From NCBI GenBank assembly GCA_943704425.1, contig CALSCP010000733.1, positions 62,001 through 126,000 on the forward strand: a stretch of 64,000 nucleotides of DNA, in the 5' to 3' direction. The notes beneath the pieces are model-generated. The model ran no database searches and was not told the origin of the DNA. It saw only the letters and a list, made by a program, of their open reading frames with translations. The position numbers were made by a program, and so were the translations under genes. Below, one piece after another: positions 1 through 64,000 of the stretch. How positions within the stretch are numbered: the first letter of the stretch is position 1; every line of letters starts with the position of its first letter. The DNA is from Ministeria vibrans ATCC 50519 (taxonomy: Eukaryota > Protista > Filasterea).

Positions 1-3000
1 CGACACCATACTCTTCGCCATCTCCGAATTCTCCGTCACTACAACTCCAACTACAGTTGCATGGGCCTCGTTCACCAATTCACGAGCTACATGGGGAAAT
101 CGCGAACGGTCATCAGCATTGGGATACCCATCCGTCTGAAAAATGACGAGGCGACGGGCTGCTTCTTTCGGACGCCAGTGAAGACTTGAAATTGCCATTT
201 TAAGCGGTTTCGAGTACGCCGTCAAACCGAACGAGTGCCTCAAGTTGCGAATCCGGTTGGCACCTTCATCAAACGTCGTAGAGCCGCACTGAAAGTGTGC
301 AAACACTTCAGAGTCACTCCCAAATGGAATGAGCGCCATCCGGTTGTCTGGGTTCCGCTTCAATGTGTCCTGGCACAGCTGCTGAGCAAACCGCACCGCT
401 TGGTCTTTGTAACTCCACATGGAGCCACTCAGATCGAGAATCACACACACATCGCTTGGTGGGGTCAGCGTCACTTTGTTCAGCAGCTGGGGAAGCGGTA
501 TGGATGATAGGCTAGGAGCAAGTGCCAGTTTTCTCAGCGACTCCGACGACGGCCCAGGCGCATCTGCCTTCAGACCCACAAAGTGCATGTCGACGCCTGT
601 TAGCCAGGCTGTTGCGTTGGCCACGTAGCGGTCTGTGCCACCCTTCTCCCACTCCAACCACAACTTGGTAAAGCCCACATCGACTACCACACGGCCACGA
701 TGGTCTCCAAAGTTTCCCTCGTTCACCACCACAAGAGACTTTGCTTCTTTTGGGCCTTTGTTAGCGGGAAAGCCTCCAGTCACCACCGTCTTCCAGTTCC
801 GTGGAATATTCTGCGGCACAGCCACGGTCTCACCCTCATACAGCACTTGAATGCCCGTCATCAGGACGTGGTCGGGCGTTACGCTAAATTGCCCGCATGA
901 CTGCATTGTGCCATCGGGAGCGGTTACTCCCTCTGCCGCCACAAAACTCCCGCCAGGAATGTTTCCCGCCAAATGCATCTTCCCGCCGGTAAGGGCACGC
1001 AAGACCACATTCGCATGCCAAAAGTGTGGATCATTCTCGCCAAACACAAACAGCCCACCTCGCTGCCGGTTGAAAGACAAGCACGCGCTCGCCAGTGTCT
1101 CTGCCAGCACCTCCACGCGTCTGGCTTGATTTTCGCATCGCCGCACCACGTCAACCTCAGGCCCACTAATCACCCAGGCCACTTGGAATTTACCGCTTTT
1201 CAACTTGTTCACAAACTCCATCTCATCACACACAATGTGCAACTGGAAGCCCTTGAGACCCAAGCGTGATTCGATGTTTTCTTTCAGGTTCTTAGTTTTC
1301 AAGTGACGTCGATACACAACCGGATCCCACAAAGTATCAGAGGGAAACAGCGTGCGACATTCTTGTCGTCGATGATGCTGCGGACTTAACCCAATTTGGA
1401 GGCCGTCGCGGACATAATCAAAGTCACGCATCATGTCGCCCTTCTTGCGCAAATTCTCCAAAATGAAGTTTGCCTCCTTGTCGCTGCGGCACTTCATCAT
1501 CAGGAAGCCGTATTCCACCGAAAAGTCGCCCAGAAGCACATGAAAGCCATCAAAGGCCTTCTCCCGTGCCAAGTCAAAGTGCGCCCCTCGCGGATTCTTG
1601 TACTCGTCCTGCACCACAGTCTTCTTCTTCAGCTCCTCACGCAAAGCCGCCGCCCCCAGAGTTTGATTGTAGTACGCCAGAATGCCCGGATGCTCCACTC
1701 GAAGCAAACGAGAGACCACTTTCAAGCTCGCGCGTCGGCGCTCCTCAAGCTCTGCCTTGGCACGCTCCATCATCAGAGTTGTCGCATCGCGTCGTGTCGA
1801 CCGATCATCACACCCGTGCAAATGGCGAAAGTGGTCTTGCAACACTTTACGCGCCTCGATGTCATGCCACGCCGCTCCAGGCCAAATCTCGTTTGACTTT
1901 CGAAGGGTGCACAAACCGTCGAAAAACGTGCGCTTTAGAAAGTCTGGCGATTCCAACAGCTGCTTCACCTTGATCGGCGCCAGCCATGGCTTATGCAACT
2001 GCGTCAGAAACGCCAGCTGCCACGGCTTGGGTACAACCAAATGGGAATCCTCGCGAAGCATTCCGCGCGCCAGTACACCCTGCATAAGTTCGTCCTCGGG
2101 GAGACACACGCGACCCCGTTCCAACGCTTGCGCAAACTCCTCATCTTTCAAAAGACCAATTAATGTGGCACTGCCAACATCGGGATCACCATCACGGTTG
2201 TCGACACGGAAAGCGTGCCATAAGCACATCTCCTGCAACAACTCCGACGTGACTCCTTCGCACCCATGCATCACTCTGGTCAGTTGCTCCAGACCAGATG
2301 GCCACTTTCGGTGTGCCGGATACTGCGATTCGGCCAGCCAAAGCGCAGCCTTGTGTGTCAGCTTTTGCTTCTCAACATTTCCCAACGCATGCGCACTCGC
2401 AAAGCGAGGATCAGGTGCAAGCTCAGCAAAGACTCCCGTGAACAAGGTCACCACGTTGCTGCGCGCTTGTCCCGAACCTTCACGGTCCTCTCCAACCAGT
2501 TGACACATCGCACAATAGACATCTTCACTCAGTCGCTTGTTCATCTGCACCAGCTCGGACTCTTCTGTCATCGGTACCTGAAGCATTTCCGTACCATAGC
2601 GTGACGCCCAAAGGAGCATGCCACGCCGCAATTGAGCATCGTCGCCCACACGCTGCAAGACATGCTTGTCACACCGCACATACAGTAACCAAGTCGCGTG
2701 CAAAAGCGGATTGCTCGGTCCGATCTCCTGCTCCACGAACTTGCGGCTCGCCAACCTCACAACGCGCTCGGCCAGATCGTTACCGTGCTTCTCTCCGATC
2801 GTCATCGCCATGAGCGAGCACAAGTTCACAGGGGCCACCGCATTGAGACACGCCTGCTGGTCGGGACACACCTCCAAGAGATTCAACAGATCCGGCACAC
2901 TGCTGATGAAACAACGACTCCACTCGACACTTGCCTTATGCCATGAGATCGCCGCACTTCGCTGCAGATTGGACTGAATCCACTTCAGGTCGGTGTAGTC

Positions 3001-6000
3001 ACCGTGCTCGGCAAACGCTCGACCGCAAGCAAGCGGCTGTCGCTGCACGCCAATCGCGGTCACCAGAGGAAAGTCGGGCTGGTCAATCACAACGAGACGC
3101 TGCAGCACGGCCACGTCGGGCAATTCAATTTTCAGCATGGCGTCCTTCTCGCTGACTCGTTGGTGCGCATTGCTGAACACATAGCGAACCCATGACTGGA
3201 GTCGGAAAGTCGGATGGAATCGCGCGGAGTACGGCGCCTGCGACGTGTACTCGGGAAACGACATGAAGGTGTAGCCGTTGGGCTCGGGATCGTCTTCGAC
3301 ATCGGAGTTATCCAAGTTCACGTTGATAAAGCCTTCGGACATGAGCATCTCCACCGAGATGGGGGGATAACTCAAGCTCGCCGCGGTCGCCGACACCAGA
3401 GCTGTGCGCACAAGCAAACTCATTGGATCAGTATCGCGCTCGTTCGCAAGTACACACACCGTCCTGGCGAATTCCGTACTCCGTTTCTGCGGGTTCAGTG
3501 CTAACGTTTGGCCAAATCGTCGGAAAAATTGCAGCATATGAAAGGCAACGCGCTCCGTCGTGAGCACACCAAGCTGCGGTGCCTTGTCGTGCAGGACCTT
3601 GGCAAGCTCTGAAACCACAGGTCCCGCTGCAAGAACTTCAATGAGCGTCTCGCGGTTGCGAAACGTCAGCACGTCGTCACTGAAAAGCGCTCGAATCACA
3701 CCGCACCACCAGTGCAACTGCTCAATAACAGCGGTGCGTCGCATTGGATCGTCGGGCAGTGCCTTGGGCCGTTCCTGCAGAACAAGTCCGCGAATGTGCA
3801 TCGCTGGCAGACGACAACGGAAAATATCTACTCTCGCCGAGCCACACTGCCACGCCTTCACCAGATCCACATCGTGCTTTTCCATGCGATTTCCATAAAA
3901 AATTGTGCGCACATTGTGCTCTTGCGAGCGAACCGACAAAAACTGAAAAAGCTGAAACTTCTGACGCTCCGTCAGCATGTGGTACTCGTCCACGACGAGC
4001 CACAAACGGCCCTCGCGACCACACTGACGCGCCAGGAGCGACACCAGCGCCTCTTCAACCAAGACACTGTTGCTCGCGTCAAAGTACTGAAACTGACCGC
4101 CATACTCCTTCGCATCTTTAGCCCACAGCCTGCTCACCACCTTCTCCATGTAGCTCGTCTTACCCGCACCCGGCGGCGAAATCACAATCATTGCGCGAAG
4201 TTTCACCAACGACTGTTGCAACCCACCTCCCACATTGGCTTCCGTGCAACGAAGCAGCTCTTTGAGCTGCTTCTTCCAGTCACCCCGATAGTTCGTGGAC
4301 GAGCCGAGCATGAGCCAGCCGCTTTGATCGTCATTACTGTCAGGCGTCGTACTGTCCGGATCGACATAGTTCACATTCTCAATGGACGGTGGTGCACTCG
4401 TCGCGTCATCATCGTGGTCGGCCGGATGTGCCATGGCATATTCCAGTTCAACTAGAGTTGGCCGCACAAAGTGGTCAAAGTTGCAGCGGTCGCGAATTTC
4501 CGAAAAGTTGCGGTCCGTGTCGAGCTCCTCAAAGTAAATGTAGTGGAATGGCACTGCCTTTGTGTACTCGGCACACCATTTGAGTAGCGCGTCGGAGATG
4601 CGTCGTACTCCGTGCACGTACACAATAAGAGTGGCGGACGAGAAGGTGCGTACAATGTGCCGATAGAGCTGATCGTCCGACGTGAGTCCTTGCTTCCGCA
4701 ACAGCGCCACGTTGACAAAGTCAACCGGAAAGAGACGCTCGCTCAGGAGATAGCGTGTCGCAACGGAGCACACAAAGAGTCCGTACACGCTACTCGTGTG
4801 TCGTACAAATTCGTCGACGCCGTGCGGCAAACGCGTGTACTCGCGCAACACGTGCGACTGCTCCTCGTCACGGTTTGGATAGGTGTCTGCCAGAGAAAAC
4901 GCGACGATGGCGTGACGTAGTTGTTCACTCGCATTCAAAAGCTCGGGCAGTTGGTACTCGTGACTCAAAACCAGCCGTAACATCCACCGAATCGTCTCGT
5001 TTGCAACCGGTGCTGTAATGCACGCACAAATCCACGCGTGCAAATCCGCCGACATATTAGCCAATCGTCCGTTGAGAGTGTCGTTGCGCAGGATGTAGCC
5101 AAACGCGTGCTGAGCAGCACCATCCTGTCGTTGATTTGCTCCACAGCGCACAAACACCATCTCGCCGGCATGATGTGTGCGCACCTCGCACACCATGTTC
5201 GCCAGACCGGGTGGAATGAATCGCTCGTCGCGCTCGACACGAAGACAGGAGAAAAGTTTGACGTCGGAACGAATCTGTCCGTCGCCCCACCCTTGAACCC
5301 GTGACTCCTCGCTCAGCAAACCAAAGTTTTTGGCCTCGTCAGCACTCGACACACCCAGCATATTTTTCGCCTTGAATCTCTCGGGAATGCCCCCCAACAG
5401 AATCATCTCTAACAACTTGTCGTGAGAAGAAGTACTCTGTGACACAGCCAGTCCATTGCGTAGCACATCGCGCACCGTCTCGTTCACAAGATGTGATGGA
5501 AGCCACTGACGAAGTGTGCTCTCCTCCAAGAAATCACTGTTTGAAGAAGGTCCGTTGGAGAGCTCCTCTGTAGCTTCCTCCTGACCGAAGGGGCCTGTAA
5601 ACATGTCTTCATGGTTCTCCGCCAAGAAATCACTGTTTGAAGACGGTCGGTTGGGGCGCTCCTCTGCAGTTTCCCACTCGAAGCCTGTAAACATGTCTTC
5701 ATGGTTCTCCGCCAATAAATCACTGTTTGAAGACGGTCCGTTGGAGCGCTCCTCTGTAGCTTCCTCCTGACCGAAGGGGCCTGTAAACATGTCTTCATGG
5801 TTCTCCGCCAAGAAATCACTGTTTGAAGACGGTCGGTTGGAGCGCTCCTCTGCAGTTTCCCACTCGAAGCCTGTAAACATGTCTTCATGGTTCTCCGCCA
5901 ATAAATCACTGTTTGAAGACGGTCCGTTGGAGCGCTCCTCTGTAGCTTCCTCCTGACCGAAGGGGCCTGTAAACATGTCTTCATGGTTCTCCGCCAAGAA

Positions 6001-9000
6001 ATCACTGTTTGAAGACGGTCGGTTGGGGCGCTCCTCTGTGGCTTCCTCCTGGACGAAGGAGCCTGTAAACATGTCTTCGCGCTCGTTGAAATCAATTAAT
6101 GCCTTCCAAAAGTCGCTCTTTTCAGCGTCTAGCTCTGGTACTGCTTCACCCGACGCAACTGGACTGATGAGGCGTCGCGATTGCTCCAAGCAATTCCAAA
6201 AGTCGCTCTTTTCAGCGTTTAGCTCTGGTGCTGCTTCACCCGACGCAACTGGACTGATGTGGCGTCGAGATTGCACCACGTGATCCGAGAGCTCGCCAAA
6301 TGCCTCCGAAGAGTCGCTCTCTTCAGCGTCTAGCTCTGGTGCTGCTTCACCCGACGCAACTGAACTGATGAGGCGTCGCGATTGCTCCACGTGATCCGAG
6401 AGCTCGCCCAACTTACCTCGGAGCATGCTCGCCACCGTCACCTTGTCATCCTGACAAGCATTTGCATGCTTCCAAAGTTGGTCACCGACCCACTTGTACA
6501 ATTGGTCCTCCTCGGACAGGCTCGAACAAGGTGCTTCGGGCGCAGAAATAGGCCCCTGGCCGCTGTAGAGTGCCATGGCAACAAGCACCGAGAGAAAATC
6601 ATAGTACTCGGACACGAGTCCAAAGTAATTCAACATGGGTCCCAGCACAAACGCATCCGCAATGCAGTCGGAATCCGCCTCAAGGTTCACCGCAATGGGG
6701 CACAGCTGTTTGGTCGTCTGCGACTTCTTCAAGACAATGCCGTCACCCACCACAATGGCGTTCTCCGGCAGGTTGTTCACCAAAAAGCGCCAGGCTAACA
6801 GATTCGATGGGAAAGTCACCAGTGGGACCTTCTGGCGCACTGCATTGTCGTGTCGTCGCCCTTGTGACGGCAAGAAAAAGTTTGTATTGAGCAACTCAGC
6901 CTTGGACAGCAGCTGATAGGTGCTGCACGTCTCAAAGACATCATACCCGTCAGCAACATCCTTCACCAGAGCGCCTCCGGGCCCATCGATCACCTCAATC
7001 ACATCAGCGCACAGCGAAATCTCGGTATTCCACTTGTCCGAGGACACACTTCGACGACGCACGAGCGATCGAGCCTGGACAACAAAGTTCCTCTCGTTCT
7101 TGTCACCAAACGAAAAAGAAATGATACCCTCCTGCAGGTCCATCATGGACAGGCGGCTCGACGCGCGCTGAGCAACATCCACCGCCGCGCCGCTGGCCGC
7201 TTTCGACTGGCCATCGTCGACAGAAAGTGGGTGCAGCAAACTCGGCACCGAGCCGTGACGGCCACACGCATCAACAGTTCGACTCATACCACCGCTCTCG
7301 ACCCGGCCAAGCTCACTGCTGTCGCACGACGGCGCACCATCAGCAACGGAGCCCATGAGAAGCTGTTCACACTTGTGGCGTGTAGTCTTGTCAGAAAAGT
7401 CAAGGTCTGTGACACGATCCGGCTTACGACTGTCAACACGTTGAACAGCTTCTCCAAGACTGTCGAGCACCTGGGCAATGCCAGTCGCATCCGATTTTGC
7501 ACCTTCGGAGAGATGAGTCTTCAGCAAAAACGACCGTGCCTCGCGCAACGTGATGTCACAGCAATCGTGGGGTTCTCGCACAGACCACTCCTTTAACGCC
7601 AGTTTCAACATGATCAATCCAGTCTCATCGGGTTGGTCTGCCACAGCGACGCCGCGGTCGAGACCACCGCTACCGTTCGAGAAGCCAATGCCGCGAATAA
7701 GCCAGCGAAAAACACGGGGAAGAGTATTCGTGTTCGTATTGGTGTTCGTGTTGTGCCACTCCTTTGTCCGCTGTACCATGTCTTTCAACATGGGCTCTGC
7801 TACCTTCCGAGCTTCGCCAGCCTCCTGATACATCGCCTTGATCAGGTGCGCAAACACAGAGACGCGCTCTTCCGCCAGCGTCTCGTTCAGTGACTCCACC
7901 AGCGCAAGCACGGCCCGATGCCACAACTGATCGTAGTTGTGTCTCTCGGTGGCAGCAATGGTAATACCGGGCGCTTTGTCGGCGGGCAGAAACGAGCACA
8001 GAGCCTGAAGTGTGAGCGCACGATCATGCTGAGACGGGCCAAAGTAGCGCACAAGGGAGAGCGATGAGCGTTCGTGGACATCAAGTGCTGAGGGTACAGG
8101 GGTGTAGCATGGTTGGGCGAGAAACGAGTCAAGGGTGGAGGAGGACCATAGTGGTTGCTCAAGGTATTCGTCTCCGAGAGTCTCCTTGATCGTCTTGCAC
8201 AGCACAGAGAGTGAGACCTTCAAAGCCGCAAACCAGGCACATACCAGGTTGTACATGTAGCGAACGTTCGCGTTGGTGACCTCAACACCGCGCGTTTTCG
8301 GAGAAAAGTTGGGATAAGAAGCACAACGTTCGGCTTGTCGGCGGTGATGGGCCGCAAGCAAAACTCGGAAATTGGTGCGCATTAAATCCTCATCAAAGCC
8401 ATTGTCCACCACAATGTTCCATTGACAGGGAGCAAAGGTGAGCAAAGTGTCCAGCTCGCAAACTTTTTCCAGCTTCAACGACTCCGCGACACGCTGCCAC
8501 ATCATGCGCCCGTCGCTCTTTTGCTCGTGTACACTAATGTAGAATACACGGTCATCATGCTTCTGGCCGAGAAGAAAGGTCTTCGTTTCCGGCATGGGAG
8601 TGTACTTGTGAAACGCTTGATTAAAAGTGATCAGCAACGGGAGCGGTAGTAAGTGAGGCAAAACGAACCACTTGCCCAACGTTGAGCAGCCGAGCGGACC
8701 GAGAGCACGCGTGCGCATTGGAAATTCAACTTTGAGACGGTTGATCAGGACGAACGTTGCATTGTCAAGGCGGCAAGGCGATCCGTCAATGGCGTCGGGT
8801 CGCAATGGCAACTCTTGCTCTGGATTGTGCACCCATAGCAAAGCCACAATGGCGTGCATCGCTTGAAAATTAACAATCGGCTCACTGCCATTGACAAGTC
8901 GCTGTGTCATATAGCGCAAAAGCGCGACCTGAGCACTGTGCGATAGTCGAGCCACGTCACGTTTGCCAACTTTGATGACACCATCCGCAAGCGGTACCGG

Positions 9001-12000
9001 TGAGACGGAGTTGCACCAGTGTTGCAGCACAGCATCATGCAGCGAGGTCATGCCGTCGGCTTCGAGTGGCAAACCATTGGTTGTCGAAGGCGAACGAGCC
9101 TCATCGGACGGCGAGAGGTGCGACCAGGCGCCCACAAGTTTCTCAAGGTTGTCAGTCTGCAGAAACGCAACTGACCACAAAACACGCAAAGCTTCGTGCT
9201 TGGCATCGGGAAAATCAAGCGATCCGCAGCTCCGCAAAAAGTAGAGCACCGAGAGCTGTGGCTGCACCAGTTCACCGTTCGTCATGACACAGTCGGCAAT
9301 GTACGTGGAGACAGAGGCACTGTCATTTCCATAGGCCCTCTTGGCCCTTTCTATCACAGTCGTAGCCAGAAGATCGGCAGCGCAATGGGACGAAAGCAAC
9401 GACAACAAAAGGGCCACAAAAGCCGGTGAGAATTCGCCATCAAAGCTCGAAATGTCCTCAACTGACACAGGCTTCTCCTCGTCGGTCATATCCAGCAATT
9501 GGTACACAAAGCGCGCTAGAAGGGTTTGACGAAGAATGCTGTTGGTGTTGCGCACAGACGAGTGCAATATGGCCTGCAGCAAGCACAGTCCATACTTTGG
9601 CGCATTTTTCAGCACCTTCTCTTCCAACTCCTCCCGAGAGCCCACAATAAGGCGAGCCGCTACTTCGGCTTGCTGAATAAGAAGCAGTGGTGGCGAGTCA
9701 AGTTGAATCAGCACGCGCAGCAGAGGGGGCCACTGAGTTGGCGAATCGCCCACACGAAAGTGGACACCAGCACGCAACACAACCGCAGTGTGCTTGTTGC
9801 TGAGCGTGATTCTGGCATCGCAAAGTTGCTCGAAAAAGTTGGTGGCCTTGGTCGCGTGGAAGTAGGCAATGGAGAGTGCGGAAAAAGCAGCGGGAATGCG
9901 CTCTAGACTCCAATCGCACACGTGAAAAAGATTGTCAATAAGATGTAGATGAGGCAATGCGCTGGGAAGTGGACTGCTCGATTTTTCCATCGCAATAGGC
10001 ATAAGGCACCGTGTGAGCTGCTGCAAGGTACGTTCCTCGGCGCCCTGCAGCACGCTATCAAGGACCCTTGCGTCCAGCTGCATAATGAAGCGCAGAGGAT
10101 GGGAGCACATTGCAAGTGCGTCAAGAAATGCAGTGAGACTTGGGGGGGACTGTCGGAAGGGCACCCCAAGTTCGTTCCACGGTAACTCTTCCCCTCGCGT
10201 CGCAATTTGCAACACAGCTGTGCACACGCCTCCCTCCTCAAAGTCAGCAATTGATCCACGCGCCGCATACTTGATATTGGCGTCAAGAGAGGAACTCGCA
10301 CTCGACGGTAGACACAGTGTCTCAAGTAGAGAAAGACCCGAAATGTTCGGCAGTGTCGGTAGAAGCGAGTCCAGACCCTTCAGGACAGCTGAAATGCGCT
10401 CCCCCTCTCTCTGATCCGATGCAATCGCAACGTGAAGAAAGGTGTAGGCCCACAGACGCAAACAGTTGTGGTGGTGCAGAACTTGTGCGCACGATGCCGT
10501 AGCGTAAAACTGGTCAAAAGAGAGCAGGCGTGCGGGAGTGTCGCACCCAACGCCCCAGTTTTGCACAAGAAGGTCGACAAGTGACTTGAGCCAGATAGTC
10601 ACTTGTGTCGCGCGACCCGCTCCCTGCGCTCGCGGCTGCTCAGAAAAAGCACTGTCAAAGACAGCCTGGCAAATCACAAGCACTCCGTCCAAAAGATGCT
10701 CAGGAACACCAACGTCGGTAAAATCCATCTTGTTGAAAACAGTGCCCGGTTGGCTCTTGGTGAGCATGTCAGAGAGCGGCAGAGTGACGTGACGACCCAA
10801 CAATGTCCAACAAATCCACAGCACCCTGCTGCAGTCGGGGGCGCCGGAAGCCTCGTCAAGACGTGCACTGGCAGGCGTGGCGGGCTCTTGTAATGTCGAC
10901 GAATCCAGGTCGTCGTTCTCGCCACCGATATCCTCCGTGCGCAAGGAAGGGGGCACGTAGTGAGAAAAGTTAAAGATGCAGTTGGAGTTTGTGTCAAAAC
11001 GGTCCAACTCGGAAAGGGGAATGAGAGATGACAAGACAACGATTGTCTTGATGCCCTCTCGGACCAACGTACGCACGGCTGTGAGACGCTCCTCCGCTCC
11101 CAACAGGTGACTCCGTCGCAGCACGGCCCATACCATTTTCTTGCGACGCTCCCGACGAGTCGACAGCTGGAGAGTGGCAAGACGTTCAAAGAAGTCCACA
11201 TCACCACAATCCAGAAGCACTGGGTGCCCGAGAGCAACAGGTAAGGACTTGGTATGACGGGCTGCTTCCTCAACGCCACGGATGAGACGATCCGTCACAA
11301 CAGCGTCTCGCTGAACTACCACCGCGACCTTGGCGCTGAGATTCGGCTGGCCGACTTCCATCGTCGTTGTCGCATTCGTCTCTGGTGTACTGTGTTGTTG
11401 CTGAAAGGCAGCACCACCGTCGTTGGGCACGCTCAGGAGCCATTGAAGCAACGACTCGCGCCAGCTGTCGAGGTTTCTGTTGCGCTCCTCAATGGCTTTC
11501 CAATCACGCAAGCTCATCCCCGTCATCTGGTCCAGCAGACTATCAGTCATGCGGAAAAGGAGCGCAAGAGGGCTGTCCTTGGCGAAATCAACGGCGGGTG
11601 AACTGACCATGGCGGTGGTGCGCGAGGAATGTAGAGTGGGTGCGAAAATATGTGCGGCGAGATCGGTGGAGCGCAAGTTGTTGATCAGCGCAGGGCTGTG
11701 TTGCAGTACAATACGAAGAGATCCAGCGTCACCAAGAAAAGGGTGCACAAAGCGCGCCATGGCACTGGCGGAGATGGGCTCGCCGAGGGAAAGAAAGGCA
11801 ACGGTAAAGCAACAGCTTTGCTCCAGCTCGCGCAATCGAGCGGTCATAGCTGCCAGGTTGGAGCGCGCCAAAGTGAGACGTACAATCACAGGGCGCCAGG
11901 TGTCCCACGACTCGGCCTGACACACATGGAGAAGACGTGTGAAATCTTTCTCGTCGAGCACGAGAAGCCGACGACTCGAGTCCATCTTGTCTTCGCTCAA

Positions 12001-14315
12001 CACCATCATCAGGAGATTCGTCTCATCGACGGGCATATCGCGAGAGCGCTTCAACCGAGAGCTCCAGAATTCGTCTGATAGCTTCAGTCGGTTCTGCTCC
12101 TGGTCGACCAAATGGCGCAAAGACGCTGGCATCATCTCGGTGAAAATGGGATTTTGCAGGAGTGACTCGACCACATCATTCTGTGTCTGCGTGGCACGCC
12201 CACTCGTGCGAAGCAGAGTGTAGGCGCTGATGGCGGCAAGCATGGAGACGGCATCAACGGAAAGTGCCGCCGCATTCGCTTTGGACGATTTGTTTTTGTT
12301 TTTGATGAGTTTGATGAAGTCGCGTACACGACTACGGAAGGTGGACTTGGAGTTGTCGGGAAGCTTGAAACGCAGCCCAAGCACAATGGTGGCTGACAGA
12401 CCGTCTGCACTACGAGATGAATAGGTCTGACTGCGAGGGAGCGACAACTTGACAGGATCATCCAGCTGGCTCGAGGCAATGGAGTACTCAAGCACGTCGG
12501 TGTCCAGCTCAAACTTGAGCGTCATTGCGCTGTGGCCTTGCAAAAGCTTGTGACCGGTAAAGGCAAGAAAGCGATCGGACTTGAGGAGGCGGTGTTGAAG
12601 CTGAATGTCGACGCTGTAGGGGTCACTCAGCAAATCGTTGCTGGCACGCTCGGACAAAGATGATTCGCGTAAGATGCGCTCACTCTCGACGGCAATCTCA
12701 AAGACTTCAAGCTTCTGACCGTCCGTGTTGAGTGTGGCAACGCACACTTCCAGCAGACTCTGCTTAACATCAGCATCTGCGGCACAGCGTACCACGGCTT
12801 GACTGCGAGAGATACCGCCAGACGAATGGGAGGCGACCATGGTCGGGCCAGAGGATGCAGTAGAGGAGACGGTCGCAGGCAAGGAAGACAGGTTGGCTAG
12901 CAGATCTTGCAGAGAGATATATTCGTCCCGCATCAGGCCAGCATTGCGATGGCAGTTCACAAAGACATTGGAGAAGATCTCCTTGAGAAGCGGGCGCGAG
13001 CGTGTGAGGTACGGGTTGCTGCGTGTGCCTGACTTGAGACCAAAAGCGGCAAGGTCAAAATCATTGGCGAGAGCATCAAACAGAAGTGTAAGACGAGGGG
13101 GTCCGAGCGTGCTGATTATTTCAGTAGGATAATCCTCGGTGAGACGCTGAATGGCGCCAAGGACTGGGGAAGCGAATTCAACGAGTTTGCGAGTCTCCGG
13201 AGGGTGAAGGAGATATTCGCAAAGAGTCGAAGGATCGCGGCGCCACGAAATGAGCTTGTAGCAGAGAAGCCGAAGGCGTGCGTGTTCGAGGGTACCCCGG
13301 TCAACGGTGTTGTGTAGCGAGAGCGCCGAGTCCGCCTTGGAACAGAGGCGCTCCACAAGGTCGAGAGACGAGCGAGCTTTGATTGTGGATTTGACGGCAT
13401 CCGGGACGTTGTGGAAGAGGAGGTCGCAAGCGATCGTTGTACACCGCTTGATCGGGTGCAAAAAGAGCCACACCCGCGCGGCTCGCTTGACAAGGTCAGC
13501 AGAGAGAGAGGCGTTTGATTCCAGACGGAGGCGCATGGCATTGCCATCTTTCGCCTCGTCCGCCGCATCCTTTATCTCCTTCCAGTCGCCAGCGCCACAC
13601 CAATCTTCCGCCTTTTGTACGTTTGGCTGCGAAGAAAAGAATAAATACAACAAATAAATAAATGATAAATAATAATGTATGTACATACTTGCATGAGGAC
13701 AGACCACTCCATGCGCTCCGAAGAATCACACTCTCTGCTCAGTTGAAAGATCAGTCTCCAGCACTTGTCGAGTGTCTCCCTCCGGCGCTCCTCCGTCAGG
13801 AACACCCTTGACCTCAGCAGCGACGTGTCCTTGTCCAGATCCGTGGGCTCCTTGGGCCAGGCCCCGCCGTGCTCGTGCAGCAGCTTGCACATCTCGTAGG
13901 AGGGTAAAATAATTTTATCCCGTTCATTCGGCTCCAACAGCTTCACAATCGTCACCCTACACCAACAATGCAGACACGTTTAACATTTTATTCCCAGCAT
14001 TCCAGCAAGGTCACTGTCAGACGCGAAGGAGAGGAGGAGAGCGAACCGATTTTTTTTTTTTCTCTCCTCTTTTTTTTCTCCACAACCAACGTACGCTCGA
14101 ACGGCTCTTGGAAGACTCAATCCAGCACTGCCCTCGCCCTGCCACTCGGAGCAGCCAAGCGCGCGTTGGAGGATGGCATAGAGGCCGTGGGGCGACTCGT
14201 CGTGGAGGATTGCGGCGATGCCCTTGAGCGACGATGGCGCGGGCGCGTTGTGTGATGGCGGCGGAGGGGCGATCCAAGACGCCCCGTGCTTGTGCGGGCG
14301 CTTCCCTGACGGCAT
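1..14315 (-). CDS. Giant (>4,700 aa, 3' end outside window) P-loop/AAA+-type ATPase protein with C-terminal class-I-GATase-like domain and vWA (MIDAS) domain; exons 14315-14095, 13956-13689, 13626-<1
   Basis: Manual reading of the minus frame found no stop from 13626 to base 1 (parts of the repeat arrays at 5640-6420 were judged from unit lengths that are multiples of 3). Walker A SPPGAGKT ~4156-4179; Walker B WLVVDEYH ~3980-4002; GNR sensor-like motif ~3885. vWA motifs DVCVILDLSGSM (~418-453), GLTAY, WRPKEAARRLVIFQTDGYP (~121-177). GT-AG introns 14094-13957 (phase 2) and 13688-13627 (phase 0) keep the frame. Confidence 0.88.
5522..6078 (-). repeat. In-frame coding tandem array: 6 units alternating 96 and 90 bp (186-bp higher-order repeat), EDMFTGPFGQEEATEERSNGPSSNSD.LAENH / EDMFTGFEWETAEER.NRPSSNSDFLAENH
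   Basis: The anchor aaatcactgtttgaaga recurs at 5531, 5627, 5717, 5813, 5903 and 5999 (spacings 96, 90, 96, 90, 96). Confidence 0.95.
6105..6410 (-). repeat. Second in-frame coding repeat, 3 copies (EQSRRLISPVASGEAAPELDAEKSDF-like), spacings 90 and 111 bp
   Basis: agtcgctct...cccgacgcaact...gcgtcg recurs near 6110, 6200 and 6311. Confidence 0.9.
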
Positions 14316-14597
14316 GATCCCTCAGTCGCAACAGTACACACACACACTCACACACACCGAGTCCGTCTCGAAACAAACGAAAAGATTTGAGAGAGTGACT
14401 GAGATTTATTTATTTGTCTGAGAATAAATAAACGAAGAAATTATCTTGTCGTTCGTTTTTTTCTCGAGGTTGATGCAACGGAAAAAAGTAAGTTGATCAA
14501 GTCCCAAAAAACGGCCAAGTCAATGAATTTCTTCTTCATACGCTCTTGAAGTCTAAAGTCCCTTTGCTTGGCTGGCCACTGCAGTCTCTCGACCGTC
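14316..14597. promoter_or_regulatory. Probable bidirectional promoter between the two giant ATPase genes
   Basis: 282 bp between divergent predicted ATGs, with A/T tracts and a short CA repeat. Inferred from position only. Confidence 0.55.
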
Positions 14598-17500
14598 ATG
14601 TCGGTTCCCGAGGACGATTTGGTCGCCAATAAGCACCTTGAGGAACTCAACATCTGCTTTGAGAATGCCTGGGCCGAAGCCCGCACGCTTCCGGTCTTCC
14701 GCGACATGCTGCATGCAGTGTACGAGGATGATCCAACCAATGGTGCCCAGCCGGAGCTGCTTGGAGCCAAGGCAATGAGGTAATGGCGATTCTCGCTTAC
14801 TCTGTTTCTGTCTGACTTTATTTTCTCCCAATCCATCAATGAGCCATCGCCCTTTTAAAAATGCATTGCTGAAGGAAGATCCTTCTTCCATCTGCACATT
14901 TGGCCGCTACTGCGGATGATCCATGCTTGGCCAAGGCCCAACAACGACTAACCACCCCCAATCATAGTTCGTTTGACGAGGCGCCCGACGAGCAGCAAGA
15001 CATCTTCCTGTACATGCTGTGGGTGCTGTCCCACTTGGTCAACCAACATGGAGTCGTGGAACCGCTCTCCCGCTTGTCTACGCCTGATATTAGCCAAATG
15101 AGCATTGAAGAATTCCAAGTACGATCAATTCATAATAATTATTCATAATAATATTTTTTTTTCTCCTGAAACTCACAATCTCGAATAATTCATGTAGGTC
15201 ATCTTTCCCGCCTTGCGATTGTTTGGAGACGCCCTCCGCGACGACTGCACCGGCTTCATCCCACGGAATTTTTTCTGCGGCGCAAAACTTTTCACGCAAA
15301 ATACGTTGAGCTCGAATTCGGCTATGAAGGTCCACGAATCGTTGACGAAGAGCTGGAACGATGTGATCGAGAAAGGCCAACTGCCACATCATTGCTTGCT
15401 GTCCATTGGCGATTTCAACATACTGCGTGTCGTGCAGGAACTGCGAAACAAAGTCTTTGGCAAGCTTTGCCCGCTTGTGTCGCAAGCCGAGCAGGAGGTG
15501 AAGGAGCTGTTTGCGACGTGGAGCGATTTGCTCGACGTTGATGATCGTGCTGCGTTTGATGAGTTTAAGGAGTTGCTCGTTCCCACGATCATCAACCAAA
15601 ATAACCAGCCATCTCGTCAGAGAAGCGCCGTGCAAGAAGCAAAATTCCATCGCCCTTTCCCCATTCCGCTCCCGCCCAAGTTCTCTAGCTCTGGCGAGGA
15701 TTCCGCCAAAGTGCATCAACTCCTTCACCGTCTCACTTGCAGCGACTTTGCCTTGTGGGCTCACCGCTTCAAGAAGTCCAGTACGTGCACACCACTCGCA
15801 AACATACTCACTCACAATCTTGCCACTTACACAGGGGAGTCGCACCAGACGGATACTCACCGTGACCACTCTTCCAAATTGGTATTGGATGTGTTGAAAT
15901 TGTCAGATGACAAGGCTAAAACACGCGAAGATTACCTGTGGCGCAATGCGAAGCTGAAGGACTTTGTTGAGAAGTGCGAGTCCAAGTGTCTGCTAGATGT
16001 CGATTTGAAATTGGAGCGCACCTATCGCTCCTTCTGCGACACGATCCGCCAGGACTGTTTTCAGACACGCCAGGCCGAGGCACTCGCGGAGGAGCGCAAC
16101 AATCCCATGCTACTCCTTCTGGACCTGCACGAGACGTTCGAGATCAGCGGCACTCCGGTCAGTCTGGGCGGCTCGGCCACCACACGTTCAACTCCCACCA
16201 CTGCGAGCGCAGCCGGTTCTAGCGCACCTCCCATTCTACCGCTACCCCAACGAGACGCTGGAGAGGGTGGTGGCGACGGTCTTGAGGACAATGCCGAGCA
16301 ACACACGCGTGCAGTCTTTCTCTACGGCTACCAGGCCGGCTCGAGCAGCACGTCGAAGCGCATGCGCTACTCGGTCCCTGTCAAACTCGCCGACAAGGAT
16401 GGCATTGCCAACATTGAAGTGCGAACGGTCGCTCTCCCATTGCACATGCTCTATCTGCTTCTCGACACTCGTGACAGCGAGGAGTACTTGCGAAAGCTCT
16501 CGAGCGACGAGACAAATGAGGCGTCGGGCGAGTCGATGCGTCGCCGCGTCGTTCTCTCCTTTTGCAACGAGCAAGAATTCGGCGTGTACTCTCAGAAATC
16601 TTCTAACGCGTCAAGTCGGCGGCCCACTCATTGGGAGGAAATGATCACCTCTCTGAAGAAAGAATTCTCCGACTTGATTATTTCTCTTGAGCCCGAAAGC
16701 GGCGCGCACGAAAACGGCAGCGATCGCATAGCAGATGGTCCCTCCAACCTGCGTCTGTCTCTCTCCAGCTGCATTGTCAAAGAACGCCACAGTGTTGCCA
16801 GTATGACAAGCGTTGTGCCAATGCCCGCCACAAAGAGCGTCATTCGTGTCAAGATGGGGCGCAACGAGACCGAATTGGAGGAGTGCATAACCATCGCCTC
16901 GTTGGTGTGCTGCTCCAATGTGCCCGAGTCTGTCAGCACCAAAATTATCCAACGCTTCTACGACACGGCGCACGACATCAAGAGTGCCTCTCTGCGCACC
17001 TCGGCGCGTACCCTCTGCGACGCTGTCATGGTCAAGTCGCTCACACATGTGTGGGTCAACAGCGAGGCTGTGGACGATTCGGACGCCAGCGAAGCGCGCT
17101 CTTCACGTCCTCTCGCGACGTCGACAGCGCCTGCCATGAGCCTTTCCAGCGCGTTTATCACAGAAGACTTTCGTGAGCTTTTGAAAGTCCTGCCCAAAAA
17201 CGATGGCTCGGCGGCAGCCCGCGAGCACTTCAGTCGCATCCTCTACATTGCCTTTCCGGGCCTTCTTCACAACCTTTCGATACACCACTTCTTCCAATAT
17301 CTCAACTCCGATCCGCCTACGTGGCCAACCGCCGCCGTTATGCCCTCCTTTACGGACCTCCTTGCCTCGACACCCTTCATGCGGGCGCGCAATCTCAACA
17401 ACACTAGTCTACGTGCAACCTCGGCCGACGTGGCCGACATTCTGTCGCTCCTCTACAGCGGCGCTGTGTCCTCTGCAGTCTTTCTTATCCGCGCCTGCCA

Positions 17501-20500
17501 TCTCAAGATCCTCAACATGGCCATTGTTGATTTTATTCGCACACCTTTCACGCGCTTTGTCATCGACGGCAACAACTTTGAGGGCGCACTAGTCATGCTC
17601 AACTCGCAGTTTCCCGCCAACTCCTGGGACGGTTTTCGGCTTCTTCTCGTCGACGTTCAGCCTTCCGTTGCTCCAAGCGATCTTGTCCGCCTTCTCTCTG
17701 TCATCCAGCGCCCCGGTCTTGTCTCATTTTTGATCTACAACGCAGGTGTTGTTGCAGGTCTGCGCTGTGTTGACCGCCTCTGCAGTCATGCGGAATGGTC
17801 TCGCTCAGGCACCGACAACTCAAGCGACATTGACTCCATCGCCCTGTCGCGTGTACTTCTTACCCGCCTTACACCCGAATCGACGGACCGCCTGATCGAA
17901 TTTGACTCATCCGACCGTGCCATCAGTGCTCTCTTTTTGGCGCTCAATGCGTCGGCGAGCGTCGCCCCCGAAGCAATCGTGAAAGCATGCCCGCCAATCC
18001 AGAAAACGTTGCTTCCGCCTGGTGCTGAGACAAGTGCCTGGCGCGAGCGTGTTGGTGACTTCTTTGACCTGGACGTGTCCACCGCCGACGATTCCGACTT
18101 TTCCAGCTACATTGTCAAGCGACATGATTCCGCCTCGCTCGGGCTCATGATCCTGGTGGGTGCCTCCCCCGAGTTTCTCACGGCCTCCCTTGAGGCCAAG
18201 CCCTGGGCCAACACCCTTTTTGAAGTCGACTCATCGCTTCGCTCTACCTCTTCCAGTAGCGCCACTTCGCACAAGGCTGCATCGCAGCGTCGCTCCTCGT
18301 TTGCGCCCGACTCCCAAGGTGATTGGACGCAAAAACTCTTTTCCTTTCTCGAGACTAGCCGCGACCCTTGTCAACCTGTGCGCGTGATTGTTCACAAGGC
18401 ACACCTGCTCTCAAAGAAGATGCGACGCGACATCGTATATGCGGCTATTGCCGCAAGCACTCGCACTCGCGGCCTTTCTGTGCGCCTCCTGTTCATCGAG
18501 CCCGCCTACAATCCGTGCTACGAGACAATTTTCGAGTCGTCCGATTTTGTCACGCAAGCCACGAAGAATGGCAGTGCGGCGCTCGTCACCAATGACTTGC
18601 ACCCGCTGTGGTGCTATGCTGCGTCGCCCATTGACCCACTCCCACAGGATGCAACCGACTGCATGATCCTCGTGTGGTGTGTGCGTCGTGCTTTTTTGCT
18701 GCTCGGCTCGACTTTTGTCGCTCCGTCGCACTCCGATCCGGCTCAGCAAGAGAATCTCGGTCCTTCCTCCACCCCCCACGAAGCACTCAAAACCGCAGCA
18801 ACGAACCTGCCCGACAGCAACAAACTGTGCGAGTTTTTTCAAACGTACCCTCACGCTCTGACAAAGCTTGCGATGCTCACCAGCAACCTGAAACAGTCAC
18901 ACAATGTGGAACTCGACGAACTTCGACGTCTCGTCGTTTTCTCCGCCTCTGTCGCCCTTAAGGCAATGCAAAATATTGTGCCGTATGTTGTGCCGGAAAC
19001 GGAAGGGCGCCCTGTCTTTGCGACCCTCGCCATGGCGACGCTTGCGGCGGTGGAGTTTGTCGGCCAACAGTCCGCCAGTAAATGCGTGGAGCTTGAGTGC
19101 ACCTTTCCCAAATTCATTGAGCGATGGCCTCTCGCATGTATCGCCCCACAACATGTGCGTGTAGCCGCCTATGTGAGCTTTCTGAAGTGCGCCATCGCAT
19201 CCATTCGTGGCGCCCATGAGCACGACCAGGCATGTTCGCTCTGGGCCTTCAATGTGTTCCGCAAGGCCCAAGGTCGCTCGTTCACATCCTTGTTGCCCAA
19301 TTTTCTTCAACCGTACGTGCTCTCGCGACGCTCTGCCTCTGAGACTGGCAACGGTAACGACCAAGGATCTGTCGGCTACCTACTAGAGACGACACCCCTT
19401 GCGACTTCCAGCGCCGCCTCTGCCGGCTTGGCTCACCTCGTCATCATGAGTGGCCGCCTTGATTACAACACGCTCACCGACTCGTGGAACAACTTTGCAT
19501 ATGGCAGTGAGGCCCTGTTGACCATCCTCAAGTCTGGCAATGACCCACTGCTTTACTTGCTGTGTGTCTCCTCGGCGAGCCTCTCGCGTATTTTTCCAAG
19601 TCCCCATGCTTTGAAGATGAAAGTTACCAACGATTTGCGCAGACGATTGTGCGAACAGCTGTGTGCCTTGTCCGCCTATTTTCAATATGAGGAAGAGGCT
19701 CGCCGGCGTATCGGGACCGGTGGAGACTCAGCCAAACCCTTGGCGGAGAGACTCGATTGGCTTCTTGATCGCATCAGCTTTGTCAAGTGGCTCCTTGTCG
19801 CGTCTCACCTTGAGGATGCTCCTTCCGTTGCCTTTCACAGCGACGACCTTGACCGAGTCCTTGCACGAGGTCATGTTCCCTTGGATTCCGGCGACAGCAA
19901 CTTGGATCCCACAGTCATTGCCATGCTACTTTGTCTCGACGAGCTCGGCAGCAACTCGGGCGAGAGTACAACGTTGTTTCAGAGCCTCAAAGAAGTGAAA
20001 CTCTCTGCGGTGTGGCTGCTGCTTGCTCGGGAAGATAAAGGCGCGGAAGAGAACGCGCGTGTTAGACTCCAGCTTGGCGAAGCATGGACCAAGAGCCTGA
20101 ATGAATCTTTGTCGGCGCGCGACTCATCTGCGGATCATTTGACTCACCCCACGATCAACTCGCGTGCGAACGTTCATTTCGACGATCGCTCCGATACGTC
20201 ACTCGTAGACTATGTCGTGGAGACTCTTCTCAACTTGCCTAGGCTTGCCTCCTTGGATCAATATTCGCTCGTTTGCGATATGTCATTCAAATTCACGCCC
20301 AAAGCACTGGCTCGAGTCTGTCTTCATTTGGAGACACTCGATCGAGTTGACCAAGCCGCGATGTTGGCTCTTGTCCACGACAACATTGCCGCCACTGAAG
20401 TGTATCGTCAGGTCGTGGAAGTTGCCTGTGAGTTTCCTACCCTGAGCCGTCTTCTGAAATTTCTCAATGCTGTTGTTGCCATTGTGCTTCGCTGCGGATT

Positions 20501-23500
20501 CGAAGACTGGCGCGAACCCAAGCACCTCCAGCTGCTCCTTGCTCTTCGCCCGTCGTTTGCTCTTCCGGTGGCCCTTTTGGAGTTTCTCCTTATGTGTCTA
20601 TCCCGTGATTCGTCTTTAACGTGTCTCCTCTCCGGTGATTCCCTTCCTTCCGAATGGCTTGAATATTATGCAAAGCGCTCGGATTCTGTACTGAGCAAAG
20701 CCGCGCAGCATGCGCTTGAAGTATTGCTGACCGTGCAACAGCAATCCACGCACCCCACCGCCTTGCTCCATGACTTTGCTCTCAAATCGAGCTCCCCTGT
20801 CGCCATGGCCTTGCTCAGTCTCGTGTGGGCGAACGAGCCAAACCCTATGCAGGACCCGCGCGACCGTTTGCAATTTGTTGGCAAGCTGGTCATGGATGAG
20901 AGCACGGCCGACAGCATTGTCGATGGCGCGATGGCTCTCATGCAACAGTCGCTTGTTAATCGACATTGCTGGAGCTTGCGGTCGCTGGCAATCTTTGCTT
21001 CGTGTGTCTGGTGCATTTTTCCTTGCTCTGGTTTTTGCCCACCCCTGCTCGTGTGGCACTATCTTTTCGACTCGTTGGAAGCATCAGCAGAGGAAGCCGG
21101 AGACAGCAGTGCTGAGTCAGCTGATCCCATTTTGCTATTGCTGTGGCGAGAGTCGCGAACACACAAGGCAAGCTACGATCACGCCACGGAGAGTTACACG
21201 AGAATGGGAGACATTGCCAAGGCTGTTTTCCTGCCAATGACAGCCGATCTGTCGGTACTCTCTGCCATTTCGCAACTCTTGCCAGACAACGACGCTCTTC
21301 AAATTAGCACCATTTCCTCGACAACCAAGACACACCCTGATGAGTCCAACGTACGCGCACTTGCGCATCCGTTATGGAGCTGGAATGACTTTGGTCGCTC
21401 CGATGGACCATTGTTGGCGCTGTTGTCCCGTGCATTGAATGAACTTCACAAACGTGATGCCGAATGGTGGCCCCGAGGTCCCCCCTCTTACGTTGACGCA
21501 TTTGACGAAGATACTGTTTCTGGTGCCGAGTTTGACGACTATCAGCGTCTCTGGGGATCTGTGCGACGTATCCAGCTGGACGCCGGCCTCTCAGTCGAGG
21601 TTTTAGCAAACAACATTGATGCGTACGCGAGCGCCTTGGCATTGCTTCATACACCTGAGCGTGAGACCGACCGCGATGCATTTGATAACTGCGGTTACAC
21701 TCTGGAGAATGCCTTAAATGCTGTCTGGTTGCTCAGTCTCTGGTTTGCGCGATGTGGAATCTCGTGGGAACTTATTCCGCCTAGCTGCGATGCGATTCCA
21801 GACTTTCTAGTGCGACGCTTACATGAGAAGCACTTTGAAGGACTCACCGCCGTCCTTGAGACCGCTCTGGATGGCGTGCGAGACGGCACCATTCACCAAC
21901 TTCCCCAAGACATTAGCACCCGCATTTGCGGGATTGAGCACATGAGTGTGCAAACTCAACTAAGTTTTCATGCAACAAACGAGTCAAATCTTTTTGATCA
22001 CGGGCTGTCGAGCTTCAGCTACACGCTCGGCCGTCTGTTTGGCTTTGCACCGCGCTCTCTTGCTCACATTATCGTCGGTGACGGCAATGGCAGCTGGCCA
22101 CGCTACTCGCGTCACACAACCAAACGTGAGCGTTGTGAGAACCTCCTCCCGGACTGCACGCGTGCGATGCTTGACTTTGACGAGCAAGAAGATGAGTGCC
22201 GCTTCAAAGTGCGCACCGTCTTTTACTATTGTACGCTAAAGGACACCGCCGAGGCTCTGTATCCTGATCAGGATTTCCCCTCGGTTGTCTTTATGAAGCA
22301 GTACGTGTTTGATCCCGTTGAACAGTGGATGAAGACGTGCGACTTTGACATCGCTTCCCACAAGGTCCGACGACGAACTGCAAAGTTCATGTTGTTACTG
22401 GAGGAGCTGCTAAAAGCGCAGGGGCAGTTTGATCACGTGATGGAGTTTAACAACGCGCACAAGTTTGAAAGCCTTGGGAAAGAGTGGCGGAGCAGTTCCG
22501 CGGATGTCAAGATACTCGACTCGCTCTCTACTCTGTATGAGGATGCCAAAGCACAGGAGCCGCGCATCGCGAATGACGAACTTACGTTGCAGAGGGAGAT
22601 GCTGTCAACCATCCTGAAAAAAATCTATCCCGAGTTGACCGTGTCACCGGAGTCCGCTGCGCCGCATGTCGAATTTGAGCCTGTCGACGATGATTTTGAC
22701 CTGAGTGACCTGACTTCCGTCGCCGAGGATGACACGGCGAGCGACAGTACGGATGTGAGCGAGCATGACACCGACATTGATTATGCGACATTGTCTCCGC
22801 TCGCTCGTGTGGTGACCGTTCACGGCGATGGCGAGCAGGAAGCTCAGGGTGGCGCAACTTCGGCCGACGATCATGAGGTGCTCAACGCGGCCAAAGTCCG
22901 ATGGCTGTCGGAGGGAAAGCTCATTGTTGATGCAAGGGAGCTTCTCTTTCTACCTGAGACCGGCGCGGCCAGCTCCGAGATTAACGGTGCCCCCGAGCAT
23001 GTGTACTTCAAGCGTATGCGCGTGCGTGATGGCGCGCAATGTTTTCTGATTTTGCACCACGCCGAGGCACTGATTCGTGAGAAGGCAACTTGTGACGCTT
23101 TCCATGCGCTCAAGGGTGGTTCTGCACCAAGGGACACGTCGTGCACCGACTTTACGTACGTGTCTTTCTGCAACAACGTCCACAATGTATGTCTCAAAGA
23201 CGAGGTACTGCTCACGTTTGCAACCTATCGCGATGCGTGGATTTATCTGGACCGCACTCTCGGTGCGCGCTCCCTTGTCGTTGGACGAGGTATGTCGCTG
23301 TATCGCAATGGTGGACGGTCGTGGGAGGGTGTGGCGTTCATGCAGTCGCTCAGCCCCGATAATGTGATTTCTTTCATATCTGAGATCGACGCAATGGTGC
23401 CGTTTCTTCCTGGTGGCATTGCCGGATTACTTGGGCACTTGGACAAGAGAACGTCTTTGATTGAGTTCATCAAGACACTCGTGGTGAAACTCGTGCGTGG

Positions 23501-26500
23501 CGAGATGCTCAGCCGTGATGTTACCGAGAATGATTTCACGCACTATGTGAACAGCAAGTCAACAACTGGCTTGGATGAATCTGACTTTGGGCGTCTGTGG
23601 ACGAAATTGGGTGTTGCGTTACGTGATCCTGTCTGGCTCCGGCGCATTTTCAGCATTGGTAGTGAGACGGAGGGATTTGGTGAGCTGGGCAAACTGATTG
23701 TGGGCGAGGAGAGACGTTTGACAGCGCCTGATCTGTTTGTGCTGCGGATGGGAACTGATAGTGGCAGTGGGGCTACAGAGGTGTTTTGTGACCTGCTGCG
23801 ACGACGCAAAGACATTGAGTTGTCGTACCACTCGATGGCGGAGCTACCCGTGGCCGTGTCGTTTTCATCTCAGATTCTGAAGCGATGCGAACTTGAACTG
23901 CTCGAGGCAAAGGAGAGCAAGTCGAACGTTGCCTTTCAGCTGAAGGAGCTGAAAGGGTGGTTGCTAGATGTGCTATCGTCGCCGCTTCTCACCAAGACGA
24001 TGAAAAGCTTCCTCGTCATCGTGGACCAGGGAGCCAAAGGGACATGCCTTCCCACCAATATTGCTGAGCAGGATCGCTTTGTCGCTATCATGCTTGCACG
24101 TTGCTGTCCCGTTCCGAAACTGCGCGACAGGCTGCTCTCATTTGTGGACACCGGCCGTTCCAACAAGGACCATTCACTTGAACAGACATGTACTCAACGC
24201 CGCGACTTGCGCTACGGCGTGGTGGTGTGCAATGACTTGTCGGAACAACTGCTCACGCGACCCTTGACCGCCAGTGCTGTTGTGGTGATGAACGTGAAGA
24301 ACGAGACTCCGAAGGACGACGCACTCTTCTTGCGTATTGTGAGCAAATTTGACAGCAACTTCCACATTGTCTATGTCCATGGGCTTCGCAAGGCAAGCGA
24401 TATTCTGCTCAAATGGTGCTGCGAGTACACCTATCGCTGGCCGTGGCGATTCATCTTCTTTCAGGAACTCGACATCATGTTCAACTTTCCCGAAATTCGC
24501 GACCGCATCCAGCACTTCCCGGTCGATGGACTTGACGACTCAAGACAGTCGTTTGCACTTGTGGAAGAGCACCAGTGGGTGCGGGCGCACGAGAAGCTAC
24601 CTGACGAATGTGCTGCTGCGGGAAATGATGCGCATTGTGCGCCGGCGACTGCGGGCGCTGAGGAGCGCAATGAGGACGATGAGGACGACGAAGATGATGG
24701 TGTGTGCGATGAAGATGGGGACAACGATGGCGATTTGAATTTGTTTGATTGGCAGGAAAAGGCCAAGAAACTGCTGGTGGGAGCTTCGTCGTGTGTGCTG
24801 CTGCTCACGTCGCCACCGGGGACAGGGAAAACATTTTTTGCCCGGGACCTGTTGAAGGAGGTTGACGAGAAGAAGTACAGTGAGACTGTTGTGGACGCGC
24901 GACGCTTTGACTGCAGCGACGATCGTCTGGTGGTGCAGAGTCTCTCGCACTTGCTTGACGAAGCGTTCCCGAGCCAGGGTCAGCGAGGTCTGCTGATTGC
25001 CGACGAGTTTCACTTGCTCAAACCTCACCAGAAGCGCGAGCTGTTCTCGTGGTTTACGCCACGACTGAGCACCCTACGAGTGCTGCTTATTGGCAACCGA
25101 CAGCTACGCGAAGATATTCAGCTCATCAGCGATCTGAAGAAGGAACAGGAGCCGACAAGTAAGGGGACACCACGGAGGGATGGCCGTGGTGTCGCAGACG
25201 TCGAGGCGCAATCGTGCTCCTCCAAGACCGCGCCGGGCTGTAAAGTGCGCAAACTCATTGCGACGCTTTCTCCGAAACGCATTGTGAACGTGTGCTTGAA
25301 CGAGAAGTCGTCCCTGTCGGATGACGAGAAATTTGCTCTTGAGTGGTGGTACACGTTGCTTTTGACTCTATTTGGCCCCGAGGCATTGTCATTGCGCGAT
25401 GCCTTTTACACAAGCCAAAAGGTTGCTCTGCCATTGCGAAACTCTCATACTGTCCAGTCGAACACGGCAGAGAGTCTTCGGAAGCGACTGCTTGTGAACA
25501 TGCCACTCATGAGTGCGAAGATGGCAGGAGTGCTTGCAGAGAGTTTTGTGGAGGCTGTGCGCTCGGATAACCACGATTCTCGCAGCTTGCCGTCGACCAC
25601 GCTGCTTTCGTCACTGTGTCGGGTGGCTATAAAGGTGTCGCGACCTTTGGACAAGAGCCCCCGTCTAACGTCATTTGTCGCCTTTTGTCGTACCGAGTTG
25701 ATGCAGCGCTACGATCCGGCGACGCGTGCCAAGGAATGGATCAAGAGAGTGCAGAATGAAGCGAACATTGAGGCGTCGTGTCAGATCATGCCCGCCGCAC
25801 CCAACAGCATGTGGATCGACCAGGACCCTGTGCCTGTGGTCATGGACGAATCTCATGTGCACTCGCGCCAACGTGCTGTTGTTCAGCAGGCCGGGGCTCT
25901 TGACGCTGCTAAGTCGTCGGGTGTGCACTTGGCGGTGGGTCTTGTGGAGCGCAATTTGACGCTTGAGCGACTGCGCTATCTTGTGGTGCACTCGCAGCCG
26001 GTCAACTGGGTCTACGTGCAACGCCAGTGGAACACATTCAGCCCCGTGACAGATCTGCAGGCGTACGAGGAACTGCTGCAGGCCTGCTCCAACCCAATTC
26101 TTTGTCTTCAGGCACTCGCCTGTGAGCTTCTCGACGCGTCGCCCGATATTGACCATGACCGGCGGAAGCAGGCCGAGTCACACTTTTGCATGCTGGCGGA
26201 GCGAAGTGCAGAACGCGATCGTCGGCATGGCATGGGCTTGATTGCGTCAAAGGTGTGGAAAGCGTTTTCGCTGAAGACCAAACTAAATGCTAATGAGCTG
26301 TCGGACGATGAGGCTGTGTCGGTGGAAAAGTCAGTGGGTGCGCTCGGACACAGCACTGTGCCGCAAATGTACGCAGTGTGGCGCGGCCTGGTTCTGTGCG
26401 ACCACCTGCGCGACGTTTCGGTGAGCGCAACGTCTCCGCTTGTGATTGACACACTGTTGTGGGCGAGCATCTCCGAGGACTTCAGCAATGTGTACGCTAC

Positions 26501-27077
26501 GCGGGACAAGACTGACGGTGTGGAAACAAGGGTGAAAAAGCGGATTGTGCCGTTGCTTCTCAACGTGAGTCGCTCTCTCGCAAGCTGGTGGCTTCAGAGC
26601 AAGGACACGGCTAAGAGCGACAAAGCTGCAAAGCTCTTGTGCGATCTGTGGCGTCGTGGTGTCTTCCGTCAGCTTTTGAGCACGTCGGTGGTGCACCGTT
26701 TGGACACAAGCAGTCTGCTGTGTCTCGCTCGCCATGTCACCTCGCATCTGCTGGACGGCTCGCCGTGGCTTGCCGCCACCTCCAAACTGTTGAACAGCGA
26801 CAATCAGCGTGATGAGGACAGTCTTGCTGGGTTTTGCAACGACCACGATTACCGGCGATGCATGAGAAGTGCCTCGGAGACGATGGGGACGCAGAGAGGT
26901 TTGCGCCTGGTCGCCGATCTTGCTTGCGCCTTTGTCCGTCGGCAAAGTGGTGCGAAAACTAGCTATAGCTCTGTCAAGGAATCGTTTCGAACCCTTTTGT
27001 CGGGCAAAGACTTGACTACTGTAGCGATCAACGAGGACGATCTTCAAAAGTTGCGAAGCGACCAGATTGTACCTTGA
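14598..27077 (+). CDS. Giant (~4,100 aa) P-loop/AAA+-type ATPase protein, paralogue of the divergent minus-strand gene; exons 14598-14779, 14875-15118, 15198-27077
   Basis: 3954-aa ORF extended by two in-frame 5' exons (introns in phase 2 and phase 0). Walker A SPPGTGKT 24810-24833; Walker B LLIADEFH ~24990-25013; IGNR sensor-like motif. Many colinear motif matches to the minus gene. Confidence 0.9.
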
Positions 27078-27509
27078 TGGTGACCTGAGAGAGAGAGAAT
27101 TAAACAAATTTATTAGTAATTATTTTGATTTTTTTCAGACTGACGAAATATTCTCTATATTGTACACTTTCCCTTTAACAGGTATTTAATTTAATCCTCT
27201 ATACTAATTGCTAGTAATAAATGCTTTGCGATTCATAATAATAAATTTCACTCGCACACAATCTTGATACGTATTATGTCTGAGACTATCGTTCTTTTAT
27301 CATCAGTCAGCAATGAGTGAGTCAATACGACGCTCCAGCCTCCAGTGCAACCACTTGAGTCATCAGCCTATCCACTCAGTCGACAATCGGTTCACTAATC
27401 ACTCATACCTCACTTAACTCTTCTCAATTTCACTTCTCAATCTTTTCACTCATTTCAGACTTCAGTCCATATTCAATAATCAATTTCATTTTGTGTCTGC
27501 ACCATCTCA

Positions 27510-30500
27510 ATGGAAACGCCAGACCCCGTCAGTACCGTGCGGGAGCCTGCATCGGGTTGCAGCTCGGCGCCGCCAGCCCCTCCGGCGTCGGCAGCGCCCT
27601 CAGGCGGCTGCGCGACTGTTCAAGCGGACCATGCGCGTGCCCACAGCCCCTCCGACGCCTCCCGCGCCTCCCCGCCGTCTGCATTCGAACAAGGTTTGTC
27701 CTACCCCCATGCCCGATCGTCCCATCACTCGACCACTTCACACTTTTCCTTTTCGATTTCACTTTTGTGTTCCTAATATTTTTTTTTTCTCTCTCGCTCT
27801 CTTGCTGACACTTCGACTGCGCTTGTGTCTCTGTCGCGCAGAGAACACTCCCTCGCATCCAGCGCTTTTTGAGGCTGTTGGTGATACGGCGCAGTCGAGT
27901 GACTCGTGCCCTGTGGAGACTCAAGTAGACGAGTTATCACAGCACTTGGCGTTGAGTGCGCTGGACGAAGTGGCCGACCAGATTGCGGCTGGCATTGTGG
28001 ACGACCTCCTGGACGGGCTCGGGGCTGAGGATGGGGAGGAGCAGGATGCCGACGAGATTGCGGCTGGCATTGTGGACGACCTCCTGGACGGGCTCGGGGC
28101 TGAGGATGGGGAGGAGCAGGATGATGAGGACGATGGTTTCGACGAAGATGCGGCAGCGTCTGTGCAGGATGGGGATCAGCAGGGAGCAGACGACGATGGC
28201 GAGGACGACGATGGGAGCATGCAGATTGCAAGCGAGTCTGCCGTAGCGACTCGTCTTGAACATCTTCTGAATGTGCTACCCGAATCACTGACACCCAAGA
28301 GCATTGGCGAGTTGCGCGCCGCCGGCACGTTGCCAAGCGCATGGCAGACGGTGTCAGACGAAGCACCAGGACAACTGTTCCGTGTCATTGTACAAAAGCT
28401 CGCGCGCTCGCCGGTCAAGTTTCTTAGCATTACGTCTCTCGTAAGCGAACTCAAGAGCCCCGCTGCGCCCACCGCCTTCACCGCCATGCTCAAGTGGATT
28501 TGCGAGCGCTGTCACGACACCGTCTTTCAGATTTTTGTGGACGGCATCAAAATGTACATTTCATTCAAGTGGGTCAACTGGGACTGGGAGGCGCTCTGCA
28601 CCGTCCACGATTTTGTCCGCGAGTATGTTCAACGTGCCAAACTATCTGCGATTCCATTTGCTAACATGGCCGGCGCTTGTTCGGTCGGTGCCTTTGTCAC
28701 GCAAAATGTACGCTCGCGTGGTCGCACTCGCGCCTTCTGTCAGTATTACTCCTCCGTCTTCGACGTCACCGTGTCTTCGGCTGCCCTCATTCCTCCCTTT
28801 GACACCGTCTCCCTTGCGGCCGTCAACTCCTCCTTGCTCTACGGTCCCGCCGTCAAGTCTACCGCATTGCTCTCGCCCACACAACTCGCTCATGTGGTCG
28901 CCCTGCAATACGCTCCACTCGTCGATTATGACGACTCTCACTTGCGTCACCTCACCCTGCCCGTCGTAGCACTCGTCAATGGCCTTGTCGCCGTTGAATT
29001 TCCCTCGGTAGAGGCTGTTTTGGCAGCCAACTCTTCAAACGTGGTGGCGACCAATGATGAGACGATGGAGGAAGAGAAGCAAGTGGACAAGGATGTGAAT
29101 GAGGTTGGCGAGAAGCGGGAGGTTGCGGTGGTTAAGACTGGTGGGGAGGCAAGCGAAAAGGTGGGCGAGGTTGCAGAGAAAAAAGAGGAGGGGGAGACGG
29201 ACGAAAATGTAGAAGAGGAGGGGGAGGAAAAGAGTGAAGGCGAAGAAGAAGAAGAGGAAGAAGGTTGCGCGAAAGAGTCGAGTGCTGCTCTTGAGACTGT
29301 GACGGCCGAGTCCAAGTCTGATGTTTATCCAACTGCGGAGGCAGCTGTGTTGGAAGCGACAACAACACCAGTCACAACAGCAACAGTCGACCTGGTTGCA
29401 AAAGATGCGGATGTTTCCACTAACGTAGGCCAGACTGTTGCTTGTCTTCCTGCCGCCTCCATGACGTGGGTGTACTTTCCACGCACCCTTCTTGTGGCTG
29501 GCCGCACATTTGACAATGCTGAAGAGTACGAGCATGCCATGGACGTTGTTGCTCCAGGCACGCTTGTCTCCATCACGTGTGTGCCCTTTCCACGCAAGAC
29601 GACGACCTCCACGTGGCGTGTGATTGCCGCTTCAGCCGCCGCCGCGGAGAACACGAGCGATGAATCCACTGTCAAGACGGACGTGTGCATTCCCCGATAT
29701 GTCCGCACCATTCGCCAAGCAATCTCGCAACGCAACGGCGTTCTTCACAAGAGTGCTCTCGAACCCCTTTCACAGTCGAGCGGATCGCTACGACGTGCTC
29801 TTGCCGCTGCCGGCTCGCTCGAAAAATTTCTCATTCAAAACATTGCATTCTTTTTGCCCTTGCGAAACGACCACCTCACCAACAACCCGGCGGCGCCGGG
29901 TCTCTCTAAATCCGATCGCCAATTTGTCAGCACCGCTGTGCGTGTGCCCGCATGCCAAGAAATGCGACCCAAAGTCGCCAAGAGCACTACCGTCACCGCT
30001 GCCGCTACCGCCATCGCCGCCTTTGCGACATCCAGTGCTGCAACAGCCACTACTGTCACCAATGCCTCGTTGATTCCCATGGAGCCCTCCATGATGACCG
30101 TGGCCGAAGAGGAAAAAGTGGTGTTGGCGCTCAAGGAAATTATTGGTCCTAAGGGCACCATGAAGACGCAAGTTGTCTGTGCAAGGCTTGGGACGCATCG
30201 CTTCATCAAGAATGACCTTGCTCACCTACGTCAGGGCAACATCACTTTGTTGAAGATTGCAAAGAATGTTGTTTCACGGCGCCCCTCACTTCTCCGCTTT
30301 GTCAACAAGGGTCTTGACGTGCAGTGGATTGCCTCTCCTGCCACCACCACCACCACCACCACATCCTCCTCCTCCTTATCTTCCGCTTCCGCTCCTGCTT
30401 CTGCCGCTACCACAACGACGACAGCAACACCGAGTGCGACGTCTTTCATTGCGTCGCCTGCATCACAAGCAGTGGCCGCATCCACCACACTCGCGACCGT

Positions 30501-33412
30501 CAAGCGACACGTTCGCTCCATTCTTTTGTCCAACGCCGGTCGTTTTTTCACACCTGACGAACTTTGCAGTGAGTTTTCCACCGCCTCCCGTGGTGTTGAC
30601 CTAAACGCAGTCGCCCTCGCTATGGGCTACGACTCCCTTCGCTCCTTCCTTCTCGATGGCCTTAGTGACCTCTTTGTGTACACCATGGGCGAAGACAAAC
30701 GCGCGCGCTTTTCGGCCGCCGCCTCGTTCGGTCCTGTGCCCGTCGCCGGCGGCCCCGTGCCCACCATCAAGATCGAGCCGGCCATTCGTCTAGCGGCCAT
30801 TGCCGCTCTCACCAGTGCCGGTCCGGCGGGCCTCGTGCAGTCGGATCTCATTCGTCGTTGTGAACTCCAGCGCAACACCTTTGCTAAGCTCGCCGCCAAG
30901 CACAACATTTCCATTCGCGAAGTCCTCCTGCGCTCCATGTGTGACATTATTGTTGTCAAGCAGGCGTCGCCCAACAAATGGTACTACATGCTCCGGTCTT
31001 CCGACCCCACCGCCTCCTCGGCGTCGTCGTCGACCACGTCAAATAGTGCTGCTCCCAAATCTAGCAAGGACGGCATGGCGCTGTCGCGTGACCACTTGCC
31101 CAAGGTGCCACCCGCCTACGATGTGAAATTGGTACTCGACGAGTGCGATGCGCTTGTTCCTGAGAAACACGCCGTTGCCAGCGGTGTTTGTGCCATTGCG
31201 TGTCAGCTGGCACGTCTGTCCGGCTCCGAACACGACGATGCCGAGGCGCGCATGCGCGTGTGCATGGTACAGGTGTTTGTCGAGGCAGTCGAGCCCGCTT
31301 ATCCTTTGGCGTCCTGCTACCTCTTTGACGTGGTCGACTCGACCGACCTTGGGGCGGGTCTGTCCATACCTTTGCGTTCGCTCTGTGCCAACGAGGCTGT
31401 TGTCAAGGTGTTTCACAGCGCCGTCAACGTGGCCATTCCGCTTTTCTACCAGCTCAACGTCACTTTTAAGAATGTATTCGACACGGACGCCGCCGCTCAA
31501 ATGATCCAGTCGCTGCGCAGTGCCGACGTTGTTGCAAGCACGGCTGTGTCGGTGGCGAGCGCCGACAAGTGGCGTTCGGCTGTCAGTCTCAATTGCTTGG
31601 GTGTGCCGCTGAATAGCGCCCTCGACGACTGCGGATGTGCTCAGCAGACGAGACCCGGTAGTGCTGTCGTGGCCCAAGAGTCACCAGACTTTTGGCAGAG
31701 GCAGCGTCCCCTGACGACCATCATGGTCGAGGAGGCGTGCGGCAACGCCACGTCGCTTCTTCTCCTGTATCGTCACCAGCGAGTCCTCGTGCAACAAGCT
31801 GCCCTCGAGTCGCTCTCGCTCGTCTCGCACACCCGTGCTGGTACCTTTGTATCCTCGAGTTCGACGCGCGCCAAGGCAGTCCGACGTGTGCAGCAGACGT
31901 ACTCGCAGCGCCGATTGCGCGCCTCTCGCTGGCAGTCGGTCGCGCCCTCGTCACCCGTGCCGGTGCGTCTCACGCAATGCATGCGATTTGGCTCTCGTTC
32001 GCAATTTGAGTTTCGAGCACCCGCGCCCACCGTCAACGTTCCCAAGACTGTGCCCTTTCCTCCCTCCCAACGCCCAACCATGTTTGGTGTGCCTCCTCTG
32101 AACAAGGATGTGGAATTTGAGGCGCTCCTTAATGTCCTGCCCAAGCGTGTTGAAGTTGCGTTGCGTCTTCATCGCGAACGTGTGACGCGCATTGTCTTTG
32201 ACGTGACCGACGCTCACGTGATGCACATGTGCGACGGTACAACCGTGCCTCTCACTTCGACCACGTTTGGAAGTGCTGCCGCGAGCTCGCTTGTCGTCGA
32301 CGCCGTCCAGCTGCTGCAAAACGAGTACCAGCGCACGGGCGGTGATGCCTATAGTCTTTTCGCCTCCGACGACTCCGCATGGATCCCGAAAACTCTCCAC
32401 CGTATCACCGTGACGCGCAACGACGCCGACGAGATCACTCAACTCATTTACCATGTGCGGCGCAGTGTCGCCGGCATTGCCGTGCTGCTGCAAGACCTCA
32501 TTGCCGATCTCATTGTCACGCCGGCGCATCGCGCCGCCTCCATTGCCCCCAAGGCCTTTCTGGTGCTCGGAAGTGACTTGGAAGGTATCAATTTATATTC
32601 ATAATAACATTATTATTATTATTTTTAGACTAATAATAAAAATATAATAATAATAATAATAATTATTATTATTATTTTTATTTTATCAGTAATATTCGTG
32701 ACTGACTTTTTTTTTNNNNNNNNNNTTTTTTTGCAGCGCGAAGTGATTTGCTGCGTGAAATTGGACGGGAATTGATTGAGCGTCACCACAAGAATGTGGT
32801 TGTGCTGGATGCGTACTCGTTTGTTGGCGGTCATCCCAATGTGCCGCATGCCTCAGTGCGCTCTGCTCGTCGTGTCGCCGTCAAAGACCCCAAACATCTC
32901 GTACTTTCAAACGTCTTTTCTATTGTGACGAGCACCAATCATAACATTGCTATTCTTTATTGTTTTTCTTAATGTGCTAGTCTACGGCAATTATGGACAC
33001 GGCACGCAATTTCCGAGGAGACGTGATGATTGTGGACGAGATTATGTGTGAAGCGGACGCGCGAGCTCTTGTGAGTGTGATTCAGCAGGGAGTGGCGGTG
33101 GTGGCAACGGTGGGTGTCCATAGTCTGGCACAGCTTTTGTCGGCGCCCGGGCAGGGGGTGCGTGCGCTTATTGGCGATGTGGACGTGACGGCGTCGTCGG
33201 CAAGCAAGACACTGCATCGTCTGCACACGCCCGCTGTGTCCGCGGCCGTCGAGGTGCTCGACTACAACAACTACAGGGTGCACACGGACGTGCTGCGCTC
33301 TGTCGAGGAGATTATTCAGGGCCGCGAAGTGCCCGTCCAGACACGCTGGTCTCCCTCTCCCACCGGCAACCCCTCCTACGTCCAGTTTGCAACGCCCGAC
33401 GCCGCATTATGA
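27510..33412 (+). CDS. Multidomain protein: acidic N-terminus, putative LOTUS/OST-HTH- and OB-like segments, degenerate DEDDy 3'-5' exonuclease (EXD1/Egalitarian-like), degenerate Ycf45/SpoIIIAA-type ATPase; exons 27510-27693, 27842-32584, 32737-32900, 32981-33412
   Basis: Exonuclease-like motifs YLFDV, VVKVFHS, KNVFDT, WQRQRPLT. Ycf45-like motifs LLNVLP, TLHRIT..RN, LLREIGREL, VPHASVRSARRVAV, DVMIVDEI, QGVAVVATV. Splice phases are consistent. The LOTUS/OB calls are weaker. Confidence 0.78.
27974..28123 (+). repeat. Near-perfect 75-bp in-frame tandem duplication (AD.IAAGIVDDLLDGLGAEDGEEQD x2)
   Basis: gattgcggctggcattgtggacgacctcc occurs at 27981 and 28056. Confidence 0.95.
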
Positions 33413-33535
33413 GAAAAATTGTAGTACAATTCGGATTGTGTTTATTTTTCATAAATGTGTGGTGCACTTTATTACAATTGGTTTGTCCGACGTCGCAGTA
33501 TAAGAAAGACTGTAGTAAAATTCGGACATGGTGCG

Positions 33536-35188
33536 TCAACAAGCGACACCCCACTGAGGCTTCGGGCTGGTCCAAGCAGTTGTGCCTGTGTCAAACAAGT
33601 CGGGCTTCGACGCAAAGCGGGTGACGCACCAGGCCGACAAGTCGTGGTTAAACTGCGATGCATTGGCGAGCATCTGCGTCAAATCATCACCCTACGTCCA
33701 TTTTCGTTGCAGTGGCATGCGCATCGAGTGTTCATCATACCGACCGCACGTCCCATCCGCTAATGTCACGATTAAAGCTCGCCGCTTTATAAAAGGTACT
33801 TGCAAAGGTGATCACCTACGAAGAGAAAGAGAAGAGAGGGAGTTCAGCGAGAGAGGTCGCGAGCGATACGGACAACTGACACTCTGTGTGTTCCAAGACT
33901 CAACGGATCCATTGAAGTTGGTAGCGCCAGAAAACATAGAGCCAAGATCAGTCGCCTACATGTGAATGTGTGTAATGATCTTGAGGCATACGAATGCGAG
34001 ACAGTTGTACCTGAGACATATCCCACGTGTGCAGATCGCCATTAAATTGCTCGGCATTCTCAAACATGGAGCGGAAGGAGAGTGGCCCCGCGACCGACCA
34101 CTGGTGGAGGTCGGTCTGGTTGAAGACGGCGCAGTCGCGAAAAGTAGAGTGAAAGCTTGTCACTTGCGAGACTTTCCACGAGCCGACAGGATGATTGAAT
34201 TTGCGGCAGCTACGGAATGTCGAGCGCAGTGTTGTCACCTGAATAAAGAAAAATAAATATAAATTAATAGCATGTGAAGATAAAATGAGAAATGGGTCCC
34301 TGTCCAAGTAGGCAAGTACCAAAGAGAAAGGAAGAAGACCTGGAAGACAAACAAACAAAAAAGTGTGTTAATACCTTTCGTGTGTCCCAATCTGCCAGAT
34401 TCTGATTGAAACTTTCCGAGTTTTCAAAGGTCTCCTCGAGCGAAGTAATCTAGAAAGGTAGTGCACAGACGATCAGACGAGCACATCAGCGGTGGCGTGC
34501 GTTGCACCTGCGACACATCCCACGCATTGAGGTTGCCTTCCACTCCAATGCCCGTGTGTTTGAATGAGCGGTACAGCGTCGTGACGCCTGCAAGATTGAG
34601 TCGGTCTGTCGCAAGGATGCGCATGAAGAAACACCCCCAGAAGTGCTCGCCGCCGTCCCCTAGACGAAGAGGACCCCACTGATCAACCGATATGAGCTTC
34701 AGTCGGTCTCCGCCGCTGGAGAAGCGCCATCCTTCAATGGTCCCGTTGATTCGAATGGTGTACGAATTGGGCGAAGGAAAGATGTGCAGCGATTGATTGA
34801 AGTGCGTCACGCGCACGACGGGGCTTCCGTCGCCAAAGTCCACGTCAAAGTCGTATGTGCCGTTTGCGTGCAGCGGAAGCTGGATCGAGCGCGAGTCGGA
34901 TGCGCCTGTGTTGTCCGTTGTCCACGTCGATATGAAGTGCGTTGCGTCCGGCTCTGGCGGCGTCTCCAGCGCCGCAACGCGCGCCTCAATCGCCGCAAGA
35001 CGGTTGGTGAGCGCCGACTCGGTCAACACCGCTGCGTTGTTGACGTAGAGACCCCCGGTGACGGCTACACGGCCCGCCGAGATCAGCAGATCGCCGTGCG
35101 CCGTCGACGCCACAAACGGATCGTCGTCAGCGCACGCCAACCCCAGTGTGTGTGCCACTAGAAGTACAAACACCGTTGACACGTGCAT
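33536..35188 (-). CDS. Secreted DUF285/BspA-like (bacterial surface 26-residue repeat) protein with PKD-like domain and N-terminal coiled coil, multi-exon
   Basis: Signal peptide MHVSTVFVLLVAHTLGLACA; FISTWTTDN..IQLPL..YDFDVDFGDGS; QWGPLRLG; repeats WDVSQV and FNGDLHTWDMSQV; C-terminal cap FNHDLSAWCVTRFASKPDLF..W..PKPQWGVAC*. Confidence 0.85.
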
Positions 35189-35336
35189 ATCGAACTGCAG
35201 TTGAAGAAACTAAATAAAAATTAATTAGAAAAAATAGTATTGATCAGTGAGTGAGTGTCATCGAAAGTATTCGTGATCATAAATATCATCACAGTAAAAT
35301 AATTATAGTATTTCAAAATAAACACAGTCATAGTCT

Positions 35337-36068
35337 TTACGTATCACACCCTGCAAAACTCGGCTGTGCCAAAGTCCAACTGGACGCACCGCTTGAAAAC
35401 GAATTCGGCTTCGAGCTGATGAGCGGGAAACACCAAGCGCCAAGGTCCCTATTGAACGACGTTGCATCCTGGAACATGCCAGACGCATACTCCACCGTGA
35501 CTGGGCGCCAGCTGGAGATGTCCCCGTTAAACGCATAGGCAGCATAAAACATGGACACAGTCCACTTGGCACTGCTGGGCTTCCATGCACTCAGCCCGTT
35601 ACCAACATACGCCGTTGCTCTGTTGAAGATGTTGGAGAAGTCCCGCACATTACTCACATCCCACTGGGATAAATTCCCATTGAACACCGCATTGTTATAG
35701 AATAGCTGTATCATATCAGTCGCGCTAACAGAAGGAATAGAAAGCGTGAGAGAGGCACAGACATATTAGACAGACAGATAGACAGACAGAGTGTAAGAGA
35801 TATTCGTTTGATTCTTACGCAGAGACATTCCACTGTGAGATATCGCCATCAAACAGGCTACTTGCAAACACCTGCGACATGCGCCACACGGAACGAGTGT
35901 TCCATGTGCTTACAATGGGATTGCCCGCATTGTAGAACAGCCGGTTCATGTCCAATACTAAACCAACAACAGAAACAAACACAATCATAAGATGTAATAA
36001 TAATAATAACAAGACGTAATAATAATAATAATAATAACAACAACAACAACAACAACAACAACAATAAC

Positions 36069-36130
<62 letters not shown>

Positions 36131-37343
36131 CAACAACAATAATAATAATAATAATAATAATAATCATAATAATAATTATTATTATTCTTATTATTATTAT
36201 TAGTTAGTTAGAAAATCGGATTTGTCTTGTTGTCTTTCACCATTTGACACGTCCCACTGGCTCAGGTCACCCGAGAAGGGAGTATCCTGGAAGGTGCGCT
36301 GCATGTTCGTGACCTGCCGCACATCCCACCCAGACAGGTCGACTGCGCCATCAAACGACGACCCGTCAAACGTCGAAAAGAGCGAAGTCACACTGCACAC
36401 GTAAGCAAATGGAGCGATTGGGTTTAGTAGCACACGCACACATACATACACATTTATATATATATACAGAGAGACACAGTATGAAGCACACGTGATGAAC
36501 ACAGATTGATTGAGTGCACTCACTCACACAATCAATCTATCACTTTACTCACGAATCACTCACTCATACTCACACAGTACTTCGCACTCACACACACTTG
36601 TTCACTCACCTTGACGTATTCCACGACGACACATCTCCGTTGAAGACCGATGCGCTCTTAAACACTTTTTCAAGGGATCTCACGCCACCAATGCGGAAAC
36701 TCGCCAGAGACGAGTCAAAAACTGACGCACCCTCAAACATGCTGGTCATTTGCTGGAGACTATCCGTCTCCCACTGCGACAGATCATCATCAAAACTGCT
36801 TGCCAAGTGGAACATTCCTCTCATCGACACAACCCTACGAACACCAATGAAATTACGGAGTAGTGCTATATCAGCTGACAAGGCTCTCTTTCTCGCTCTC
36901 GACTCTCACCTCTTGACATTCCACTGCGCGACTCCCGACTGAATTCCCGAATTTTGGAACATCTCTTGCATGTCCGTCACCTGAAAAAGAAAGAGTTTGA
37001 GATGAGCAATACCGATGAGCATCATAATTGATTCGATGTTCGATGACCTGTGCCGTGTCCCAGCAGTTCATCGGCTGATTGTACTGTGTGGCACTGTCAA
37101 ACATTCCCTTCATACTCACAACGCTATCAACACAATTGTCAGCTCAGAACACACATACACTGACATTGGCATTTTCTTTCTTCTTTTTCTTACTTGGCAG
37201 TGTTAAACGAGCACAACATCTGGTTAAAAACTCCCGCTCCGGAAAAGAGCTCTTCTATTGTGGTTACTCTGCAGACACAACATGAGACAATACACAGACA
37301 CACATACAGATCGATTAAACACATACACAATGGACACAAAATT

Positions 37344-37429
<86 letters not shown>

Positions 37430-39064
37430 CTTCCACACAACACAATATATAGTGTATACTGGATGGTATTAAAGGGCACCGTCGCATTGAAAACAGCGGC
37501 GTTCTTCAGCATGGCCTTCATCGACTGGCACGACTGCAGTTCCCAACCTCCCAGATCCACATTGAAGCGCGATCTTGGAGTTTTCACGGAAAACATTGCA
37601 AACTGACCGCCAGTAAGAACATCCTCAATGAGCCCCTCAAAGATACTGGCAACAGACCTGACATGGCGCACGTCCCACATCGCAAGCGACGCAGCCGAGT
37701 CGAGCGGCGCATGACGAAACGCGCATGATAAATTGGCTGGAATATTTGTCAGTGCCTGCGGATCCGAAATCACATCGAGATGTGTGCATCCGTCAAAATA
37801 ACCTCCACTCTCGCCAAGACGCAGTGCTGTGCCCCACTGCACAATATCAGTGAGCACCGGCGCATCTGCATTCCCTTGAAACGCCCAACCCTCCAGGGTA
37901 CCCTGCGTCACCACCGTGAACACGTCGCCTGTGCCCGTGCCATACACATGCGTCGCTCGCGTATCGTTCCACGACGTCACCGTGTCCGACATGCCGTCAC
38001 CCCACTGGACTGTGAACGAGTACACTGCGCCTGCCTGTGCCACAAGTGGGAGACGCACAGTCCGTGGCGTCGCTGCGTACGTCACGTTCCACACTGTCAC
38101 AAAGGCATCGGACGGATACGGCAGTGCCGTCGCGCATTCTGCACCGCCAAAGTCTGCCGTGCACGCACACGAATAGCTCAAAATGGTGTTGCTGCCCACC
38201 ACATTCGAACACGTTCCGTTGTTCAGGCACGGATTGCTCGCACACTAGGTAGACAAAACGATCAGTAGTTATCATGTCTCTCCTTGTGGTTTTCCCATAC
38301 CGGATCAACCTCGGTGCATGTTGTCCCAGTGTATCCTGCTGGACAGGTGCACCGAAAGGTAGTGCTTTCATTTGCTGCGATCTCGGAACACACTGCGCCC
38401 TGACTGCACGGCGAGCTCCCGCACTGCAGACGACCAGAAGAAGCACAAACAAAGAAGAACACGTCAGCTACTACACAGACCAACCATCATGCTGTAGACA
38501 AGAGTCGTCTTACGACATCCATTTCCTGACAGCGCACTCCAGAATAGAGTGGAGGGCAGGAGCAGTTGAACGAGTGCCAGTTGTCAGAGGAGCAGACGCC
38601 ACTGTGGAGACACGGCGACGAGTCGCACGCCGTAATTGCTTGGCAACTGCAGCTCGATAGCTGTGACTCCAGAAGCACCACACGCGCCGAGAGCTGCGTC
38701 GTTTGGTGAAGGACAAAGAGCAAAATATAAAACAAACAAAGAAGCAAACAAAACATTGTCGTTATGTTATGGTGTTGCCACAATTTGGTCGTACGTCGGC
38801 CGAAACGGCGAGTAGCTGCTGGATTTGCTGCGCAGTTATCACCACGTCACCAAGACGCAACGTGTTCGGCGTAAGCTCGGCCGTTTGCGACTGGGGATCG
38901 CTGCGTTGAGTGTGGTTGCGCGGAATGAGTTTCAACGAATCCGCTCGCACCACCGTCGAATCCGAATCACGCGCCACCAACACTGTGCCGGGGGTCGACA
39001 ATGACCCAGACCACTCTTGGCCACGGCTGAAGGCGAACAGGGTAAACACCAATAAAATCTTCAT
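35337..39064 (-). CDS. Secreted protein: signal peptide, coiled coil, 3 EGF-like domains, PKD-like domain, many DUF285 repeats; multi-exon, tandem paralogue of the neighbouring gene
   Basis: MKILLVFTLFAFSRG; EGF motifs CDSSPCLHSGVC..FNCSCPPLYSGVRC, CGSSPCSQGAVC..CTCPAGYTGTTC, CASNPCLNNGTC..CACTADFGGAEC; AFVTVWNV..FTVQWGDG; FNGNLSQWDVSNV repeats; cap WCFPLISSKPNSF. Confidence 0.85.
36017..36201. repeat. Compound (TAA)n/(CAA)n intronic microsatellite; similar (TAA)n, (CA)n, (CT)n, (GA)n tracts at 37348-37427, 39075-39133, 44440-44555, 47985-48081, 50631-50718, 51980-52041, 58610-58745, 63877-63954
   Basis: Directly visible simple repeats, mostly in introns or intergenic DNA. Confidence 0.95.
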
Positions 39065-39073
39065 ACGAAAAAG

Positions 39074-39138
<65 letters not shown>

Positions 39139-39196
39139 TATTATTGGAAATGTCTCCTTCTGACTTCTACTAAAAATAATTTTTTTATTTTTGAGT

Positions 39197-40096
39197 ATGT
39201 CTCGGAGGGGACACCAGCACGGTCCTGGTAGCTTGGGGCAAGGTGATTCAGGTCTCGAAATACTGCGATTTCGTGCAGTCCTGTGCTCATATCTTTCTCA
39301 CGTAGACTTGAAGCTTCCTCGAATCGAGAAACGCCGCTACTCAACCTCGCTGATTGCCACTTCAAAATCACTTCCACCCCCACGTCTATTGCCCCATGAG
39401 AGACCGCCCCCACGACCCAGGTTTTACAAATCGCCGCGAGAGGTTTCCTTGGCAACGCAACTTGCCTCCAAGCAAACGCGCTTGGTTGAACTCGAACAGC
39501 GACGCCTGTCGCTTCTGCAAGACTGTGATGACTTGCGAGTGCTCATCGACGAAATAGACGAACAGCTGAGTGCACGCGTCAGCGCCATTGCCACTCGTGA
39601 GGATCACGTTCGTCGCGAGGCAGCGCTGGTAATTGACAGGTTACGTCGTGAACGTGCCGCAGTGCGACAGGCGTGCGAAGAGGAAAGGCGTCTGCTCGAA
39701 AGAGACATTGAACAAACGTCGAACAACATTTGCTCGTCAAATGCACAGCTACGAGCCCTTCAGGCGGAATGGGACGAACTAGTCGACTATCGCGACCGAC
39801 TCCAATATATTCTTGCAGACCAAATAGAGCAACTGAAAAAAGACGAAAGTGCACAAATACGACGTCACGAGTACTCGCTCAAGCGTCTCCACGAGCAATT
39901 CCAGCATGTCCGCGACCAGATTGAAGCAAGCACGCGTGAAACTGTTCAAAGGCGCGCCAAAGCCCTTGCGGAACGACTGGCCGACGCACTCCACCCTGAC
40001 TACCACCGCATGGCCGCGCACAGCGCCCGCATGCAGCGTGAACTCACTCAGCACAAACAGCTTGCACTCCAATTGCATAACACACAATCATCTTAA
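39197..40096 (+). CDS. Coiled-coil protein of unknown function
   Basis: ~300-aa ORF with a long heptad-rich E/R/Q/L helical region. Start and possible 5' intron uncertain. Confidence 0.65.
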   Translation: MSRRGHQHGPGSLGQGDSGLEILRFRAVLCSYLSHVDLKLPRIEKRRYSTSLIATSKSLPPPRLLPHERPPPRPRFYKSPREVSLATQLASKQTRLVELEQRRLSLLQDCDDLRVLIDEIDEQLSARVSAIATREDHVRREAALVIDRLRRERAAVRQACEEERRLLERDIEQTSNNICSSNAQLRALQAEWDELVDYRDRLQYILADQIEQLKKDESAQIRRHEYSLKRLHEQFQHVRDQIEASTRETVQRRAKALAERLADALHPDYHRMAAHSARMQRELTQHKQLALQLHNTQSS

Positions 40097-40175
40097 AATC
40101 AATACGTCTTACACCATAATGATAATAAAATATATATTTTTATTAATTTTATAATAATACTAATAATAATAATAA

Positions 40176-42441
40176 TTACGTTTTCTTCTGTTCAAACTTC
40201 TCGACTGTCTTTGCCAGAAACTTGTGCGACCCTCGAAGCTACAATCTCAAACATGAGTACAACATTTCAAATAATCACACCTGAACTCTCTGACCTGTAA
40301 GGCTGAATTATGGCACTGAAAGTACTGATCGCGCGACATTTTGTCGCGAGAGCACTCCTGCGGATGCCACGCATGGAACAGCGCCGGATCCACTGCACGC
40401 GTCACATTCAACTATAGCATGTACATTGGTCAACCTTTCATCTCAATTTACAGCAGAGTGTTTTTTCGTCTGTCTGCGTGTGTGGGTGTGTGTGTGTGTG
40501 TGTGCTATGGACTTACGTTGGCCAACAGTAGGCGAGTCATCAAATCAACATCTTCACTTCCCCACCTGCAAAACAAGTGAATTCAAATCATATTCATTAA
40601 TGTTTTGCTTTGGAATCTATTAAGCTTACCCCACAGGCAATTTCTTTGAGGTTTTGAGGAACCCCCCGACCATATCATAATCCGACACAAAAATGCACAG
40701 CTGAGCAGAAACATTATAATTTATTTTCTTAGATTAGTTGAAACTTGCTCGGATCGTGCGCACGCGCCCTTTCTTTAGACCTACCATTCCGTAACCAAAT
40801 GTTCGCCAAATGCCCCGCTCCTTGTCAACATCCGGTTCCTTTCCGTTGTACAAACTGCGGAGAAATCAAACATGAATAATGACTGTATCAACACACCCTC
40901 AGTTTTCTCGCTCTCCACACACACACACACACACTCTCTCTCTCTAACCTGAATAGAATAGGCGCGTACACCCGCGAATTTCTCTTGGTGTTGGTTTGGC
41001 AACGCATCATAAAGCCCCGAAGTACAACCACATCCACATCGGCAAAGAAAAGCAACTGCACCACAGTAATTAGTATAATAATTATAATAATAATAATAAT
41101 AATTATTATTATTAATATTATTATTGTTGTTTGTTTTTATGTATCTTACCGCCCTTTCACCAAACATCGTCTTCACATTTGACACTGCAGTCTCAATAGC
41201 AGTGGCCCTCGAGAAAGCATTCATTTCCTGGGCTACTTTAGATATAAACGCCAGAATTTTGGTCCTAAAAAGAAACAACGATAAAAACAAAACATGTCAT
41301 ACTAACTTTTTTTCGTATACTCTTCGGAAAAATCATGCAAAATCTTTGATGCTTCTTCCATGGAGGCATCGTCTCCCATATAGCCAACAAACACGCGAAA
41401 CACTGATTTGGGTTCCGTTGACTGAAGCTCACGTAAGCGCATTAAAAATCTGGTGAAATTACGAATAATAATAATTATTAGTATTAAGAAACAAAACCAA
41501 AACAGGTTTCTCTCTCACTTTTTCAGGGTTGGTAATCGCCCTGCCAATGGAATGACAATGTTCACCACCTCCACAGATAGATCAAGTTGATCAACATGAA
41601 CCAGCTGCAACGCCGTAAAAGGTCGCACCAGCTCTACACGCACCGTCCCAATGCTTCCCTACACAACAACAACAATAATAATCCACTACCACACAACACT
41701 GCACAACCCATCACCTCAATTCAAAAACGATTAATGATATTATTACTATAATTATAATAATGTAATGCACAACCAACAATAATACAACACACGACACACA
41801 AACAAACACGCAACTCCATCCAATGTCAATGGCCAAGGCAAAAACATCGCATCGCACAACACAAACTCATACCGTTTCAAAGACAATCTTCATGTACAAG
41901 ACATAGTCGGTGCCGCGCTGGCGGTCCGTGTGCCGCTGTATGTGCTCAAGCGACACCAGCTCGCTCCCGCGAAAGCGCCCGTCGCCCTGAAGCAGCGCCA
42001 TGGCCCTGTTCACCACGTCCTGCGTCTACACCGAATGCACGCAAAGCGCCGGGTTACGTGTGTGTCACAGCCCCCGCTTCCCCGAACCTCAATGCGATCT
42101 GCACCGCCCATCGTTCGCCGTGGTCTCTCGTCCGCCGCAAAATACACATAATTCGGAGTCACTGCATCCCACACAGGCACGTCAACAGGCCGAGCTGGCT
42201 GGAAGGCTTCTGCTGGAGCACCGCCGCGTCCGTCGCTGCCCCCCCGACACGGACAGCACCGCTCTGCAACGACAAAACACACACACACACACACACTCAA
42301 CGTTTTCTCGCCCAACACACATTATATCGCACCATCCTCCGCTCCCAACGCCTGAATTAGAACCACCAACAGCACCAAGTTGCTGCACACAAGATAGAAC
42401 ACGACAGCTTGCTTGGACAGCAGCGTAAACGTCACCGCCAT
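40176..42441 (-). CDS. Type II membrane GT7/CHGN-family (chondroitin synthase-like) glycosyltransferase, ~12 exons
   Basis: Exons read on the minus strand: signal anchor MAVTFTLLSKQAVVFYLVCSNLVLLVVLIQAL; PARPVDVPVWD; RHTDRQRGTDY; LVRPF; VNIVIPLAGR; FSRATA; LLFFADVDV..RCQTNT..VYAPILFS; VGGF; WGSEDVDL; LFHAWHPQEC. Confidence 0.85.
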
Positions 42442-42635
42442 GTCAGCATGAACGAAAAAAAATTAACAAGACGTGCAAAGCAGATCTCAGACTTTGGAAT
42501 AAATCGTCAAAGTGAACAATTCACCATTGTTAAACTAAATTTTCTTATCCTCTCCATCTTTTGCTCCGTGGCTGGTGTACACTCTTACTGGCGCATTGGA
42601 TCCGCCTGATGACTCGGCGGTGCGGCCTCGTGAAC

Positions 42636-44485
42636 ATGAAGTGGAGTCGGGTTGCGCTGCTCCTGAGCACGCTCTGCCTTGGCGCTGTCCTCGTCGTCTG
42701 GTCCGACAAGGCACGGGTACTCCAGCTCCACCGCACTCCCCCACTCTCTTCTTTGTTTTTCCTTCTTTCAATCGCATGACACAAATGAGAAAATATTACA
42801 CTGAAATTCAGACACGCGAGGAATCTTTTAAAACCCCCTTTTTTTCTCACAGGACGTTCAAGACATTCTCTACGGCACCAACAACGACAAGGTAGGAACA
42901 AGTCAGGCTCATCACGCTCTCACCACAGACGAACGTCTCTTTTAAGAGTATAGATGCGACACATTAACTCATTGAAATTTCTCTCTGTCTCTCTCTCCTT
43001 TTTTTTTTTGAATAGGTTGAGATTGTCTCAGAGCGAATTGATCTTGTGCGCAGCGCAGCGGCGTCGGCAGTGGACGCACCCTCGACGGGGGCTAAGACGA
43101 CGCGCAGCCTGCGGCCCGGGCTCACCATCATCGTCAAGACGATGGGGGACACGCAGCGTGTGCTGGTGCTCTGCAAAGAGATCCGCCACTTCTATCCGAG
43201 CGTCGACATTCTCATTGGCGATGACGGCCAATCGGCCATTCCCGCCGACGCCAAAGCCCACCTTGCCCGCCTCAAGGTGAAGTACTTCATTCTGCCGCTG
43301 GACGCGGGTGCGTCGGTGACGCGCAACTATCTCATGGACAGGACAGAGACAGAGTTCTTCTGCACTGTCGACGACGACTACATCTTCACCGAGCACACCC
43401 GCCTCGAGACGCTCATGGACACCCTCAAGCAGAACCCCTCCTTGGTGTTGGCGGGCGGCGCCGTGTCAGACCGTGTTGATCTTTGTGCTCGAATGGTCAT
43501 TGAAGACACGGTAACACAATCATAATAACACGATGATGAATTTAATATTTTGGTAACATTCTTTGTTTTTCGTTTTTTCTGTTTTCAGATCCTTCTCCTG
43601 GTTCCCGACTATCATGCAAAACTCAAGGGCGGTTGTCTTGTGTGCGATTTTATTGCACAATTCTTTGTTGGTCGCACCGAAATGTTACAGCAGGTAAGAG
43701 TTACTATGCTCTTTAGTTTTTTCTCATTCGCCCTCGTCGTGCAGGTTCGTTGGGACGATCAACTGAAGACGGGCGAGCACGAAGAGCTCTTCTTGCGTTT
43801 GCGCGAAAAGTTTCCGTACAGTGCCGGTTTTTGTCCCTCTGTGAATGTTGGACACAAACAGCGCTCGTGGAACGAACGAAAGAGCTCGCGTGTTGGCAAT
43901 AAGTAAGGGGCAAGAGAAGTACATGTGGATTCTTCAATTTCAACAGTGAAATGAGTGGGATTTTGTCGTCTGTTTACTCTTCTCATCTGCTGCTCTCTTT
44001 CTCAGCACCTATATGGAACTGCGCGATCGAGGAATCAAGTACATCAACATCTCTCTGGCGCAACATGGTCTCACTGGCATTGGCTACGAGATTGGCGAGA
44101 AGATTATTGCGCACGGTGATGTTGGAACCGAACGAGTTTCGTTTCTCTTGCAAAAGGTCAGAACCCCAAAGTACAACCCTAATAGATCACTGACTGAACT
44201 GCATTCTCTTTTCGGTAATAGCACCGCTCGAGCGGTGTTGTCATTGACGAGAGCGAGGCGCTGTTTCCACCGCGATGTTCGAGCAAGGCTGTGCGGTCGG
44301 TTGTGCACAAGGACTCATTGAAAAAGTGGTGTGAGGACATTAGCTTGTGGACCTTTGAAGACATTCCCGAAGTCGAGCTGTTTATCAATGCGCCTGATTT
44401 CAAGGTAATATTATAATAGTATTCTATTTTTTTCCTTTTATTATTATTATTGTTATTATTATTATTATTGTTATTATTATTGTTA

Positions 44486-44530
<45 letters not shown>

Positions 44531-47408
44531 GTATTAGTATTATTATTATTATTATAATATCAATATTGATTGTATCATACATGTGCGTCTTTTAGATTCT
44601 CGCTCGTGAACGAACGGAGATTTATCGCATCTCACAGGCGATTTTGCGCATGCACTCGGCCATGGCACGCGAAAAATTTGAGTATCAGAACTTTGTGCGT
44701 GCGGAGCGTCGTGTGGATCCGCTGCACGGAACTGAGTGGCAAATCCGCATGCGCGTGCGGCCTCAAGACGGCGAGTCGAGTGCGCGCGAAGAGACATTTG
44801 TCATGATGGAGACAATTGAGAAGAAGAATGCCGTCTTTGTGCAACTGCAGCAGTCCGAGGCGACCCGTGTGAACTTTGTCGTGCCCATCTTCAATGCCTT
44901 TGAGCGACTGCAGCGCCTCGTCGAAAATGTTCGGCGCATGTCGCCCGAGCCACGTCTGGTCATTGTCGACTATGGCAGTACCGATGGCAATGTGAATCAG
45001 CTTCTCAAGAAGTCGGGTGTGGATCATCTCTTTATCGACATTCGCGGTCAGAAGTTTAGCCGAGCAGGTGGTTTGCAGGCGGGCATCAATGCGGTGTCGA
45101 ACAGCGAGCTCATCTTCACACTCGACGCGGACATTGACATGCCCGCCAACCTCGTCTCCGTCATCCATCGCCACGTCGTCAAGGGCAAGCAGATCTTTGC
45201 ACCCGTTGTTTTCTCCTTTTACAAGGGTCACGACAAGATTTCTCTCAAGGCTAAAGGTAAAGAGTGGAAAAAAACGAAAAAAAATTAGCGACAACAATAA
45301 TAATAAACGATGCAATTTGTGTAGGATACTGGAATCCGTCTTACAATGTGGACAAGCACGGCTGGTGGCGCCGTGAAGGGTTTGGTATGATTGCCGCCTA
45401 CAAGTCAGATGTGCTCTTCGTGGGCGGATTTGATCTGATGAAGTTCCAAGACAAGTACGAAGCAGGAAGAACAGTTGGGAGAGTCATCTAACAACTTTCA
45501 TTTTAGGTGGGGAGGAGAGGACATTGACCTTGTGACGCGCATGATGCACAGTGGTTACAAGATTTGGCGATCGCTCGAGCCCAATTATTATCACAATTTC
45601 CACCCACGCACTGCCTGGGGTGGCCATGTCAATGCCCAAGTGCCTTTAAAGGTCAATCATGTGTTTTTTTTTCTCTCTGTGTGTTCATAATTGAGTTAAT
45701 AGTAATAATTGTTTTTGTATAGATTTTTGTGTATGATCTTCCGGAGGAATTTAATGTGGCTCCACTGGCACTGAACCAAGCGCATCTCCACGACTGGCCG
45801 CAAAAGTACAAGATGGGTCGCGACGAATGGGACTGCACCAAAAGCATGTTTTCCATTGAAGTCAAGTTTCATCAAATGTACGCAGTGTGATTGTGTGTTT
45901 GATGTATATTTTTATATTATTTAATTTTTATATTTTTATTATTCTTATTTTATCACTATTATTTTATTATTATTATTGTGTGTGTATGTGTGTAATTGTG
46001 TGTGTGTGCATGATTATATTTATAGAGTATTATAATTATATATATTTTGTGTGTACGTTCCAACCTCAATTTCTTTCTTTCCCATGGTAGGCTGCTGAAG
46101 TCGCCGTTTGTCACGACCGAAGCAGCAGAGGCAGACCTGTTTTACGTGCCCATCTACAGCGTGTGTCTGCTCAACCACAACCTGCCTCTCAACGCCTCCT
46201 ACTCGGCCATTCAACATAATCACGCCGTCAAATGGATTAGCGAGAAGTTTCCCTTTTGGAACCGAACTTTGGTAAGCAAATGAACGGCATGGTTATACAA
46301 AATTGTCATCATATCTTTTGTAAACTATTTTTGTGTATTTGATAGGGTACCGACCATATTTTCGTGTTGGCGCAAGGTCTGGCGCGCAATCTGCTGGGGA
46401 ATGACAATGGACTGGGAAACACCATTGCGCTTACTGTCAATTCTGATCTGTCTCCGCCCCCAAAGACGTAAGGAAAAGAGGCGAGAAAGAGAGAGAGAGA
46501 GGAAGCAGGAAGAAAGAGATGAATATTTTTTTGATTGCGAGTGTGTGAACTGACTTGGCAATGTAGAATGAAACATGCGTTCTACCACCCGTGGAATGAC
46601 ATTGCGATTCCGCCTTTCTTGCATGACATGACGCAGTTCACCAATGTGGACCATTCTCAGCGCAACTACAAGGTCTTCTTCAGCGGATCCATCAAGCCCT
46701 GGAATCTCGCGTATAGCAAAGGTGTTCGACAGGTACATAAACAGAAACAGAGATAGGGGGGAGGGAAAAGAAGAACAAAGTGGTTAGAAGACATCGTGAT
46801 AGAGAGAGAGAGAGAGAGAGAGGAGGGAGAAAGAAACAAAGCGATCGAGAGAGAGCATTCTGTCAGAGACTCACTCACTGGTAATGCATAGTACATTGCA
46901 AAGCACTATGCCAACCAGACCAACTGGTACGTGCACCAGCGCACTACCAATCTCTCTCCTGAGCTGCGCGGTCAGTTTGTGTCGGCTATTCGTCACTCTG
47001 TATTCTGCATTTGCCCCGAGGGCCTCTTTGCATACACTCCGAGAATTACCGAGTCCATTCTCAGCGGTACGCACACACAAAACGCAGATCCAGTTTATTC
47101 ACTCACTCACCTGTGTACGGTCAGGATGCATTCCCGTGCTGATGAGCGAGTCACTGGTGCATCCCTTCAGCAACCTGATTGACTTCAGCACGTTCACCGT
47201 GCAACTGGCGCCCTCCGATGTCACGCGTCTCCCGCAGCTGCTCTCCGAGATCAGCGAGAGTGAAATTCGCGCAAAGCAGCGGGTCATCCAGTCCATCGCC
47301 CCCATGTTTCTCTACCACGACACTCCCATCCCGGGCGACGCCTTCTACTCCATCATGGACCAGCTTGCCGCTAAGAAGCTCCCTATCAAGCAACCGACCG
47401 CCAACTAA
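42636..47408 (+). CDS. Type II membrane three-domain glycosyltransferase fusion: GT12-like (B4GALNT1/2-type GT-A) + GT7 (B4GALNT3/4/CHGN-type) + GT47 (exostosin)
   Basis: Signal anchor MKWSRVALLLSTLCLGAVLVVW. Domain 1: LTIIVKT, FYPSVDILIGDD, RNYL, VDDDYIF, EHEELF. Domain 2: RRVDPLHG, LVIVDYGSTD, FSRAGGLQAG, LDADID, FAPVVF, GFGM..YKSD..VGGF, WGGEDIDL. Domain 3: IFVYDLP, ADLFYVP, PFWNRTLGTDH, FCICPEG, TPRITESILSGCIPV, DAFYSIM. Inter-domain splice junctions are in frame. Confidence 0.88.
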
Positions 47409-47487
47409 TCATATCACTCACACACGCACATTCACATTCACACACACACACTTTCATATTCGATAAACTTTTTTTCAACGTGAAAAT

Positions 47488-47979
47488 TTACAGTAAACAA
47501 CAGTGGGATGAGGGAGACGGAGAGGACGGTGGGGTGGCAGGAAGCAAGTCGGTGGCTGTGAGGACGGCAGCGAAGAATAGACGCGACGGAAGAACCGAGT
47601 GCGACTGGACATAGTGGGCAAAGCCATCGGGCCAAGCGATGGGGAGCACTGCGTCACTGCTACTGCTGTTGGGGGTGGGGCGCATGAGGAACTCACGCGC
47701 GCCGTTAGTGCAGCCACAGAGACGGCATGTGGAGGGGGCCCCGTAGGTGTATGCAGAGGGGGCCAGGGATTGTTCGAGGCGGCGTAGACGCGCCAACCAG
47801 CGGTCTCGGTCGCACCAAAGTGTCTCGGGTTGTGGCGCGGGGAAAGGGTAGCAGCCATGATAGGCGTCGTTGGTCGCATCCGCACTATCCCCCCAAAATC
47901 CTTCCAGATACGCCTTTTCGCGCGTGTTCCCGACGGGTGGTGTGTCACGGTCAAACGTTGCCGGCTCCAAGATCGTCAT
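47488..47979 (-). CDS. Small intronless protein with Y.G..S.CRLCG..NG..EF..WPDG..HYV..H.V.PS motif (putative Zn-binding)
   Basis: 163-aa ORF with a CxxC plus two His. The motif resembles uncharacterised proteins I recall from giant viruses and bacteria (not searched). Confidence 0.7.
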   Translation of the reverse strand: MTILEPATFDRDTPPVGNTREKAYLEGFWGDSADATNDAYHGCYPFPAPQPETLWCDRDRWLARLRRLEQSLAPSAYTYGAPSTCRLCGCTNGAREFLMRPTPNSSSSDAVLPIAWPDGFAHYVQSHSVLPSRLFFAAVLTATDLLPATPPSSPSPSSHCCLL

Positions 47980-48002
47980 TCTCAGTCTCTCTCTCTCTCT
48001 CT

Positions 48003-48036
<34 letters not shown>

Positions 48037-48740
48037 ACTGCTCTCTCTCTCTCTCTCTATCTCTATCTCTTTCTCTCTCTCTTTAGAGTCTACTTGGGGT
48101 AGCGAAACGTGCGCAGTCGCTTGCGTTCCTCCCGCACAAGATCGACAAAATCGGATGCGCCAAGTGGATCGCGTTTGGTCACTGGAACGCGCGCTGAGAC
48201 GTACGGAAGGAGCTGCAACGGAGGGCGCGTGAGTTGTAGCGCAGTGTGCGTCATGTGCCAGCCCGACGGCGCGTCAGCTCGAGCGGTTCACAAGACAAAC
48301 TGACATTTGTCTTTTTCCTCTTTTTTTTTTCTCTTTTTTTTCCCCTCTTTTCTTTCTCGTACTCGAAATTCAGTCAAATCCGGCACCACGATTTCAGGAA
48401 TGAGACGTGGATTGATAAGATACTGTCCTCTGGTGGTGTGGAAACCCGTTCGCTCCGCTCGATTTCCTACACAGAGTCGAAAGAGAGAGAGAGAGTGAGA
48501 GAGAGTGAGTGAAAAGCCAAACGAGACAAGAAGAGACGCTTACCTTTGAAGTAGTGTTTGTTGCCTTCCTTTGTGCCCATTCGCAGTCGATGAGCTCGAC
48601 TGAACACGCCTCTCATTGAGTAGTAATTAAAATTAATGTTTGAAAATATTCATTATTCACAAAAGTCATAACTCATACGATATACTGTCATAGTTAATAG
48701 TATCAAATATTTATCTGCATTCGAGCCGTAATCTGTCGCC

Positions 48741-50630
48741 ATGGTCTCGTTTACAAACCGGGACATGAAGGTGATGGTTGGAATTGGCGCTGGATGGACC
48801 ATTGTCGTGTTTGCCGTCTTCTTTGCTCGCACCGGCGAAATGGCGTCGCTCCAGGCGCATTCCCAAGAGCCACTGGGACCCTTGGTAACAATGCTATTAA
48901 GTGATGGTGTGTGTCTTAAAGTGGCGTGGCACAACAGTCGCACAATCTAAAACGGAACGGTCACGCAGAATGACCAAGTGGCTCTTGCGCCGAATACACA
49001 CTCGCCTGCTGATGCTATGGCCCACTCCTCGACAGCCGAGTGTCTGCACATCGATCCCCAGCTCTCAGGGTCGCCCGCAACTGATCTGCAGCGCTCCCGA
49101 GCCAAAGGCGGTGCGATTGTGACGCGCGCCAGATCGTTCTATGCTCTGCTGGAGGGAGTCTTTGACGAGCGCGGGTGGACAATGCGGCCACGACGCAGCC
49201 GAGAGCAAGTGAGGGCTAGTGGGAGATCTGTCAACGACCTTGATAGCGACGTGAGTGCAACAAGTGTGTATGTGTGTGTGTGTGTGTGTGTTGTGAGTGT
49301 GTGTGTGTGGGTTATGTGTCTGTGTGGGTTGTGTGTGCGCGTATCGTCCTTATGTGTGTGTGCTTCTGTTCTGTCTAGGTTGCACTCGCTTGGTGGGACA
49401 ACTTCAGTACGAAATATTTCACCAAGTTTGTTGGAAAGATGTTTATCGCATACATCGAGGTGAGTGCGATGGTATAGTATAGTGGGTGTCAGACTCGTTC
49501 TAATGCGATGCATTTTTTGTGGTGGGTGGGTTTTTTTAGGGCATTGGTATGAGCGGATTGGGCGGAATGAAATCGGACCAGTTTGCAGTGAAGCGGGAGT
49601 ACCTTCGCTCCAAGGGCTGTGAAGTGACATTTATGCCACTTTCCTATGACATGAGCACGGCGGAAGACTGTCGTGACTTTTGGAAAGACTGGAAAGCGAA
49701 TGAGAGTGCGCGAAATGCGCTCTGGCTCGTCAAGCCTGACATGTCAGAACTCACAAGAGAAAGAGAAAGGGAGGATAACGACTGATAGAGTGTACATATA
49801 GACATGGCGGAGGACGAGGCATATCGGTGGTGCAAGGAGAGGCGTCGCTCAAGACTGCACTGGGGGCCCTTGGGGAGTGTGCAGGAACAAAGGAACAGAA
49901 CGGGCGCACTGGCGTCAAAGGGACAGATGCACGAGTGGTCCAGCGCTATTTGGTGGATCAGCTTCTCTTGCAGCAGCGCAAGTTTGACATTCGCCATTAT
50001 ATGTTGAGTAAGTATGCGTTGTGTGTATGCGTATGTGGCATGTTATGTGCTGTTGAAAAGTGGCACACACTTCCTCTCATTTTGCTCTTACTCATTTCTC
50101 TCTCTTTCTCTCCCCCTCCTTCACTTGTTTTCGCTACAATTTTGTTCATATATGTCTGTCTGTTTGTCTGTTTAATTTTTTTTTCTTTCAGTTGCGAGCA
50201 CTCGGCCCTTTCTCGTGTTTCATCGCTATGGGTTTCTGCGTCGCTCCATTGTGCTCTTCAACGAGTCGTCCTCTTCCAATGCAACCGATGACTCTTCTTC
50301 AGCTTCCTCTGCGCTCTATCGCGCACAGCACATTGTCAATACGGTCCTTCAGCTCAAGGCGGGTCAGGATTCCCTCTCAGACGCACAGGTCTTAATGGTT
50401 TCTATGTCTGTCACGACTCTTCACATTGTATCGTTTGTGATTGTAGTGTGTTTTTTGGATGTTGTTTTCTCTCTCCACCTCTCTCTCTATATACCTTTGT
50501 TTTTTTTTGTTTTTTACTTTTTATNNNNNNNNNNNNNNNNNNNNNNNNNNNNNNNNNNNNNNNNNNNNNNNNNNNNNNNNNNNNNNNNNNNNNNNNNNNN
50601 NNNNNNNNNNNNNNNNNNNNNNNNNNNNNN

Positions 50631-50722
<92 letters not shown>

Positions 50723-51264
50723 GCACACTCATTCTCTCGCTTCTTCTAGAATGCGATTTGGCTGATGAGTGATCTGCAGCGCTATCTGAGTGTGACACAC
50801 AATCTTCCATCCGACTATGTGCGCTCCGTTCTCACTCCCAAACTGCGCTCCATTGCCCGTTTGGTCTTTGACGCCAGTAAGTCCCGATTAGTCCGCCACA
50901 ATGGCACCTTTCAAATGGTTGGACTTGACATAATGCTCGACTCTCACTTTAACCCACATCTCATTGAAGGTACAACAAAAAGAACCGATACACATTCTGT
51001 TCACTCATTTTTTTTTCTTCAGCCAATCAAAATCCTGCAGCTCAAAACTTCACAGCAGGCCAACACAAACTGCACTCTGATCTGTATAATGACTTGTTTG
51101 ACCTGGAAACGGAGCTCATGCTGAACCCGTCGGACAAACTGAGTCAGTTGCGCGAAGGAGAGTCGCTCTTTGGATGGGAGTTGGTCTACAATGAGAAGCA
51201 CGCGCTGTGTGGCATCGACTCCTTTGATCCGTGTCAAGCACAACGTGATCTGCTTCTCCCCTGA
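48741..51264 (+). CDS. Tubulin-tyrosine-ligase-like (ATP-grasp) protein with N-terminal signal anchor, multi-exon
   Basis: WLVKP, GGGRGISVV, VVQRYL..LLLQQRKFDIRHYML, STRPFLVF..GFLRRS, HIVN..LQ, FQMVGLDIMLD..PHLIEANQNP. N-terminal hydrophobic segment VMVGIGAGWTIVVFAVFFA. Confidence 0.82.
50525..50630. other. Assembly gap (N run) inside a TTLL intron; a smaller gap lies at 32716-32725
   Basis: Runs of n flanked by poly-T/(CT)n. Confidence 0.99.
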
Positions 51265-51403
51265 CCCCTTCAGCAAATTATTCCTCTATTTTGTATAAAG
51301 ACGACGTAATAATAATCGTAATTTATTCACTCAATCGATGAGTTCAATCCAGGTTTATTTATATCAGATCACTTTCTGTAATTAACGTTTATAATCGGCT
51401 AGC

Positions 51404-51977
51404 ATGTCCCACCACCCCAAAGACAACATTAGAAGCCGCGTGGATCGCTCGCCAGTGCCCAGTACGTTTGCTGTTTCCCCTTTTTTCGTTTGCGCGCGAA
51501 ATCGTTTCTTCTCACTCAGTCACACACACACACTCTCTCTCTCTCTCCTTTCATCTTTCTCAGCTCCGTGCAAGACAGAACCGTGTCTGTTGGGCATCGA
51601 CGAGGCTGGCCGTGGACCAGTGTTGGGTATGTCAAAGGAAAATGCGTTTTTTTTGAAACATTGATATAATAACGTCTTATTATTTGACTGACTTCTCTTT
51701 TGTGTGACTCACTCACTCATTGCAGGTCCGATGGTGTACGGCATCAGCTACTGCCCTGTGAAAGACAACGACCGCCTGTGCAAGATGGGCTTCGCGGACT
51801 CCAAGACGCTCAACGAGGAGCAGCGCGAGGGACTCTTTGCCGACATTGAAGGCGCATCGGCCTTTCTCGGCTACTCTGTCCACATCCTGGCGCCCCAGGA
51901 GATCTCGCGCGGCATGCTTGGACGGTACGGGCGCCGTTCTCTTGTGCCTGCCTGCGTTGTCGACTGACCTGTCCTCC

Positions 51978-52042
<65 letters not shown>

Positions 52043-53025
52043 CGCCAAGTACAATCTTAATGCGCTGTCACACGACACAGCCATTGGGCTCATTCGACAC
52101 GCCCTCGAAGACGGAGTCAACGTCACAGAGGTACACCCACGCTGTGTTGAGACTGGTGCGCTCTCTCTGCACTCATGTGAACACTGTAGGTCTACGTGGA
52201 CACTGTGGGTAAGGCAGAAACGTACCAAGAGAAGCTCGAGAAGCTCTTTCCCAACATTGCTATTACTGTCTGCCCAAAGGTACATGAGAGGCGCAGTATG
52301 TTCTCACGTCAGCGTGGAAGAGGAGGGAAGAGGGAGAGAAAGTCACAAAATGATGGAGAGAGAGGGACGAAAGAGAAAGAAACAAAGAGACAACGTGAGA
52401 GAGAATTGCATGTTGACCGCGCATACGTGTGTGTGTGTGTGCGTCTTCTAGGCGGATAGTAAGTACCCGATTGTCAGTGCTGCCTCGATTTGCGCAAAGG
52501 TCACGCGTGATCGAGTTTTGCAGCGATGGTCATTCGCAGAAAAGTCCCTGGAGGTAAGTCTCAACTGTTGACTAGTACTTTCCTCTCCCTCAACGACAAG
52601 TGGACCTGAATCCTCACCCAAATTCTGATGGGTTTTCCCTGCCAGGGTGCATCTGTTGAGTTTGGCTGTGGCTATCCATCCGACCCTAAAACACAGTCGT
52701 GGCTTCGTGAGACGTGCCATCCCGTCTTTGGCTTTCCGGGAATAGTGCGCTTCAGCTGGTCCACCGCTGTCACCCTCGTCGATAAGAACTCGGTCAAAGT
52801 ACGATCACACGAGTGCCCCCGCCCCCTCACACACTTATACATGCTCCTCCACCCACCCGCAATCAGGTTTTGTGGGATGACGATGAGTCCTTTGACGACA
52901 CTGATGCGCTTGAGAACGGCTCGTCCATTAGTGACTTTTTCCCCTCTCAGTCCAAAGTCGGTCCTATTCGCGTTCGCCATCGCTTCTTTCACCATCGCTC
53001 TCTCCACCACACAACCGACTTCTGA
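51404..53025 (+). CDS. RNASEH2A: Ribonuclease H2 catalytic subunit A, multi-exon
   Basis: [88 protein letters not shown]. Confidence 0.95.
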
Positions 53026-53114
53026 CTCAAACTCCAAACACACACACGCACACACTTTCTCATTTTAATTGTATAATTGTACCACACACACACTCTCTCT
53101 CTCTCTCAGTCCGT

Positions 53115-55130
53115 TCAAACCGCAGTGTACTCGTCCTCACTCAGCAGCCCTTCTTCATCTGTATCCACTCCCCCACACATCTCCATTTCTCCTTTCTCTT
53201 CTTCTGTTTCTTCTCCACACTCCATTTCCATTTCTGAATCGTACTTCTCGTTCTGTTCTCGTTCGTCCGTTCGCTCTGTCCGCTCGATAGTCTCCTCCTC
53301 TTTCTCGCTTACACTCTCTTCTTTTTCTTCTTTTTCTTCTTCTCTTTCTTCTTCTCTCTCACTCTCTTCTTTTCTCTCTTCTTCTTCTTTTGCGCACTCC
53401 TCTCTCTCTTCGCTCTCTCTCTCCACTTCCATTTCCTCTCTCTGATCTTCCTTCTCACTCATATCCTCTTTTTCTTCTTCCTTTTCCCTTACTTCTTGTT
53501 CTTCTGTTGATTCCTCCGTCTCTGTCTCTCTCAACTCACTCTCACCCTCGTCTCGTTGTTCCTTTTTCTCTTCCCTTTCATCACCCCCTCTCTCTTCCGT
53601 ATCTCTCACTTGATCTGCCTCAGTGTCCGTCTCAGTCTTTTGTTCCTTTTCAGTCGCACTTGTTTCTTCCACCTCAGTTACTTGCTCCTTCTCAGTCGTT
53701 TCTTGTTCCTCCGTCTCAGTCGTATTTGTTTCTTCCACCTGAGTTACTTGATCCTTCTCAGTCGCTTCTTGTTCCTCCGTCTCAGTCGCATTTGTTTCTT
53801 CCACCTCAGTTACTTGCTCCTTCTCAGTCGTTTCTTGTTCCTCCGTCTCAGTCGTATTTGTTTCTTCCACCTGAGTTACTTGATCCTTCTCAGTCGCTTC
53901 TTGTTCCTCCGTCTCAGTCGTATTTGTTTCTTCCACCTGAGTTACTTGATCCTTCTCAGTCGCTTCTTGTTCCTCCGTCTCAGCCGTCTCCGTCTCTGTC
54001 TGTCCCTGCGTCTCGCCACTCTCTTCCCCTCCTTCCTCATCACTCTCATCACTGCTCTCCTCATCCAACGAGAACCCCATCTCCTTCATCTTCGCGTGCT
54101 CCCCAACCAGCCGCAGCGTCGCCATTGCCTCCCGTCGTGTCAGCTCGCTCACCCGTCCCCCCTGTCGATCGTCCTCCTCATCCTCCCCCTCGCTGTCGTC
54201 GTCCTCTGTCAGCAGTCGCACAAGAGTCTCGGTGACGCCCTCCGTCGCTAGAGCGGCGCGTGCTGCAGGAAGCACTGCCAGACTGCGCAACGTCGCCGTC
54301 ACATTCTCGAGCGTACCGCTGTTTGCGCTAGGATCAGCGGCGAGTCCGACCAACGCCGGACAACTGTTGAGCCGCAGCAGCGCCTCCTTGTTGTCGCGGT
54401 TGTGAAACAATAGAGACGAGAGTAGTCCTGAAGCGCTCTCGCGAGCGCGCGGTTCGCTCAGCAGCGGGAGCAGATGGCGGAGAGCACCCGCATTGACAAT
54501 GTTCACCTTGTTCGCCGGTGAGTAGGCGAGCGACCACAGAGCGTGCGCACTGTGCGCCTTGAGCACCTCGCTTGAGGCTGCTTCCTCAAGGACATCGACA
54601 AACACGGGAATGCCCCCCATGATGACAATGGCCGAGCGCGTCTCCGGCTGGCCCGTTGCCAGGTTCGCCAGGCACGCCGCACACGCCTCCTGGCACGCCA
54701 GCGTCCGTCTCTTCTGCACGTTCTGCACGTTACGCAAGAGCCCCTTGAGACCGCCCGCCTGCACAATCCGTTGCTTTCCCATCGTGTTGCCCACAGACAT
54801 GTTGCACAGCGCCGCGGAAGCACTCGTAGCCGCCGCATTGTCGGCACATTCAACGAGGAACACGAGCGACTCAACGGCCGACAAAAGCAGTCGTCGGATG
54901 GCGTCCCGGTCGCCCCCGCACTCCGCCGTCTTCAAAAGACACCGCAACGCCTCGGCAGCAGCCCCCTGCACCTTGCGCACGCGCCCTCGACGCACCAGCG
55001 ACGTGAGCAGCTCTCCATGCGAAACTTCAAACTCCGTCGCATCAAACTCCCGAAGCAGCTCGTCAACTGCCTCCTCCGAGAGCTTTCGGGTTGCCAATAG
55101 CTCTGCGCACAGCGCTTCTACTCGACTCAT
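53115..55130 (-). CDS. Armadillo-repeat protein with long acidic Glu/Thr-rich C-terminal tail (single exon)
   Basis: ARM motifs AALCNMS..IVQAGGLKGLL, ACLANLA..IVIMGGIPVFV, ALWSLAYSPANKVNIVNAGALRHLL. First ATG at 55130. Confidence 0.88.
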   Translation of the reverse strand: MSRVEALCAELLATRKLSEEAVDELLREFDATEFEVSHGELLTSLVRRGRVRKVQGAAAEALRCLLKTAECGGDRDAIRRLLLSAVESLVFLVECADNAAATSASAALCNMSVGNTMGKQRIVQAGGLKGLLRNVQNVQKRRTLACQEACAACLANLATGQPETRSAIVIMGGIPVFVDVLEEAASSEVLKAHSAHALWSLAYSPANKVNIVNAGALRHLLPLLSEPRARESASGLLSSLLFHNRDNKEALLRLNSCPALVGLAADPSANSGTLENVTATLRSLAVLPAARAALATEGVTETLVRLLTEDDDSEGEDEEDDRQGGRVSELTRREAMATLRLVGEHAKMKEMGFSLDEESSDESDEEGGEESGETQGQTETETAETEEQEATEKDQVTQVEETNTTETEEQEATEKDQVTQVEETNTTETEEQETTEKEQVTEVEETNATETEEQEATEKDQVTQVEETNTTETEEQETTEKEQVTEVEETSATEKEQKTETDTEADQVRDTEERGGDEREEKKEQRDEGESELRETETEESTEEQEVREKEEEKEDMSEKEDQREEMEVERESEEREECAKEEEERKEESEREEEREEEKEEKEESVSEKEEETIERTERTDEREQNEKYDSEMEMECGEETEEEKGEMEMCGGVDTDEEGLLSEDEYTAV
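53650..53985 (-). repeat. 66-bp coding tandem repeat, 5 copies (TETEEQEATEKDQVTQVEETNT and a variant)
   Basis: gtttcttccacct occurs at 53662, 53728, 53794, 53860 and 53926. Confidence 0.95.
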
Positions 55131-55604
55131 AGTGCGATATTTCAAGAGAAAATTTGTTTTTGAAAATCTGTGATTTTTGTTTGCAATTTTAAAAAACACT
55201 TTGCTTTCAAGTGACTCAATCGACTCTCAATTGAACCCCAATCGACAGTTCTACAAGGCCGTCCAGACGGATACAGTGATGCATAATGCGCCACTGCATG
55301 AGGCTGCAGACGCGAGTCCTGCTCAATGGCACGGGACACAGCACAACGAACGACACTTCAGTCAGACTCGCTTCATTTTCTGACTGAGTTTGTTTTATAT
55401 ATAAGTAAACGGCAGATTTGCATCATTTAGTCTCATGGCATACGTCGTACTGGCGTTAGTAGTGGCACCACCACCCTCACTCCCTCAGAAGTGAACCGAC
55501 TTATTCGACCATCAGAATACGTCAAACCGCAGATGTTGTACAAAACGAGTTTTTCAGATCGTCAAAAAGTGGCGCATTTCATTCACTTTTTTTTTTCCGT
55601 CTCA

Positions 55605-56159
55605 ATGAGTGTTCAAGAGCTCTCGTCGAAGGCCATCGCGCGTGGCCAGGTTATCTACGATACGTACCGTCCGCTTGGAACGCACGCCAGCTTTGATCAG
55701 ATCACAGACGAGGAAATTGCGGCGATTGGTGGTCGACAAAAGTTTCTCGACATGTTTACGAACTTTTACACGAAAATGTTCGCTGACGAGCGCATGCGCG
55801 TGCTGTTTGACATGCGCCACAGCGACGTCAATGTGCCTCCTGAAGATCACGGCAGACGCCTTGGCTTGTTTATGCTTGCGCGGTTCGCTGGCGACACTGA
55901 ATACCGAATGTTGCGCGGGAACGTCTTTTCGCGACTTGGCGAAGCGCACCACCGCGCTCGAGGGTGTCCTATGCGCACCGCAGCGCACCAGGGACGCCAA
56001 TTTACACTTGCCCAGCGCAACACATGGCTCGGCTACCAGGAGCAAGTCCTCATCGAGGCAGGCGCGGACGCCAAGTTCCAAGCGAAAATGCTCAAGTTGT
56101 ACGCTGGCTATGCGATGCCCTTTATCGAGGCTGGCAAAGCGTGGCTCAAGGATGACTAA
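55605..56159 (+). CDS. Truncated (2/2) globin-like protein, intronless
   Basis: IGG..F..FYTKMFAD..LF, HGRRL..F..FAG..Y, proximal-His candidate EAHH, FT..QRNTWL: the pattern of truncated haemoglobins. Confidence 0.75.
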   Translation: MSVQELSSKAIARGQVIYDTYRPLGTHASFDQITDEEIAAIGGRQKFLDMFTNFYTKMFADERMRVLFDMRHSDVNVPPEDHGRRLGLFMLARFAGDTEYRMLRGNVFSRLGEAHHRARGCPMRTAAHQGRQFTLAQRNTWLGYQEQVLIEAGADAKFQAKMLKLYAGYAMPFIEAGKAWLKDD

Positions 56160-56217
56160 TGGCAGGGTCTCTCAAGAGTAAAATGTACCAATGCAGTGTT
56201 ACAATAATAAAATCCAA

Positions 56218-57723
56218 TCACCTGCGCTTCTTCTTCTTCTTCTTGTTCGTCTGGCTGCCTTGCTGCGCGGTCGCTGGTGCTGCGCTAGGTGCATCGCTGC
56301 TTCCAGCCGGCCCCGACGCGGCTACAGAGTCATCTAATCTTGGTTCTATTTCAGTCTCAGTTGCAATCTCAGCCTCAGTCTCAGCCTCAGTCTCAGTCGC
56401 AGCCTCGGTCGCAGTCTCAGTCGCAGCCTCAGTCTCAGTCTCAGTCTCAGCCTCAGTCTCAGCCTCAGTCTCAGTCGCAGCCTCGGTCGCAGTCTCAGTC
56501 GCAGCCCCAGTCTCAGCCTCAGTCTTAGTCGCAGCCTCAGCCTCAGTCTCAGTCTCAGTCGCAATCTCAGCCTCAGTCTCAGTCGCAGTTTCAATCTCAG
56601 TCTCAGTCGCAGTTTCAATCTCAGTCGTAGTCTCCATAATAGTGTCCGGCTCAGTCTCAGTCGCAGTCTCAGGCAGAGACGTCGTCTCAATCTCCGTGGA
56701 ACTCTCAGTCTCCGTGGTAGTCTCAGGCTCACTTTTAGCAGCCACAGTCTCGGGCTCAGCCGCCATCTCAATCGTCTCTACCTCGGTTTTGGACTCAGTC
56801 GTCGTCTCAGTCGTCGTCTCAGTCGTCTCCGGCTCAGTTTCAGTCGCCGTCTCAGTCTCAGTCGTCTCACCCGCGCCGAGCCTAATCTCTGTCGCAGTCT
56901 CCATCACTTCAGTCTCCTTACTCACCTCATGCGAGCCATCGTCCGCTGTGTCAGCTTTTGACTCAGCCACAACAGCAGCTTCCGTCGACTCAAACTCTGC
57001 TGCAATCCCCGCCTCAGTCGCATCCTGCATCTCAACCTCAAGCTCGCTGAGGGTCTCAGGCTCCACATCTGGCTCAGGCTCAACCTCGGGCTGCGGCTCG
57101 GCCTCCTTGGTCGCTTCCGCCTCGGCTCCCATGTCCCGTTCAGTCGCACTAGCACCCGTCCCACTCTCACTCCGGCTCTTCTCCTCCTCGTCGTCGTCGT
57201 CGTCGTCGTCATCCTTCGGCACAACCACAAGGGACGTCGCACGAGCGTACTCCTGTGGGTATTGCAAGGCCAGTTTTTGCTTGACAAGCCTAAGCGAGAG
57301 CGGACTGTGAGCGACGAGCGGCCCCAAAACACAAAACACAAAACACTCCCCACTCCGCGCTCTCACCGTATCCGTCGAAAAATCGAGTCTAGATCCTTTT
57401 TGGCACTCTGCAGCACCTCTGTGTAGTGATGAAAGCGAGGCGCCAGGCGGGCATAGTGCGCGTCGGTAATGTCCACAAACATTTCCATCTTGGCAATCGT
57501 CCGCTCGTACCGCCCAAGCCTGCAATACACAGAGCAAAAGGGGGCCCGGGGGGGTCAAACAAAGGGCACAATGGCACAGGTGGCAGCTTACGCTCGAGCC
57601 TGGTCGCGCCGGATGTCGCCGACAACAGAATGATCAACAAACTCACAACAGCGACGAGCGAGAACGCGCGCGGCACCAGGAATCTCCGTGGGAGTCGGTG
57701 GTGTACGGGGATCTGTCGACATG
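56218..57723 (-). CDS. KXD1: KxDL-motif protein (KXD1/BORC subunit) with a ~330-aa Glu/Thr/Ala-rich C-terminal extension; 3 exons
   Basis: Spliced reading gives ...LGRYERTIAKM..RFHHYTEVLQSAKKDLDSIFRRIRLVKQKLALQYPQEY, the canonical KxDL domain. The ORF-track frame for exon 2 is not the coding one. Confidence 0.85.
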
Positions 57724-58055
57724 GTCAAACCAAACTGTGAAGATTTCTTGAATTAAGAATAATTTTCAATTTTCTCATTACTCGTCGTATAGTCAATTGA
57801 GTTCACTTCTCATTTCCAGACATCCATGTGCGTCACCCTCCATATCCTTTTCCGCAACTACATCGAGAACCCCGTTCCCAACTCTCTATTCAGTGAGAGT
57901 ATTCACTTGCTCTAACCACACCAACAACAACAACAGCAACAACAATAACAACAACAACAACACACACACAACGGACTGCCTCCATATCCTGTTGACGCAT
58001 TAAACCCAAACAAAAAAGAAAAAGAACCTGTACATTCACTCAGTCACTCGATTGT

Positions 58056-58701
58056 TCACCAAAAGGCACACCAGCCAATGAAACACTGACAGAGGTTCTC
58101 CATCGACGTCGCCTGAATGATCAGCCGGTCCACCTGCGTCGGCACGTCCAACGTATCGTCCGTGTCAAAGTCACGACCTAAACACAAGGAAATCAACCAA
58201 TGCACAATCAGTCGCTTTCGTTCGTACCCGTCAACTTGGCCTGAACTCGATTGATGACACTCACAGCCTTCTCATTGAGCGCCTCGGGCTTGACCGCAGA
58301 GCGTGACTCCATTGCAGCAACACTATGTGAATGCAGATTGGACGTACTACTGTGCACACTGCTCGACGGCGACTCTTCCACACTGCTCGACGGACTTACT
58401 CCCCCTCCTACGCCACCACCACCACCACCACCTCCTCCTCCTCCCATCGCACTGGCAATGGTGCGACTGCTCACACTCGCACTAGCCCCTCCACCTCCAT
58501 GGTGGTCCATCAGCGACGTCACAGGCGACTCCTCATCCCCAAGTAGTGTTGTCTCTCCCTCAAATGTGCTCGCGCTCTTGGCCCCCTTTCCTCCCTTAAT
58601 CACCTACAACACACACACACACACACACACACACATCTGGTCAACACACACACACATACACACACGCACACACACACACACACACATACACACACGCACA
58701 C

Positions 58702-58748
<47 letters not shown>

Positions 58749-59597
58749 TACAGCAACTTATATCTTCTACCTTCGTCTTGGTAGTCTCAAGCAGACGCCA
58801 GTTGATCAGCGGGTCGTACACAAAGGCCTCCAGCACGGCCATGAGCGAGTCTTTGTGTGCGCGCAGCAGTCGCATCACAGACTCACACGTCACGCGGTAG
58901 TTTCCTTCAATCCCACTCACTTCCATTGCGTTGATCAGCATCCGCGTCAGTCGGAACGGAATCCGCTCAGGGAATTTGTCTCGATGCATCGCCACTTCAA
59001 AGCTGAAAAACACAAAAGAAATAAAAAAACCCCCCGTGTTAAAACACTCCTCTATTTGTGTGTAGTATTCTTACCAGTCACCAAAATCAATGTGAAGAAT
59101 CTTCCCACTGAACCGATCAAGCATAAGATTGCTGGGATGGCGATCGCCCAATCCCAAAATGTACCCAACCATCGACATAACCGCAAGCGACCGAGTGTAG
59201 TTGAGACGACGGTCCAACCACACCTGAGCAGCAGAGGAGAAAAAAAAAAAAAGTCGATTAGCGGCGCTGGTTAATTTTTTTGTTTGTTTTGTGTGTGTTT
59301 TCACCTCTGAGTTGGGACTCTTGAGCCACAAGACTTTGTACAAATCGCGTCCCTTTGTGTTATCAAGTGCATGGCGGAAAACCTCAATCTTCTGGGGCAC
59401 CGTCAGCTTGTCATACTCGGGTGCCATCTGCAGCATGAGACGATGCTCAATGTTCAGCAAAATCTTGCGCTGTTCACGGTAATCGCGAATGAGAGCATGC
59501 AGGGTATCGTGCCCCGGAACCCACCCCAGCAGACCCGAGTTGGGCGACAGTGGAATCACACTGTATGTCCGGATGCTCAAATGATGTTTGATCGTCT
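58056..59597 (-). CDS. TOR: TOR kinase, C-terminal part only (partial kinase domain to FATC); the 5' part is not in this window
   Basis: [119 protein letters not shown]. Confidence 0.93.
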
Positions 59598-59663
59598 CTA
59601 CACAAGTAAACGCGCGTCAACACACACGCACACACCACAACTACAAAAACACCACACACAGAG

Positions 59664-59694
<31 letters not shown>

Positions 59695-59979
59695 GAGATG
59701 TAACGAGGAATGAGATATTGGGGAGGAAAGGGGCATCTGAGAGTTTCGGAGGGGGGGATGATGGTGTGGATGGATGGAGGAGTGCGGGAACAGAGCGCTG
59801 GGGCTTGGACGGTGCGACGGTCGAGAGTGGAGCGACGGTTTTTTTTCTTCTTTTTTGGTCTCGACATCGACTGAGCGGGAGAAGATAGGGCGAATACAAT
59901 GGAGGGGAGGGGTGGAGAGGCGTGCAGGCGATGAAACGCGGGGTGGGCCAGTGGGAGGAAGGGGCGGGGGTGGCCGTAC

Positions 59980-60099
59980 GGTCGTGTCGGAGCAGGTGCC
60001 TTGGTTTTGACATGGGGTTGAGTCGCACTCTTGCGCCTGGCCAACTCCAGCGAGGACGCCAAGCAGCACGAGCACAAGGAGGCCACTTCGGGAGACCAT
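59980..60099 (-). other. Orphan first exon of a secreted EGF-domain protein
   Basis: MVSRSGLLVLVLLGVLAGVGQAQECDSTPCQNQGTCSDTT followed by a GTACGG donor. No continuation of the EGF is seen before the TOR exons. Confidence 0.7.
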
Positions 60100-60377
60100 G
60101 GACGCGCTTTCGAGGGTCGACGTAAGAGAATTTGTGAGTCAGTACTCAGTTCAAACGACAACAAGACCAACTTAAAACTTCAATCAGTCGTTTGTCACAG
60201 TTTTCTATTTGCCCATTTGTGGAAGAAGAGAAGGAGCAAACAAGAACAGATTTCACAAGAACTGAGAAGTGCACATGCCTGCCAGACAACAGACTGACTC
60301 AATGGTCATTGACCAATCCTGACTCGTTTGTAATGAGGTTGTGAGTGAGATGTAAATTATTATAATATTGATTTTTC

Positions 60378-61875
60378 TTAATTGACATGGTCTTTTGGCT
60401 CATTATTCGCCACAACATCTGCCTCATCATCATCGTCATTATTATCATCAGCATCAGCAGCAGCAGCAGCAGCAACAGTAGTAGTAGTAGTAGTACGCGC
60501 TTTTTTACGCACATCCATTTCCTCTTCTTCCTCTTCTTCTTCGTCGTCATCATCGTCGTCGCGACGTCTCTTCCCTGTCGTCCCTTGCTCTTCTCCTCCC
60601 TCTCCCTCCTCTCCATCGTCATTCGTCAACACCAGGTTCTGTGCCGCCTCAACCTGCTCGCCAAGAAGACGCTCCTCCTCGGCCGACTTGAGCGCGTGTT
60701 CCTTCTTGAGCGTCGACGACGACTCACGCGCGAGGCGCAACGTGTACGCATTGTGTGTCTTGGGTGCATAGAAGATGCGCGGCTCGTCAGCGAGTCGAAT
60801 GTACATCTCGGAACTAGCGAGGGTCGCACGGTGCGTCTGCCAGACCCCGTGCAGCGTTCGCAGCTGCTCGGTGGCCTGCAGTGCCTTGAGCTTGGCCACC
60901 GTCTCACGTCGCTTGGCAATCAGATCGCGTCGATGACGCGCCGCCGAGGCATCCTCTTCGCGAATGCGCTCTTGCGCCTTTTCTGCCATTGAGTTGCGAC
61001 GTTGCACTGTCTCCGTCACCGTCTTGGCTTCGTCACGCGCCTGAGTCAGAGTACCCATGAGCATCCCAAGCATACGACGGTTGCGACGCGAGTCTCCAGG
61101 TGCCGCAGCACGTCCACGTTCAAGCCGCTTCTCGCGGTCCATCGACGTCTCGCCTTCCTCGCGCTTCGCTTCGCGCGTACTCCTTGCAGCCTTTTTCGCA
61201 TCATCTTCGTCCTTGCTTGCACCCTCCGCGGTCGTTGCTCCCTCCACGGTGGTAGATTCATCGTCATCGTGAACGCGCATCACAACGCTACTCACTCTCT
61301 TGCTCATGTCCATGTTGTTGTTGGTGTGCGAAACGCCGCGACGGTCAGCATGTCGCGCCGGGGGCGGTGATCTGCTGCGCCTGCGACCCTCTCGCTCGCC
61401 GTAGCGTCCACCAATTGGTGCATAGCTGTTGGGTCCATCGTTGTACTGTGAGCGTCGGCGTTCTCGATCGCCATCGCGTCGGTCTGAAGCGAACGGTCGG
61501 TCCGACATCAATCCGCGCGCGTCCGACGACTGCACTGGCGCACCGGAGCGCCGATCGCCCAATCGCCGTTGGAGCGACGACGACAACTGTTTCTCATAGA
61601 TGCCAAACTGGCTAGGATCCACGCGCTTCTCGGGGACGGGCGGCGGTGCGTCGCGACGAGGTTTCCTGTTTGAGGACAGAGGAGAGAGAAAAAAGAAAAC
61701 GGAAAGACAAAAAAAAAAAAAAAAGAACAGAAGGAAAGACATTAGAGGCGAAAGGGAGAGCACCGCGCCGGTGGAAGGGCAGCACGGGGATCCAGAGAGG
61801 GGAGAGAGGCACGTACGGTCCGAGTTCCGCGTCAACTTCTCGAAGTTGTTCGCGGAGTCTCTCAATGTCTTCCAT
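60378..61875 (-). CDS. PNN: Pinin/SDK/memA-domain protein, 2 exons
   Basis: RRNRRMLGMLMGTLTQA, coiled coil, YIRLADEPRIFYAPK; exon 1 MEDIERLREQLREVDAELG. Confidence 0.8.
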
Positions 61876-62089
61876 GGGCCGGGCAGCGTCCACCAAGTCG
61901 AATCAGAACGACAGAAGCACCACAGGGGAGTGTGCGGCGCAGAGGGTAAGAGCTAAGAAGAAAGTAAACTAAAACTAATTACTAACTCATACGTCTATTT
62001 GTTCCGATCAGTGACTAAAGTAATCTTTTCCACTTGGAGTGCCTGTGTACGTAGCTGAAGGCACTTCACATTTCACAAGTCACAACACC

Positions 62090-62788
62090 ATGTCAAACTC
62101 GATAGATAGTCGAAATCGCGTAAGAGAAGAAGAAGAAGAAAGAGCGGAAATGTGTTGCGCCTGCTCGAGTGTGGCCGTTGGAGGGGTGGTGTGGTGCGTC
62201 GTTGTGAGGATGGCTGGTGTGCGACGGCCCGCCGCATCCGACGTGGGGCCACTCGCTCTGTTTTGCATTGGGTGTTTTGGTCGTTTTGCCTTTCACTCGG
62301 GAAACCTCAGCTGAACGCAGGCGCACAGGCCGCGCTGCCCGTGGGTCGCCTGCCTGCGGGCTCTGTGCGGCGTGTCGTACCCTTGATAACGAGGTGTCAT
62401 CTGCTTTCGATTGCGGTTGATCGTTTTTTTTTCATTTTTCATTTTTCCTGTGTCATTTTTGAACCCCGAACGTTTGTCTTGTCGGTGGGAGGGCGAATGG
62501 AGGAGGGTACGCAGGCGACTGACACTTGCACGGGGCTGGGTGTGTGTCTGGGGTGTAGATCTGGCTGACGCTGGACCAGAAGGTCCCGCTGTATCCGGGA
62601 GACCGAGTGAGTGGCGTTGTGCATCTCGACTGTCAGGTGTCCTTCTCCGCTCGCGGCATTCTCGTCAAGTTCAAGGGCTTTGAGCGCGGCCAGTGGGAGG
62701 AGAAGTTTAAAGAGAAGGTTGAGGATCGCACGGTGGAGCGCATTCGCATTCACAAGGTATGAGACAATAAGGAGAGACAGTGTGTGTT

Positions 62789-62821
<33 letters not shown>

Positions 62822-63256
62822 TAAGGTACGTTTGCCAACATGTAGGAGAGCAACGATCTGTTCCGGTCCGTTCTCAATGTCTATCCTTGCTCGGGTGTCA
62901 TTGACGCTGGTCAGTACGAATTTCCCTTCAACTTTACACTTCCATCAAAGCTCCCCGGTATGAAAGAGGGAGAGACGAAAAGAACGTTTGATTTGAGTTT
63001 TTATATATTGCTGATGAGGTTGTTTCTTAGGAGTGTTCTGTGAAACAAGCAGTGACGCATGGGGTACTGGCAAAGGATGGGAAGCCAAAGTAAAAAATAC
63101 AATAAAATAAGAAACCTCGTTCTTGATGCTTTTTGTTTTAGGTGTTGTACAAAGTGAAGGCGTGTGCTGACGTCTCTTTCAAGTCGACTCTCAAACACAC
63201 TCGTAAGACAGAGAGAAAGAAAGAAAGAGGAAGGAGGAGGGAGAAAGAAACAAAGC

Positions 63257-63294
<38 letters not shown>

Positions 63295-63872
63295 CTACAG
63301 ATTGTTTTTGACTAACGTGTCGCTTGGTGTTGTTCTTCTTTTTGTGTGATTCAGTGAAATTGGTTGTGCGTGAGCCTATTGGGGGTACTGAAGGTCCATC
63401 GGCTGAAGGTGCAAAGTCCTTTTTGACTGGATCTGGAAAAATGATGCTCAGGATTTGGCAGGGTAAGAGATAAGGAGGATGGAGAGAAACTAACCCTAAC
63501 CCTATCTCAAATGACCCCTGGCCACAGACAAACCGGCATACTCCTCTGGCTCTACTGCCATCTTGCGCATTCAAGCAAACAACACTGGCACCAACAAACC
63601 AAAGAAGCTCAAAATTGGTGTCTTCCGAAAACTCACTGTCAATCCAAACGGCAAGAAAATGGTTCGCGAACAAAAGGTAATGAAAAACAGTTTTTAATAA
63701 TATTATCATTATAATAATATTATTATTCTTATAATTATCAGTACTGTTGGTGTTATGCTAACTGACAAACATTGTGTGTAAAGGTTTACGAGCAAGTTTA
63801 CGCGGGATTTGGACCACTTTTCTTTGGACTCCGTTACATTCCTTACACTGTTCCTCTCACTGCTCTCCCTTC

Positions 63873-63959
<87 letters not shown>

Positions 63960-64000
63960 GAAAGAAACAAAGTGATAGAGAGAGAGAGAAAGAAAGGAGA
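62090..64000 (+). CDS. Arrestin-domain (alpha-arrestin-like) protein, multi-exon, runs out of the window
   Basis: LYPGDRVSGVVHL..ARGILVKFKGFE, AGQYEFPFNFTLPSKLP, VLYKVKA, DKPAYSSG..LRIQANNT. Start exon inferred. Confidence 0.82.

What the first reader, a model, noticed from the sequence alone, without database searches (positions are those of the whole stretch)
1..27077. Head-to-head pair of giant paralogous ATPases, one with extra integrated domains: candidate paired sensor/effector (immunity-like) system
Seen: two giant genes (>4,700 aa, hidden from the ORF track, and ~4,100 aa) diverge from a 282-bp spacer and are colinear homologues over nearly their whole length. Examples, minus vs plus: KIILPS/KILLPS; LPHLHLIDNLFHVCDWS/LPRLASLDQYSLVCDMS; LVTFPSNLLAWRFL/LLTFATYRDAWIYL; YVHGVRRISDALLKWCAEYT/YVHGLRKASDILLKWCCEYT; FEELDTDRNFSEIRDR/FQELDIMFNFPEIRDR; SPPGAGKT/SPPGTGKT; VDEYHML..QK..LF/ADEFHLL..QK..LF; WWCGVIRALFSDDVLTFR/WWYTLLLTLFGPEALSLR; LLWAS/LLWAS. 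Both have two short 5' exons (phase-2 then phase-0 introns) and one 12-14 kb exon. Only the minus gene continues into extra domains. Known: divergent paralogue pairs where one member has an integrated domain are typical of paired plant NLRs (RRS1/RPS4, RGA5/RGA4, Pik-1/Pik-2), and giant AAA+ proteins such as RNF213 act in cell-autonomous defence. Inference: a co-regulated hetero-oligomeric ATPase system of a family I cannot name.
Basis: partly seen in the sequence, partly recalled or inferred. Interest (0 to 1): 0.9.

Follow-up and report, generated by a model that had tools for sequence, protein, structure and literature searches.

The report
Conserved pair of giant AAA+ ATPases
Two huge neighbouring genes, read in opposite directions from one short promoter region, are ancient sister copies of an undescribed ATPase family, and they also lie side by side in a choanoflagellate and two uncultured relatives, so they probably work together; nothing here shows a role in immunity.

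Summary
A minus-strand gene (M, about 4,750 aa, ending 137 nt before the window start) and a plus-strand gene (Pl, about 4,052 aa) diverge from a 282-bp spacer. Spliced RNA contigs show that both are transcribed.

- **Homology:** an ~850-aa core around one intact AAA+ module is clearly shared. Family profiles extend colinear homology to M 1059-3707 / Pl 1288-3756. The first ~1,050-1,290 aa are not detectably alike.
- **Family:** the core defines an unnamed protist family (341 cluster representatives), seen in choanoflagellates, Bodo, dinoflagellates/Syndiniales and Kipferlia.
- **Age of the pair:** M-type and Pl-type form separate, well-supported clades. Monosiga brevicollis has one of each, also head-to-head. 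Two metagenomic relatives have them adjacent tail-to-tail.
- **M's extra C-terminus:** it ends in a VWA domain with an intact MIDAS motif. This is conserved across M-type proteins, so it is not a variable NLR-style integrated domain.

Best reading: a co-regulated pair of paralogous AAA+ proteins acting as one machine, with M's MIDAS domain as the gripping part. This resembles Mg-chelatase I/D or midasin by analogy only. Immunity is untested, and physical binding is unshown. An RNF213 homologue lies next to M.

The parts
1..13626 (-). M gene, giant last exon (4,587 codons; continues 134 nt plus the stop codon beyond the window start)
   Evidence: Open frame; splice joint at 13626/13689 in RNA contigs.
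13689..13956 (-). M gene exon 2 (268 nt), flanked by a 62-nt and a 138-nt intron
   Evidence: Joints with GT..AG on the minus strand in runs X6 and X8; phases worked out.
14095..14330 (-). M gene exon 1: ATG at 14315; RNA contigs end at 14330
14316..14597 (.). 282-bp spacer between the two start codons. Only about 222 bp separate the ends of the RNA contigs, so this is a shared bidirectional promoter region.
14553..14779 (+). Pl gene exon 1: ATG at 14598; RNA contigs start at 14553 and 14588
14968..15118 (+). Pl gene exon 2 (151 nt)
15198..15780 (+).
   Evidence: Joint 15780/15835 with GT..AG in X6 and X8.
15835..27077 (+). Pl gene giant last exon, including the stop codon
2602..5148 (-). M conserved core (ORF residues 2860-3708): unclassified alpha/beta domain, variable insert, AAA+ module with lid, helical domain. 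Walker A (SPPGAGKT) at 4156-4179.
23883..26468 (+). Pl conserved core (ORF residues 2896-3757). Walker A (SPPGTGKT) at 24804-24827. Residues 2985-3757 were modelled with pLDDT 84.
37..453 (-). M C-terminal VWA domain with an intact MIDAS motif (DxSGS, T, D)
   Evidence: Pfam VWA_2 E 2e-11 and VWA E 2e-7; motif conserved among orthologues.
454..2601 (-). Remainder of M's type-specific C-terminal extension. A glutamine-amidotransferase-like fold is a weak lead only.
   Evidence: Conserved with P0001, P0002, P0006, P0007 and P0009; atlas lead.
10036..11466 (-). M residues ~754-1230: possible degenerate upstream copy of the AAA+/helical module (Walker motifs lost)
   Evidence: Reciprocal profile hits, E 2e-4 to 5e-3; marginal.
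18330..19661 (+). Pl residues ~1045-1488: possible degenerate upstream copy of the module
   Evidence: weak recurrent hmmsearch hits at the same relative place in many family members.
5520..6408 (-). In-frame tandem repeats (periods 96/186, 90 and 111 nt; 87-98% matches) in an M-specific linker between the N-terminal homology and the core
   Evidence: The linker has no counterpart in orthologues: BLAST alignments stop at M 2386 and resume at about 2840.

Best explanation
M and Pl are ancient paralogues of an undescribed family of giant protist AAA+ proteins. They are kept together as a gene pair because they act together.

Shown:
- Each protein has a long N-terminal region, a family-specific alpha/beta domain, one AAA+ module with all catalytic motifs, and a helical domain.
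- M alone ends in a ~900-aa extension with a MIDAS-type VWA domain.
- Both genes are transcribed from one ~220-280-bp shared promoter region.
- The M-type/Pl-type pairing recurs in Monosiga brevicollis and in two uncultured relatives.

Inferred:
- A single active AAA+ module needs a neighbour to hydrolyse ATP, so the two proteins assemble through their AAA+ modules into a hetero-oligomer.
- ATP turnover moves the large arms.
- M's MIDAS site grips an acidic residue of a substrate or of Pl. This parallels the paralogous Mg-chelatase I/D pair, where only D carries the VWA domain, and midasin, whose C-terminal MIDAS domain works with its own AAA ring.

The cellular process is unknown. I favour a constitutive remodelling or assembly task over inducible immunity.
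For: - Paralogy: BLASTP E 7e-36. Profile-profile M 1059-3707 / Pl 1288-3756, E 1.7e-68; the N-part alone gives E 4.7e-16 against 0.9 for a reversed control.
- Intact Walker A, Walker B (DExH), GNR and further Arg/Asp columns are invariant in both types.
- AAA+ fold: model pLDDT 84, pTM 0.88; Foldseek RFC subunits E 3e-5; VIA Z 12.7 over about 200 residues of alpha/beta plus lid.
- VWA with an intact MIDAS motif, conserved in M-type proteins.
- Both genes are transcribed and spliced in the same RNA runs.
- Tree: M-type clade SH-aLRT 99, Pl-type clade 100, each holding one Monosiga protein. The Monosiga genes are head-to-head about 1.3 kb apart.
- In L004 and L005 the M-type and Pl-type orthologues are adjacent tail-to-tail, 243 and 604 bp apart.
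- All four genomes with usable context therefore keep the pair, despite about 25% identity between the partners.
Against: - No physical evidence of binding: the complex prediction of the two AAA+ regions scored 0.00, which is no answer.
- Homo-oligomers are equally possible.
- Adjacency could be a relic of tandem duplication.
- Orientation differs between genomes, so a shared promoter is not universal.
- The Monosiga M-type gene model ends before the VWA domain, and no VWA was found downstream.
- The AAA+ clade is unresolved: Z values are flat across classical, clamp-loader, initiator and STAND types.
- The function is argued by analogy only.
Confidence: 0.5

Rival explanations
1. Immune-like paired system. 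One giant ATPase senses a pathogen cue and the other executes a response, perhaps together with the neighbouring RNF213-like ubiquitin ligase.
For: - The head-to-head paralogue pair is conserved.
- An RNF213 homologue (E 4e-23 to solved RNF213 chains) lies convergent to M, 546 nt between the two open frames.
- In an unrelated contig (L011), another family member sits head-to-head, 62 bp away, with a giant protein carrying an RZ finger and a dynein-like AAA domain.
- The distribution is patchy, with lineage-specific expansions: at least 6 paralogues in Bodo saltans and 4 in this genome.
- M carries recent in-frame repeat expansions.
- Sequence evolution is fast.
Against: - The extra domain of M is conserved, not variable.
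- No NB-ARC or NACHT domain, and no nuclease, TIR or other effector domain; only weak P-loop hits to defence models.
- Orthologues are one-to-one and colinear over their full length across choanoflagellates.
- Both genes are expressed in ordinary culture RNA.
- This genome has several RNF213-like genes, so one lying nearby is less telling (unchecked notes).
Confidence: 0.12
2. Two independent giant ATPases. The adjacency is a leftover of an old tandem duplication and has no functional meaning; each forms its own homo-oligomer.
For: - Gene orientation is not conserved: head-to-head here and in Monosiga, tail-to-tail in L004 and L005.
- A second pair of family members in this genome lies 21.7 kb apart with other open frames between.
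- Bodo saltans has near-identical tandem copies.
- Both partners keep complete catalytic motifs and so need no partner in principle.
Against: - The partners are about 25% identical, and each type is 30-45% identical between species, so the duplication is very old.
- Linkage nevertheless survives in four of four genomes with context, including after a rearrangement that changed orientation.
Confidence: 0.28

Closest known systems
Mg-chelatase subunits I and D (BchI/BchD, ChlI/ChlD) and the related CobS/CobT and MoxR-VWA pairs
   Same: A pair of paralogous AAA+ proteins in which only one carries a C-terminal MIDAS-type VWA domain. The two work as one hetero-oligomeric ATPase (established knowledge of those systems).
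   Different: No sequence match to those families. Both partners here keep active-site motifs. The proteins are more than ten times larger and eukaryotic. Complex formation is not shown.
Midasin (Rea1/MDN1)
   Same: Giant size (about 4,750 aa), an AAA+ ATPase part and a MIDAS domain at the very C-terminus of M.
   Different: Midasin has six tandem dynein-type AAA modules near its N-terminus. M has one active classical-looking module about 3,200 residues in, perhaps with one degenerate copy. It has no AAA_5 hit and a VWA-less paralogous partner.
RNF213 (mysterin)
   Same: A giant, mostly helical AAA+ protein. A true RNF213 homologue is the next gene beside M.
   Different: M and Pl have no dynein-like core and no RING, RZ or IBR finger, and they do not match RNF213.
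Paired plant NLRs with integrated domains (RRS1/RPS4, RGA5/RGA4, Pik-1/Pik-2)
   Same: Head-to-head paralogous NTPase genes, one of which has an extra domain.
   Different: No NB-ARC domain and no LRR. The extra domain is conserved rather than variable. Orthologues are one-to-one across distant species.

Membership tests
AAA+ ATPase superfamily | Walker A P-loop (GxxGxGK[ST]-like) and Walker B (hhhhDE) | tested here: met
   SPPGxGKT and hhhDE[YF]H are invariant in all six M-type and Pl-type cores. Weak Pfam AAA and AAA_22 hits at the same place.
AAA+ ATPase superfamily | Alpha/beta nucleotide-binding domain followed by a helical lid | tested here: met
   In the model (pLDDT 84), residues 197-455 align to the alpha/beta and lid domains of RFC, Cdc6/Orc1, Pex1/6 and others at Z 11-12.7. 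Foldseek probability 1.00 to RFC subunits.
AAA+ ATPase superfamily | Assignment to a specific clade (classical, clamp loader, initiator, STAND, dynein/MoxR) | tested here: inconclusive
   Z values are flat across clades. The GPPGTGKT-like loop and the GNR motif resemble the classical and clamp-loader types, but that is a resemblance only.
AAA+ ATPase superfamily | Ring or spiral oligomer with a trans-acting arginine | not testable with these tools
   Conserved Arg columns exist. The complex prediction gave no answer.
VWA / MIDAS domain (M only) | Pfam VWA match above the curated cut-off | tested here: met
   VWA_2 44.7 bits (cut-off 27) and VWA 32.1 bits (cut-off 23.8).
VWA / MIDAS domain (M only) | MIDAS residues DxSxS ... 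T ... D | tested here: met
   DLSGS, GLT and FQTDG are aligned and conserved in P0001, P0002, P0006, P0009, P0014 and P0020.
Midasin / MDN1 | Six tandem dynein-type AAA (AAA_5) modules | tested here: not met
   No AAA_5 hit in M or Pl. Profiles detect one active module and at most one degenerate copy.
RNF213 family | Dynein-like AAA core with a RING or RZ finger | tested here: not met
   No such Pfam hits in M or Pl. No BLAST similarity to the neighbouring RNF213 homologue U.
STAND / NLR NTPases (paired NLR with integrated decoy) | NB-ARC or NACHT domain | tested here: not met
   Only a sub-threshold NPHP3_N hit (E 0.056) in Pl. NLR and STAND structures score no better than other AAA+ proteins.
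STAND / NLR NTPases (paired NLR with integrated decoy) | An extra domain that varies between orthologues (integrated decoy) | tested here: not met
   The C-terminal extension and VWA domain are conserved across the M-type clade and its sister clade.
Mg-chelatase I/D-type AAA+/VWA pair | Paralogous AAA+ pair with a VWA domain on one member | tested here: met
   This is an architectural match only.
Mg-chelatase I/D-type AAA+/VWA pair | Sequence membership in the Mg_chelatase / BchD families | tested here: not met
   No such hits in Pfam, NCBIfam or the PDB.

The most novel reading that the evidence does not exclude
The M/Pl pair, possibly together with the adjacent RNF213-like ligase, is a previously unknown cell-autonomous defence or surveillance machine of heterotrophic protists. 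Its gene pairing has been conserved since before the radiation of choanoflagellates, the closest living relatives of animals. It would be an ancestral type of giant-ATPase immunity, distinct from NLRs.
Probability: 0.1. Interest if true: 0.9.

Novelty: new variant of a known kind. Interest (0 to 1): 0.6.

Why it matters
A family of 3,000-4,800-residue ATPases has no name, no Pfam domain for its conserved core and no paper that I could find. It is nevertheless present in choanoflagellates, kinetoplastids, dinoflagellates and metamonads.

A paralogue pair that stays linked across deeply diverged species is rare in eukaryotes and points to obligate co-function. Because the pair exists in Monosiga brevicollis, and choanoflagellates can be grown in the laboratory, the idea can be tested at the bench.

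If the two proteins form one machine, that machine would be a new type of giant AAA+/MIDAS device beside dynein, midasin and RNF213. If it is linked to the RNF213-like neighbour, it would bear on the origin of giant-ATPase immunity near the root of animals.

Tried and rejected
- **Complex prediction:** Pl residues 2985-3464 with M residues 2949-3448 scored 0.00 in both runs. This is no verdict, and I use it neither for nor against binding.
- **First structure model:** the model of the M core from six sequences was poor (pLDDT 60) and gave only weak Foldseek rows. It was replaced by the 48-sequence Pl model.
- **Sequence search of the PDB with the core profile:** only P-loop-level hits, E >= 0.04.
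- **Library scans of the cores and of the alpha/beta domain upstream of the AAA+ module (the pre-AAA domain):** Pfam, NCBIfam and PADLOC name no family; the alpha/beta domain has no Pfam hit even at E 10.
- **ESM Atlas:** generic AAA/ATPase_2/STAND-like clusters for the core. For M's extension, only a weak glutamine-amidotransferase-like lead.
- **5' exons:** compared exon by exon, they show no similarity between the two genes (z < 2). The mirrored intron phases therefore cannot be shown to be homologous.
it lies off the profile alignment path and is probably chance.
- **More than one degenerate AAA module:** none found upstream beyond the single candidate.
- **Photosynthetic alga as source:** no light-harvesting protein genes were found in the genome.
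- **VWA exon downstream of the Monosiga M-type gene:** not found.
- **Literature searches:** the Monosiga accessions and AAA+/vWA/giant/choanoflagellate returned nothing; RNF213 with choanoflagellate returned one ZNFX1 preprint that I did not read.
- **Joined spliced proteins:** never built or searched. Exons and open frames were searched by reference, and protein lengths come from arithmetic on exon coordinates.
Full report
**Anatomy**

The window is G000 contig C733:62001-126000, from a 29.7-Mb eukaryotic genome in 2,860 contigs.

- A minus-strand frame is open from 13725 to beyond the window start. With the upstream DNA it has 4,620 codons and stops 137 nt before the window.
- A plus-strand frame of 3,959 codons spans 15198-27074.

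I call the two genes M (minus) and Pl (plus). Residue numbers below count from the start of each open frame. The protein numbers are +130 for M. For Pl they are +111 before the third intron and +93 after it.

**Transcripts and gene models**

Two runs labelled as possible RNA (X6, X8) hold contigs that are identical to the window and carry GT..AG joints, so they are transcripts.

- M has introns of 62 nt and 138 nt. Its contigs end at 14330.
- Pl contigs start at 14553 and 14588. Pl has introns of 188, 79 and 54 nt.
- With ATGs at 14315 and 14598, the spacer is 282 bp. In both genes the first two introns are phase 2 and then phase 0.
- By arithmetic on exon coordinates, M has 163 + 4,587 = 4,750 residues and Pl has 111 + 3,941 = 4,052. 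This assumes no further introns in the parts I could not lay reads on.
- Contig depth cannot rank expression. It shows only that both genes are transcribed in the same samples.

**Are they paralogues?**

- BLASTP finds one significant block, M 2894-3357 against Pl 2917-3401 (25% identity, E 7e-36). The rest is weak scatter.
- With three-sequence profiles the block grows to about 850 residues.
- With profiles enriched by choanoflagellate orthologues, one colinear alignment covers M 1059-3707 and Pl 1288-3756 (2,061 columns, E 1.7e-68).
- The part upstream of the core is significant on its own: M 1059-2344 against Pl 1288-2712, E 4.7e-16, against 0.9 for a reversed control.
- The first ~1,050 and ~1,290 residues and the 5' exons show nothing.

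The genes are therefore true paralogues over roughly 60% of their length.

**What the conserved core is**

Six cores (M, Pl and their orthologues from two metagenomic contigs) align with 80 invariant columns. These include SPPGxGKT (Walker A), DE[YF]H (Walker B), GNR and several Arg/Asp/Trp positions.

A 48-sequence alignment gave a confident model of Pl residues 2985-3757 (pLDDT 84, pTM 0.88). Its parts, in order, are:
- a Rossmann-like alpha/beta domain, the most conserved stretch (YVHG..LKWC..EYT..NFxEIRDR), which has no Pfam match;
- a disordered insert;
- an AAA+ alpha/beta domain plus lid;
- a helical domain.

Foldseek and VIA-align place residues 197-455 in the AAA+ fold. The best matches are RFC, Cdc6/Orc1, Pex1/6, MuB, TnsC and STAND proteins at Z 11-12.7, with no clade standing out.

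Reciprocal profile hits of marginal strength (E 2e-4 to 5e-3) suggest a degenerate upstream copy of the AAA+/helical module with lost Walker motifs, at M ~754-1230 and Pl ~1045-1488. Weak recurrent hits appear at the same relative place in many family members.

**M's extra C-terminus**

After the shared core, M has about 900 more residues, ending in a VWA domain above Pfam's cut-offs. All MIDAS residues are present.

The extension is colinear in both metagenomic M-type orthologues and in Barroeca monosierra, where a VWA hit was confirmed (E 3e-16). It is also colinear in P0009, and the VWA part is present in the sister clade P0014/P0020. The Monosiga model stops before the VWA domain, and I found none downstream.

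The extension is thus an old, stable feature of the M type, not a variable integrated domain. A glutamine-amidotransferase-like fold ahead of the VWA domain is only a weak atlas lead.

**The family**

- A word-indexed search found only two relatives of similar length.
- An exhaustive profile search found 341 cluster representatives at E <= 1e-3, 101 of them at E <= 1e-30. Many are 3,000-4,100 aa long with the core at about residue 2,400-3,200.
- Of the 30 looked up, the named ones are all hypothetical proteins. They come from:
  - choanoflagellates (Monosiga brevicollis, Barroeca monosierra, Stephanoeca diplocostata, Salpingoeca infusionum, Codosiga hollandica);
  - Bodo saltans (at least six paralogues);
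  - Symbiodinium (mislabelled PAT23);
  - Amoebophrya;
  - Kipferlia bialata.
- No animal, fungal or plant name appeared, but the look-up was not exhaustive.
- No paper mentions the Monosiga accessions.

**The pair is ancient and stays linked**

In a maximum-likelihood tree of 57 cores, M groups with P0001, P0002, Barroeca, Monosiga P0007 and P0009 (SH-aLRT 99). Pl groups with P0003, P0004, Stephanoeca, Monosiga P0008, P0010 and S. infusionum (SH-aLRT 100). Full-length BLAST agrees with these assignments.

- In Monosiga brevicollis the two genes (locus tags 38957 and 38958) are head-to-head, about 1.3 kb apart.
- In contigs L004 (a JGI metagenome) and L005 (a Logan assembly) the M-type and Pl-type orthologues are adjacent but tail-to-tail, 243 and 604 bp apart.
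- All four genomes with usable context keep the two types adjacent, although the partners are only about 25% identical.
- This genome also has two more distant family members on contig C1092. They are divergently oriented, 21.7 kb apart, and fall in the Codosiga-like outgroup clade.

**The organism**

- The runs holding the sequence are marine or from algal cultures.
- No light-harvesting protein genes were found in the genome.
- M and Pl nest among choanoflagellate sequences.
- Earlier unchecked notes list holozoan-type genes.

I take it for a choanoflagellate or a near relative. This is an inference, not an identification.

**Neighbours**

- Convergent with M, 546 nt between the two open frames, lies a 3,834-codon frame (window -12181 to -680). 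Its AAA region matches solved RNF213 at E 4e-23, and it has an IBR-like finger near the C-terminus.
- In an unrelated intron-free contig (L011, GC 42%), family member P0041 lies head-to-head, 62 bp away, with a giant protein carrying an RZ finger and a dynein-like AAA domain. That protein is weakly similar to the window's RNF213-like gene but did not itself match RNF213 in the PDB.
- This is the best hint towards a defence context. It rests on two loci only, and this genome is said to hold several RNF213-like genes.

**Interpretation**

The evidence supports a co-regulated, anciently paired set of paralogous AAA+ proteins of an unnamed family. One partner carries a conserved MIDAS-VWA domain.

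The closest functional parallels are the Mg-chelatase I/D pair and midasin. M and Pl belong to none of the known families tested: midasin, RNF213, STAND/NLR, Mg-chelatase.

I commit to a hetero-oligomeric ATP-driven machine with a MIDAS grip (confidence 0.5). The rivals are:
- independent proteins linked by history (0.28);
- an immune-like pair (0.12).

Binding was not shown; the one complex prediction gave no answer.

Noticed in passing
upstream of the window: window -12181 to -680 (+), i.e. L003:7819-9999 and L002:3-9320: A 3,834-codon open frame convergent with M is a true RNF213 homologue. Its AAA region hits solved RNF213 chains at E 4e-23, with Pfam AAA_5 and AAA_7. It has an IBR-like finger near the C-terminus instead of a detectable RZ finger.
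   Followed up: partly
L011:1-20938 (ENA metagenome contig, GC 42%, no introns): Family member P0041 (3,645 aa) lies head-to-head, 62 bp away, with a protein of more than 3,300 aa that carries an RZ-type zinc finger (E 1.6e-12) and a dynein-like AAA domain. This is a second case of an RNF213/ZNFX1-type giant gene next to this family. The source organism is unknown and the flanking genes look bacterial-like (LtrA, SSF, radical SAM).
   Followed up: partly
G000 contig C1092: 1960-13329 (-) and 35088-47687 (+) (L013-L018): Two further, more distant members of the same family (3,790 codons; 3,242 + 952 codons) lie on one contig, divergently oriented and 21.7 kb apart with other open frames between them. 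They belong to the clade that holds a Codosiga hollandica protein.
   Followed up: partly
window 15781-15834: A 54-nt GT..AG intron that preserves the reading frame is spliced out of the Pl transcript. An ORF scan cannot see such introns, and more may hide in the giant exons, which were not covered by the one reads call.
   Followed up: partly
window 5520-6408: In-frame tandem repeats (96/186-nt units at 98% matches, then 90- and 111-nt units) lie in an M-specific linker with no counterpart in orthologues. This indicates recent expansion.
   Followed up: partly
window 27418-32601 (+): A 1,728-codon open frame starts 343 nt after Pl's stop. It has only sub-threshold Pfam hits (3'-5' exonuclease, DUF7515). 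Together with the RNF213-like gene, M and Pl, it makes four very large genes in about 45 kb.
   Followed up: no
JGI metagenome 3300045300, contig of P0020 (no DNA served): P0020, a VWA-bearing member of the clade sister to the M type, is followed on the same strand by another gene of more than 3,266 residues. This may be a further linked pair in tandem orientation.
   Followed up: no
Bodo saltans proteins CUG93876.1 / CUG93877.1 (cluster of P0044): Two family members with consecutive accession numbers on one 42-kb contig fall in a single 90%-identity cluster. This looks like a recent tandem duplication within a larger Bodo expansion.
   Followed up: no
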